From Bdellovibrio sp. (lineage in GTDB: Bacteria; Bdellovibrionota; Bdellovibrionia; Bdellovibrionales; Bdellovibrionaceae): DNA of 24,801 nucleotides. The position numbers and the translations under genes were made by a program. The DNA is taken from the NCBI GenBank assembly GCA_036676395.1, contig JAKFCY010000006.1:1-24801 (forward strand). Direction: 5' to 3'. Positions within the stretch are counted from its first letter, which is position 1, and each line of letters opens with the position of its first letter. Shown here in pieces: positions 1 through 24,801 of this stretch. The notes below the pieces were generated by a model. The model was not told the DNA's origin. It did not search any database and saw only the letters and a list, made by a program, of their open reading frames with translations.

Positions 1-9
1 TTTTGAAAT

Positions 10-50
10 TACGATGCTCTTCGTATAACTTTGATACGAAAGTAATCGTA
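10..50 (+). promoter_or_regulatory. Bacteroidota -7 promoter box (TAACTTTG, 26-33) flanked by two TACGA-N6-TCGTA palindromes (10-25, 35-50); probable BlaI operators
   Basis: Two identical-arm palindromes bracket a TAnnTTTG motif directly upstream of the repressor ATG at 60. Confidence 0.7.
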
Positions 51-59
51 CAACCTCCC

Positions 60-434
60 ATGAGCAAACCAACCGAAGCAGAATTAGAGATTCTTTCCCT
101 TCTCTGGGAACTGAAAGAAGCAAGCGTGAGACAGATTCACGAGCGACTCTCTGAGACCAAAGACACAGGCTATACCACTACGCTTAAGATCATGCAAATC
201 ATGCATGCAAAGGGAATGGTGAGCAGGGATGAAGAAAACAGATCACATATATACAGACCTGCCACCAACCAAAAAGAGACTCAGAAATCGCTTTTGAAAA
301 ATCTGGTGACTACAGCCTTTGGCGGCTCCGCGCAAAAGCTGGTGATGCAGGCCCTGGGACAGGAAAATCCTTCAAAGGTCGAACTGGATGAGATTCGCGC
401 ATTTTTAGACCAACTTGAAAACAACGCAAAATGA
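60..434 (+). CDS. BlaI/MecI/CopY family transcriptional repressor
   Basis: MSKPTEAELEIL..LW...SVR.IH...GYTTTLKIMQIM..KG winged-helix pattern; ATG at 60 preferred over TTG at 3; stop overlaps the M56 gene start. Confidence 0.93.
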   Translation: MSKPTEAELEILSLLWELKEASVRQIHERLSETKDTGYTTTLKIMQIMHAKGMVSRDEENRSHIYRPATNQKETQKSLLKNLVTTAFGGSAQKLVMQALGQENPSKVELDEIRAFLDQLENNAK

Positions 435-2377
435 AACTTTTGAACGACTGGATTCCTGAAAACCTTTTGTATGCGCTGGGCTGGACCCTGGTGCATTCTG
501 TCTGGCAACTCATTTTAATAGCTGGTTTACTATGGATCGCGCTTCGGATCGTACAGAGCAAAAGTCCTGACTTCAAGTACAAGTTGGCGCTTGGCGGAAT
601 GGGCTTGAGTTTGATCGTTGCGGTCGGGACTTTCTTTTATGAATACTCCCTTTTCAATCCTGTTTCCGCTCAAAATCTGAATGCATTTCAGGTGGTTTTC
701 CTGGATCAGTCTGCTGGTCCCCGGGAATTAAGCCTCGAAAGCAGCATTCAAAATCTGGTGAATTGGATTGAGATCCAATTACCCCTTCTGGTCAATATCT
801 GGTTTTTGGGAACACTCCTGTTCATGTTCCGTCTGGTCAATTGCCTTTCTGAACTTAGAACCATGCGTAAGGCTTCTTCCGAACCAAATGATTTTCAACT
901 GGAAAAAATGCTTTACCGACTTAGCGGAAAGCTTGGAATCGATAAGATACCGGCACTGCGGATCACGCAAGCCGGACAATCTCCCGTTACTTTCGGATTT
1001 CTCAAACCTATTATATTGATACCCGCCGGATTGATTTTTCATCTTTCACCGGCTCAGTTGGAAGCGATCATAGCACACGAACTCGCCCATGTGAAGCGAA
1101 ATGATTACCTCGCGAATTTGCTGCAATCCGGCCTGGAAGTGCTTTTCTTCTATCATCCTTGCTACTGGTGGATGAGTCAGACTGTCAAAGAATTGAGAGA
1201 AAATGCCGCTGACGATCTGGTTGTTCAGGCGGGAGTTTCCCCGAAAGAATTGGCATATGCCTTGGCTGAAGTTCTGAATTTTGCGAAGCAAAATCCTCCG
1301 GAACTCGCTCTTGCTGCAGGAAAACACAGAAATCCAACACTTCAACGAATCAAAAGAATGCTGGGCTATCCGGCACAAAATTATCCACAAAACCCTATTA
1401 TTTCACTACCCATGCTACTTACCCTACTTCTCAGCGCCGGCCTGATGGCCTCTGCGCAGCAGGACGTGCCGGCACCTGCAGAAAAAATCAAACCGCTCGC
1501 CGCGATTGCACCAGTTGAAAATCCAAAAGCAATCGCTGCGGTTTTCCCTATTGCAGCCACTGCGCCTGTCGCAGATACTGCTGACTCGAAAAAGGAAAAA
1601 AGAATAATCATCCTCGATGGTGATAGTCCCATGATTTGGAACAACTCCAATGGATCCGTTATCAAGATGGATGGAAAGGGGACTTACCGATTTGAAATCA
1701 AAGGGGACACTTTGATAACTGAAGATGATACCATTATCATTAATAGTGAATCTAATTATGTTTTCAGAGGTTCTCCGGATTTCAATTGGAGCGAGATGCC
1801 CGTTCTGGAATTAGCGGAGGCCCCGGTTTTTCCGGAAGGTTTTATGGCTCCGCCAGTCTTTCCGGTAGATATGTTTCCAGCTATGGCTCCTATAATGATT
1901 GAGCCTATGGTTGCGATGCCACCGATGGTTTTTGATTTTGATGGGGGGACTCCCGGTGCATTCCACTTCTCAGATACCACCAAAATGACTCCCGAGGAAC
2001 GTGAGAAATGGGCGAAGAAAACTGAAGAATGGGCTAAAATGGCCGAAATGAAAGCTGAGGAATGGGCGAAAAAAAGCGAGGAATGGGCGAAGGAATTTGA
2101 GCCAAAAATGAAAGAGTTTGAGCTCAAAATGAAAGAATGGGAAAAATCGAACGAACCCAAAATGAAGGAGTTTGAGATGAAAATCCAGGAATGGGAAAAA
2201 GCCCAGGGACCCAAAATGAAGGAATTCGAAGAAAAGATGAAAATCTGGGAAAAAGAGCAGCAACCTAAACTCGAAGAATTCCAGCGAAAAATGGAAGAGT
2301 GGCAGAAGGAGAATGCCAGGAAAATGGAAGAGTTCCAGCGAAAACTGGAAGAGGATTTTAAGAAAAAAGATAATTAA
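431..2377 (+). CDS. BlaR1/MecR1-like M56 family metallopeptidase signal transducer with a charged repetitive C-terminus
   Basis: N-terminal TM helices, P.TFG.LKP.IL.P, HELAH zinc motif, FFYHP..WW, RE..ADD; coupled to the BlaI-family gene. Confidence 0.92.
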   Translation: MKLLNDWIPENLLYALGWTLVHSVWQLILIAGLLWIALRIVQSKSPDFKYKLALGGMGLSLIVAVGTFFYEYSLFNPVSAQNLNAFQVVFLDQSAGPRELSLESSIQNLVNWIEIQLPLLVNIWFLGTLLFMFRLVNCLSELRTMRKASSEPNDFQLEKMLYRLSGKLGIDKIPALRITQAGQSPVTFGFLKPIILIPAGLIFHLSPAQLEAIIAHELAHVKRNDYLANLLQSGLEVLFFYHPCYWWMSQTVKELRENAADDLVVQAGVSPKELAYALAEVLNFAKQNPPELALAAGKHRNPTLQRIKRMLGYPAQNYPQNPIISLPMLLTLLLSAGLMASAQQDVPAPAEKIKPLAAIAPVENPKAIAAVFPIAATAPVADTADSKKEKRIIILDGDSPMIWNNSNGSVIKMDGKGTYRFEIKGDTLITEDDTIIINSESNYVFRGSPDFNWSEMPVLELAEAPVFPEGFMAPPVFPVDMFPAMAPIMIEPMVAMPPMVFDFDGGTPGAFHFSDTTKMTPEEREKWAKKTEEWAKMAEMKAEEWAKKSEEWAKEFEPKMKEFELKMKEWEKSNEPKMKEFEMKIQEWEKAQGPKMKEFEEKMKIWEKEQQPKLEEFQRKMEEWQKENARKMEEFQRKLEEDFKKKDN

Positions 2378-2396
2378 TTGTGTGTTGATGCTTTTG

Positions 2397-2429
2397 AAAA
2401 AGACCTGTCCGATGGGCAGGTCTTTTTTT
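2397..2429 (+). terminator. Rho-independent terminator (possibly bidirectional)
   Basis: AAAAAGACCTGTCC-GAT-GGGCAGGTCTTTTTTT hairpin with T tract just after the M56 stop. Confidence 0.88.
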
Positions 2430-2593
2430 AGGGCCTGGCGAATTCAAGGAGAGGTTGATGGCCCAATTTGTCAGCAGATTTTATTGCCGATAAATAGATT
2501 TCTCTCGCGATAAGGGTACTTGTATAGGTTTTTTCAATGATTCCTATGAATTAATGATGAAACATAGAATAAAAATACGCTTATCTATTATCC

Positions 2594-2702
2594 GACTGCA
2601 TAATAAGAGCCGTATGACAGGAGGCTGTCACAGCCTGTCCCGCTACTGCGGGGTACGGTTCTGTGAGAGGTTTAGGGGTGAGATTCCCCTTTACCTACCG
2701 AC
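2594..2702 (+). mobile_element. Group II intron 3' remnant (DV-DVI, AGC-triad lineage), DV interrupted by a small palindrome
   Basis: GAGCCGTATG...GTACGGTTC followed by TGTGAGAGG...CCTACCGAC; similar copy at 16805-16914; ends directly before TATGGGC, the cassette end. Confidence 0.8.
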
Positions 2703-3490
2703 TATGGGCAGGGTTTTTCTTGTAATTTTCCATAAATCGTTCCGTCAATATCAAACTGACTATGTCCATATTCAAGTCTTATTATTTTTCCGCAATTCAC
2801 TTGAATTACAAAAGCAAAATTTTCCATTGAGGCTGACATATTTCCTGAACCATTCTCAATATGGTCTAAAAAGCCTGGTAAAGCTTTTTTCAATGGTTCT
2901 ATTTCGTCTCCAACCTTGAATTTGGGAATTGTCTTAGCCACAATATTCTGTCGGATTTCGTCAGTCATAAAACGGTACACCAAATTTGGGGCAATAAGTG
3001 GCAAAAACCACAAGAAAAATCCTAGAATTATTATTGGTGAGAGGAAAAATATTGTCTTTGTTATAGGTCTTTGGTTCAGCAAGTCAATCAGTTTTTCGGA
3101 CTTTATTAAAAGCGAGTAGGCTAATCCGAAGAAAAGTCCGACTAGAATTGCTTGGGGCAAAAACATTGTCACTAACTCAAAACTTCGAAAAAGGCCACCT
3201 ACAATTATTGAATAAGTCAATGCTCCGTAAACTGTCGATAAAACGGTAAAAATTGGTGGTTTGAATAGTTTTTTTGAGTGGTCAAGTCGACTTAATGGCC
3301 AAATAATGAAAACTGACCACGCAATTGTTATAAAAAGTCCCGACCAAAAAATAATCACTCCACTATCGTCTGCTTTTCCGTCTTCTGAAACAAGGTAAAT
3401 TGAATTGAGTATGTTCATCAATGTCCAAGCTATGGTCATTGAGAAAAATCCAATTGTTTGTTTAACGTTATTTATTTTCAGTGTCGTCAT
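2702..3490 (-). CDS. Multi-pass membrane hypothetical protein (cassette gene)
   Basis: About 5 hydrophobic segments; start set at ATG 3490 because the longer ORF runs across the cassette boundary GCCCATAAC (3500-3508). Confidence 0.75.
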   Translation of the reverse strand: MTTLKINNVKQTIGFFSMTIAWTLMNILNSIYLVSEDGKADDSGVIIFWSGLFITIAWSVFIIWPLSRLDHSKKLFKPPIFTVLSTVYGALTYSIIVGGLFRSFELVTMFLPQAILVGLFFGLAYSLLIKSEKLIDLLNQRPITKTIFFLSPIIILGFFLWFLPLIAPNLVYRFMTDEIRQNIVAKTIPKFKVGDEIEPLKKALPGFLDHIENGSGNMSASMENFAFVIQVNCGKIIRLEYGHSQFDIDGTIYGKLQEKPCP

Positions 3491-3499
3491 TTTTACCTT

Positions 3500-3629
3500 G
3501 CCCATAACATCTCGCAAATACACGCAGGGCGTGAGTTTCCCGCTGAACTTCCTACGAAGAGCTGCATTTCAAATTTACTTCTTTCCTGTCAACGAAGCAC
3601 CGAAACCCAACTTGCGGGTATTTTGCGGT
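3500..3629 (-). repeat. attC-like recombination site, split by a group II intron
   Basis: GCCCATAAC, then imperfect inverted arms GCAAATACACGCAG / CTTGCGGGTATTTTGC, then GT|intron|TACAAGC. Confidence 0.72.
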
Positions 3630-4075
3630 GTGTGCCTTGAATGGTGAATATAGGTCAATTAGTTGATCGTTCCAACGGGTAAAATGCGAAGCATTCATGA
3701 ACACCATTGAATACAAATACTTCGTGAATAAAGTCCCTTTAGCACGGGGGTAATCCCGTAGGGAAGGGAAAGGCTGTTCCGAAGCTAAGCAAGTGGTGGC
3801 GGTAGCTATCGGCATGGTTTACCGCGAGAGGACTGAGCGTTAAGAAAATATCCTGTGGATATTTTTAGTGAGGGGCCAGGCTGCGGACCAGCCTCCTTTT
3901 CTGCCTACTACTATAACTTTGTCATGGCTGAGAAGAAAAGGGTATGAATCGATGCTATCCTACTACCTCAAAACGCAACCTACAATCCAGTGAACCGCCG
4001 TATACGAGACCCGTACGTACGGTGGTGTGAGAGGCGCACCTCGTCAGAGAAATCTGGCGAGGCCGTCTACTCGAT
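3630..4075 (+). mobile_element. Internally deleted group IIC-like intron (5' end, last 37 codons of the intron-encoded protein, intact DV/DVI)
   Basis: 5' GTGTGCC; AADQPPFLPTTITLSWLRRKGYESMLSYYLKTQPTIQ* at 3880-3993; short DV ACCGCCGTATACG...CGTACGGTGGT with CGC triad; ends CTACTCGAT. Confidence 0.88.
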
Positions 4076-4120
4076 TACAAGCTGGGCTTCTGTCTGTGTT
4101 TGTATGTTCGTCAATAGCTG

Positions 4121-4792
4121 TCAAGTTTTTCCTTTAATTAATTTGTCAAGCTCGTTCGCATAGTTAGCAAGAATTAAATTTACTTCTTTCATTGAAGTTA
4201 CAAGGTTCTCAAAGTCAGGATATTTCTTTTGCAGCTCTTGTGGAGAAAGTCTCTTATTAATTTCTTCTTCCTTTGCGTTTTCAAGCCACTTACGAAACTT
4301 TGCGTGGTGTTCTGTCAAGTGCGGACGCAAACCATCATTTAATATTTTTCTTGTCAAGCCAATTAGTGCTTTTGTTGGGTCGTGGTCTTTCAAATATCTA
4401 CCCGGAACTGTTTTAATTTCGTCTCTTATGATGTTGAATAGCTTATACCAAGAGTCATAAATCTCTTCAATGCTGTCATTATTTTCGTCAATAAGTATTG
4501 CCGCCTTTCTTGTAGTTAATTCAATGTGAATTCGATTAGCGATGTATAAATTGTCGTGGTTACGTTCAACTTTAAAAACCATTTTAGGAGTTCCAGAAAT
4601 TTCGACTTCTAAATTTTGCCACCTGAATAATTTTGAAAATTGTCTTTTCAAAATTATCAGAGCAATTATGATAGCTAATATAATCCCTATGAAAATCCAA
4701 TCACTAGAAATTATTAGGGAAGGTTGTTTTCTTTCAAAAGCAACTCGAATAAGTTCGTGTGTTGAAGTGGTGTCTGTCATAGTTATTGCCAT
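4121..4792 (-). CDS. Single-TM hypothetical protein; candidate effector of the TIR operon
   Basis: TM segment WIFIGIILAIIIALIIL then a helical domain (IELTTRKAA, YDSWYKLF, LNDGLRPHLT); start overlaps the upstream TIR gene. Confidence 0.8.
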   Translation of the reverse strand: MAITMTDTTSTHELIRVAFERKQPSLIISSDWIFIGIILAIIIALIILKRQFSKLFRWQNLEVEISGTPKMVFKVERNHDNLYIANRIHIELTTRKAAILIDENNDSIEEIYDSWYKLFNIIRDEIKTVPGRYLKDHDPTKALIGLTRKILNDGLRPHLTEHHAKFRKWLENAKEEEINKRLSPQELQKKYPDFENLVTSMKEVNLILANYANELDKLIKGKT

Positions 4793-5337
4793 TTGTCACT
4801 GGTTCTATTGTTCGCAAAGATTGGATATGAATTGTCGGGCGTAATCTTGTTCCTGTCCTCAAATGCTTTGTGTATCCAACCTTGAACTTCCGCTGGATTT
4901 TTAGACCATTTATATAATTGTGCAAATCTATTTTTTTCATCTTTCCAATTGTCATAAAGTCTTGGAGGAATTGTATGTGGGTCAAATTTATTGTCGTTTA
5001 AAGGGTAGCTAGGCATGAAAATACCTAATAACCCAGAACGTGAATTAAATTGTGTTTGTCTTATACTTGAGCCAATTTCCCAATCAACGTGTTTTCGTTG
5101 CCAAGTGTTGTTTCCAATAAGCACAATGGTTACGGTAGAATCTCTTAAATATTCATCTCTAATTTTTTGTCTGATAGTTTCAGTTTGTAAGTTGGGAGCA
5201 ATTTCACCAATTTGAACTGATTTACTTATCATTATTTGGTGATAGTTTGCGAATAGTGCCTCAAATTGATTGCGATAAGTTTGGTCAGGCTCCGTATGGT
5301 GATAACTTACAAATACCTTATGAATGTTTGTTGCCAT
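4783..5337 (-). CDS. ThsB-like TIR domain protein (MTH538/DUF1863 type)
   Basis: KVFVSYHH, DSTVTIVLIG..TWQRKHVDWEI with the catalytic-position Glu. Confidence 0.88.
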   Translation of the reverse strand: MATNIHKVFVSYHHTEPDQTYRNQFEALFANYHQIMISKSVQIGEIAPNLQTETIRQKIRDEYLRDSTVTIVLIGNNTWQRKHVDWEIGSSIRQTQFNSRSGLLGIFMPSYPLNDNKFDPHTIPPRLYDNWKDEKNRFAQLYKWSKNPAEVQGWIHKAFEDRNKITPDNSYPIFANNRTSDKWQ

Positions 5338-5341
5338 ATTT

Positions 5342-5884
5342 TTAAAGTTTAAATCCTAAAAAGTTTATTGAATTACTTTCCTCACGTTCACGAGAATTAT
5401 TTATTTTGTATGCGTTATTAGTCCTGTTCCAGTAAGCATAGTTTACCTTGCTTTCAAAATCTCTTTCTAAATTTTCCCATTTCATACTAACTGCATATCC
5501 AGATTTTATATTGTCGGCTAATCTGTCAGGTACAGAATGACTGTCAGTTGGTAGGAAGATTGCCAAAAGCCCATTTGGCTTAAATGATTTCAAGGGGTCG
5601 TATGGATGGGTGTAACTTCGCAGGGATGCCCAAATCTCCCAGTCTATCCATTTTCGATATCCTGTTCTTGAACCAACTAAAACAACGGTCACGGAGCAGT
5701 TCCTCATTTTCTCACGAACCTTCTTATAAATTGTTTCATCTGTCAAGTGTCCAATGTCGTCTTTTAAAGAGTAGTCAGCCACTCTCATATTCGTAATGGT
5801 CTTGCGAAGTTTTGTCAAATATTTTTGGTCGTTGTCGTGATGGTAGCTCACAAAACAATTTCGTATTTTCTTTTCTATTGGCAT
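5342..5884 (-). CDS. ThsB-like TIR domain protein (MTH538/DUF1863 type)
   Basis: CFVSYHH..D, CSVTVVLVG..TGYRKWIDWEI. Confidence 0.88.
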   Translation of the reverse strand: MPIEKKIRNCFVSYHHDNDQKYLTKLRKTITNMRVADYSLKDDIGHLTDETIYKKVREKMRNCSVTVVLVGSRTGYRKWIDWEIWASLRSYTHPYDPLKSFKPNGLLAIFLPTDSHSVPDRLADNIKSGYAVSMKWENLERDFESKVNYAYWNRTNNAYKINNSREREESNSINFLGFKL

Positions 5885-6367
5885 TTATGAAGTAATTATT
5901 GCGTCCATAACGCCACTTAACGGGTGTACTGAACTACTATAGTTAGAAAACATTTTTCTTTCAAGAATAAGTTGTTTCTCTTGTCCTTGCTTCTTGATAA
6001 ATTCATTTATATCGTAAATATCTCGAATTATGGGTTTTGTTTTGATGTAATCAGGAAGGTCTGAATTTTTTATTCCTTTTAAAGTTAATGTTGCTAGGTC
6101 TGTTACATCATAGCCGTATCCAACTTCAAATGGAACCCATTTGGAAATCAATGTATTTGGAGAAACAATACAAAGCATATGTGTCGAACTTTTAATTCCT
6201 TTTTTAATGGCCGCAACAACAGCTTTAGGGTCGTTGTTTATGTCTGCTTGTTGTAATTCTTTATCAAACTCATCAAAGTAAACTGCTATGCCAACTGATA
6301 TTAAATAGTCAGCAATTTTTTTTGCCTCGTCTCTGTCACGTTTTTGGTGGCTTATAAATACTTTCAT
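5885..6367 (-). CDS. TIR domain protein (TIR_2-like)
   Basis: MKVFISHQ..D, VYFD, I..S.HMLCIVSPNT..SKWVPFEVG; ATG at 6367 (alternative TTG at 6376). Confidence 0.87.
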   Translation of the reverse strand: MKVFISHQKRDRDEAKKIADYLISVGIAVYFDEFDKELQQADINNDPKAVVAAIKKGIKSSTHMLCIVSPNTLISKWVPFEVGYGYDVTDLATLTLKGIKNSDLPDYIKTKPIIRDIYDINEFIKKQGQEKQLILERKMFSNYSSSVHPLSGVMDAIITS

Positions 6368-6412
6368 TTTTGTCAATAGTGTTTAATTGTTGATGTGTCG
6401 TCTGTTAGCCTT

Positions 6413-6547
6413 GCTTGTAACGTTTTGCAGCTACCTGAAGGGCGGGATTTTTACCACAAAACTACATTTGAAAAACTAATGTTTGTTTAACCACAAAACT
6501 GTCTTTGGAACACGAAACCCCGGCTTTTGGGTAGGTGCTGTTGCACT
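6413..6547 (-). repeat. attC-like site
   Basis: GCTTGTAAC-GTTTTGCAGCTACCTGAAGGGCGGG ... CCCGGCTTTTGGGTAGGTGCT-GTTGCACT; imperfect inverted arms around an AT-rich loop. Confidence 0.78.
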
Positions 6548-6798
6548 AAACCTGCGGTAGTTTCATATTCAATCTAAAATTTCTACTTTAGGTACGCTTA
6601 CGGTTCCAGATTTTAAAATTTTAACATTTGTAACCATCTGAAAGTCAAGCATTTGATTTTTTTTATTTTATGCGAATTTTTATAATTTAAATCACTGATT
6701 TTCAATTTCTTATAAGATTTTTCAATAGCGACGAAAAACCCATATATAAGGTGTCTCAATTCCGGTTCCCCCGAAAAAATCGGGGCAGGCAGTGCAAC
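6540..6798. other. Gene-less (non-coding) cassette
   Basis: Bounded by complementary GTTGCACT (6540-6547) and AGTGCAAC (6791-6798); no credible ORF inside. Confidence 0.62.
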
Positions 6799-6851
6799 AG
6801 CGGTTTCAATGTCCGTGCTACGCACTCGACGAAAACCTAGTTGTTATGTGC
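6791..6851 (-). repeat. Short attC-like site (about 50 bp between cores)
   Basis: AAC-AGCGGTTTC...GAAAACCTAGTT-GTT; a closely related right half recurs at about 10742-10772, 14699-14729 and 19401-19431. Confidence 0.7.
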
Positions 6852-6876
6852 TGGCATTGTATTAGGTTTCAACATG

Positions 6877-7422
6877 TCATACTCTATTTTTAACAATCAA
6901 TACTTCTTTTCCACTACCGTCTTCACCAATAAGGTATACTATTTTCATGTCTTTGTTTACGTTATTATAAACAACTCTTTTAAAACCCATTCTATGTTTA
7001 TTCTTTTCAAGTGGTTTTCCCCATAAAATTGTAAAATAAAAAGCAATAGTTCCATATTCAGAGGTTTCCATTGATATTGTGCCTTTCCATTGGTGATCGA
7101 TTTTTTCCGTATAATTATCGTGCATAGTTTGTTTGTGTGTAATTTCTAATTTGTTTTTTCTCAAATATTTAATTTCAGCCTCACCCATTGGTTTGTTGAA
7201 ATCAATTTCATCACCTTCTTTATCGATCCAATAGATGTCATATTTATTAGAAAGATTATTGAATTTTAAATAGGGTATCAGGATTTCTGTTATTAGTAGA
7301 ACAATACCTGTAGCAACAAGCGAAGTTATTATTGGTACTAGTAGTCCATCGGTTATGAAGCTTGAATCTTCGGTAATTGGAAAATATTCGCACCAAAGGG
7401 GAAAAAGATTTTTCATGTACAT
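6877..7422 (-). CDS. Hypothetical protein, N-terminal TM plus beta-rich domain
   Basis: TM LLVPIITSLVATGIVLLITEILI, then alternating beta-strand patterns; only gene between GTTATGTGC and GCACATAAC. Confidence 0.75.
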   Translation of the reverse strand: MYMKNLFPLWCEYFPITEDSSFITDGLLVPIITSLVATGIVLLITEILIPYLKFNNLSNKYDIYWIDKEGDEIDFNKPMGEAEIKYLRKNKLEITHKQTMHDNYTEKIDHQWKGTISMETSEYGTIAFYFTILWGKPLEKNKHRMGFKRVVYNNVNKDMKIVYLIGEDGSGKEVLIVKNRV

Positions 7423-7448
7423 AAATGTCTTGTGTTGGTTTTATGCTT

Positions 7449-7581
7449 GCACATAACGTTTTGCGGCTAAAAGAAGTGGCGGCTTTGGAACACTAAACCT
7501 TCTATACACACACTGTTTATTAATTGCACAACTGTTTATACTTGCACTTCTCCCGCCATTTTTTTAGGTGCTGTTATGAGC
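7449..7581 (-). repeat. attC-like site
   Basis: GCACATAAC-GTTTTGCGGCTAAAAGAAGTGGCGG ... CCGCCATTTTTTTAGGTGCT-GTTATGAGC. Confidence 0.8.
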
Positions 7582-7586
7582 CGTTT

Positions 7587-8231
7587 TTATATCAATCCTT
7601 TGTCTATTAGAAATTGTGTTTTAAACATTGAAAATTCTTTATCAGATTTTGCATTATCTATTATTTCGTCAAGAAGAATAGCTTGAAGTCCCACTGTTAG
7701 TTCTCGTGTATACTTGTCAATTAAATTTTGAAGTTCCTTTAATGCATCAGAACGCCTTTCAATTAGTTCTTTTCTGTTTAATTTTATTTCCTTCCATGTC
7801 AGCTCTCCTCTTTTACTGTCATTAATATGGAACAACATTGGGCCAAATGCCTGTAAATGTAAATCAACATCATCTTTATAAGGATTCAAAAGTTTACAAT
7901 TTTTATCTAATGTCGTTCTCTTATTGTTATTGCACCAATAACAAACAAATGATAAGTTATTCCAAGAAAATGTTAAACGTGGATAAACTGATTTAGGAAT
8001 TATATGTTCAACATCACCAGGATATTGATGAGTGATAAAACACTCGCAGTAAATACATTTTTCCTCTGTCTCAATCTTTACTTCAGTCTTAATGTCCGCA
8101 TGTCTGTAATGAGCTTGAACATGCGTTGGAACAGGTAGTCCAGAATTAATGAAACCCATTAATTGTTGTGTCCAATTTGGTCCGTTTACTAATAGAACGT
8201 TTGGTGCTGGTCTCTTTAATCGCTTTATCAT
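7587..8231 (-). CDS. HNH endonuclease, PtuB-like
   Basis: KCIYCE...DVEHIIPKS.YP.L.F.W.NL...C..CN..K, LLNPY.DD; 4-nt overlap with the ATPase gene. Confidence 0.87.
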   Translation of the reverse strand: MIKRLKRPAPNVLLVNGPNWTQQLMGFINSGLPVPTHVQAHYRHADIKTEVKIETEEKCIYCECFITHQYPGDVEHIIPKSVYPRLTFSWNNLSFVCYWCNNNKRTTLDKNCKLLNPYKDDVDLHLQAFGPMLFHINDSKRGELTWKEIKLNRKELIERRSDALKELQNLIDKYTRELTVGLQAILLDEIIDNAKSDKEFSMFKTQFLIDKGLI

Positions 8232-9475
8232 TTCTTTTTACTTTTTTCAATTAACGTTGCAACTGAAGTAGAAACATATTTATCTAGCCCTACTTTTTTA
8301 ATGTCAGACTTGAAGGATAAGATATTCTCTGGAGTAATACCAGAATCACTGTATTTTGTAATTATTTTGTCAAGTTCTTCGTCTACCCATTCAGGCATAG
8401 TTGTTTCAATCCCTAACACTTCCCTAAGAATGTCATTAGCGCTTCCAGATTTTTCAATATTTTCAAGAAGAATTGAGTCTACTTTACCATTAGCATTGTA
8501 ATTCAAAACAAAAACATTTGAGTCAGGAACTGAACTTATAATAAATGGATTATGAGTCGCAATAATAAATTGTACGTTTGGAAATGCTTTTAAAAAGTTG
8601 GGCAGAAGAGATTTTTGCATCTCAGGATGCAAATGATTTTCAGGCTCGTCTAATGTTACAACATATTCTTTTTGAGGTTCCTCAAACATATAAAGTTGCC
8701 AAGCAAGGTCTATAATTGAAGCTATTCCTCCAGAAACTGCATCTAAAGAGAAGTCTCCTGATCGAGTTATTAAAACTACTTCAGGTATTCGAATTGCTAT
8801 TTTCTCAAATCCTAACTTTGGAGGAAGGATTATTTTTAAAATTTCTTCAAATCCTCTAAAAATATTAACTGCCTCGCTATTTCTAATTACTACTTCATTT
8901 CCAAAGCCAAATGTTGCAAGTGAAATTAAAGTTTCCTTAATATGGTAGTTCTCGAATTTACCCCCACCACTTTGATACCGATTTACTTTTGCTTGATTAT
9001 ATTGGTTGTAAGCTTGTTGCTTTGTTATTACTTGGGTTGAAATATTTGAAATAGGTTGATATTTATAAACAGGTCTATGAGAAGGAATATGGAGGCCTTT
9101 TACAGCCTGCTGACCAGTGTAATTCAGATTATATGTTGTTCCTACTACTGCCGGAACGGTCAATTTGCATACTTTATCACCAACGTATTCTATGCTGCCA
9201 ACTTCAATATGATTATTTGGAATTTTGTCAATGTCATTTGAGTTGTCAAAAAGGGTTTTCCACATATCAGAGAAGAATTTCAACCCACCAGTTTTTTCAT
9301 CTCTAGTTGGTGTTCCAACGATTTCAGAAGGCCAGCCAAAATGTCGATTAACAGTATTCAATATAGTTGTTTTGCCAGCACCATTCGCACCAGTAAGTAT
9401 TGTCAGCCTTTTGTGAAAATCAATTTGAATATTTTCAAATTGCCTCCAATTTTTTATTGTTACCGATTTGAACAT
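8228..9475 (-). CDS. ABC/AAA ATPase, PtuA-like
   Basis: Walker A GANGAGKTT, signature VSGG, Walker B/D-loop LDEPENHLHP, H-loop IATHNP; likely start MFKSVTIKNWRQF at 9475. Confidence 0.88.
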   Translation of the reverse strand: MFKSVTIKNWRQFENIQIDFHKRLTILTGANGAGKTTILNTVNRHFGWPSEIVGTPTRDEKTGGLKFFSDMWKTLFDNSNDIDKIPNNHIEVGSIEYVGDKVCKLTVPAVVGTTYNLNYTGQQAVKGLHIPSHRPVYKYQPISNISTQVITKQQAYNQYNQAKVNRYQSGGGKFENYHIKETLISLATFGFGNEVVIRNSEAVNIFRGFEEILKIILPPKLGFEKIAIRIPEVVLITRSGDFSLDAVSGGIASIIDLAWQLYMFEEPQKEYVVTLDEPENHLHPEMQKSLLPNFLKAFPNVQFIIATHNPFIISSVPDSNVFVLNYNANGKVDSILLENIEKSGSANDILREVLGIETTMPEWVDEELDKIITKYSDSGITPENILSFKSDIKKVGLDKYVSTSVATLIEKSKKK

Positions 9476-9551
9476 TAGTTGTGTTTTTTGTTTAAAGTTG
9501 GTTAATCCAATTTTGTTATAAAACAATTATTTATCCCTGAAGTATTTTTTG

Positions 9552-9959
9552 CTACTCTCCGTGCATAAGATAATTAATCCCATCAAGCAGTATTTTAACC
9601 CCGCCTTTAGAATTTATATGAAACATAAAATTTACAACGTCATCATATTTAATAGAAGAATTTTTGTCAAACCATACTTTGCCGATTGTTAGACTTGAAT
9701 TATTTGTCGTTATAGTGAACATTAAAGGAGACTTTGATTTACCTTCTACAATTCGAATATATTCAATTGGTTCTTTAAAGTTTTCAATAAATATTGGTTT
9801 AAGGAACATTGCCAAGTTATATGGGCTTTGTCCATATTCTGAAAATATTTGTTGCATATTGCCCTTGTTAATTTCAGTAGCTTGAAATTCCATTGAAATA
9901 ATTCCGTTTTCAAATTCAAGTTTTGAAATGCTTCTGATGAATAATCCTCTTGTTATCAT
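9552..9959 (-). CDS. Hypothetical protein
   Basis: 135-aa ORF, co-oriented and immediately upstream of the ATPase; no recognisable motif. Confidence 0.6.
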   Translation of the reverse strand: MITRGLFIRSISKLEFENGIISMEFQATEINKGNMQQIFSEYGQSPYNLAMFLKPIFIENFKEPIEYIRIVEGKSKSPLMFTITTNNSSLTIGKVWFDKNSSIKYDDVVNFMFHINSKGGVKILLDGINYLMHGE

Positions 9960-9974
9960 AGTTTGTCTTTTTAA

Positions 9975-10772
9975 AATTCTGACTAACGAACCTCAAAAGT
10001 CTTAAAAATTTCAGCTGTTTTGAGGCCCAGAGCGTCTTCGGTGAGACCGTCCCGTAAGTTACGGGATGCTTCTTTGTCCTTTTAACTAATCCCAGCTTTC
10101 TTTTCTGATCCGGAAAAAGTTATCCTTCGGGGTTGATATCGGCAAGAAAGGGATTTTTAGGAACAAAAAAATACCCTGTACAGGGTATTTTTAGGCGTAA
10201 TAACTGGAAAACTGAAGGTTTTTGAAGAGAGTGGCCGTTTGAATCCGAGCTGTGCTTTAACCCGCATTATGCATTAGCATTTCTATTGCGGGCTAAAATT
10301 GCTTTAAAATCAGACACTTCGCTGCTGTTTTCGACTTCACTATAGCGGTGCTATGCCTCAGTCTCCAAACAGCCTGATTTTCTTGCTATTTTAACCCTTC
10401 CCGATAAAAATCGGGACAGGCTATAACGAAGCCTAATGCAAAATCCGGGTTTAAGTTCCGGGAAATAAAAATCCTAAAAGAGAGGTTAATACTGATTCTT
10501 GGGACTTGCTATCTGCGGGATTGTAGGTCGAAAATGGGGTATAATTGCACTTTTCGATTTCAAGAAATCTCAGGGTTCATGGGGGCAACTTGCTCCGGAA
10601 TCTCCAGGACTTACTAATCAATTTTTTAAAGTCTTACCAACACAAAAAGAACCCAAAATCTTACCCAATCCCCATAAGCACCTCATCGTTCCGATGGTAA
10701 TCGGGAAGCGCTTTCATTGTTCCCGCCGCAGCGGGCAAGCTGTGCTACGAACGCAACGAAAACCTAGTTGTT
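9975..10772. repeat. Long non-coding repeat, copy A (longest)
   Basis: Shares sequence with 14289-14729 and 19176-19431; begins AATTCTGACTAAC and ends in the short attC-like half GAAAACCTAGTTGTT. Confidence 0.85.
10260..10450. mobile_element. MITE with ACCC-starting terminal inverted repeats (IS982-like ends) and a TTA duplication
   Basis: ACCCGCATTATGCATTAG ... CTAATGCAAAATCCGGGT; the empty site GCTTTAAGTTCCGGG is present in repeat copy B near 14406-14420. Confidence 0.82.
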
Positions 10773-10786
10773 AGCTGCTGATGCTA

Positions 10787-11407
10787 TCAAATCCATAGTG
10801 AAAAAACATAAAATAAAGTCGCAAGCCCAAAAAATAATGCTTGAAATCTTGGAAAACGCCAAGAAATAGTCCCAAGGGTAAAGGAAAATTCTCGCAATGA
10901 ATTGAATTTATTTAATGTGTGCTCGTTTGTTTTTACTTCCAAAGATTCTGTCTTTGTTAGCAAGTCAATTTCGATAAATATTACTTTGAAAATTGCATAA
11001 ATTCTTTTCCGTAAACTCGGGTAGGGGAATTCTGTCGCAGGCAAGACTGCTGCTTTAGGATTCTCGGGTGTTATTCTCTTTTCATTCTCTGTATAAAATC
11101 TCTGGCGAGTCAATGAAATATTTCTTGTGATTCTAAAGTCGTAAAGTCGAGTTACGAGTACTGTCATTCCATATATTATCGCAATTGTCAGAAATATTAG
11201 GGCAAAAAAATGTAAAGTCAAGGACCAATCAATTTTGCAAGAACATAAGCAAAATCTCATGTTAAAAAAAACATTCTTGTCAAAGCAAAATGCAAGCAGT
11301 CCAATTGAAATTGTCAGCATAAAATTGTTTGCTGCCGACAACTGGTTTATTGCTTGGTCTTGCCAGTGCCTATGCCTTTCGATATAATTGCTTTCTGTGT
11401 CCGTCAT
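10787..11407 (-). CDS. Membrane hypothetical protein (about 3 TM)
   Basis: Three hydrophobic segments; 4-nt overlap with the upstream gene. Confidence 0.75.
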   Translation of the reverse strand: MTDTESNYIERHRHWQDQAINQLSAANNFMLTISIGLLAFCFDKNVFFNMRFCLCSCKIDWSLTLHFFALIFLTIAIIYGMTVLVTRLYDFRITRNISLTRQRFYTENEKRITPENPKAAVLPATEFPYPSLRKRIYAIFKVIFIEIDLLTKTESLEVKTNEHTLNKFNSLREFSFTLGTISWRFPRFQALFFGLATLFYVFSLWI

Positions 11408-12042
11408 TGTTTTTTACACTTACTAAATTCAGTCTTCTTCCAAACTTCCCAACCCTTATTGTTGTCTGGGTTGAATGGAAGTGTCCTTGGATATTGATGA
11501 TGATAAAAAACAAGCATCTCATTTTTACTTTCATCCCAAGATAGTTCAAGTTTGCCATAATGTCCAATGAAACTGACTCCTTGAATGTAACGGTAATTTC
11601 CTTTGCCCGATTTTTTGTCTTTAGGATTGAATTCAACAAAACCAACCGCCTTACCGTTTTCGCTTTTCCAGTAATTAATGTTTAATAAAAATTCGTGTCC
11701 GCCCTGATAGGTTATAGATATTAAAAGTCCAATATTGTCTGCTCTCTGCGGTGCAAGATTGTCGTCAGAAGTATTGTCCTGGCCCATTTCAATTCTCTCG
11801 TAGCAACCGTGATAATTTGAATAATATTCAAATAGTCTGCTTTGTTCATGTTTTCTTTCAAGGTAAAGCACAAGGATAGTTGCAATAACTCCTCCGGCAA
11901 GTCCTGTTACTATTGAAAAAATGGTCGGATAAGCAATAGTTAAACAGTTCGCAAAGAGTTCTGCACTCGCTGAGGCGAATATTATTAGAATTGAAATAAT
12001 TAATCCAATTCTCTCCCATTTTTCTATCGTTGTCGGTCTCAT
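11404..12042 (-). CDS. 2TM plus beta-rich domain hypothetical protein
   Basis: Two N-terminal hydrophobic helices, then beta-strand-rich C-terminus. Confidence 0.75.
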   Translation of the reverse strand: MRPTTIEKWERIGLIISILIIFASASAELFANCLTIAYPTIFSIVTGLAGGVIATILVLYLERKHEQSRLFEYYSNYHGCYERIEMGQDNTSDDNLAPQRADNIGLLISITYQGGHEFLLNINYWKSENGKAVGFVEFNPKDKKSGKGNYRYIQGVSFIGHYGKLELSWDESKNEMLVFYHHQYPRTLPFNPDNNKGWEVWKKTEFSKCKKQ

Positions 12043-12049
12043 TGCATTT

Positions 12050-12180
12050 GCAGCTAACGTTTTGCAGCTACCCGAAGGTGGCGATTTCGGAGCGATTCAC
12101 TGTCAATATACCACAGACTTTTATAGTTGCACAAAGCTTCAATTAACCACTGAACTCGCTTTTTTGCCAAACGCCTGTGT
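12050..12180 (-). repeat. attC-like site (chimeric arms), split by a group II intron
   Basis: GCAGCTAAC-GTTTTGCAGCTACC...; the right part matches the site at 22850-22898; followed by an intron 5' end. Confidence 0.7.
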
Positions 12181-12746
12181 GTGTGCCTTGAATGGTGAAT
12201 ATAGGTCAATTAGTTGATCGTTCCAACGGGTAAAAGGCGAAGCATTCATGAACTGGATAATCTGGACTAAAGTGAGCCACCTATTGAATACAAATACTTC
12301 GTGAATAAAGTCCTTTAAGCACGGGGTAGTCCCGTAGTGACGGGACAGGCTGTCCCGAAGCCAAGCAAGAGGTGCCGATATCTATCGGAATGGTTTACTG
12401 CGAGAGGACCGAGCGTTAAGAAAATATCCTGTGGATATTTTTAGTGAGGGGCCAGGCTGCGGACCAGCCCCCTTTTCTGCCTACGACTATTACTTTATCA
12501 CGCCTGAGAAGAAAAGGGTATGAATCGATGCTATCCTACTACCTCAAAACGCAACCTACAATCCAGTGAACCGGATTGGTGGTCAAGATCATCGGATTCT
12601 ACACTTAGGATCAATTTAGCGAAGTGCCGGAACGTATCCCGAAAGCTTTCGGGAGTGGTCTGCCTTCGGCAGATAAATGTGAGACTGTGCGCGCCGTGGC
12701 GTAGGCGCACCTCGTCAGAGAAATCTGGCGAGGCCGTCTACTCGAT
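12181..12746 (+). mobile_element. Internally deleted group IIC-like intron, DV disrupted
   Basis: Near-copy of 3630-4075 at the 5' end, protein tail and DVI (..GGCCGTCTACTCGAT); DV replaced by palindrome-rich sequence after GAACCG. Confidence 0.85.
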
Positions 12747-12756
12747 TATGCATATT

Positions 12757-13386
12757 TTATTTATCTCTATCAACGATACCATTCTTCTTTTCTTCAGGTA
12801 ATGCATCATAAATACCACTAACCTTATTGGGCAGAGAAACCATATATTCAATTATAATATTTGTCAATTCGAAGAGCTTGTTTACAACATTTATATTGTC
12901 TGTATCTATTTGACCAGGATGAACTGCATCATTGCCTGTAACACGCACAATGTCTAAAGATTGTTGCACTATAGATGGTAGTCCTTTTTTTACAAGTTCT
13001 TTGATATCATGATTAATGTTATTACCATCTTCTCCTAATTCCTTGCACAGAAGTTGAACACCTAATCTCAACAGAGCCGCAGCTCCTCGAGGAGATTTTG
13101 TTGATATAGATGCGGCCTCATTGTATAATTTTTTTACAGATTCTGGCATGTCTGGATTTGGAAATGGAGCTTCACCCGTTTCTGGATAAAACATTTTGTC
13201 CAATATCCATAGGCTTTTGTCATGGCAATGGTCACAGGATCCAACGCGCACGGTGTTTTTCGGCGAATTACCGGCATAACGAGTGTTCAAATCCCAATCT
13301 GTTTGTACCCATCTTTGTTTAGAAAGAACACCACAGTTGGGGCATGTAAATGATTCTCCAAAGACAACGGGTTGAATATATTTCAT
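12757..13386 (-). CDS. DUF4145-like domain protein with N-terminal CxxC motifs
   Basis: CPNC/CDHC; LYNEA...SPRGAAALLRL; LDIVRVTGNDAVHPG (R-x3-N-x3-H). Confidence 0.82.
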   Translation of the reverse strand: MKYIQPVVFGESFTCPNCGVLSKQRWVQTDWDLNTRYAGNSPKNTVRVGSCDHCHDKSLWILDKMFYPETGEAPFPNPDMPESVKKLYNEAASISTKSPRGAAALLRLGVQLLCKELGEDGNNINHDIKELVKKGLPSIVQQSLDIVRVTGNDAVHPGQIDTDNINVVNKLFELTNIIIEYMVSLPNKVSGIYDALPEEKKNGIVDRDK

Positions 13387-13958
13387 GATTCTTTATTTAA
13401 TTTCTTATCTCTTTCTGCCTTATAGGAATTACGCACCTTTTCACATCTCCAAGCTAAATAATTTAGTCTCCATAATTCGTAGAATCTTGGAGTCCGACCA
13501 TTAAGATAGCATTTCCTGATGCAGTTATCTAATGAGTCACCGAGTTTACTTCCTTTATCAACTACCTTTTTGGCTATATCAGGAGATGAAAGGGTATACT
13601 GAGTGTAATCTGGTAGCCGAGTCAGAACTCTGATTGAATTGTCTAATCCCCACAATGCGTATCGTGTTTTTGGCCTTAAAGTCTTTAATTTGGATTTTGC
13701 TTGTTCAGCCTTTTCACTCCAATTTAATCTGCTTTCATCAGTTTTGTTCTTGAGTAAAATATTACTAATCGCTATTAATTGATGCACGGAATCTGCTATA
13801 TCATAAATAAAACTTTCAAGCGTTTTTCTGCGAGCAATTCGAATTTCTGATTTACGATTAAAGAAAAGTGTTAGAAAAAATGTAAATATTGAAATAACAG
13901 CAGCAATGCACGCTGCGATTAGTGTTGCCATACCTCTATCGAATGTTCCTATCTCCAT
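13383..13958 (-). CDS. Hypothetical protein with N-terminal TM helix
   Basis: ATLIAACIAAVISIFTFFLTLFF; 4-nt overlap with the DUF4145-like gene. Confidence 0.75.
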   Translation of the reverse strand: MEIGTFDRGMATLIAACIAAVISIFTFFLTLFFNRKSEIRIARRKTLESFIYDIADSVHQLIAISNILLKNKTDESRLNWSEKAEQAKSKLKTLRPKTRYALWGLDNSIRVLTRLPDYTQYTLSSPDIAKKVVDKGSKLGDSLDNCIRKCYLNGRTPRFYELWRLNYLAWRCEKVRNSYKAERDKKLNKES

Positions 13959-13968
13959 AGTTTCTTAT

Positions 13969-14006
13969 TATGCATAACTCATTTATATGTCGGGTTTTGT
14001 TTCCTT
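13969..14006 (-). other. Putative attI-like primary recombination site
   Basis: Cassette start GTTATGCATA (minus strand) about 28 nt after the integrase remnant stop, with no attC hairpin between them. Confidence 0.5.
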
Positions 14007-14162
14007 TTATTTCTCTAAGTCCAAATCGTCCAAAGGACTTCGAATCCCCTTTAATGCTTTCGTGCTTACATGTATATAGATTTCGGTAATCTTACTGCTT
14101 TTGTGACCTAATAGTTCTTGAATATAACGCAAATCTGTTCCCCTTTCCAAAAGATGAGTAGC
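14007..14162 (-). pseudogene. C-terminal remnant of a tyrosine recombinase (integron integrase-like)
   Basis: Manual translation [51 protein letters not shown]: box II LLGH and catalytic-position Tyr, plus an SPLD tail; in-frame stop immediately upstream. Confidence 0.88.
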
Positions 14163-14288
14163 TTACCTCTTCCGAAAACGAAATCTCCATTTGTCAGAAA
14201 AGGGAAAGAGGACCACGGGCGAGTAAGGAAGCAATCTCTTCATTTAGGAGATTGATTAGCCATAGGAATACCGGAGTAGTTTAGTTAC

Positions 14289-14729
14289 TATCGGCAAGAA
14301 AGGGGTTTTTAGAAACAAAAAAATACCCTGTATAGGGTATTTTTAGGCGTAATATCTGGAAAACTGAAGGTTTTTGAATAGAGTGGCCGTTTGAATCCGA
14401 GCTGTGCTTTAAGTTCCGGGAAGTGAAAATCCTAAAAGAGAGGTTAATACTGATTCTTGGGACTTGCTATCTGCGGGATTGTAGGTCGAAAATGGGCTAT
14501 AATTGCACATTTCGATTTCAAGAAATTCAGGGTTCAGGGGGGCAACTTGCTCCGGAATCTCCAGGACTTAATAATCAATTTTTCAAAGTCTTTCCAACAT
14601 AAAAAGAACCCAAAATCCGACCCCATCCCCATAAGTACCTCACCGTTCCGATGGTAATAGGGAAGCCCTTTCATTGTTCCCGCCGCAGCGGGCAAGCTGT
14701 GCTACGCACGCAACGAAAACCTAGTTGTT
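14289..14729. repeat. Long non-coding repeat, copy B
   Basis: Aligns to about 10137-10772 without the MITE. Confidence 0.85.
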
Positions 14730-14770
14730 GTGCGATCGCTTTCTTTCACTTCACTCTTTAGCTTCAATTA

Positions 14771-15211
14771 TTATTTTCTAATTACTTCTGATGACTGTCT
14801 GGCTGTCAATTGCCAACCATTTTCAGACCTAATCCATACATTGGTAAACCTTCTAGGTACCCATTCTTCTTGGTTCGTTGTCAAATTAGCAGGCTGTTGT
14901 AACTCTTTGCCCATTACAATAGCAACGTTTTGATTGAAAGTGATTTTTTCAATAATTCTTTCAACTTTGGGGAACTTATGCCCACTTTTCATCAGTGCAA
15001 CAATCTTTTCTGGAGTTACAATTTCTCCATTAGGATTGTTTACCACGTAGTCCTTCGACCATATTTTCAATAATGAAGTTGTGTCTCCATTATCAAGCAG
15101 TTCTGTCCAATGCTTTTCCAATCTTCTGATTTCTTGCTCATCATTCGATTGTCCAAAGGTAAGCGTAGTTACAAAAATGAAACTGATCAAGAAGAAATTA
15201 AAAGTTTTCAT
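14771..15211 (-). CDS. Secreted NTF2-like / DUF4440 family protein
   Basis: Signal peptide; EIRRLEKHW...D...L..IWSKDYVV.NP.G; RRFTNVWIR..NGWQL.ARQ. Confidence 0.85.
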   Translation of the reverse strand: MKTFNFFLISFIFVTTLTFGQSNDEQEIRRLEKHWTELLDNGDTTSLLKIWSKDYVVNNPNGEIVTPEKIVALMKSGHKFPKVERIIEKITFNQNVAIVMGKELQQPANLTTNQEEWVPRRFTNVWIRSENGWQLTARQSSEVIRK

Positions 15212-15270
15212 AAATCAATATTTTAGTTTATTGTAACAATTTATCACGCAAAGATTGACTTTGAAAGTGA

Positions 15271-15394
15271 CGCACAACGTTTAGCTATTTGCAGTGGGCT
15301 GGCTTTGAAAACGTATCTGTCCACCATGCCCAAAAGTAATAGCGAAGATAAAACTTTAAATTTACACTTCACCCAGCCATTGCAAATGTGCTGT
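15271..15394 (-). repeat. attC-like site, split by a group II intron
   Basis: CGCACAAC...ATTTGCAGTGGGCTGG ... CCAGCCATTGCAAAT-GTGCTGT|intron. Confidence 0.78.
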
Positions 15395-15957
15395 GTGTGC
15401 CCGGTATGGCACGGTAACGAAGTTACCACAAAATACCTAGAGGATGCAAGTTTCTTATGGGCAAGTTGGAGAAGCCCATTAGCAAACTCAAGCAGCTTAC
15501 CAAGAAGACTATCCGCCGCGGCGGATCGAAGAACTGCTCCGAAAGCTGGCAGAAGTATGGCGGGGATGGGTGAGCAATTACCGCCTAGCCAGTATCCATG
15601 CCAAACTAAAGGCCATCGATGAATGGTTGAGAAATGCGCAGCATTCATGAACACCATTAAAAATAAACTCATTGTGAATAAACCGGCTTCGCTACTGTAT
15701 TTGGTCCGCCGCGGCGGAGAAGAAACCTGAGCGAAAGCGCAAAAACCTGATCAGATTGGGAGTGGATCAAGACCATGCTTACGCATGGAAGGACTCAGCG
15801 TTAAGAAATGATCCCTTAGGATCATTTTAGCGAAGAGCCGGAACGTATCCCGAAAGCTTTCGGGAGTGGTCTGCCTTCGGCAGATAAATGTGAGACTGTG
15901 TGCGCCGTGGCGTATGCGCACCTCGTCAGAGAAATCTGGCGATGCCGTCTACTCGAT
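15395..15957 (+). mobile_element. Degenerate group IIC-like intron with fragmented maturase (domain X) remnant
   Basis: 5' GTGTGCCCGGTATGGC; KLAEVWRGWVSNYRLASIHAKLKAIDEWLRN (15543-15635), RLRYCIW (15684-15704), KKPERKRKNLIRLGVDQDHAYAW (15720-15788); DVI ends CTACTCGAT. Confidence 0.85.
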
Positions 15958-16197
15958 TATGCCTTCTTTGTTCTCTTTCGGTCGTGCTTTGTCCGTCCAT
16001 TGTTGCTGTGTCTGGGTGCTTGGTGGCTCTTTTGGATTTTTTTAGCATTGGTCGGTGCGTTGAAAAAAAATACAAAAATATGCCACCAAATGCGATGGGT
16101 TGTCCTGCTGTCATTGTGCAATTTGTGCTATTAATGTGCAATTGTTCCATTGTCTGCCGTTTTGGTTATGACGCAATTGACGCAATTATGACGCAAT

Positions 16198-16740
16198 TCA
16201 ATTTAGCGTATAAAATGCCCCTGCTCCCTTTTGTCCGCTTGGTTTTATTAGTTGTTTATCAATTAATTCTTTTAAGTCTCTTGTTGCTGTTTCTCTTGAA
16301 ACGTCATTTAATGTCTGATAGTCGCTGTTGGTGAGTTTTCCCTTCTCTTTTGCGAACAAAACAGCCTTTACTTGTCTGTCGTTTAGGTTAGGCGATTGCA
16401 GATATTTTTCATAGTAAATATCCTTTCTAAACTCTACAGAAATGTCGCTGGAATCGTAACTAAAAACAGGTTCGGGGATTCCCGCTTGTTTAAATTCTCG
16501 GATAATTTTTAATGTTCCTCGTCCCCAGGATTCAATGTAACCACTGCGAAACAAAGCATTTGCAATGTCGGGGTTATATGGTCGTGAGGCGTGTTTTTCC
16601 AATAGGTTTTTAACTGTCCAGTTTTCGGGCAATTGACCTTCGTTCCAAATAATAATTTTGTCGTTGTAAACGCTTATTTGAATAGGAACACCCCCCGAAT
16701 AATCTTTATGTGCAATGGCATTCAGCAAGGCTTCACGAAC
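16198..16740 (-). pseudogene. 5'-truncated ATP-binding regulator (RecG C-terminal/HATPase-like plus HTH)
   Basis: Starts mid-domain at VREALLNAIAHKDY; NP.IA...GYIESWGRG; C-terminal HTH SRETATRDL; abuts an intron remnant. Confidence 0.78.
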
Positions 16741-16741
16741 T

Positions 16742-16914
16742 CCAAACCTGTTCTATCACTTGGAGCTGGGATACAAATTAGCCTAACTTAATGAACTACT
16801 ATCTGACTGCATAATAAGAGCCGTATGAATCGAGAGGTTCACATCCTGTCCCGCTACTGCGGGGTAAGGTTCTGTGAGAGTTTTAGGGGTGGAATTCCCC
16901 TTTACCTTCTCGAT
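16742..16914 (+). mobile_element. Group II intron 3' remnant (AGC-triad lineage) with a protein tail
   Basis: PNLFYHLELGYKLA* (16742-16786), GAGCCGTATG DV at 16818, DVI ending CTCGAT; homologous to 2594-2702. Confidence 0.8.
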
Positions 16915-16948
16915 TGGCGGTTCGTTGTTTTATTATTTAAGCTATTAT

Positions 16949-17698
16949 TCAACTTTTTAAGCCTTTAAGATAAGCCTGATAATCTTCTTTCATTAATGCT
17001 TCGTCTGCTTTTCGTTTTACGGTAGCCTCGTTTCGGATATCAAACCAATTTGTTCCCATATTATCAACCCTTTGTTTTAATGCTGACAGATTGATATCTC
17101 TGCAATAAATAGAAGAACCTGGTTGCTGCTTCCATGATTGGGCAATCGTACCAATATCAAAAGGGTCAAAGCCTAATTCATCTACTAACTTAAATACAAC
17201 TTTTTTTGCTTTTGAATTATCAGATGAAATTGCAATAGCTATGCGGTTTTTATCGCTTTTTGGTTTGCCCATATCTTTCAGGCTTGTAGCAAGTATGGAA
17301 TTAAATGCTTTAACAACGGGAAACCCCAATTGCTCCTGAACCCAAAGACTATCTATGCCAGTATGATCAAGTTCAGTTATAAACCCATCACGAAGATTTG
17401 GGTAATAATTCATAGTGTCAATCACAACTACATCCTTCGAAAGGTTTTCAAAAATGTGCTTGAGATCAGGTGCATTTTTGGTAGGTATGGAGATAATGAT
17501 TACTTGTTTGTTTATAACTTCCTCAATAGTTACTGCCTCCGCTCCAATATCCTCCGTAAGTTTTTTTATGGAGGCTGGGCCACGGGAGTTAGCAATTGAA
17601 ACCGTATGTCTCATTTGAATAAGTTTTGATGCAAGGCAAATCCCCATTTCGCCTGAACCGATAATTCCTATATTCATAATTCGATTATTTATTGACAC
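16949..17698 (-). CDS. NAD(P)-binding oxidoreductase, F420-dependent NADP reductase-like
   Basis: IGIIGSGEMG Rossmann motif, IANSRGP, IDTMNYYP.RDG, VVKAFN; the true start may be the second Met. Confidence 0.87.
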   Translation of the reverse strand: MSINNRIMNIGIIGSGEMGICLASKLIQMRHTVSIANSRGPASIKKLTEDIGAEAVTIEEVINKQVIIISIPTKNAPDLKHIFENLSKDVVVIDTMNYYPNLRDGFITELDHTGIDSLWVQEQLGFPVVKAFNSILATSLKDMGKPKSDKNRIAIAISSDNSKAKKVVFKLVDELGFDPFDIGTIAQSWKQQPGSSIYCRDINLSALKQRVDNMGTNWFDIRNEATVKRKADEALMKEDYQAYLKGLKS

Positions 17699-17704
17699 TT
17701 CGGT

Positions 17705-18244
17705 TTAGCCTTGGGCAGAATGAAATTTCTCTTCATCTTTAGTCCTTGGGGCCCCAGTGCTGTTAGGCTGTCCTTTGCCAGTAGTAATCAAAGCCAACAA
17801 ACTTTGTCGGATATAGTGGTTCCATCCATTCGAACAAACATCAAAGCATTCATACTCCGGAACTAAACCAATGTGTGTGAAGCAGATTTGCGTTTTGTTA
17901 TCCTTTTCAAGGATTTCAAAAATAATTTTTGTACCCGTCCACTCGGCTTGGTCTTTTGTAAGTTTATTGTGATCAGGCAATTCATGAGCTGCCTCATTAA
18001 AAATTCCCGGTTTAAAATAGTTGTCCATCACAAGCCAGACGACTTTTTTGTTGACAATGGATTCTATTACTTTTATCTGACAACGATGAATATCTTCAAA
18101 ATGGTAATTAAACACATCATTGAGTTTGTCAGTACTGCCTTCAATTTCTTCCGACCACCATCCACGAGGGTTGTTGACGGCATTGAAAGCTTCCGTCGGA
18201 GTTTGGCTTACCAATATTGTAGTTGTAAAATCTGATTTTGTCAT
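17705..18244 (-). CDS. SRPBCC/AHSA1 domain protein
   Basis: WWSEEIEG, EWTGTKIIFEI, FTHIGLVP..ECF..CS.GW. Confidence 0.85.
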   Translation of the reverse strand: MTKSDFTTTILVSQTPTEAFNAVNNPRGWWSEEIEGSTDKLNDVFNYHFEDIHRCQIKVIESIVNKKVVWLVMDNYFKPGIFNEAAHELPDHNKLTKDQAEWTGTKIIFEILEKDNKTQICFTHIGLVPEYECFDVCSNGWNHYIRQSLLALITTGKGQPNSTGAPRTKDEEKFHSAQG

Positions 18245-18248
18245 TTCA

Positions 18249-18572
18249 TTAGTTGTTTAATTTGTTATTTAATAAATTTTGTAGATTGTTTAGTTTCGAT
18301 ATCCAGAATTTATCATAATAAGAAATCCAATTTTGCAGTTCATTGAATCCGTCCTGTTTGAGTATGCAATACCGCTCTCTTCCAATGTTCTGGATAGAGA
18401 TAAATCCTGCCGACTGCAATATTTTAATGTGTTTTGAAACTGCAGGTCGGCTCATTTCAAAATTTTCTGAAATGCTATTAATGTTGTAATTGTCTTTAGT
18501 AAGCATTTGTAAAATCTGTCGTCTGCTTGGGTCTGCAATTACTTGAAAAACATCAAGATTGGGAGTTGTCAT
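18249..18572 (-). CDS. ArsR/SmtB family transcriptional regulator
   Basis: DVFQVIADPSRRQIL, MSRPAVSKHIKIL, GRERY. Confidence 0.92.
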   Translation of the reverse strand: MTTPNLDVFQVIADPSRRQILQMLTKDNYNINSISENFEMSRPAVSKHIKILQSAGFISIQNIGRERYCILKQDGFNELQNWISYYDKFWISKLNNLQNLLNNKLNN

Positions 18573-18624
18573 AAATTAATGATTTAATTCAGTTTTTCAT
18601 TTATTCCGATATTCATTAATCGAA

Positions 18625-19056
18625 TTATTTTTTGGTGTTTATGATATCAAGCATTTGCTCGATTTTCTTCAACCAACCATCAGTCATACCGATAAAGATG
18701 TCTGTATTGTTTTCTCTAAAACCTGAATGTTTCAATTTCAATTTGGTTCCATTTTTGTGCGGTTCCAATGCCCACTCAACAATTGTATCGAGTGTAAAAA
18801 ACCCATCGCCAGAGCCACCCTTCCAAGTGTAGGTTAGCTTTTTCATTGGAATTATTTCAAGCACCTTGCAATGCATTATTCCGTCCAAATTAAGTGCAGG
18901 CATTGCTTTTGTTGTTAACTGAAACTCATGTCCGAGTTCAAGTTTGAAATTGTTTGGCATAAGCCATAAAGCGATCAGTTCAGCTTGTGTGAGATATTCC
19001 CAAACTTCGTTTGGAGATTGCTCATAAATCCATTCGTGGTTAATTTCTTTTTGCAT
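18625..19056 (-). CDS. SRPBCC/AHSA1 domain protein
   Basis: VWEYLT..ELIALWLMPNNF, L.YTW, T.L.L.HSGF; start MQKEI at 19056 because the longer ORF runs through the operator. Confidence 0.85.
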   Translation of the reverse strand: MQKEINHEWIYEQSPNEVWEYLTQAELIALWLMPNNFKLELGHEFQLTTKAMPALNLDGIMHCKVLEIIPMKKLTYTWKGGSGDGFFTLDTIVEWALEPHKNGTKLKLKHSGFRENNTDIFIGMTDGWLKKIEQMLDIINTKK

Positions 19057-19060
19057 ATTA

Positions 19061-19104
19061 TGTAACTTTGAAGTTACAAATATATGTGTAACTTTTGAGT
19101 TACA
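19061..19104. promoter_or_regulatory. Tandem palindromic operators TGTAACT-N4-AGTTACA (probable ArsR sites)
   Basis: Two perfect copies (19061-19078, 19087-19104) just upstream of the SRPBCC-ArsR operon. Confidence 0.75.
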
Positions 19105-19175
19105 CAAAATATTCTATGAAATTTTTTGGGATGATTATTGGAAGGAAGATAGATGCTTGTTTTGGTTGGTTTTTC

Positions 19176-19431
19176 AATTCTGACTAACGAACCTCAAAAG
19201 TCTTGAATTTCAGCTGTTTTGTGGCCCGGATCGTCTTCGGTGAGACCGTCCCGTAAGTTACGGGATGCTTCTTTATCCTTTTAACTAATCCCAACTTTCT
19301 TTTCTGATCCGGAATAAGGTATCCTTCGGGGTTGATATTGACAAGAAAGGTGTTTTTAGGTATGGAACCCTTTCATTGTTCCCGCCGTAGCGGTCAAGCT
19401 GCGCTACGCACGCAACGAAAGCTTAGTTGTT
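19176..19431. repeat. Long non-coding repeat, copy C (internally deleted)
   Basis: Matches about 9975-10161, joined to about 10705-10772. Confidence 0.85.
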
Positions 19432-19460
19432 ACCGGCTGCTCTTTTTATGCTCGTTCAAT

Positions 19461-20069
19461 TTATAAATCAATTGTCCTGAAAGTTAAGTTTATTCTTGGT
19501 TCGATTATTAGCTTTGTCGGGGGAAGTCTGTGTAGCCAATTTGTTTGGGTATTGTCTTTCATTACCAATAAACTACCGTGTTCTAAAATTAATGAAATGG
19601 TTTCTTTCGTTTCTTTGTGTTTGAAGGCAAATTTGCGTTCTGCTCCAAAACTTAACGAACCAATTGCTCCATTTTTCTTTAAATCTTTTTCTGCATCGCT
19701 ATGCCAAGCCATTCCTTCATCACCATTGTGGTATAAGTTGAGTAAGCAGGAATTGAATTTTTCGCCTGTTATTTCTTCCGTAAGTGATTTTAATTCTAAT
19801 AATTCCCTTGTCCAGGGTAAGGCTCGTTTTGTGGTGTTAGAATAGGTGTATTCAAAATTAGTATCACCATGCCAAGCTACTTTCCGTTTTGTAATTATTA
19901 GTTTTCCATAGATAATAGCCTGATCATTTTTCCACTCGATTGTATTCATTAAACAGTCGAAATAATGATTTGCCTCTTTGTTGGGCAATAGTTTTCCGTA
20001 ATAATTTACAACACCATCTTTGGGCAGTAAGTTTTTTGAGCCGTCTATTTTGTTATCGAATAAATCCAT
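19461..20069 (-). CDS. alkB: AlkB family alpha-ketoglutarate-dependent dioxygenase
   Basis: FNSCLLNLY..G..GMAWHSD (HxD), W.H.LP, RINLTFR. Confidence 0.92.
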   Translation of the reverse strand: MDLFDNKIDGSKNLLPKDGVVNYYGKLLPNKEANHYFDCLMNTIEWKNDQAIIYGKLIITKRKVAWHGDTNFEYTYSNTTKRALPWTRELLELKSLTEEITGEKFNSCLLNLYHNGDEGMAWHSDAEKDLKKNGAIGSLSFGAERKFAFKHKETKETISLILEHGSLLVMKDNTQTNWLHRLPPTKLIIEPRINLTFRTIDL

Positions 20070-20293
20070 TTTTTATATGCTGTTTTCATACAATGCCCAC
20101 AAGGTCTATAACCGTTTTTAAAAGCTTCACTTTCCGATGCAAAGAAAACTCTGTTTTCCCGTTTCATTCGTTTACCTGATTTACATTTTAGTGTTCCGTA
20201 TATTTTTAACTTTCCATTTCCTCCAAAGAAAATTTCTTTTTGCTTGATTTTCCTTCTTAAATCGCTATCGTTTATTTCAAGATGTTTTATCAT
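20045..20293 (-). CDS. Small Ada metal-binding domain protein
   Basis: IYG.L.C.SGKRMKRENRVFF.SE.EA...GYRPCGHC. Confidence 0.85.
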   Translation of the reverse strand: MIKHLEINDSDLRRKIKQKEIFFGGNGKLKIYGTLKCKSGKRMKRENRVFFASESEAFKNGYRPCGHCMKTAYKKWIYSITK

Positions 20294-20296
20294 TCT

Positions 20297-21016
20297 CTAA
20301 CTCAAAGCATCGTGAAAAATAATTCCCAGAGTGTGTCGCTCTCCACTATGGATTTCACTTACTCCATGTTTCATATTTACACGATAGTATCCTTTACTAC
20401 CTTTTACCGGTCTAAAGTTAGTTGTAAAAATCAGCATATCGCCTTTCATTGGTTTTAATACTATTGCTTTTGATTGTGCTCTTGGCGTTTGTTGGGTTAA
20501 TACAAATTCTCCACCTGTAAAATCTTGATCCGGCTCGTTTAAAAATAAAACGGTTTGAATTGGAAAATATACATCTCCATACAAATCTTGATGCAGGGTA
20601 TTGTGTCCGCCTTTACCATATTTCAAAATTAAAACGGTTGCTTTTGTTTGGTTATTTTCATTACACTGTTTCAGAAGATCCTGAAGTGTATCAGGAAAAA
20701 GCGTAGCGATATTTAGCACTTTCATCCAGGCGTTTGCAATTGGTGCAAGTTTGGGATATATGCTTTCTCTAATGCTTTGAATTAAATTAGGCAATGGATA
20801 ATTGAAATATTTGTATTCACCCAAGCCAAAACGGTAGCGTTCCATCACTACCGTTTTTCTGTAAGCATTTGGATTGTTATAATTCCTTATCAATTCGGTA
20901 CATTGCTCGTTTGTTAAGAGTTTTGGAATTATAGCAAACCCTTTTGCGTGCATTTCTTCAACTATATTTTTCCAGTCAATTGAGGCTATTTTTTCTTTTA
21001 CTTCAATATCTGTCAT
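20297..21016 (-). CDS. 2OG-Fe(II) oxygenase (DUF2086-like)
   Basis: LHQDLYG, FTGGEFVL, HGVS....GERHTLGIIFHDA. Confidence 0.88.
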   Translation of the reverse strand: MTDIEVKEKIASIDWKNIVEEMHAKGFAIIPKLLTNEQCTELIRNYNNPNAYRKTVVMERYRFGLGEYKYFNYPLPNLIQSIRESIYPKLAPIANAWMKVLNIATLFPDTLQDLLKQCNENNQTKATVLILKYGKGGHNTLHQDLYGDVYFPIQTVLFLNEPDQDFTGGEFVLTQQTPRAQSKAIVLKPMKGDMLIFTTNFRPVKGSKGYYRVNMKHGVSEIHSGERHTLGIIFHDALS

Positions 21017-21741
21017 AGTTTAACTGATGCTATTTCCAAAAATATTTCACACAATTCTTGGGGTTTGCTAAAAAAAGGTGAATGGCTGGTTTGCATTTTA
21101 TAAACCTTTTCGCAAACCATTTCTGTGTACATTTTTTGTTGAATAAAAGGGGTTACCGCTTTGTCTTTTGTACATTCTATATAATACCTGGGTACACTTC
21201 CGTATTTTTCGTTGGTGAGTTGCAATGGTGTAATTCCTGTTACTGCACTTTCGTGGCTTAGTATCATCCTAGCCATTTGGTATATATCATCATCACAATC
21301 GTGGTATAGTCCTTCTTTGTAAATTTCTGGTTGTAATGTATGGGAATTTGTATTTGGAAATCTTGTTACATAAGGTTTTAAAACACCATTAACGTCTTGT
21401 GAAGAATAATCTGCTTGTGTTTTTGCATTGGGAATTAAATATGCAGCAAGGTAAATTAATTTTTCAATTTTTTCAGGACGGTATTCTGCAACTTGCGAAA
21501 TCATAATCCCGTTTTTGCTATGCCCAACAAGTATTACCTGGTCATCAATGCCATCGATAAGTTTGCAAATTTCCTCTACTGTAGATTCTAATGTTACTTC
21601 TTTAATGGGAGTTTTATCTCGTCCCATTCCAGGCAAATCAATTGCGAATGCTTTGTGTCCTTGTTTTTCTAAAATTGGAACAACTTTGTGCCAATTCCAA
21701 GAGCTATGCCACGAACCGTGTATTAAAATAAATGTCTTCAT
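21013..21741 (-). CDS. Alpha/beta hydrolase (methylesterase-like)
   Basis: FILIHGSWH, DLPG.G, LVGHSKNG nucleophile elbow, D.AV, SHSPF. Confidence 0.88.
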   Translation of the reverse strand: MKTFILIHGSWHSSWNWHKVVPILEKQGHKAFAIDLPGMGRDKTPIKEVTLESTVEEICKLIDGIDDQVILVGHSKNGIMISQVAEYRPEKIEKLIYLAAYLIPNAKTQADYSSQDVNGVLKPYVTRFPNTNSHTLQPEIYKEGLYHDCDDDIYQMARMILSHESAVTGITPLQLTNEKYGSVPRYYIECTKDKAVTPFIQQKMYTEMVCEKVYKMQTSHSPFFSKPQELCEIFLEIASVKL

Positions 21742-21792
21742 TTTTTATTGTTTAAAAATTATAATGCAAAAATGCACATCATTAAAAAATAA

Positions 21793-21812
21793 TAAAACCC
21801 GAAACTTGCTAA
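21793..21812. promoter_or_regulatory. 20-bp motif TAAAACCCGAAACTTGCTAA, copy 1 (candidate regulator box)
   Basis: Identical to 22706-22725; about 50 nt upstream of the hydrolase start. Confidence 0.6.
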
Positions 21813-22669
21813 ATTAATTCTGAATGTGTTTTTGTTCCTTCCCAACCTATGATGGCTGTTTTTCTTGTATTTCCCCACATATACCCGCCAATTACTCCTG
21901 TAGATTGTATTACACGATGACAGGGAATTAAGAACGCAACAGGATTGCTTCCAATGGCAGTTCCTACTGCTCTTGAAGCATTTGGCTTCTCAATTTTATT
22001 GGCAATAGTTCCATAGGTTGTAAGCTGTCCCATTGGAATTTTTAAAAGTGTTTGCCATACTTTTAGTTGAAAATCAGTTCCTTTTAAGTGCAGTTTTATT
22101 TGATTCAATTTTGTCCAATCGTGTCTGAAAATGTATAGTGCATTTTGCTGAATTAAATCTACCATTTGTTTGTATTGAGCATTGGGAAAATGACTGAGCA
22201 TTGTTGGCAGTGCAACAGATTCATCATCGGAAAATGCCATATAACAAATTCCTTTTTCTGTTGATGCCACTAAAATGTTTCCAAAAGGGCTTTCTGCAAA
22301 GCTGTAATTTATAGCTAAATCTTTTCCGCCATTTTTATATTCGGCAGGTGTCATACCTTCTATGTTGATAAACAGGTCGTGTAAACGACCTGTGCCTGAA
22401 AGTCCAGTTTCGTGTGCCGTTTCAAAAAGTGTTGCTTGATTTTCTTTTAATAAAGTTTTAGCGTATTCTACGGTTGTATATTGCAAAAATTTCTTTGGAC
22501 TTGTTCCTGCCCATTCGCTAAAGAGCCGTTGAAAATGAAATGAGCTTAGATGAACCTTCTTTGCAACTTCGTCAAGATTGGGTTGCTCTTTAAAGTTTGT
22601 TTTTATATACTCAATTGCTTCAGCAATTCTTTTATAATTGATATTTTGTTGTTCGGTCATTGTATTCAA
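21809..22669 (-). CDS. ada: Bifunctional AraC-HTH / methylated-DNA-protein-cysteine methyltransferase (Ada-like)
   Basis: HFQRLF..WAG.SPK HTH; GTDFQLKVW, ASRAVG.A...NP, IPCHRV active site. Confidence 0.9.
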   Translation of the reverse strand: MNTMTEQQNINYKRIAEAIEYIKTNFKEQPNLDEVAKKVHLSSFHFQRLFSEWAGTSPKKFLQYTTVEYAKTLLKENQATLFETAHETGLSGTGRLHDLFINIEGMTPAEYKNGGKDLAINYSFAESPFGNILVASTEKGICYMAFSDDESVALPTMLSHFPNAQYKQMVDLIQQNALYIFRHDWTKLNQIKLHLKGTDFQLKVWQTLLKIPMGQLTTYGTIANKIEKPNASRAVGTAIGSNPVAFLIPCHRVIQSTGVIGGYMWGNTRKTAIIGWEGTKTHSELI

Positions 22670-22705
22670 ATTTATAATACGAAGTTCGATATAAATTTGT
22701 CATCA

Positions 22706-22725
22706 TAAAACCCGAAACTTGCTAA
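22706..22725. promoter_or_regulatory. 20-bp motif TAAAACCCGAAACTTGCTAA, copy 2 (candidate regulator box)
   Basis: Identical to 21793-21812; about 40 nt upstream of the ada start. Confidence 0.6.
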
Positions 22726-22769
22726 TTTTTAGTTCGTATGTTGAGTGTAAACAGTGTCGTTGCAGAGTT

Positions 22770-22898
22770 GCCGATATGGGTTCGGGGCTTGGCGAATAAT
22801 CGGATTTCGAAGCGCTAAACTGTCTGTCAGCACTGAACTTGATACGAAGCGCAAAGCTTCAATTAAGCATTGAACCCGCTTTTTTACCAAACCGCTGT
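22770..22898 (-). repeat. Degenerate attC-like site followed by an intron 5' end
   Basis: GCCGATATG (decayed partner of GTTACCGGC at 19429) ... TTTTTACCAAACCGCTGT|GTGTGCC. Confidence 0.6.
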
Positions 22899-23145
22899 GT
22901 GTGCCTTGAATGGTGAATATAGGTCAATTAGTTGATCGTCCCAACGGGTGAAATGTGAAGCATTCATGTACAGCATTGAATTCATATACTTCGTGAATAG
23001 AGTCCCTTAAGCACGGGGGTAATCCCATTGGGACGGGAGAGGTTGTCCCGAAGCCAAGCAAGTGGTGCCGATATCTATCGGAATGGTTTACTGCGAGGGG
23101 CCAGGTTGCAGGGTAGGCAGAAAAGGGGGCTGGTCCGCCACGGCG
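22899..23145 (+). mobile_element. 5' fragment of the same group IIC-like intron; 3' end lost, short inverted piece of protein tail
   Basis: GTGTGCCTTGAATGGTG... matches 3630 and 12181; GTAGGCAGAAAAGGGGGCTGGTCCGC is the reverse complement of about 12459-12485. Confidence 0.8.
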
Positions 23146-23193
23146 GACCAATGCCCTGGTTCGTTGTTTCTCCAAGTAGCCTAAATATTCTGT

Positions 23194-23655
23194 TTAGCCA
23201 ATAGTCGAAATATAAATATCTACTTCTGCATTACTCCAATCCTGACTCCTTTCATCATACACTTCAAAATCAAATCCAAACTTTCGTTTGATGTCAGATG
23301 TCCATATTTCTTTCCACGCGTCTGTAATACAACCTGTCATAACACCTTTCGCAGTATATTTGCTGTATTTTTGAGCAGGTATCGTTAGTTCTTCAAGTCC
23401 TTTTGGCGTTTCTGAATTCTTATTCACTTTACACCCGATAAAATATGAAAAAGGAGTTGTTTCGTCCTTTTCATAATCAAAATAAACAGCAAATATTTCA
23501 CTGGATAATTTTTCCGAAATAAGGTCGAAAATTTTATCCGTTTCAAATTTTTGCCATAGGTTACCACAATCTACGCTGGATTGATTGTTCTCGTTTGTGG
23601 TTTTGTTTTCAAGTTTTAGCCCAATTAATCTGAAGCCTTCTTTTTTGTTTTCCAT
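23194..23655 (-). CDS. GyrI-like small-molecule effector-binding protein
   Basis: LIGL...TTNEN, LWQKF, YFIGC.V, W.EIW, DFEVYDER. Confidence 0.87.
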   Translation of the reverse strand: MENKKEGFRLIGLKLENKTTNENNQSSVDCGNLWQKFETDKIFDLISEKLSSEIFAVYFDYEKDETTPFSYFIGCKVNKNSETPKGLEELTIPAQKYSKYTAKGVMTGCITDAWKEIWTSDIKRKFGFDFEVYDERSQDWSNAEVDIYISTIG

Positions 23656-23695
23656 TCTTTAAATATTAAAGGGATAGGTAGAGACATTTTCATTT

Positions 23696-24667
23696 CTAAC
23701 AATGGCGACCTTCCTGATAGTTTATCATCCAATTAATTCCGAATTTGTCCGTACAGCTTCCGTAGTAAGCTCCCCAAAACATATCCTGAATGGGCATTTC
23801 AATCTTCCCGCCAGCCGAAAGTTCATCAAAAAGTTGTTTTGCTTCTTCCCTTGATTCAGGTTCAAGATTGATGTACATATTGTTTCCATAATTTACAGTC
23901 ATTCCAAACTCCTTTGGAGCGTCTGTACCCATCAATATATGTCCGCCAAGAATGGGTAGTTCAATATGCAAAACCATCTTCTTTACCGCCTCCGCAAAAG
24001 GGGGCTGATTGGAGTCTGGTGGAATATCTCCAAAACGCTGAATACCGTTAATAAAATCTGTATTAAAAACTGATTTGTAAAAACGAAATGCCTCTTCTGT
24101 GTTGCCGGGGAAGTTTAGATAAGTTGAAACTCTTGCCCTATTGCTGAGTTTGTTTTGTTTTCTGAGATAAAATTGAGATGCTATGTATTGGTCTAAGTTT
24201 TCAAGACCTGCCGTAAAGCCTTCTTTGAAGCCCATAGCAATGATTTTTTCAAGATCTTCTAAGGTGTCGAATGTCAATAAGATGTTGACTAAGGTTTGTT
24301 GTTCCTGTTCCGTAAAATTATTCTCCCATTTATTTCTTGGAAGGGTTGCATTCGGGTTACCATCTGCATCACAAAAACCATCATAAGCCGAAAAATATTT
24401 TTGATGATCCATTGTGATGTAATCCATTCTTGCCCAGTGTTCTTCATTTTCGGGACCAATCATTGCATACAACCAATGTCCACCTTCTCTAAAATCCATA
24501 GATTTTGTTTTGGCAACCCAAGGCTTTGGTGCCCACCACTGGTCAAGAATGTCGGCATCTGTCCAAGCGGCCCAAACCAAGTCAACAGGTGCATTGAAAG
24601 CTCTTTTTACCTTGATTTGATTGTTCTCTTTGTCAACATCGAAGTTGAATAAAATTGCTTTGTTCAT
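23696..24667 (-). CDS. SRPBCC domain fused to a VOC/PhnB-like domain
   Basis: VWAAWT...LDQWWAPKPW...MDFREGG; YLNFPGN.EEAF.FY.SVF; FWGAYYG...DKFGINW. Confidence 0.88.
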   Translation of the reverse strand: MNKAILFNFDVDKENNQIKVKRAFNAPVDLVWAAWTDADILDQWWAPKPWVAKTKSMDFREGGHWLYAMIGPENEEHWARMDYITMDHQKYFSAYDGFCDADGNPNATLPRNKWENNFTEQEQQTLVNILLTFDTLEDLEKIIAMGFKEGFTAGLENLDQYIASQFYLRKQNKLSNRARVSTYLNFPGNTEEAFRFYKSVFNTDFINGIQRFGDIPPDSNQPPFAEAVKKMVLHIELPILGGHILMGTDAPKEFGMTVNYGNNMYINLEPESREEAKQLFDELSAGGKIEMPIQDMFWGAYYGSCTDKFGINWMINYQEGRHC

Positions 24668-24801
24668 TTTCTGTTTAATTTAAGTTGTTCTAATACATTG
24701 TCGAGTTGGTTAAAACGCGTGGCAAGTAATTGCTTAAATTGTTCTAACCATTTTTCAATTTCTTTCATTTTGTCAGGATTTAGGTGATAGTGAATTTCTC
24801 T
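24664..24801 (-). CDS. ArsR family regulator, C-terminal part (runs off the window)
   Basis: Manual translation REIHYHLNPDKMKEIEKWLEQFKQLLATRFNQLDNVLEQLKLNRK*; stop overlaps the SRPBCC ATG. Confidence 0.72.
   Translation of the reverse strand, partial: REIHYHLNPDKMKEIEKWLEQFKQLLATRFNQLDNVLEQLKLNRK

Follow-up and report, generated by a model that had tools for sequence, protein, structure and literature searches.

The stretch of DNA analysed here (24,801 nucleotides; the window) carries a run of co-oriented genes in blocks whose two ends complement each other, which raises the question of whether these blocks are gene cassettes. A first-pass annotation had taken the DNA for that of a Bacteroidota genome with an integron-like cassette system, in which cassettes can hold several genes and cores deviate from GTTRRRY. 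The cassette-like blocks are confirmed, and this reading is supported: with a probability of roughly 80%, the window holds about 22 kb of a genuine integron-like gene-cassette array of the Bacteroidota type. The type of system is already known: Ross et al. 2019 described such arrays in Bacteroidales under the name rAID-1 (recombinase-associated acquired interbacterial defence).

The array and its cassettes

The array is at least 24 kb long, starting near position 2534 and running beyond the right end of the window to about position 32780 of contig C54. Its GC content is 32–40% over most of its length, compared with 42.3% for the genome and 45–47% for the left flank. Every long ORF between 2702 and 24667 lies on the minus strand, as had been claimed for all genes. 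Cassettes consist of one to four co-oriented genes each, with folded recombination sites (attC) in between. The blocks are as follows; fractions give the variable core bases that are complementary between the two ends of a block.

2302–2533, no strand: flank (blaR-like gene 3′ end, terminator, about 100 bp), corresponding to one of the two copies of a diverged 232-bp direct repeat; the other is on contig C117
2703–3508, minus: cassette B1, one 273-aa ORF without a family; ends [GT]TATGGGC / GCCCATAAC; 6/6
4076–6421, minus: cassette B2, three ThsB-like TIR proteins and a 223-aa protein without a family; ends [GT]TACAAGC / GCTTGTAAC; 6/6
6540–6798, plus: block B3, non-coding, conserved as a unit with the following hairpin in two further species; 5/6
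6843–7457, minus: cassette B4, one 181-aa ORF without a family; 6/6
7573–9968, minus: block B5, Septu PtuB (7587–8231; PADLOC 222 bits), PtuA (8228–9526; 550 bits) and a 135-aa ORF; no matching right core; 1/6
10770–12058, minus: cassette B6, two overlapping ORFs (206 and 212 aa) without a family; 6/6
12747–13978, minus: cassette B7, PD-T7-4 homologue (12757–13386; PADLOC 267 bits) and a 191-aa ORF; starts directly at the attI remnant; 6/6
14727–15278, minus: cassette B8, DUF4440/SnoaL-like protein of 146 aa, also in another species and bounded there at the cores; 5/6
15958–16795, minus: block B9, 176-aa protein with a match to HATPase_c_4 (recG-C-terminal-like); lacks a partner core
16915–19169, minus: block B10, NADP oxidoreductase-like protein, 179-aa ORF, ArsR, AHSA1; no partner core; 1/6
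19429–22778, minus: block B11, AlkB-like protein, 82-aa ORF, DNA-damage oxygenase, alpha/beta hydrolase, Ada-like protein; upstream core decayed; 5/6, with ATG for AAC
23161–24801, minus: further cassette genes, Cass2/GyrI-like (23194–23655) and an AHSA1-glyoxalase fusion (23696–24667)

The cargo is accessory: Septu, PD-T7-4 and three ThsB-like TIR proteins, along with an operon for alkylation repair and small stress or ligand-binding proteins. The alkB and ada genes of B11 are neighbours in many congeners, with 67–76% identity, and a Pfam scan assigned no family to 10 of the 28 minus-strand ORFs.

The 232-bp repeat appears to bracket the array. Its copy at 2302–2533 is 93% identical (215/232) to the copy on C117, which lies 308–539 nt from the end of that contig. 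In four relatives the homology passes from this left flank directly into C117-like DNA, and the array locus is empty in all four close relatives examined (4/4). The genome assembly, 99.99% complete in 140 contigs, is broken at repeats. Logan contigs revealed no recombination event, circle or empty site at the resolution of a single cassette; in contigs from a second study, some of these blocks recur with 0 differences and the breaks fall at the same repeats, which is compatible with shuffling without demonstrating it.

Complementary cores at block boundaries

We set the junction cores without reference to pairing: on one side the 6 variable nucleotides that follow GTT (or the 3′ end of an intron), on the other the 6 that precede AAC. 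All 16 end motifs (16/16) on which the first-pass annotation had based its block-specific complementarity were present where it had placed them. At least five of the six variable core bases were complementary in 8 of 10 blocks, a result reached by 0 of 100,000 permutations of block assignment; core pairs drawn from different blocks reached 5/6 in 6 of 100 cases. By our own estimate, several GTT-anchored inverted pairs of 9-mers lying within a few kilobases of each other are expected by chance per 20 kb when position is unconstrained, so the complementarity is significant only because the pairs fall exactly on the junctions.

We found no partner core for B5, B9 and B10, the blocks starting at 7573, 15958 and 16915 that had already been described as partnerless. 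The right end of B11 reads GCCGAT-ATG instead of ...AAC, and we regard this upstream core as decayed; the pair 19429/22770, previously called degenerate, is complementary in 5/6 bases and lacks the AAC. This also bears on the proposed cassettes of up to 5 genes and 3.3 kb: multi-gene cassettes of two to four genes are verified, the largest being B2 (2.35 kb, four genes spaced by at most 5 nt), whereas the five-gene, 3.3-kb B11 has the decayed end.

Boundaries at the cores were borne out by homologous blocks in other species. B8 occurs in species G053 with 80% identity, and the homology ends at GTT... and CGCACAA|C; B3 and its hairpin occur in species G074 and G045, with different DNA past G|TT on both sides. 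Chains of complementary ends are also present in arrays of Pedobacter, Rhodonellum, Saprospiraceae, Bacteroidales, Ignavibacteria and Algoriphagus.

A covarying attC fold

The spacers contain the following sites and repeats.

3500–3629, minus: attC of B2, intact to ...GCGGT, then an intron at GT/T
6413–6547, minus: attC type A, top strand AAC-A-GCACCTACC...GGTAGCTGC-AAAAC-GTT
6791–6851, plus: attC type C, a short hairpin of repeat family D13 in which, relative to the genes, the unpaired-base asymmetry mirrors that of type A
7449–7581, minus: attC type A
9969–10778, no strand: full copy of the composite non-coding family II repeat, ending on the right in a type C hairpin arm, ...CGAAAACCTAGTT GTT
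12050–12180, minus: attC of B7, split at GT/T
14284–14735, no strand: family II repeat, truncated copy
15271–15394, minus: attC of B9, split at GT/T
19170–19437, no strand: family II repeat, internally deleted short copy
22770–22898, minus: attC type A, split at GT/T

The attC hairpins, about 135 nt long, belong to a family common to Bacteroidota and Ignavibacteria. We aligned 49 sites, of which this genome contributed 6 and other taxa 43. AACA and CGTT do not vary among them, and of the 22 pairs in the consensus structure, 19 show compensatory changes. On the gene strand, 1 unpaired nucleotide follows AAC and 5 precede GTT; the outer boxes, ...AAC and GTT..., bear the cassette-specific complementary bases. 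The z-scores of single-sequence folds against shuffles were −1.46, −1.45, −0.69, −2.40, −0.61, +0.75 and −0.09, with only 1 of 7 below −2. Since the folding energies are no better than those of shuffles, it is the covariation alone that supports the fold. Neither the type C sites nor the family II repeat fits the consensus architecture; the full family II copy includes a dispersed repeat (about 10256–10456) and matched no Rfam family.

The first-pass annotation had named two findings that would speak against it, homologous blocks with boundaries unrelated to the cores and spacers without a common fold; we found blocks that end at the cores and a common fold. Its description of the spacers as imperfect hairpins applies to 6413–6547, 6791–6851 and 7449–7581, whereas the long spacers are an attC plus an intron, or a composite repeat.

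Group II introns in the long spacers

Introns account for most of the long spacers.

2585–2702, plus: second group II intron type, 3′ fragment (D5/D6-like), abutting the last cassette at the distal array end
3630–4075, plus: ORF-less group IIC-type intron, 446 nt, GTGTGCC...CTACTCGAT, Rfam RF00029
12181–12746, plus: ORF-less group IIC-type intron, 566 nt
15395–15957, plus: ORF-less group IIC-type intron, 563 nt, 5′ half divergent
16796–16914, plus: second intron type, 3′ fragment
22899–23160, plus: ORF-less intron, 5′ part, truncated at the 3′ end

The bases that precede 4076, 12747, 15958, 16915 and 2703 are ...CTCGAT or ...CCGAC, which are group II intron 3′ ends. The split "GT|" ends at 4076 and 12747 had been taken for cassette ends; these ends and the spacers of 560–690 nt are intron insertions that had gone unrecognised, and the missing GT of three intron copies lies 446–566 nt upstream, at the intron 5′ junction. 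The introns begin with GTGTGCC and end with CTACTCGAT, between exon junctions of the form ...GT/T..., and the copies are mosaic, their domain V regions being of two kinds. The RF00029 match (3993–4075) scored 41.7 bits against a gathering score of 40. The fragment at 2585–2702 is an 88% repeat of 16796–16907 (family D14) and ends ...CCTACCGAC|TATGGGC. A 142-aa ORF (15244–15672) on the strand opposite the intron at 15395–15957 is probably spurious. The genome has no group II reverse transcriptase over the cut-off, only fragments at contig ends. In at least four attC sites, the ORF-less introns have entered the inner box at GT/T by reverse splicing, on the strand that faces the genes.

Published group IIC-attC introns behave in this way: passages of PMC7923331 and PMC3001079 place them by a TTGT/T rule at R″, on the bottom strand and against the direction of transcription. 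Introns of this kind (S.ma.I2 type) and those in the window share a small class C-like ribozyme, several copies per array, and insertion against cassette transcription, at GT/T of the box nearest the gene and immediately behind the hairpin. They differ in that all copies in the window (446–566 nt) lack an intron-encoded protein and that the target attC belongs to a non-IntI system.

An Xer-like recombinase and its attI

13969–14177, minus: fossil platform, made up of the 47 C-terminal codons of a recombinase gene (14022–14162) and, after them, the attI core CATATAAATGA|GTTATGCATA

The recombinase remnant lies in the middle of the array; it scored 53.9 bits against TIGR02249 and is 76.6% identical to the C-terminus of an intact recombinase on contig C50, and its attI core is common to other loci. 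The C50 enzyme is Xer-like and heads a sister array in the order purN, recombinase, attI (...AAACAA GTTAGCGGT), co-oriented cassettes with matching ends. It scored 230 bits against NF040815 (cut-off 220) and 218.7 bits against TIGR02249, below the cut-off of 265; it has no counterpart of residues ~210–242 of the VchIntIA chain (2a3v), that is, no IntI insertion. No canonical integron integrase (TIGR02249 over the cut-off) was found in 81 genomes of the genus, this one and 80 sampled congeners.

Around 80 related loci, 64 type A attC sites lie in 257 kb downstream of the recombinase and 3 in 598 kb upstream, and all of these matches (67/67) are on the recombinase strand. Among loci with at least 1 kb of downstream sequence, a type A site was found in 27 of 47 and not in 20; 26 of the 80 contigs end less than 400 bp after the recombinase gene. 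The attI core lies within 250 nt of the recombinase stop codon in 40/59 loci, compared with 1/145 control windows. Bacteroidales homologues of the C50 recombinase, 48–55% identical, head arrays with the same attC family.

Discussion

Could the complementary ends and hairpins be due to chance, or to terminators or REP elements between operons, with no cassette system at all? The single-sequence folds are not significantly stable, and inverted 9-mers are common if position is left free. This explanation is nevertheless already contradicted by the permutations (0/100,000), by compensatory changes at 19/22 pairs over 49 sites from many taxa, by shared cassettes that end at the cores between species, and by the strand-specific association of attC with the recombinase. 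That the window is an ordinary CALIN, left over from a canonical integron whose classical IntI was lost or unassembled, with the Xer-like recombinase an unrelated neighbour, we consider very improbable. Such an origin would fit the classical AAC/GTT cores with their cassette-specific complementarity, an array without an intact integrase in the window, and the repeat-broken assembly of 140 contigs. Yet TIGR02249 over the cut-off is absent from this 99.99% complete genome and from all 81 sampled genomes of the genus; phylum-wide, sites of this attC family occur downstream of the Xer-like recombinase and on its strand (64 versus 3); a conserved attI core stands behind the recombinase stop codon (40/59 versus 1/145); and the remnant inside the window is of exactly this recombinase with its attI.

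The remaining alternatives concern what the array does. It is unlikely that it serves, as rAID-1 islands do in gut Bacteroidales, as a store of orphan immunity genes against interbacterial toxins: 10/28 ORFs without a Pfam family leave space for such genes, but the identifiable cargo is anti-phage (Septu, ThsB-like TIR, PD-T7-4), DNA-alkylation repair and small stress proteins, and no immunity-protein family was recognised in the Pfam and PADLOC scans. A possibility of more weight, compatible with our explanation of the origin, is that the array is real but fossil here, having arrived as a block, with cassettes that have ceased to move. The recombinase is cut down to 47 codons, introns split four attC sites while a fifth has given way to an intron fragment, and the array, bracketed by repeat copies of 93% identity, occupies a locus that is empty in 4/4 close relatives. 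Because the window array has no intact recombinase, B5, B9 and B10 lack partners and the B11 core has decayed, much of the array may be fixed. On the other side, five to six blocks retain 6/6 complementary cores, three attC sites are intact, the C50 recombinase with its attI could act in trans, and the second-study contigs with identical blocks are compatible with shuffling, though only that.

Taken as IntI plus attI plus attC (the IntegronFinder definition), sedentary chromosomal integrons and CALINs, such as the Vibrio superintegron, share with the present array co-oriented, promoterless-looking cassettes, attC hairpins with ...AAC and GTT... boxes, attC sites that resemble one another across the whole array, cassette-specific complementarity implying a crossover at G|TT, an attI adjoining the recombinase gene, and low GC. 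Here, in contrast, the recombinase has no IntI-specific insertion, carries an additional N-terminal domain and is co-oriented with the cassettes; the attC sites have 1 versus 5 unpaired nucleotides beside the outer stem and form a sequence family conserved phylum-wide; and verified cassettes hold up to 4 genes. "Inverted-integrase" integrons exist in Spirochaetota and Chlorobi, and their integrases carry the IntI-specific domain. In them, as in the present system, the integrase gene immediately precedes the cassettes and points the same way; the domain sets them apart. Passages of the Ghaly preprint describe typical Spirochaetota IntIs as being in reverse orientation and call the IntI-specific domain, which the present recombinase lacks, necessary for integron recombination; Cury et al. 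2016 concluded that recombinases without intI_Cterm near attC "are not IntI". Both statements speak against our explanation. Defence-gene cargo is a further feature in common with integrons, for which it is reported in the Darracq et al. preprint.

Excerpts of Ross et al. 2019 (bioRxiv 10.1101/471110) describe rAID-1 as integron-like arrays behind an XerD-like recombinase, reported in 226/423 Bacteroidales genomes. Judged by that description of its recombinase, rAID-1 agrees with our finding that C50 homologues in Bacteroidales head arrays with the same attC family. It differs in its host, which here is a Cyclobacteriaceae-type environmental genome, and in its T6SS immunity genes, in place of which the recognised cargo here is anti-phage and repair genes; the hairpin structure, G|TT boundaries and attI core do not appear in those excerpts.

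The platform of the window array itself has probably been lost. If the array can still move, it probably relies on the C50 recombinase acting in trans. In the system as we reconstruct it, the Xer-like tyrosine recombinase, without the IntI insertion and with an extra N-terminal domain of about 100 aa, would perform cassette recombination, acting at an attI core TAAAYRA|GTT about 100 nt downstream of its own gene, and cassettes would excise as circles and insert at G|TT.

Cassette ends and cargo of the array

Every end motif listed in the first-pass annotation was found at its position, and all long ORFs from 2702 to 24667 lie, as it had said, on the minus strand. Junction cores were set independently of pairing, as the six variable bases after GTT and the six before AAC. 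On this definition, the proposal that each block carries its own complementary ends held: at least five of the six core bases were complementary in 8 of the 10 blocks, a result equalled by none of 100000 permutations. Complementarity was 6/6 in B1, B2, B4, B6 and B7, 5/6 in B3, B8 and B11, and 1/6 in B5 and B10; the three blocks said to lack a partner (B5, B9 and B10) indeed have no partner core. Cassettes with verified ends hold one, two or four genes, which bears out the multi-gene cassettes in part, as the five-gene block B11 has a decayed core, reading ...GCCGAT-ATG upstream where ...AAC is expected. The alkB and ada genes of B11 are adjacent in many congeners. The GC content of the array is 32–40%, versus 42.3% for the genome.

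Features of the array: blocks, cargo and copies of the non-coding repeat family II
2703-3508, minus: block B1
4076-6421, minus: B2, three ThsB-like TIR proteins and a protein without family (PADLOC)
6540-6798: B3, non-coding
6843-7457, minus: B4
7573-9968, minus: B5, Septu (PtuA 550 bits, PtuB 222 bits; PADLOC)
9969-10778: family II copy
10770-12058, minus: B6
12747-13978, minus: B7, PD-T7-4 homologue (PADLOC)
14284-14735: family II copy
14727-15278, minus: B8
15958-16795, minus: B9
16915-19169, minus: B10
19170-19437: family II copy
19429-22778, minus: B11
after ~23161, minus: B12
C54:32420-32780, at the end of the window's contig: one more family II copy, beside the three in the window
Other cassette proteins (Pfam): Cass2/GyrI-like, AHSA1, glyoxalase, SnoaL-like, ArsR, and an Ada/AlkB/oxygenase operon

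The three ThsB-like TIR genes stand in a row at 4121-6376, next to the gene of a 223-aa protein without family, and no ThsA was recognised; possibly they are a Thoeris variant packed into one cassette. Scans with Pfam and PADLOC assigned the cargo to defence, repair and stress functions, matched no immunity family, and left ten ORFs without a family.

Two blocks could be followed into other species, where, as a cassette system would have it, they are bounded at the cores. B8 occurs in one related genome (G053) at 80% identity, with similarity running from GTT to CGCACAA, one base short of C. The non-coding B3 recurs in two others (G074 and G045) together with the short hairpin on its right, and the sequence beyond G/TT is unrelated on both sides. 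B3 and its hairpin travel together in three species (window 6540-6851; locus L019, 4131-4427; locus L020, reverse, ~700-1010). Both the complementarity within cassettes and the presence of cassettes in different contexts place the boundary at G/TT, as in integrons. A motif, GGTTCGTTGTTT, was also seen just inside B10 (16915-16935) and B12 (23155-23170), and at a G045 cassette start (L020, reverse, ~1003-1030).

The attC sites share a fold supported by compensatory changes

The ~135-nt attC hairpins of the array, termed type A, were collected with a profile built from six such sites of the source genome, which matched 20 sites in this genome; among 80 loci taken from other Bacteroidota and from Ignavibacteria, it matched 67. 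Across 49 aligned sites, AACA and CGTT are invariant, and the consensus structure has 22 pairs, 19 of them with compensatory changes; the spacers therefore share a fold, as the first-pass annotation supposed. On the gene strand, the outer stem (xYAAC/GTTRx) gives way to a single unpaired base in the 5′ arm and to five in the 3′ arm; inward of these come a 9-bp stem that contains one mismatch, a further two stems and a variable middle of ~75 nt. The sites are imperfect inverted repeats with R″ and R′ boxes and a hairpin, as attC sites are. The unpaired architecture of canonical attC sites differs from the 1 nt versus 5 nt of type A. Since single-sequence folding was not convincing (z-scores from −2.40 to +0.75, below −2 in only 1 of 7 sites), support for the fold comes from comparison between sites. 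Counted by hand in the 49-site alignment table, wobble versus A.C cells showed no strand bias, with ~37 wobble cells on the gene strand and ~36 that would be wobble on the other. Chains of complementary ends join successive sites in arrays of Pedobacter, Rhodonellum, Saprospiraceae, Bacteroidales, Ignavibacteria and Algoriphagus.

In the window, the spacers at 6413-6547, 7449-7581 and 6791-6851 are the uninterrupted imperfect hairpins; the long ones consist of an attC plus an intron, or of a composite repeat, so that the description of all spacers as hairpins holds for these three. The site at 6791-6851 is of a second, shorter kind (type C), whose asymmetry is opposite to that of type A, the five unpaired bases having changed arms. 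Three source-genome loci have both types (the window and contigs C110 and C47), and in each of them the type C site is inverted relative to type A. One attC on C50, the contig with the intact recombinase and a sister array, is chimeric (L006, 9583-9715): its 5′ arm is a type C 3′ arm in reverse complement (AAC AACTAGGTTTTG), its 3′ arm is of the type A kind, and the two do not pair with each other.

The type C arm recurs in family II, a composite non-coding repeat. It opens as such an arm and with AATTCTGACTAAC; its far end is a hairpin arm of type C with GTT, and it has its own GTTAGTCAG there. Within it (10256-10456) lies a dispersed repeat present on many contigs and in many congeners, and the blocks that follow family II are without partner cores. 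Two other origins were considered for this repeat. As a decayed recombinase gene it should resemble the C50 protein, and tblastn with that protein matched only a 47-codon C-terminal piece, so we rejected this origin. A group II intron on the same strand is unsupported: there is no Rfam family for family II at E up to 5, apart from a meaningless lncRNA match, and the same 'GTGCG' hairpin is contained in the short type C site.

Group II introns interrupt several attC sites

The 'GT/' that precedes several block starts in the first-pass annotation is not a matter of notation: group II intron 3′ ends (...CTCGAT or ...CCGAC) precede the blocks at 2703, 4076, 12747, 15958 and 16915. Rfam places group II domains V-VI (RF00029) at 3993-4075 on the plus strand, and a scan of the whole window (gathering score; E up to 1) returned intron matches only; the contigs C50, C139 and C126 gave no Rfam match. 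Four copies start with GT/GTGTGCC, at 3630, 12181, 15395 and 22899. Three of them end in ...GCCGTCTACTCGAT/T, at 4075, 12746 and 15957, and the fourth is truncated; further copies are found on C126 and C50, and fragments of a second intron type end at 2702 and 16914. The introns are ORF-less mosaics of 446-566 nt. Their exon junctions, GCGGT/T, CCTGT/T and GCTGT/T on the plus strand, are opposite to the genes and lie directly after the hairpin, adjoining the gene. A 142-aa ORF without family (15244-15672, minus) runs antisense over an attC and the 5′ half of an intron, and is probably not a gene.

Group IIC-attC introns are described as inserting, against the direction in which the cassettes are transcribed, into TTGT/T in the R″ box of the bottom strand (PMC7923331, PMC3001079), and the window copies follow the same rule on the same strand. 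From their size and target, rather than from a class-specific model, we infer that they are class C. They differ from the IIC-attC lineage in the reverse transcriptase, which that lineage encodes within the intron, whereas none of the window copies contains an ORF of at least 50 aa with a reverse transcriptase family. In the source genome, no group II reverse transcriptase passed the cut-off, and only fragments scoring below it were found, at the ends of two contigs, C86 and C127. There, a protein-coding group II intron appears to be split between the contig ends (C86:37300-38579 and C127:2277-2768), with 131 and 51 bits to Rfam D1-D4 models and 108-158 bits for the reverse transcriptase fragments; it might supply the enzyme in trans to the ORF-less copies.

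Public runs were compared as assembled Logan contigs. In one metagenome contig of another study, the attC at 6413-6538 runs into an intron 5′ end (joint 6538>12178, side 58), so that populations differ in which sites an intron occupies. The joints 10780>12054, 14729>19175 and 12178>12055 were set aside for short sides or unknown letters between the sides. B2, B5 and B7 had little or no cover in runs X5-X7 of a second study, which is not usable as evidence of absence.

A recombinase without the IntI-specific stretch is associated with such arrays

No protein of the source genome, or of any of 81 genus genomes, matched the integron-integrase model TIGR02249 over its cut-off. The best match to an integrase model is a protein of 367-382 aa on C50, between purN and the co-oriented array. 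It passes NF040815 ('XerA/integron integrase') with 230 bits against a cut-off of 220, and fails TIGR02249 with 218.7 bits against 265, in two pieces that skip profile positions 179-238. Residues ~210-242 of VchIntIA (2a3v) have no counterpart in it, so that the IntI-specific domain near patch III, by which canonical integrons are defined, is absent; its closest solved relative is archaeal XerA.

A putative attI, ...AAACAA/GTTAGCGGT, lies 75 nt after the recombinase stop codon on C50; the first cassette ends in ACCGCTAAC, and the next two cassettes match their ends likewise. The attI also stands beside the recombinase gene in related loci, as a core, and in the window as a remnant (13969-14021). 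There, the last 47 codons of a paralogue of the C50 recombinase (14022-14162, minus; 76.6% identical) precede CATATAAATGA/GTTATGCATA, where cassette B7 begins. The terminal ~47 codons of this recombinase family also occur as isolated fragments at C131:69579-69719 (51% identity) and, more weakly and in two shorter pieces, at C110:94439-94563. With three intact and four intron-split type A or C sites and this 47-codon remnant as its only recombinase, the window has the make-up of a CALIN, in which two or more attC sites stand without an integron integrase close by.

The first 16 codons of the longest C50 recombinase ORF (L006, 1110-1157) resemble short stretches on more than 20 contigs, and therefore belong to a dispersed repeat; the true initiation codon is probably that for Met at 1155, which is also where the orthologues start. 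The extra N-terminal domain has a confident predicted fold (pLDDT 83). In VIA-align, its matches were the UvsW N-terminal domain (Z 6.8, rmsd 2.2, 62 aa), XPB DRD (Z 5.5-5.6), eIF1 (Z 5.3-5.7) and HARP (Z 3.5), all below the reliability bar. We discarded a HARP identity for this domain, as Pfam gave nothing even at E 10 and Foldseek no match at E up to 0.001 (SMARCAL1 HARP, E 0.17), alongside the VIA-align score.

Of 401 genomes sampled from the phylum with a completeness of 90% or more, 130 have a recombinase homologue (E up to 1e-55). In 80 related recombinase loci, the 257 kb downstream of the recombinase contain 64 type A sites and the 598 kb upstream contain 3, all of them on the recombinase strand. 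Downstream sequence reaches 1 kb or more in 47 loci, and 27 of these have a type A site; 26 contigs break within 400 bp after the recombinase gene. The attI core, TAA[AG][ACT][AGT]A/GTT, lies at most 250 nt from the stop codon in 40 of 59 loci, mostly at 92-107 nt, and in 1 of 145 control windows.

The array appears to be bracketed by a diverged direct repeat

Similarity of the left flank to the four closest relatives (G054, G084, G051 and G009) stops at 2428-2532 and continues collinear with another contig of the source genome, C117; the next 18 kb of these relatives contain no type A site. A 232-bp direct repeat, 93% identical, is present at 2302-2533 and on C117 at 308-539 nt from its end, and comprises a blaR-like 3′ end, a terminator and ~100 bp. 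In the relatives the site is empty, with blaR joined directly to C117-like DNA, and C54 and C117 end in the same dispersed tandem repeat. The empty site, the direct repeat and the common tandem repeat give the array the look of an insertion, at least 24 kb long, between diverged copies of a direct repeat, which suggests that it arrived or was lost as a block. We found no overlap between C50 and the window's contig; the end of C50 resembles that of C51. Four tandem 54-nt repeats (2099-2314) in the 3′ part of the BlaR1/M56-like gene (431-2377) encode a repeated Glu/Lys-rich segment.

Discussion

Judged by sequence comparison, the window contains a genuine integron-like cassette array of the Bacteroidota type with an I2-less recombinase, partly decayed, intron-ridden and loaded with defence genes. 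Under the IntI-domain definition, almost no integrons are reported in Bacteroidota in the IntegronFinder 2.0 preprint and the Darracq preprint; for Bacteroidetes, surveys give only In0 elements or a single Salinibacter integron (IntegronFinder 2.0 preprint). Recombinases near attC sites that lack the IntI domain were judged not to be IntI (Cury et al. 2016), and the insertion is called 'not fully conserved' in an integron-like subgroup (Smyshlyaev et al. 2021).

The general system is partly published as rAID-1, described in 226 of 423 Bacteroidales genomes as an XerD-like recombinase with co-directional low-GC genes and intergenic repeats 'reminiscent of integrons' (Ross et al. 2019). Its definition asks for a 5′ XerD-like recombinase more than 44% identical to BF9343_RS08045 (Ross et al. 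2019). Bacteroidales relatives are 48-55% identical to the C50 protein. At least two co-directional downstream genes, lower GC and repetitive intergenic sequences are found in both the C50 array and the window array. For rAID-1, the cargo is described as orphan immunity genes against interbacterial toxins; the window cargo named by Pfam and PADLOC is defence, repair and stress. Apart from rAID-1, we found no description of an I2-less integron in Bacteroidota in the literature searched. The window array is a well-documented example, a variant of a kind already known in outline.

A wider reading, to which we give about one chance in five, is that Bacteroidota carry a second, phylum-wide integron lineage. 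Its integrase, lacking the I2 insertion, would have at its N terminus a relative of the domains by which UvsW, XPB and SMARCAL1 recognise branched DNA, and would read another asymmetry, one versus five unpaired bases by the outer stem, with looser control of strand and orientation than IntI. The outcome might then be visible in the window, where B3 and family II would be non-coding cassettes that carry mirror-image type C sites and were inserted the other way round from the normal cassettes about them, and in chimeric sites like that at C50:9583-9715.

To the known outline, the window adds that introns of the IIC-attC type recognise the sites of a Bacteroidota array in the same way as classical attC sites, that a defence system with as many as four genes travels in one cassette, and that a fossil recombinase and attI can lie in mid-array. 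This array and its relatives offer a natural enzyme with which the long-held claim that hairpin recombination cannot do without the insertion can be put to a direct test. Full integron anatomy, with attI, folded attC sites and cassette-specific cores, stands behind a recombinase that lacks the IntI-specific domain; a large reservoir of mobile genes, accessory and anti-phage, in the Bacteroidota of soil, water and gut is therefore invisible to the standard tools.

Follow-up and report, generated by a model that had tools for sequence, protein, structure and literature searches.

Four antisense elements of a cassette array are probably decayed relics of an attC-targeting group IIC intron family

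Introns of the IIC-attC type, such as S.ma.I2 and Kl.pn.I3, lie antisense in the bottom strand of attC, between TTGT and T (PMC3001079, PMC7923331, both as far as excerpted). The published target is TTGT/T in R'' of that strand (excerpt of PMC7923331; a slash marks the insertion point throughout), and insertion at this end separates a gene from its attC (same excerpts). In the model of Leon and Roy, as cited in a section of PMC7923331, cassettes are formed by recombination between copies of such introns, and a chimeric attC has been described at Kl.pn.I3 (extract of PMC5027574). The attC-targeting habit is already known; what is new here is the bacterial group, and that the copies exist only as wreckage. 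With them, the range of attC-targeting group II introns comes to include chromosomal cassette arrays in Bacteroidota (Cyclobacteriaceae and others); among the titles and abstracts listed for group II introns at attC in Bacteroidetes integrons and for Algoriphagus integrons, no report of this was seen.

The window, a stretch of 24,801 nucleotides analysed at its full length, carries cassette-like ORFs nearly all on the − strand. Four elements beginning GTGTGCC (at 3630, 12181, 15395 and 22899) lie on the + strand, so they are antisense to the cassette genes and sit between gene and attC, the IIC-attC orientation; the label 'bottom' strand follows from gene orientation alone. The last nucleotides before the elements are GCGGT (copy 1), CTGTGT (copy 2) and GCTGT (copies 3 and 4). 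Three elements end in ...CTACTCGAT at 4075, 12746 and 15957, followed by TACAAG, TATGCA and TATGCC, respectively, whereas the homology of copy 4 stops at about 23146 and its 3' end is missing. The junctions accordingly read GGT/TA, TGT/TA, TGT/TA and TGT/ in copies 1 to 4. A first-pass annotation of the same DNA had described four antisense elements that start with GTGTGCC after GT, three of them with a 3' end followed by TA, and this description holds, as does the extra GT it noted before copy 2, which is genuine (12179-12180). The stop of the upstream cassette ORF is 45 nt away from the intron 3' end at copy 1, 10 nt at copy 2 and 240 nt at copy 3.

Table 1. Coordinates of features in the window; 'relic' denotes a probable intron remnant.
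Feature	Coordinates	Strand	Description
Copy 1	3630..4075	+	446-nt relic, internally deleted: 5' end, proximal D1, two small insertions, D5-D6
Insertion of ~48 nt in D1 of copy 1	3682..3732	+	within GGGUGAAAGUCCC; repeat family D8
Hairpin insertion of 42 nt in copy 1	3832..3873	+	GAGG repeats on either side
Copy 2	12181..12746	+	566-nt mosaic relic, D5 lost
Copy 3	15395..15957	+	563-nt relic, second subfamily, 5' end GTGTGCCCGG...
Copy 4	22899..23146	+	5' fragment of ~248 nt, copy-1 type (89%); repeat D3
attC-like site of copy 1	3500..3629	+ (bottom strand as read on +)	R' box complement CCATAAC at ~3502-3508
attC-like site of copy 2	12050..12180	+	hybrid site, arms not complementary; no closing stem
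attC-like site of copy 3	15270..15394	+	R' complement GCACAAC; 3' arm ...CCAGCCATTGCAAATGTGCTGT
attC-like site of copy 4	22772..22898	+	3' arm ...CCGCTTTTTTACCAAACCGCTGT; repeat D18
Empty attC-like site	6413..6545	+	TTGTAAC ... GGGTAGGTGCTGT/TGCAC; closed hairpin, z −1.94
Empty attC-like site	7447..7580	+	CACATAAC ... GGTGCTGT/TATGAG; z −2.17
3'-terminal fragment (D5-D6), different group II type	2585..2703	+	D5 begins GAGCCGUAU
Second copy of this fragment type	16796..16914	+	87.5% to first; 20.1 bits; repeat D13

How strict is the insertion rule beyond these four elements? Among 79 related loci, an invariant TGT/ precedes the intron in 42 of 44 readable 5' junctions, the other two following another intron in tandem, and /T follows in all 23 of the 3' junctions readable by pattern (13 TG, 10 TA). 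Insertion without regard to att hairpins was not seen genome-wide, every readable junction of the family reading GT/ or /TA. The proposed IIC-attC-type target is thereby upheld: the junctions in the window and across the family match TTGT/T, and those of Kl.pn.I3 beside blaIMP-4 (CTTTGT/ and /TAGAAA, with the intron some 90 nt away from the stop codon of blaIMP-4) are of the same kind. Pairing of the target with EBS1 fared less uniformly. A putative EBS1 loop could be located in 21 of the 44 loci and contains ACA in every one of them, but only 10 of the 21 pairs match at −4, although ACAG accompanies C at −4 in five of six; the assignment is based on position in the Rfam D1D4-3 alignment and partial covariation only.

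Intron-free sites carry the same core. Empty paralogous sites read GT/T, as had been predicted for alleles without the intron: GCTGT/TGCAC at 6541/6542, GCTGT/TATGAG at 7574/7575, and GTTGT/TA or GTTGT/TG at 6844/6845, 10771/10772, 14728/14729 and 19430/19431, with further examples on other contigs (C50, twice, C110 and C56). In the two empty sites of Table 1, inverted R'/R'' cores (RYYYAAC / GTTRRRY) close an imperfect hairpin, in the second by pairing of CATAAC with GTTATG, and both fold as long end-closed hairpins when compared with shuffles (z −1.9 and −2.2). Such cores are visible, read by eye, at about a dozen boundaries. The statement that the elements stand right after a hairpin is borne out just partly: the hairpin is clear at the empty sites, but the sequences preceding the four elements are not more stably folded than their shuffled versions (z −0.5, +0.25, −1.4 and −0.2). 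At copy 1, whose 3' arm ends GCGGT at 3629 and whose remaining R'' box (TACAAG) resumes after the intron at 4076, an end-closing stem of CGCAAATAC with GTATTTTGCG appears in both the MFE and the centroid structure, yet z is only −0.48. The 3' arm at copy 2 falls into one site family with the arm of copy 4 and with an intron-free site of contig C56, which reads ...GCCAAACGCCTGT/ATGCGC and folds into a long closed hairpin. An arm resembling the copy 3 site precedes a full-length intron in locus L082, and an arm nearly identical to that of the first empty site carries one in genome G018 (L077: ...CCGCCTTTTGGGTAGGTGCTGT/GTGTGCC). The antisense placement of the elements at GT/T, within the gene-proximal (R'') end of attC-like sites, is in our view supported.

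The best integron integrase candidate, 382 aa on contig C50, scores 218.7 bits against the NCBIfam TIGR02249 cut-off of 265 and matches the model in two stretches, skipping positions 179-238; all four relatives searched likewise gave a gapped match below the cut-off. The strict TGT/T rule provides independent evidence that the spacers behave as attC-like single-stranded hairpins, despite the sub-cut-off recombinase.

The genus itself and other Bacteroidota harbour full-length relatives of 1.85-1.93 kb. One of them scores 77.8 bits with Rfam model D1D4-3, 45.1 with D1D4-1 and 41.2 with D5-D6, and its 426-aa protein P0001 matches RVT_1 (139.5 bits) and GIIM (46.3 bits) and nothing else, so that an endonuclease domain is lacking. 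In class C introns, CGC replaces AGC at the catalytic triad of domain V (D5). D5 of copy 1 reads AACCGCCGUAU against the consensus gaGAGCCGUAU, and its start, CCGCCGUAU, is shared with six of seven terminator-type class C references (Klebsiella IncC, E. coli IncF, P. putida, B. thuringiensis, C. felsineum and E. faecium plasmids, and Anoxybacillus), while Kl.pn.I3 has CCGCCCUGU. The group IIC-like assignment of the first-pass annotation is borne out by these two features, and derivation from an attC-targeting group IIC family is supported.

The search for a parental intron did recover full-length relatives. In an unrooted tree of 35 rows, from which 3 of 30 family loci with short ORFs were dropped, the family forms its own clade and Kl.pn.I3, the single attC reference, on a long branch of 1.41, groups with proteobacterial terminator-type introns (SH-aLRT 95-96); with this one reference, a topology that unites the family with Kl.pn.I3 is not rejected by an AU test (p 0.227). 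The introns here share with the IIC-attC type the antisense position at R'' and the junction rule, and the 5' end of Kl.pn.I3 (GUACGCCCAGCAUGGGCA) resembles subfamily 2 here, but the proteins are only about 35-42% identical, the host belongs to the Bacteroidota, the neighbouring recombinase has the orientation of the cassettes, and what the window contains are relics rather than intact introns. With terminator-targeting class C introns they have in common size, an endonuclease-less protein, the D5 start, the 3' end CUACUCGAU and, as far as the empty sites show, a position after a hairpin, which in five of the seven references (not E. coli IncF and Anoxybacillus) is a GC hairpin with a T-run. 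The 3' exons of those introns vary (C or T), in contrast to TGT/ in att arms and /T here.

Although three elements had been called complete, none is. D5-D6 was recognised by Rfam Intron_gpII (RF00029) only in copy 1 (3993-4075, 41.7 bits against a gathering score of 40), so that the suggested scan succeeded for one copy; copies 2, 3 and 4 gave no D5-D6 match at E<=1, and D5 strands were found in copy 1 only. The group-II-D1D4 models matched no copy at E<=1, with one chance-level exception far from the cut-off of 49 (15438-15549, 22.2 bits, E 0.31), and the EBS1 hairpin motif was sought in all four copies and is absent from each. All four have lost the reverse-transcriptase gene and distal D1 to D4 including the EBS1 loop. 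Remnants of the protein are detectable by tblastn: residues 388-426 in copies 1 (3874-3990, 77% identity, the last ~39 codons) and 2 (12450-12566), and residues 309-381 in copy 3, which also has a GIIM match at 15522-15635 (24.7 bits). An intact intron protein was not found in this assembly, where GIIM has two matches, both fragments, and tblastn gave fragments only. Since the assembly consists of 140 contigs and a repeated full-length intron might be unassembled, this holds for the present assembly only; in relatives, the full-length intron is often a separate contig of ~1.85 kb.

The copies nevertheless remain collinear with full-length introns. Copy 1 corresponds to positions 1-55, 53-118 and 1702-1873 of a relative of 1873 nt. 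In copy 3, about 75 nt of a 5' end like that of subfamily-2 introns run straight into the thumb/maturase portion of the protein gene (relative positions 1401-1551 and 1549-1652); next come the 3' strand of D5, degenerate and interrupted by tiny hairpins, and D6 with an insertion. Copy 2 is a mosaic: positions 1-393 are of copy-1 type (87%), positions 394-522 of copy-3 type (82% globally; 96.5% over 143 nt by BLAST), and the final 44 nt are identical to copy 1. Copy 4 terminates in palindromic GGTCCGCCACGGCGGACC. The ~48-nt insertion, missing in the full-length relative, recurs at 12259-12309 and 22951-23001 and, in a different context inside the protein-coding remnant of copy 3, at 15632-15682; its core motif is confined to these copies in the genome (three exact-pattern matches). 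The 42-nt hairpin, found neither in copy 4 nor in the C50 copy, is part of a small element of ~66 nt that occurs alone in other genomes and also inside the protein gene of a relative's intron; its stem varies in sequence between copies while pairing is kept.

The same damage is shared between sites. Copies 1 and 2 have the same large deletion and the same 26-nt inversion, and the 48-nt insertion is common to both and to the 5' parts of copy 4 and C126. The 5' flanks of copies 2 and 4 are 73% identical, compared with ~50% in unrelated pairs; the 90-nt att flank of copy 1 is 75% identical to that of a relic in G021, the gene side only 52%. In a second species of the genus, relics built the same way (420 and 476 nt) stand at different att sites. 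Shared deletions, shared 5' flanks and the mosaic copy 2 indicate that some copies were spread or remodelled as DNA and not by separate retrohoming. Repeated insertion as independent events, which the first-pass annotation had proposed, consequently appears doubtful at the sequence level, given the common insertion, deletion and inversion, the loss of the EBS1 loop and the mosaicism; its heavy colonisation of the array stands insofar as there are four intron-derived elements, but in part reflects DNA-level spread or conversion of one dead allele.

Taken together, the four elements are very probably decayed, non-autonomous remnants of an attC-targeting group IIC family common in the genus and in other Bacteroidota. 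To judge by the family and by the published studies of IIC-attC introns, full-length copies (~1.87 kb, encoding a reverse transcriptase/maturase that has no endonuclease) would have invaded attC-like sites by reverse splicing into their single-stranded bottom strand, inserting in the gene-proximal R'' box with TGT before and T after them, and an EBS1 loop (..CACAN..) in distal D1 presumably paired with TGT. As the sequence shows, the window copies have since been stripped of the protein gene and of the bulk of the ribozyme (distal D1 including EBS1, D2-D4) and have gained small hairpin insertions; domain V is gone from two of three. One and the same deleted allele now resides at several att sites, and one copy is a patchwork of two others. 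Today such relics could presumably neither splice nor move as introns, and their distribution may stem largely from events at the DNA level, for instance exchange between copies by gene conversion or homologous recombination, deletion, or the rearrangement of cassettes. They illustrate what follows protein loss in such an intron: the ribozyme core is deleted, copies convert one another and very small hairpin repeats move in.

Could the relics have been kept because they serve the array, for example by driving the next cassette from outward promoters, or by insulating cassettes from one another or terminating transcription between them? Outward promoters are published for IIC-attC introns, where they lie in the 5' part, as shown for S.ma.I2 (PMC3001079, in the portion available), and the first 200 nt are the best conserved part among copies 1, 2, 4 and C126 (87-99%). 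The varied insertions and deletions are those expected under neutral decay, and we consider such a service improbable. TTG-N17-21-TAnnTTTG is a promoter motif of the Bacteroidota type. On the cassette strand it has a single match in the window, outside the relics, and none of 17 TAnnTTTG matches on that strand falls inside a relic.

Somewhat less probable still are mini-introns mobilised in trans by the protein of a full-length relative, each copy being a separate retrohoming event. ORF-less bacterial introns alongside related proteins are known (PMC4424553, in part), the 5' (GUGUG) and 3' (..CUACUCGAU) termini are intact in three copies, copy 1 and the full-length relative agree at every position of the D5-D6 core (3993-4044), the distal D6 loop alone differing, and the same deleted architecture is found at different att sites in two species. 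All copies, however, lack the EBS1 hairpin and the D1D4-3/D1D4-1 region, so their RNA would be unable to select or invade a target; D5 is gone in two of three, the cognate protein is not in the assembly, and the mosaic copy 2 and the exon flanks common to copies 2 and 4 fit DNA recombination better than cDNA insertion. ORF-less introns (Simon et al. 2008, as summarised in a passage of PMC4424553) usually keep a complete ribozyme and splice. The relics resemble them in having lost the protein gene with remnants left and in having related intact introns in the lineage, but distal D1 to D4 are missing from them, as is D5 from most. That the elements are not introns at all, but att-site-associated repeats or fragments of another mobile element, deserves hardly any credence: only one of four reaches the Rfam threshold and many unrelated small repeats lie inside, but both ends are collinear with full-length introns, protein-gene remnants stand in the right order and the junction rule is identical, and the D5-D6 match of copy 1, the GIIM match of copy 3, the protein remnants of copies 1 and 2 and the collinearity with a relative mark them as introns.

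Under the preferred reading as intron relics, the locus is compatible with the model of Leon and Roy. As in that model, attC-side and gene-side flanks differ in their relationships: copy 1 and the G021 relic, and copies 2 and 4, share att arms, and copy 2 is a mosaic. A terminator-borne partner copy of this subfamily, unlike in the model, was not demonstrated in this genome. A wider proposal, which we put forward tentatively and hold to be rather unlikely, is that a Bacteroidota-wide class C lineage specialised on integron-like attC sites separately from the proteobacterial IIC-attC introns, its dead copies persisting as stretches of portable homology by which genes and att arms are brought into new pairs. 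It draws on the mosaic copy 2, the hybrid site at 12050-12180 and shared att arms beside unrelated genes; the integron-like system concerned has a recombinase that is co-oriented with the cassettes and lacks TIGR02249 positions 179-238. If true, this would be natural evidence for intron-mediated cassette remodelling.

Relics of 250-570 nt are missed by RT-based intron finders and mostly by Rfam. The count of four elements itself overlooks two further group II 3' fragments, those of a different type in Table 1. The first (weak Rfam match, 21.9 bits, E 0.1) has a 23-nt hairpin inserted in D5, adjoins the stop codon of the − strand ORF 2702-3523 and has paralogues on contigs C139, C75 and C140. 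The second lies within an att site, about 11 nt before its GTTGT/T core.

By target and orientation, the intron family of the window behaves as Kl.pn.I3 does, a known IIC-attC intron used here as reference. The phenomenon itself is known and the host group is new; it is present as wreckage only, and the first-pass annotation had read it largely correctly. IIC-attC introns are described as targeting the bottom strand of attC at the R'' box (TTGT/T, the slash here and below marking the insertion point), opposite to cassette transcription, and as splitting a gene from its attC (PMC3001079, PMC7923331). In an intact copy beside blaIMP-4 on an IncN plasmid, located by DNA search, the att arm closes with CTTTGT/, Kl.pn.I3 starts with GUACGCCCAGCAUGGGCA and the 3' exon opens with TAGAAA. 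A chimeric attC has been described at Kl.pn.I3 (PMC5027574).

The relics are embedded in a cassette array within an assembly of 4.64 Mb (42% GC, 140 contigs), the window corresponding to positions 7301-32101 of contig C54. Beyond about 2.6 kb and up to the right edge of the window, sizeable ORFs lie almost all on the - strand and resemble integron cassettes, among them Cass2, three ThsB/TIR proteins, AAA_15 with HNH, DUF4145, SnoaL-like, ArsR, AHSA1, 2OG oxygenases and Ada-like proteins. They are separated by attC-like sites which, read on the + strand, start with ..YTAAC and end with ..GT/TR. The likely recombinase of the array (382 aa) lies outside the window in the same orientation as its cassettes. 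It scores 218.7 bits with the integrase_gron profile (cut-off 265) and 230 with the XerA/integron-integrase model, and it matches integrase_gron in two stretches, model positions 179-238 being skipped; this two-stretch pattern also adjoins intron-bearing arrays in four relatives. The window array itself contains a C-terminal piece of such a recombinase gene. There are also three to four whole or partial copies of a noncoding unit of about 0.8 kb that lies between att cores (..CTGACTAAC and GTTGT/TA); it may represent either a cassette without an ORF or an unknown RNA.

Intron relics, att sites, cassette features and small repeats (window positions unless a contig of the same genome is named)
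Feature	Position	Strand	Description
Copy 1	3630-4075	+	Keeps full-length intron positions 1-55, 53-118, a little more of D1, and 1702-1873 (final ~39 codons, D5, D6); ~48-nt insertion, 42-nt insertion, 26-nt inverted segment
Copy 2	12181-12746	+	5' two-thirds as copy 1 (87%); final 44 nt exactly as copy 1; copy-3-type patch of 129 nt replaces D5
Copy 3	15395-15957	+	5' end (~75 nt, GTGTGCCCGG..) from a second subfamily, resembling locus L064, fused straight to maturase region (full-length positions ~1400-1650); degenerate D5 3' strand and D6, tiny hairpins interrupting both
Copy 4	22899-23146	+	5' fragment, 248 nt, without 3' end
Empty att site	6413-6545	+	Long imperfect hairpin, ends closed, z -1.9
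Empty att site	7447-7580	+	Long imperfect hairpin, ends closed, z -2.2
Defence-type cassette genes	4783-6376, 7587-9526		Three consecutive ThsB/TIR-domain proteins; AAA_15/AAA_21 ATPase with HNH nuclease
Likely recombinase	C50:1110-2258
Recombinase gene piece	14022-14177	-	C-terminal
~0.8-kb noncoding unit	9969-10780, 14284-14737, 19170-19439, right end of contig C54
Other class C subfamily, intron	C86:37841-38418 and C127:2274-3028		Protein gene divided between two contigs; large serine recombinase ORF runs into it
Other class C subfamily, ORF-less copy	C121:~300-1091		D1D4-3 131.7 bits, D1D4-1 matches, sub-threshold D5-D6; tRNA gene adjoins
Other class C subfamily, further copy	C91
Other group II type	2585-2703, 16796-16914		3' fragments (D5-D6)
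~48-nt block	3682-3732, 12259-12309, 15632-15682, 22951-23001
~66-nt hairpin element	3832-3873, 12408-12449		In relic D1
GC hairpin modules	2636-2658, 10399-10425, 12334-12356, 16847-16869		12334-12356 on - strand
12-nt palindrome	15513-15524, 15706-15717; variant 23133-23144		CCGCCGCGGCGG

The boundaries proposed for the four elements hold: each starts with GTGTGCC on the + strand, copies 1 to 3 close with ..CTACTCGAT, GT ends the 5' flanks, TA opens the 3' flanks, and copy 2 carries the extra GT. This junction pattern extends to the whole genome, where the readable family junctions show GT/ in 5 of 5 cases and /TA in 5 of 5. The description of three elements as complete was wrong. At gathering thresholds, Rfam gives a single group II match in the window, to domains V-VI (3993-4075, 41.7 bits), and permissive thresholds add just one match, to D1D4-4 in copy 3 (22 bits). 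Only copy 1 keeps the D5 strands, and the putative EBS1 hairpin region (GATGAGGU..CACAN..) is absent from all four copies. A simple promoter-motif scan gave no match inside any relic, leaving the idea of outward promoters unsupported. Two readings of copy 1 were dropped: a protein gene near its 5' end, as the 48-nt block in common with other copies is inserted DNA and not an ORF end, and a native D1 formed by the 42-nt hairpin with GGCCAGG.., as the ~66-nt unit also turns up within the protein gene of a relative and, by itself, in three other genomes.

A BLAST search with copy 1 against 40 relatives retrieved full-length elements. The one in another species of the genus (G021, contig C10; locus L044) spans 1873 nt, starts with GTGTGCCTTGAATGG.. 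after GATGT and ends with ..CTACTCGAT before TGCC. It scores 77.8 bits with D1D4-3, 45.1 with D1D4-1 and 41.2 with Intron_gpII, and its protein of 426 aa has the RVT_1 and GIIM domains but no endonuclease domain. No full-length parent was found in the window's own genome: its assembly of 140 contigs holds no intact intron protein, with two fragments matching the GIIM profile and only fragments recovered by tblastn with the relative's protein. Elsewhere in that genome, C126 carries a longer 5' fragment of the family (flank ..AACCGCTGT/), and pieces truncated at the 5' side lie on C50 (/TAGCGG) and C90 (/TATGCA). The longer class C pieces in the genome all come from another subfamily, with 42-48% identity at the protein level, which is also dead or ORF-less. 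Another group II type has left two fragments of about 115 nt in the window, 87.5% alike, whose D5 starts with GAGCCGUAU and carries an identical inserted 23-nt GC hairpin in each; one touches a cassette stop codon, the other lies within an att site, and paralogues occur on C139, C75 and C140.

Intron-free orthologues of the cassettes beside copies 1 and 2 were found in 0 of 120 other genomes of the genus with either query, so the empty-site test rests on paralogous att sites. Among 79 related loci from public genomes, the 5' junction follows TGT in 42 of 44 readable cases, the other two lying directly after another intron in tandem, and the first base of the 3' exon is T in all 23 junctions placeable by pattern; the remaining loci reach contig ends or escape the pattern. 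Head-to-tail tandems, with an intron beginning directly after another copy's ..CTACTCGAT, are seen in genome bins of Saprospiraceae and Schleiferiaceae (L114 and L122). The upstream arms in the relatives repeat those of the window att sites: for example, the arm ..CCGCCTTTTGGGTAGGTGCTGT/ that stands empty at window position 6541 carries an intron in L059, L065, L076 and L077. In the 21 introns where the pattern was found, the loop that Rfam D1D4-3 aligns to the consensus A-rich loop reads ..CACAN.., with ACA invariant and ACAG accompanying C at -4 in five of six cases; overall, 10 of the 21 pair at -4. This fits an EBS1/IBS1 pairing of 3-4 bp with (C)TGT, the putative EBS1 being assigned by position and partial covariation.

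In a protein tree of 35 rows, which omitted 3 of 30 family loci with short ORFs, the Bacteroidota-centred family forms one clade (branch 1.28, 100% support). Kl.pn.I3, itself on a long branch, falls with three proteobacterial introns (SH-aLRT 95-96). Five of seven terminator-type references follow a GC hairpin and T-run, including two of these three proteobacterial introns. A joint clade of the family and Kl.pn.I3 is not rejected by the AU test (p 0.227), and the family may either belong to the IIC-attC lineage or have converged on it.

How did the relics spread through the array? Four separate retrohoming events are disfavoured by shared lesions, the mosaic copy 2 and shared att flanks. Copies 1, 2 and 4 and the C126 piece have the 48-nt D1 insertion in common, and a large deletion and inversion are identical in copies 1 and 2; these four therefore stem from one already-deleted allele, which lacks the parts that a group II RNA needs for selecting and entering its target. 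An array of G021 holds relics built in the same way (420 and 476 nt), and one of them shares its att-side flank with copy 1 (75% identity over 90 nt), whereas the gene-side flanks are unrelated (52%). The att-side flanks of copies 2 and 4 are 73% identical. The att site at 12050-12180 has arms that fail to pair with each other; on C56, an empty site sharing its 3' arm gives a good fold. Taken together, the shared allele, the flanks, the mosaic and the unpaired arms point to intron copies having recombined or undergone conversion with one another, along with deletions in the array, rather than to four retrohoming events. This pattern is compatible with the published idea, cited in PMC7923331, that IIC-attC introns aid the re-pairing of genes with attC sites.

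Small repeats are scattered in and around the relics. The ~48-nt block (TGCGMAGCATTCATGAACACCATT...GTGAATAAA) follows GAAA in D1 of three copies and GAGAAA within the protein-coding remnant of copy 3. The full-length relative has it in neither position; a very small insertion element or template switching may account for it. The ~66-nt hairpin element (AGGACYGAGCGTNAAGAA-stem-loop-stem-TTAGYGARGRGCCRG..GCAGGG..) has no Rfam match, and its stem sequences vary among copies while pairing is conserved. Outside the window it is seen at loci L034, L035, L036 and L067: in a relative's intron protein gene, at the same place as in copy 3, and standing alone in three other genomes. GC hairpin modules (..CCTGTCCCG-N4-9-CGGGA..) are found at 25 places in the genome, set in five or more different sequence contexts, and recall the very small dispersed repeats of cyanobacteria. 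In a G021 relic (L046, 13480-13560), a single D5 is interrupted by three separate modules of 21-23 nt with intact flanks. The 12-nt palindrome has 53 sites in the genome (42% GC), where a base-composition estimate expects well below one by chance, and also lies in frame within the apparently intact intron protein gene of the relative L064.

Follow-up and report, generated by a model that had tools for sequence, protein, structure and literature searches.

A stretch of bacterial DNA with three different TIR genes directly followed by the gene of a small membrane protein raises the question of whether this protein is the effector of a Thoeris-type anti-phage system, and whether such an effector has been described before. 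The four genes lie at 6376..4121 on the minus strand of the window, the whole stretch of 24,801 nt that was analysed. The three ThsB-type TIR genes come first and the gene of the single-pass membrane protein, here called the TM protein, comes last. The features of the unit and its borders are as follows.

6405..6462, minus strand: 5' junction element of the repeat family D9, ending 29 nt before the TIR1 start
5885..6376, minus strand: TIR1, 163 aa from the TTG at 6376 (alternative ATG at 6367), 'SHQKRD ... WVPFE' subtype
5342..5884, minus strand: TIR2, 180 aa, ThsB-type, 'SYHH ... WIDWE' subtype
4783..5337, minus strand: TIR3, 184 aa, ThsB-type, 'SYHH ... HVDWE'
4121..4792, minus strand: TM protein, 223 aa, or 219 aa from the second Met (ATG 4780)
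4078..4120, minus strand: 3' junction, 43 nt after the TM stop, ..ACATACAAAC..
3625..4077, plus strand (opposite to the genes): group II intron-like repeat of about 450 nt, whose 3' end (domains V-VI) abuts the unit

TIR1 and TIR2 are separated by 0 nt and TIR2 and TIR3 by 4 nt. The last 10 nt of TIR3 are shared with the TM gene; with the second ATG as start, 2 nt separate the two. This second Met, at 4780, is the start in most of the homologues. The open reading frames and spacings agree with the first-pass annotation, which had described three different TIR genes tightly packed with a 223-aa single-TM protein. It had also set the cassette bounds at 4076 and 6421, and these coincide with repeated junction elements between which the four genes lie. 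The 5' junction holds the exact 11-mer TAACGTTTTGC at 6418-6428 of the plus strand (..GCAAAACGTTACAAGC.. when read on the gene strand), which occurs in 3 copies in the window, at 6418, 7454 and 12055. The D9 repeat is present at 3492, 6405, 7441 and 12042, in every case shortly before the gene that opens a unit. Judged by eye and unscored, the ..ACATACAAAC.. of the 3' junction resembles the ..TAACAAC.. element that follows the stop codons of other units. Scans for sigma-70 promoters and terminators gave the same counts as shuffled sequences (14 versus 13.6). A Septu pair was found 1.2 kb upstream of the unit (PADLOC; PtuA 1e-165, PtuB 1.6e-66). As a possible further member of the unit, orf181 (6877-7422) was considered and dropped, since it lies outside the junction element and has no match at E<=1e-3 among the open reading frames of 57 related loci.

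The three TIR proteins were then compared with the profile collections. TIR1 matched TIR_2 (PF13676, 1.1e-12) and ThsB_TIR (1.8e-7) in Pfam, and ThsB_TIR (PF08937) was matched by TIR2 at 7.7e-19 and by TIR3 at 1e-19; all three exceeded the Pfam cut-off of ThsB_TIR or TIR_2, and PADLOC ThsB models were matched too. The PADLOC values were 5.4e-15 for TIR1 (ThsB), 6.5e-13 and 2.4e-12 for TIR2 (PDC-M50B and ThsB) and 3.3e-10 for TIR3 (PDC-M50B). Genome-wide, PF08937 had three matches only, which are TIR1, TIR2 and TIR3. The Glu of the motif W-x-x-[WF]-E is kept in all TIRs; the strings WVPFE (TIR1), WIDWE (TIR2) and HVDWE (TIR3) are present as had been claimed from the first reading, and an alignment of 20 TIRs from the unit and related loci shows this Glu in all 20. 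In TIR1 the residue falls on the W..E motif when aligned to the solved TIR domains 8btn and 7uxr, and we take the motif Glu of these TIRs to be the catalytic one. A sequence and profile search of the PDB with TIR3 gave no match.

The TM protein has one hydrophobic helix at residues 32-55. Its predicted layout is a short N-terminal beta-hairpin, the TM helix, a beta-hairpin at 58-76 and a cytoplasmic helical bundle at 79-220, and the AlphaFold2 model, calculated with 77 sequences, reached a pLDDT of 93.1 and a pTM of 0.79. The fold is a generic helical bundle and no recognisable nucleotide-binding fold was seen in the predicted structure. No matches were obtained in Pfam and PADLOC (E up to 10 each) or in NCBIfam (E up to 1). 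Foldseek against the PDB gave none at E<=0.001 with both models of the protein, and sequence and profile searches of the PDB returned no solved structure but only designed coiled coils at E>=0.003. The first-pass annotation had seen no SIR2, SLOG, Macro or caspase motif in this protein; the HMM searches found none of these, nor DUF2270 or SLATT. It had also proposed PADLOC, structure prediction and Foldseek of 4121-4792 as a check; by HMM, the TM protein did not match a described effector model.

Across the 77 sequences eight residues are invariant (R95, K96, D106, R123, N152, R156, L159 and T160). The mean column conservation is 0.54 in the core, compared with 0.23-0.32 in the N-terminus, the TM helix and the hairpin. 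The segment before the TM helix has a median length of 20 residues and, at 0.23, the lowest conservation of the protein. The K+R count was 0.97 before and 3.62 after the helix, and it was greater after than before in 96 of 106 members. Because of this excess the core should lie in the cytoplasm, where the TIR products arise, and the predicted orientation is N-terminus out and C-terminus in. The prediction of a four-copy complex gave scores of 0.50, 0.36 and 0.30, whose median of 0.36 lies below the mark of 0.42, and the controls scored 0.00; this weighs neither in favour of self-association nor against it. With one membrane helix, one bundle and eight invariant residues, the protein is a compact and confidently modelled test case.

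To relate the TM protein to its homologues, its family was collected at E<=0.001 and clustered at 50% identity. It comprises 558 cluster representatives in records titled as many different phyla and is without a name in Pfam, PADLOC or NCBIfam. The linkage to TIR genes was analysed at 57 genomic loci encoding a family member, and a TIR was counted if it lay within 2.5 kb. With all methods combined, a TIR was found at 48 of the 57 loci. A phmmer search with the TIRs of the unit gave 43 loci and a local TIR HMM 46; L052 (by Pfam) and L019 (by PADLOC) raised the number from 46 to 48. Where both flanks reached at least 1.5 kb, 42 of 46 loci had a TIR, or 43 of 46 counting L019. The TIR was at most 100 bp from the family gene in 32 loci, and 70 of the 71 counted TIR genes were on the same strand as the family gene. 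No TIR was found at nine loci; five of these have less than 810 bp of sequence upstream, and three (L016, L039 and L042) are TIR-less despite at least 1.5 kb of flank on each side. The co-occurrence of the homologues with TIR genes, which had been suggested as a check on the first reading, was thus borne out, and the linkage is among the most consistent that one could ask for in a family that is so large and yet unnamed. The grouping of the four genes goes beyond chance, since the only PF08937 matches of the genome sit in this unit and the TIR linkage of the family recurs at 48 of 57 other loci.

The number of TIR genes ahead of the single family gene varied. By the local TIR HMM one was found in 30 loci, two in 10, three in 5 and five in 1, and the TIRs belonging to a family gene differ in subtype. 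On an Aureispira plasmid, four annotated TIR genes stand together with a family gene. A TIR3-like gene is directly upstream of the family gene in most related loci (spacing -9 to +13 nt), and near-identical copies of TIR2 lie beside family genes in L001, L002 and L004. While the TIRs shuffle, the TM protein itself retains 62-95% identity between records titled Bacteroidota, Comamonadaceae, Saccharibacteria and Deltaproteobacteria. Restriction-modification, Abi and HEPN genes flank relatives of the family gene.

The part in front of the core is also exchanged. Among the best 150 of the 558 representatives, a single TM helix precedes the core in 105 and a pair of helices in 2, and in about 20 a soluble N-terminal domain of 150-170 aa takes this place. 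The loci with a soluble N-terminus L019, L020, L022 and L052 still contain a TIR gene. Since the membrane helix is swapped for a soluble domain in some relatives, the sensing part of the protein is apparently its helical core. Natural variants without the membrane helix are at hand, and one natural cassette offers three different TIR sensors. A homologue on a B. cereus plasmid has two TM helices and adjoins a 288-aa TIR gene; used as a query in genome contigs it found one locus, in Bacillus fungorum, which bears neither way on an identity with ThsJ (type IX). Fused forms of the family of 411-2000 aa were not found in a search that counts as weak evidence, and among 50,697 phage records there were no homologues of the family.

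From these results we think it fairly probable that the four genes form a Thoeris-type anti-phage unit in which signals made by the TIRs activate the TM protein as a membrane effector. The observations behind this reading are the gene content and order, the conserved Glu of the TIRs, the same-strand linkage to TIR genes across phyla, the predicted fold and topology of the TM protein and the modular replacement of the membrane part. The generic fold, the loci without a TIR and those in which the family gene follows Nmad2 speak against it. The three different ThsB-type TIRs would be the sensors of infection, and upon infection each would convert NAD+ into an ADP-ribose-derived signal. The TM protein of 219 or 223 aa would be the effector common to all three. 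Its cytoplasmic bundle may bind the signal through the conserved polar and basic set R95, K96, D106, R123, N152, R156, H158 and T160. Binding would lead to self-association of the TM protein and a change at the membrane helix, and the infected cell would be stopped by membrane damage or depolarisation. That the TIRs make a signal, that the bundle binds it, that the TM protein oligomerises and harms the membrane, and that the unit protects against phage, are points we infer. For Thoeris types II, V and VII and some of type VI, the membrane effectors are thought to oligomerise on signal binding, as described in the accessible part of a preprint (Yirmiya et al. 2025, bioRxiv 10.64898/2025.12.03.692087).

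The roles could also be reversed, with the TIRs as NAD+-depleting effectors and the TM protein as a sensor, anchor or regulator in the envelope that switches the TIRs on after DNA injection or membrane stress. NAD-depleting TIR effectors are found in CBASS, Pycsar, pAgo and Avs, and the same preprint cautions that the TIR of an operon yet to be verified may itself be such an effector (Yirmiya et al. 2025, bioRxiv 10.64898/2025.12.03.692087). The short N-terminal segment of the TM protein, predicted outside the membrane, could sense envelope events. However, this segment, with a median of 20 residues, is the least conserved part of the protein (0.23 against 0.54 for the cytoplasmic core), and family forms without a TM helix stay linked to TIRs. 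Several divergent TIRs per partner also fit many sensors acting on one effector better than one sensor acting on redundant effectors. We consider the reversed order quite unlikely. That the TM protein is the effector, and not a sensor or anchor for NAD-depleting TIRs, would follow from the gene architecture; it probably acts as the killing or arrest switch of the TIR genes.

It is by its effector that a Thoeris system is now classified, and with every effector added so far came either another signal molecule or another means of stopping the cell. The comparison of the unit with the known types is as follows. In type I the effector ThsA is a SIR2-SLOG protein. SIR2 and SLOG are absent by Pfam and PADLOC from all 11 proteins between 2702 and 12042, as the first reading, which had named the operon Thoeris-like without ThsA, implied; the two SIR2_2 matches of the genome are on other contigs, C110 and C125. 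The unit resembles type III in having several different TIR genes and one effector in one operon, but no SLOG was detected by HMM and the only strands predicted in the TM protein are those of two short hairpins. SLOG has a Rossmann-like alpha/beta fold.

The Macro domain is an alpha/beta sandwich. Type II Thoeris combines ThsB with a Macro-domain membrane effector and a His-ADPR signal, according to the accessible parts of a review and the preprint (PMC13434031; Yirmiya et al. 2025). As in type II, a TIR here adjoins a small membrane-anchored protein whose cytoplasmic domain is proposed to bind the signal and which is expected to damage the membrane by oligomerisation. Unlike the type II effector, the TM protein has no Macro domain (unmatched at E<=10, and missing from the lists of the 25 families most often matched by 26 and by 150 members), consists of beta-hairpins and a helical bundle, has one TM helix instead of two and is preceded by three TIRs. 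With types V and VII, whose effectors are ThsF (DUF2270, 3 TM helices) and ThsH (SLATT), the unit shares a TIR-linked membrane effector, and the accessible part of the preprint predicts that ThsF and ThsH assemble into rings whose basic pockets take up the signal (Yirmiya et al. 2025, bioRxiv 10.64898/2025.12.03.692087). The TM protein, however, matched neither PF10028 (DUF2270) nor the two-TM effector SLATT by HMM at E<=10, both are missing from the families listed, and 105 of the 150 best members have one TM helix. It has this one helix and a large soluble bundle and not a mainly membrane-embedded body. PADLOC PDC-M50, with the small membrane protein M50A and the TIR protein M50B, has a similar composition and TIR2 and TIR3 match PDC-M50B, but the TM protein does not match PDC-M50A even at E 10. 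An M50A-like gene (about 159 aa, three hydrophobic stretches by eye) lies downstream of the L001 family gene (1.1e-4), and L004 and L012 have homologues of it; the window does not contain such a gene.

Type VI combines ThsB with the DUF6650 protein ThsG and the signal 2'cADPR. The helical core could be a very divergent DUF6650 that is activated by 2'cADPR and carries an N-terminal membrane helix. In that case the mechanism would be unchanged, the family would not be new and the unit would be a multi-TIR variant of type VI. Like ThsG, the TM protein has a proposed effector domain of about 150 aa, and some ThsG carry N-terminal TM helices according to the accessible part of the preprint (Yirmiya et al. 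2025, bioRxiv 10.64898/2025.12.03.692087). By protein-language features DUF6650 is the nearest named neighbour of the family. In the ESM Atlas, the ten best named matches of residues 58-223 were all DUF6650, the nearest clusters having scores of 0.81 and 0.80 with 175 and 172 shared features, and the whole protein found a cluster with DUF6650 on 13% of its members at rank 16 (0.77); according to the tool, scores below 0.9 count as leads only. With hhalign, the hairpin and the first helix were repeatedly aligned in a short colinear motif common to both families ('..N....IA..I..EL.TRK' versus '..P....A.R.I..LEDRR'), but the probability was 0.16-1.35% and the best E 0.038, which is not significant. 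When the DUF6650 HMM was run on 270 family members at E<=10, 104 weak and mostly colinear matches were obtained, compared with 20 on reversed sequences, and the best E of the cross-HMM search in this set was 0.2, again not significant. The Pfam model (PF20355) did not match the TM protein even at E<=10, and the lists of the 25 families most often matched, for 26 members (E<=10) and 150 members (E<=1), did not contain DUF6650. The invariant residues differ as well, since G12, P16, W22, H114, W118 and G125 of DUF6650 have no evident counterparts among those of the TM family. In addition, type VI is rare in Bacteroidota by the account in the preprint (Yirmiya et al. 2025), whereas many titled records of the TM family are Bacteroidota. 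We regard the descent from DUF6650 as possible, though doubtful.

For the novelty of the system this comparison has two sides. The first-pass annotation had spoken of a possibly undescribed Thoeris-type system. Described effector models are unmatched by the TM protein, which agrees with this; the DUF6650 lead and the 29 TIR-linked effector types, 18 of them unverified, that the accessible part of the preprint counts (Yirmiya et al. 2025, bioRxiv 10.64898/2025.12.03.692087) weigh against it. A literature search for Thoeris types later than those compared here found only this preprint, of which a part was accessible. Taken together, the lack of an effector-model match, the TIR linkage and the junction-bounded unit of the earlier reading stand, while its novelty and the effector role are less firm.

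Another chemistry is suggested by some of the related loci. The TM protein might handle a modified pyrimidine nucleotide or nucleoside as an exporter, immunity factor or effector for the products of TIR/NDT-like N-glycosidases, and the TIR-like proteins would then be nucleotide-processing enzymes, as annotated for the DS-4 system of E. coli. In 11 of the 57 loci the family gene comes directly after Nmad2 and not after a TIR (in L026 after Nmad2 and a dNMP-kinase-like gene). The operons of L018, L023, L029, L030 and L036 add a 5-hmdU DNA kinase, a thymidylate-synthase-like gene, Nmad1 and a ThsB_TIR protein, and in L005 and L008 MazG/MazG_C or HMUDK genes are downstream of the family gene. DS-4 was validated as TS, dNMP kinase, 5hmdU kinase, TIR/NDT and Nmad2, and its TIR protein was assigned by HHpred as a CMP/hydroxymethyl-CMP hydrolase, in the part of the DefensePredictor paper accessible (PMC13092281). 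The unit shares with DS-4 a small TIR of the same Pfam family (ThsB_TIR), and in other genomes the DS-4 enzyme set ends with a member of the TM family.

The unit itself differs from DS-4. TS, kinase and Nmad genes were not found among the window ORFs scanned, there are no nucleotide-modification genes among the ORFs of the four-gene unit, and 37 of the 48 TIR-linked loci have TIRs only, without such genes. The five proteins that the accessible part of the paper lists for the validated E. coli DS-4 include no membrane protein, and hence no such membrane gene (PMC13092281). A single-pass protein is also unlikely to be a transporter unless it is oligomeric. A literature search on Nmad2 returned only unrelated papers. 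We judge this nucleotide-handling role very improbable. Nevertheless, given the Nmad2-preceded loci and a validated DS-4 without the family gene, the TM protein may answer a non-ADPR signal or be an accessory. A wider proposal, which we rate as unlikely, is that the core at about 79-220 is an unnamed receptor domain for a TIR-dependent small molecule, wired to a membrane helix for arrest or to a soluble N-terminal domain and carried in an integron-type cassette. Because the same receptor closes DS-4-like operons, its ligand might be a TIR/NDT-processed pyrimidine-derived nucleotide and not an ADPR isomer. This would link Thoeris signalling to nucleotide-hypermodification chemistry; the operons suggest that TIR/NDT-like enzymes and the receptor may work with chemistry beyond ADPR isomers.

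Both the closing of DS-4-like nucleotide-modification operons by the TM family and the position of the unit in an integron-like cassette array are new. Such a setting would broaden the view that integron-type arrays serve as reservoirs of defence systems. As an attC-type site we took an imperfect hairpin ending in ..AAC / GTT... On the plus strand, the PtuB/orf181 junction folds into a long, imperfect hairpin whose ends are GTTATG...CATAAC (z -1.84; 11 of 200 shuffles fold as well), and two short pieces of junctions, when folded by themselves, did not surpass shuffled sequences. The 33-kb contig has no intact integron integrase, only a 78-aa fragment with a stop.

At the other border, the intron-like repeat matched Rfam RF00029 at 3993-4075 with 41.7 bits (gathering score 40), and further copies are at 12179-12761, 15632-15972 and 22894-23100. 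A full group II intron with a reverse transcriptase was considered and dropped, as there is no such ORF on the plus strand of 2300-4075. The region 2702-3523 is filled by a 273-aa hydrophobic minus-strand ORF that looks like a real gene. Contig C50 of the genome encodes a 382-aa recombinase that scored 218.7 bits with the integron integrase model TIGR02249, below the cut-off of 265, and 230.2 bits with NF040815, above the cut-off of 220. The same contig also holds pieces of the intron-like repeat.

The minus strand of the window at 6376..4121 contains four tightly packed open reading frames. These encode three ThsB-type TIR proteins (TIR1 to TIR3) and a membrane protein, here called the fourth protein:

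6376..5885, minus strand, TIR1, 163 aa
5884..5342, minus strand, TIR2, 180 aa
5337..4783, minus strand, TIR3, 184 aa
4792..4121, minus strand, fourth protein, 223 aa (219 aa from the second Met at 4780, the start in most homologues)

In Pfam, TIR2 (7.7e-19) and TIR3 (1e-19) matched ThsB_TIR (PF08937), and TIR1 matched TIR_2 (1.1e-12) and ThsB_TIR (1.8e-7). All three matched the ThsB models of PADLOC, TIR2 and TIR3 additionally the candidate PDC-M50B. These matches and the reading frames confirmed the first-pass annotation, which had described three TIR genes packed with a membrane protein. The motifs WVPFE, WIDWE and HVDWE that it had read in the three TIRs are present, and their Glu was invariant, as was an N-terminal F-x-S motif, when 20 TIRs of the window and related loci were aligned. 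Two solved TIR domains align to TIR1 through the motif Glu. PF08937 matched no other protein of the genome than TIR1, TIR2 and TIR3, and the fourth gene is present as a single copy.

The setting of the unit was then analysed. Short junction repeats of two families bracket the gene units, one before the first starts and one after the last stops, and copies of an element resembling a group II intron lie on the plus strand, opposite to the genes:

6405-6462, 7441-7498 and 12042-12099, 58-nt junction element immediately before the first gene of a unit
3492-3549, diverged copy of the 58-nt element
6815-6858, 10742-10785, 14699-14742 and 19401-19444, junction element '..TAACAACTAGGTTTTCGT..' after the stops of four other units
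3625-4077, 12179-12761, 15632-15972 and 22894-23100, plus strand, copies or part-copies of the group II intron-like element (about 450 nt)

The 58-nt element contains the exact 11-mer TAACGTTTTGC in three units (at 6418, 7454 and 12055). The unit boundaries proposed earlier, 4076..6421, coincide with the repeated junction elements, and the cassette setting supports the earlier interpretation of the four genes as a single mobile unit. No reverse-transcriptase reading frame was found in the intron-like element. Its first copy, alone among the four, reaches the gathering score of Rfam RF00029 (3993-4075, 41.7 bits). The domain V-VI (3') end directly adjoins the stop codon of the TIR unit, and a second copy lies in the same way against the stop of another minus-strand unit. 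Group II introns that target attC sites do so in the opposite orientation. The junction between PtuB and orf181 (7440-7580, plus strand) is predicted to fold into an extended, imperfect hairpin whose ends read GTTATG...CATAAC (z -1.84), which together with the repeats suggests attC-like sites. On another contig of the same genome (C50), a 382-aa tyrosine recombinase (L073:1110-2258) scored 218.7 bits on the integron-integrase model, below the cut-off of 265, and 230.2 on NF040815, 'tyrosine recombinase/integron integrase', with a cut-off of 220; pieces of the intron-like repeat also occur there. The only integrase in the window is a 78-aa fragment with a stop (14061-14180). On these features, the array resembles a cassette array of integron type, with putative remnants of attC-targeting group II introns. 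A repeated intergenic element of up to about 780 nt (10007-10785, 14284-14737 and 19206-19439), which has 47 short BLAST matches across many contigs of the genome, also terminates in the '..TAACAACTAGGTTTTCGT..' motif.

Several other units are found in the array:

9959..9552, minus strand, 135-aa reading frame ahead of PtuA, no family match
9526..8228, minus strand, PtuA of Septu (PADLOC 1e-165)
8231..7587, minus strand, PtuB of Septu, HNH (PADLOC 1.6e-66)
6877-7422, minus strand, orf181, 181 aa, a single-gene unit between junction elements
10787-12042, minus strand, two-gene unit of overlapping frames, 212 aa and 206 aa

The Septu pair (7587-9959 with the 135-aa frame, which appears to share this unit between junction elements) lies directly upstream. 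By eye, orf181 has an N-terminal hydrophobic stretch; it gave only a weak PADLOC match to PDC-M57B (0.0074) and none in Pfam. The 212-aa and 206-aa proteins both show hydrophobic stretches by eye, matched nothing in Pfam or PADLOC and, located in the array, are a candidate defence pair. On the left, the array is flanked (3-2377, plus strand) by genes for a BlaI-like repressor (Penicillinase_R, 4.9e-26) and for a sensor protease of the BlaR1/M56 type with 648 aa, whose C-terminal part has tandem 54-nt coding repeats (2099-2314). At 19461-22669, minus strand, a cluster resembles an alkylation-damage response:

21809..22669, minus strand, Ada-like AraC/methyltransferase
20297..21016, minus strand, 'Oxygenase-NA' 2OG oxygenase
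19461..20069, minus strand, AlkB-like 2OG-Fe(II) oxygenase
within the same cluster, minus strand, alpha/beta hydrolase

The fourth protein had no match in Pfam and PADLOC (E up to 10 in both) or NCBIfam (E up to 1), and a profile search detected no related solved structure. When an alignment of 77 diverse homologues was used, AlphaFold2 gave a confident model with a pLDDT of 93.1 and a pTM of 0.79; with a shallower alignment the pLDDT was 71.4. The model contains the following elements:

residues 15-30, short beta-hairpin
residues 32-55, one hydrophobic helix
residues 58-76, second hairpin
residues 79-94, 108-127, 138-175 and 194-220, bundle of long helices

Since basic residues concentrate after the membrane helix (K+R 3.62 versus 0.97 before it, the later count exceeding the earlier one in 96 of 106 members), the bundle is predicted to be cytoplasmic. 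It is also the best conserved part of the family (mean column conservation 0.54 versus 0.23-0.32 elsewhere), and R95, K96, D106, R123, N152, R156, L159 and T160 were invariant in 77 sequences.

A word-indexed search found 542 homologues of the fourth protein, and an exhaustive profile search 558 cluster representatives at E<=0.001, 146 of them at E<=1e-30. One family member is from Flavobacterium sp. SUN046. Linkage to TIR genes, which the first-pass annotation had proposed as a check, was analysed at 57 family loci from species-representative genomes. A TIR gene was located within 2.5 kb of the family gene in 48 of the 57 loci when all methods were combined: phmmer with the TIRs of the window detected 43, a local TIR HMM 46, and L052 (Pfam) and L019 (PADLOC) were added. 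Restricting the count to loci flanked by 1.5 kb or more on each side gave 42 of 46, or 43 with L019. The TIR gene was within 100 bp in 32 loci, and 70 of the 71 counted TIR genes were on the same strand as the family gene. In five of the 9 loci lacking a TIR gene, fewer than 810 bp of sequence precede the family gene; L016, L039 and L042 are true exceptions within the available sequence. One TIR gene was counted in 30 loci, two in 10, three in 5 and five in 1. On an Aureispira plasmid, a deoxyribosyltransferase-like gene and four annotated TIR genes precede the family gene. Between loci the TIR types are shuffled and the membrane protein stays highly similar. At L015 a 958-aa ParA-like/Roc/COR-A/COR-B/TIR fusion (2863-5739), a large NTPase-type TIR sensor replacing the small ThsB proteins, is encoded directly upstream of the family gene.

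The N-terminal part varies. Among the best 150 of the 558 representatives, one membrane helix was predicted before the core in 105 and two in 2; the 43 without a helix comprise fragments and some 20 proteins that have a soluble domain of 150-170 aa at the N-terminus. Loci of the soluble form (L019, L020, L022 and L052) still have a TIR gene. A homologue on a B. cereus plasmid, encoded after a 288-aa TIR gene, is 245 aa long; its translation shows two hydrophobic stretches at the N-terminus, and it has no match in Pfam or PADLOC. Such a combination of a conserved core with exchangeable N-terminal parts is what one would expect of a signal-sensing domain.

The best-supported reading is that the four genes form a Thoeris-type unit of TIR sensors with a shared membrane effector. 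Upon infection, several TIR sensors would each produce an NAD-derived signal, the cytoplasmic bundle of the membrane protein would bind it, and the signal-bound protein would then disturb the membrane, probably through self-association. The findings on the genes given above are observations; signal production, binding, oligomerisation, toxicity and phage protection by the unit are what we infer. The available text of Yirmiya et al. 2025 (bioRxiv 10.64898/2025.12.03.692087) proposes the same mechanism for membrane effectors in types II, V and VII and in some type VI systems of Thoeris. The main functional rival reverses the roles, with TIRs that deplete NAD+ and a membrane protein that senses infection. 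This fits less well because the predicted outside segment is short and the least conserved part, one partner is common to many TIRs, and the linkage to TIR genes is kept in forms without a membrane helix.

The family occurs in plain multi-TIR operons and also in DS-4-like operons. An Nmad2 gene immediately precedes the family gene in 11 of the 57 loci; in L026, from Pseudoalteromonas ardens, a dNMP-kinase-like gene stands between the two. Five loci (L018, L023, L029, L030 and L036) have the full set in the order 5-hmdU DNA kinase, thymidylate-synthase-like, Nmad1, ThsB_TIR, Nmad2 and family gene; the others are L006, L007, L012, L013, L026 and L055. In L005 and L008 the family gene instead comes first, and MazG/MazG_C or HMUDK genes lie downstream of it. 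A dNMP kinase or MazG/MazG_C is only sometimes present in these operons. According to the DefensePredictor paper (PMC13092281), DS-4 is a validated E. coli system of TS, dNMP kinase, 5-hmdU kinase, a ThsB-like TIR, placed in the CMP-hydrolase fold by HHpred, and Nmad2; a membrane gene is not part of the unit that was tested. The occurrence in both kinds of operon leaves room for a ligand other than an ADPR isomer.

The unit is not type I Thoeris, since a SIR2-SLOG gene is absent nearby and the SIR2_2 matches of the genome are on other contigs. Types II, III and V are excluded by HMM or by the predicted secondary structure. With protein-language features, the nearest named clusters to the fourth protein were DUF6650 (ThsG, the type VI effector) at 0.80-0.81, and hhalign and HMM cross-searches repeatedly aligned the same hairpin-plus-helix stretch. 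All statistics against DUF6650 were non-significant (hhalign probability <=1.35%, best HMM E 0.2), and distant kinship is conceivable but rather doubtful. The available text of Yirmiya et al. 2025 does not describe ThsJ, the B. cereus VD021 effector of type IX, and we found no paper that describes the family in words. The proposal of a possibly undescribed Thoeris-type system, with the fourth protein as probable effector, was largely right in its interpretation, but the system may already be described, with the family perhaps being ThsJ or one of the 18 unverified effectors in the figures and tables of that preprint.

According to PADLOC, the membrane protein of the window is not PDC-M50A. A second small protein of 145-159 aa, with three hydrophobic stretches by eye, is encoded directly after the family gene in three close relatives, at L001:6663-7142, L004:3334-3813 and L012:6670-7107. 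In the window this protein has no counterpart, and the place after the family gene is taken by the intron-like element. The L001 copy gave a weak PADLOC match to PDC-M50A (1.1e-4), and in L004 and L012 a further small TIR gene comes after this protein.

Follow-up and report, generated by a model that had tools for sequence, protein, structure and literature searches.

The 3′ stub of a Xer-like recombinase gene and its attI-like junction within an array of attC cassettes

The stub, its junction and the surrounding array

The window, by which we mean the whole 24,801-nt stretch of DNA analysed, contains on its minus strand the 3′ stub of a tyrosine recombinase gene, followed by an attI-like junction and a cassette (Table 1). 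The open frame of the stub encodes box II of the tyrosine recombinase together with the tyrosine nucleophile, and matches PF00589 with an E value of 9.6e-9, at profile positions 138-170 of 172 only. The initial annotation had described 51 codons of a tyrosine recombinase C-terminus here, a count that includes the stop, and had called the frame an integrase remnant. Both descriptions agree with the homology searches. A DNA profile (nhmmer) made from the last 384 aligned positions of 98 intact homologous genes aligns to the stub with an E value of 8.8e-40, puts the 5′ limit of homology at ~14180, and has 223 positions 5′ of the alignment without counterpart in the window. With eight full-length homologues as tblastn queries, residues 322-368 of 368 matched 14162..14022 (E ~1e-17 to 1e-19), and every other match in the window had E >= 0.078. 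As the homology ends at this 5′ limit, ca. 85% of the recombinase gene is gone, and the stub retains ~58 of roughly 369 codons. Further decayed integrase sequence was sought in 14184-14288 by tblastn and with the profile, and none was found. The stub is 78-83% identical to its closest intact relatives and 73% identical to the homologue on contig C50 of the same genome. Of the catalytic residues only the LLGH histidine and the tyrosine nucleophile are kept, hence the stub cannot catalyse. Two conserved Thr residues are missing (KITEIYIHV), which indicates that the coding sequence is not under protein-level constraint. Judged by its sequence, the stub is the non-functional 3′ end of a gene for a Xer-like tyrosine recombinase with a putative HARP-type domain.

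Table 1. Coordinates of the stub, its junction and neighbouring features in the window
Feature	Position	Strand	Remarks
Recombinase gene stub	14007..14183	-	homology to intact genes 14179..14020, envelope 14183..14019
Stub open frame	14159..14010	-	50 codons, tyrosine-recombinase C-terminus
Premature in-frame TAA	14162..14160	-	directly 5′ of open frame; replaces Tyr of RHSY^ATH in intact genes
Stub stop TAA	14009..14007	-	
attI-like junction	13966..14006	-	conserved core motif, no hairpin
Core motif TATAAATGAG^TTA	13987..13975	-	TATAA-R-Y-R-AG^TTR form
GTTATGC core	13978..13972	-	
GTTATGCATA	13978..13969	-	exactly 28 nt (14006..13979) after stub stop
First cassette behind junction	12757..13958	-	two overlapping ORFs
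ORF of first cassette	13958..13383	-	191 aa, no family found
DUF4145 / PD-T7-4 ORF of first cassette	13386..12757	-	E 2e-80
attC of first cassette	12048-12180 plus 12749-12756 (span 12048..12756)	+	read on bottom strand
Spacer	14184..14288		105 nt, between stub and repeat element
Non-coding array repeat copy	14289..14742	-	matches 10137-10785 except 195-nt MITE
Nearest upstream cassette	14771..15394	-	SnoaL/DUF4440 ORF 15211..14771, attC 15268-15394 in front
attC	6412-6543		attC HMM
attC	7448-7582		attC HMM
attC	12048-12178		attC HMM
attC	15268-15394		attC HMM, E 9.7e-8
attC	22779-22898		attC HMM

The DNA behind the stub stop is not folded like an attC site. The region of 13960-14010 folds with -0.6 kcal/mol (z -0.05) and that of 13940-14080 has a z of +0.24, compared with -17.1 kcal/mol and a z of -1.87 for a true attC of the array (7445-7585, + strand). 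The absence of a hairpin had been noted in the initial annotation together with a cassette start about 28 nt after the stop, and the spacing indeed measures exactly this value. At most of the intact genes, a core of the form ...ATATAAA-Y-R-AG^TTA... lies behind the stop, usually ~100 nt away, and is preceded by short inverted or direct repeats. The stub keeps this conserved GTT-core motif. Its distance of 28 nt from the stop, as against ~100 nt in most loci, means that the usual upstream repeats are missing at the stub; one intact gene (in genome G044) likewise has its first unit ~28 nt from the stop, and a second at ~72 nt. We then defined a strict motif, TATAA[AG][CT][AG]AGTT[AG], and sought it within 120 nt of the stop, where it is present in 23 of 97 loci. 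Both strands of this genome, 9,282,356 nt in total, contain it only three times, and one of these occurrences is at 13987..13975, behind the stub. Alignment of the whole junction to 105 loci scored marginally above shuffled sequences, the best score being 18 and the null maximum 14.8 ± 1.4 (at most 19). The case for the junction is thus made by the rare motif and its position, and these features make the junction a candidate attI.

The sites found with our attC HMM lie on both sides of the stub, three below and two above its position. Hence the stub is inside the array, where the initial annotation had placed it. An ORF-less group II intron-like element (~12181-12748, + strand) interrupts the GT^TA core of the attC of the first cassette. 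On the other side, the 105-nt spacer has no second copy in this genome and none in 150 family genomes. Beyond it, the array repeat begins, immediately behind the SnoaL cassette ORF, with a 60-nt module resembling an attC arm. Partial copies of the repeat are located at 19170-19440 and, past the end of the window, at ~25103-25474 in window numbering (C54:32403-32774), so that the contig has four copies.

Several other elements populate the array region. ORF-less group II intron-like elements are found at 3630-4078, 12181-12748, and 22899-23100, with pieces at 15815-15972, 2585-2696, and 16796-16907. They oppose the strand of the cassette genes, with GTGTG at the start and domain V/VI at the end. 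Two of them, at 3630 and 12181, interrupt the GT^TA of an attC core, and the last 46-48 nt of the elements are 100% identical in other genera (G028, G040, and G087). The Rfam RF00029 threshold is reached only by the copy at 3993-4075, and none of the other copies was picked up when the Rfam search was relaxed. A MITE-like element of 195 nt with 23-nt terminal inverted repeats lies inside one copy of the array repeat (10256-10454). It has more than 25 copies over many contigs, and the right end of the window's contig, C54, is made of such copies. A comparison of contig ends that could link this contig with C50 or others found MITE or repeat copies at the ends and no link. The ~60-nt module, which starts with TAACAAC followed by a tight GC hairpin, stands behind cassette ORFs at no fewer than 12 places, including 14671-14742, 10711-10785, 19370-19444, and 6815-6858 in the window and others on C139, C131, C65, C51, C46, C47, and C126. 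It resembles one attC arm, and the matching second arm is absent.

The cassettes of the window include anti-phage defence genes, namely a Septu pair at 7587-9526 (PtuA, E 1e-165; PtuB, E 1.6e-66), the PD-T7-4 homologue of the first cassette (12757-13386), and three ThsB-like TIR genes in a row at 4783-6376. Between attC sites, 19461-22669 encodes an AlkB-like 2OG oxygenase, an Oxygenase-NA protein, an alpha/beta hydrolase, and an Ada-like AraC-MGMT fusion. This DNA-alkylation repair run may be a single large cassette, or else ordinary chromosomal DNA that became enclosed by the array. A 142-aa ORF at 15244-15672, which has no family and overlaps the attC at 15268-15394, is unlikely to be a gene. 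A BlaR1/M56-like gene (431-2377, + strand) forms the border of the array region; at its 3′ end, tandem 54-nt and 33-nt repeats (2002-2353) encode a KMKEFE/EWAK-type repeat.

Intact homologues and the arrays behind them

A search for intact copies, as proposed in the initial annotation, returned one gene in the same genome (C50:1110-2258) and further intact homologues in relatives. Going by what its closest proteins are called, the window's genome is a Cyclobacteriaceae-like Bacteroidota. The protein encoded on C50 matches PF00589 with an E value of 3.9e-44 and the XerA-type model NF040815 with 230.2 bits (cut-off 220) over residues 112-374, so that its N-terminal 110 residues are outside the model. 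It scores below the cut-offs for IntI (TIGR02249, 218.7 bits against 265), XerD (201.1 against 329.6), and XerC (194.1 against 335.15). Its best sequence matches among solved structures are of the XerA/Xer type (4a8e, E 4.4e-46; 5hxy, E 1.2e-38). Separate XerC/D-like genes are present in the genome on C27 and C95.

What defines an integron integrase is an inserted helix, to which bases flipped out of the folded attC DNA are bound. The initial annotation had named this IntI-specific insertion as a feature to look for in the homologues, and it turned out to be absent from them. Specifically, TIGR02249 aligns to the C50 protein in two pieces, at profile positions 2-178 and 239-315, leaving ~19 residues where IntI has ~60, and the alignment to VchIntIA, the solved Vibrio IntI (2a3v), leaves out chain residues 205-243. 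For the listed family genomes, too, the matches to the IntI model stop near profile position 180. Hence the enzyme would be the integrase of an integron-like system and is not IntI. A search of this genome with TIGR02249 gave nothing above 265 bits. Canonical IntI passes the cut-off in three of 151 family genomes, and with the attC HMM these three loci have no site (G120 and G038) or a single site on the contig (G128), without an array. This set of 151 genomes, which also underlies the counts for C- and N-terminal queries below, includes the unpublished genome G111, as does the 150-genome search of relatives, and none of the conclusions depends on this genome. In a tree of 20 recombinases, from which two badly trimmed rows had been dropped, the branches are long and the placement of IntI is not resolved.

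In the intact homologues, a domain of ~95 residues precedes the Xer-like core. We read it tentatively as a HARP-type domain on the basis of profile and model comparisons; Pfam HARP (PF07443) itself scores 12.3-18.4 bits in this clade's proteins, less than its cut-off of 25. When 15 such N-terminal domains were made into a profile and run against 1.84 billion representatives, 1090 proteins matched at E <= 0.001. Twelve of these were scanned: seven are recombinases, several of them with 2-4 copies of the domain, two are SNF2 helicases, and in three HARP passes the cut-off (P0248, 36.2 bits; P0256, 31.7 bits; P0157, 32.1 bits). The AlphaFold model of the N-terminal domain has a pLDDT of 78. Its fold matches the N-domain of UvsW (Z 6.9, rmsd 2.3, 63 aligned residues) and XPB (Z 5.8 and 4.8), and more weakly the HARP domain of SMARCAL1 (Z 3.5, rmsd 2.2, 49 aligned residues), all within the middling range. 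Foldseek against the PDB gave no match for this domain at E <= 0.001. HARP-type domains bind forked or branched DNA.

We then inspected the DNA on either side of the intact genes. Our hairpin scan looked for AAC..GTT ends 55-200 nt apart with 28-nt arms, using DNA energies and a cut-off of <= -14 kcal/mol; its background in this genome is 42 sites in 4,641,178 nt, and it is an under-counting scan that recovered two of the five attC HMM sites in the window. Gapless or strict inverted-repeat searches for attC yielded almost nothing, and the folding-based scan and the DNA HMM did work. Around intact or nearly intact homologues, 28 family loci were fetched, which come from related genomes and are not independent samples. 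Their bottom strand carries 58 sites over 195,589 nt of downstream DNA, against 0 over 128,385 nt of upstream DNA, and their top (sense) strand 11 downstream and 0 upstream; the sense strand alone under-counts, as in locus L039 with 0 sites there and 9 on the bottom strand. At least two downstream sites are present in 15 of the 28 loci, and fewer than two in 7 of the 22 that have at least 3 kb downstream. The second set was the best 80 loci for the stub peptide, one genome per species, from Flavobacterium, Pedobacter, Chitinophaga, Lewinellaceae, Ignavibacteriota, and others. These best 80 loci have 75 sites in 192,533 nt downstream compared with 9 in 368,741 nt upstream. Thirty of them offer 3 kb or more of downstream sequence; 24 of these contain one or more sites, 15 two or more, and 6 none. 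In 29 of the best 80 loci the contig ends less than 500 nt from the gene, as expected if repeats follow the gene. Behind the C50 gene, the attC HMM (built from 50 sites) has six matches on the expected strand.

Most of the sites are 125-130 nt long (~127-nt hairpins). RNAalifold on 39 aligned sites, two of them from the window, gave 22 consensus pairs, 18 of which have compensatory changes. The cassettes hence close with imperfect palindromes that have AAC...GTT cores and share a conserved structure, as the cassettes of an integron platform do. The position of the recombinase gene also fits a platform: it adjoins the array and has a conserved junction motif beside it, which may act as attI. 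The association of the recombinase family with attC arrays is strong, one-sided, and on the same strand in two independent locus sets. From this position we infer that the family provides the integrase of the arrays. The co-oriented layout with an entry site 3′ of the gene, as the initial annotation had pictured it, agrees with what the intact homologues display, with the GTT-core motif and same-strand attC sites behind them. The annotation had also considered that the homologues might prove to be XerC/D or phage integrases without downstream arrays; they are Xer-like but head cassette arrays.

Directly behind the array-type recombinase, three loci (L033, L034, and L040 in G141, G134, and G078, respectively) have a further recombinase gene (~275 aa) together with a ~391-aa ORF. 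This unit has 13-18 copies in G134 and is therefore probably a mobile element landing at the junction.

Origin of the stub

The stub in the window is not a single case. The same genome (G000) has a second stub (C131:69578-69725), which is more decayed and cut at the same place, and the DNA behind it matches the downstream region of an intact 459-aa gene in a genome of the same genus (G130). Reduction of the gene to its tail has therefore happened repeatedly. Beyond this second stub, at a distance of 5 kb, is an attC-arm module. Of 27 loci with short frames in the family, 18 are 3′-only stubs, seven are full-length but broken genes, and in two the contig ends within the gene. Among the 18 stubs, 5′ limits range over residues 212-328, and in 16 nothing before residue 273 is left. 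With the N-terminal domain as query, no more than two possible 5′-only pieces were seen among 58 matching places, in a comparison of unequal sensitivity since 3′-only pieces were sought with the C-terminal query (matching 113 of 151 genomes) and the N-terminal domain, whose conservation is lower, matched 49 of 151.

We consider, with a probability of roughly 80%, that the stub is the decayed head of one array, still attached to its native insertion site and joined behind another array, in an order of events that is reconstructed from the present arrangement. The recombinase family heads integron-like cassette arrays in Bacteroidota and points into them. The gene in question would once have headed the array now running from 13978 down to ~2400. 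A rearrangement would then have removed the 5′ 85% of the gene and left the stub directly behind other cassettes, which extend from 14.7 kb to at least the contig end. The junction at the cut side of the stub may stem from deletion, fusion, or insertion; a search of 150 genomes for a relative in which the gene is intact at the position of the stub yielded none. The cassettes, if still mobile, would need an intact paralogue acting in trans, such as the C50 gene, which has its own array.

The initial annotation had proposed either fused arrays or an integrase that moved as cargo and then decayed. Array fusion is retained as one of the options above. The cargo version, in which the recombinase gene moved as a cassette, landed mid-array, and decayed, would suit the attC sites flanking the stub on both sides, and in G123 two stubs (L161 and L163) share an upstream flank, so that a stub plus flank may be copyable as a unit. 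What lies behind the stub, however, is the native downstream site, with the motif of array-heading genes instead of an attC hairpin, and no attC half stands between the stop and the first cassette. This makes cargo highly improbable. A self-inflicted or off-target insertion is only slightly less improbable. The family consensus DNA for RHSYATH, CATAGTTATGC, is a copy of the GTTATGC core. Cassettes would have entered the integrase gene at this internal core-like GTT site, and the 5′ part would have been lost later. Two Flavobacterium pseudogenes are broken exactly at the internal AGTTAYGC, by an inserted 21-nt GC palindrome (L131:5975-5997) and by a 2-nt deletion (L135:5985-5995), another gene (L154) is split by ~2.6 kb at residue 305-307, and the homology limit in the window (14179) coincides with a GTT. 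This limit is nevertheless ~20 nt upstream of the GTTATGC copy, the limits of the 18 stubs are scattered instead of falling on a single site, the DNA immediately 5′ of the stub does not represent an attC arm, and the 5′ half of the gene is absent from this assembly. On balance, such an insertion is unlikely to have produced the stub. A general rule that the gene is always cut at the internal GTTATGC copy was rejected on the same spread and the same ~20-nt offset.

Two further explanations concern what the stub is for and whether it belongs to the array at all. Selection may keep the 3′ end if the last 50-95 codons hold part of the insertion site or the promoter of the first cassettes, which is compatible with the decayed-head reading. 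The excess of 3′-only over 5′-only pieces would follow from it, as would the 50 codons that stay open in the window while three of the four codons just upstream are altered; the unequal sensitivity of that count and the two lost Thr residues speak against it, and we regard this selection as possible but rather doubtful. Coincidence, with the stub deriving from an ordinary Xer or phage integrase unrelated to the cassettes, is barely credible. The family is indeed XerA-like by NF040815 and without the IntI insertion, and recombinases without the IntI domain near attC sites are judged not to be IntI by Cury et al. (2016; 10.1101/030866). But the one-sided, same-strand attC association in two independent locus sets, the rare conserved motif at the stub junction, and the separate XerC/D-like genes of this genome all argue for a link between the stub and the cassettes.

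Meaning and comparison with known systems

The stub indicates that the cassette arrays here form part of a system with a different, Xer-like enzyme at its head, which has a putative fork-DNA-binding domain. If this enzyme moves cassettes, it would represent a second solution to the recombination of single-strand hairpins, independent or ancestral, many "orphan" attC clusters would be complete platforms, and a large reservoir of anti-phage defence cassettes, to which Septu, PD-T7-4, and the ThsB-like genes of the window belong, would gain a means of transfer. A smaller point made by the stub is that arrays can lose the integrase yet retain the junction. More tentatively, we propose as one conceivable picture a Bacteroidota phylum-wide integron whose HARP-domain, Xer-like recombinase handles attC without the IntI insertion and whose last 50-95 codons are part of the site or promoter. 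If true, this role of the codons would explain why arrays without their integrase so frequently retain just this stub and can still be served in trans by a paralogue, here the C50 gene.

The IntegronFinder 2.0 paper gives a single complete integron in Bacteroidetes proper (PMC9024848), and an archaeal integron preprint restates the IntI domain as defining (10.1101/2022.02.06.479319). The search tool of the field discards recombinases without the IntI insertion, and Bacteroidota are reported with almost no integrons (PMC9024848; 10.1101/030866). We found no description of the present system in a search of open-access papers and bioRxiv.

The nearest likeness in layout is with the integrons of Spirochaetota/Treponema, whose intI is co-oriented ("inverted" or in "reverse orientation"): there too the gene points into the array with the site behind its stop, and attC hairpins have AAC/GTT cores and fold better on the bottom strand. 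In contrast to the present family, which has a putative HARP-type N-terminal domain instead, those integrases have the IntI-specific domain. A co-oriented group of chromosomal integrons is mentioned in two of the above sources (10.1101/030866; 10.1101/2022.02.06.479319). By the IntegronFinder definition, the window qualifies as a CALIN, having attC sites (by our own attC HMM) while IntI is absent from both contig and genome. Different from a CALIN, its array carries a stub of its own non-IntI recombinase, and intact copies of this gene head similar arrays; therefore the array is not simply orphaned. The simple tyrosine recombinases XerA and Xer (4a8e and 5hxy) are the best solved-structure matches, with NF040815 above its cut-off. 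Compared with them, this family adds the putative HARP-type domain (~95-180 aa, 1-4 copies in relatives) and sits at array heads in a genome that has other XerC/D-like genes.

Two comparisons bear on single elements of the window. The group II intron-like elements in attC cores resemble group IIC-attC introns, which prefer attC sites as targets, in lying on the strand opposite to the cassette genes; different from those introns, the copies in the window are ORF-less (~450-570 nt) and only one of them reaches the Rfam threshold. The delta-attI-type cassettes of mobile class 1 integrons (PMC12901181) share with the stub that a head piece of the platform, the insertion site, lies within an array. 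Theirs comes from canonical IntI1 on mobile elements, whereas the piece in the window is chromosomal, derives from another recombinase family, and keeps part of the gene.
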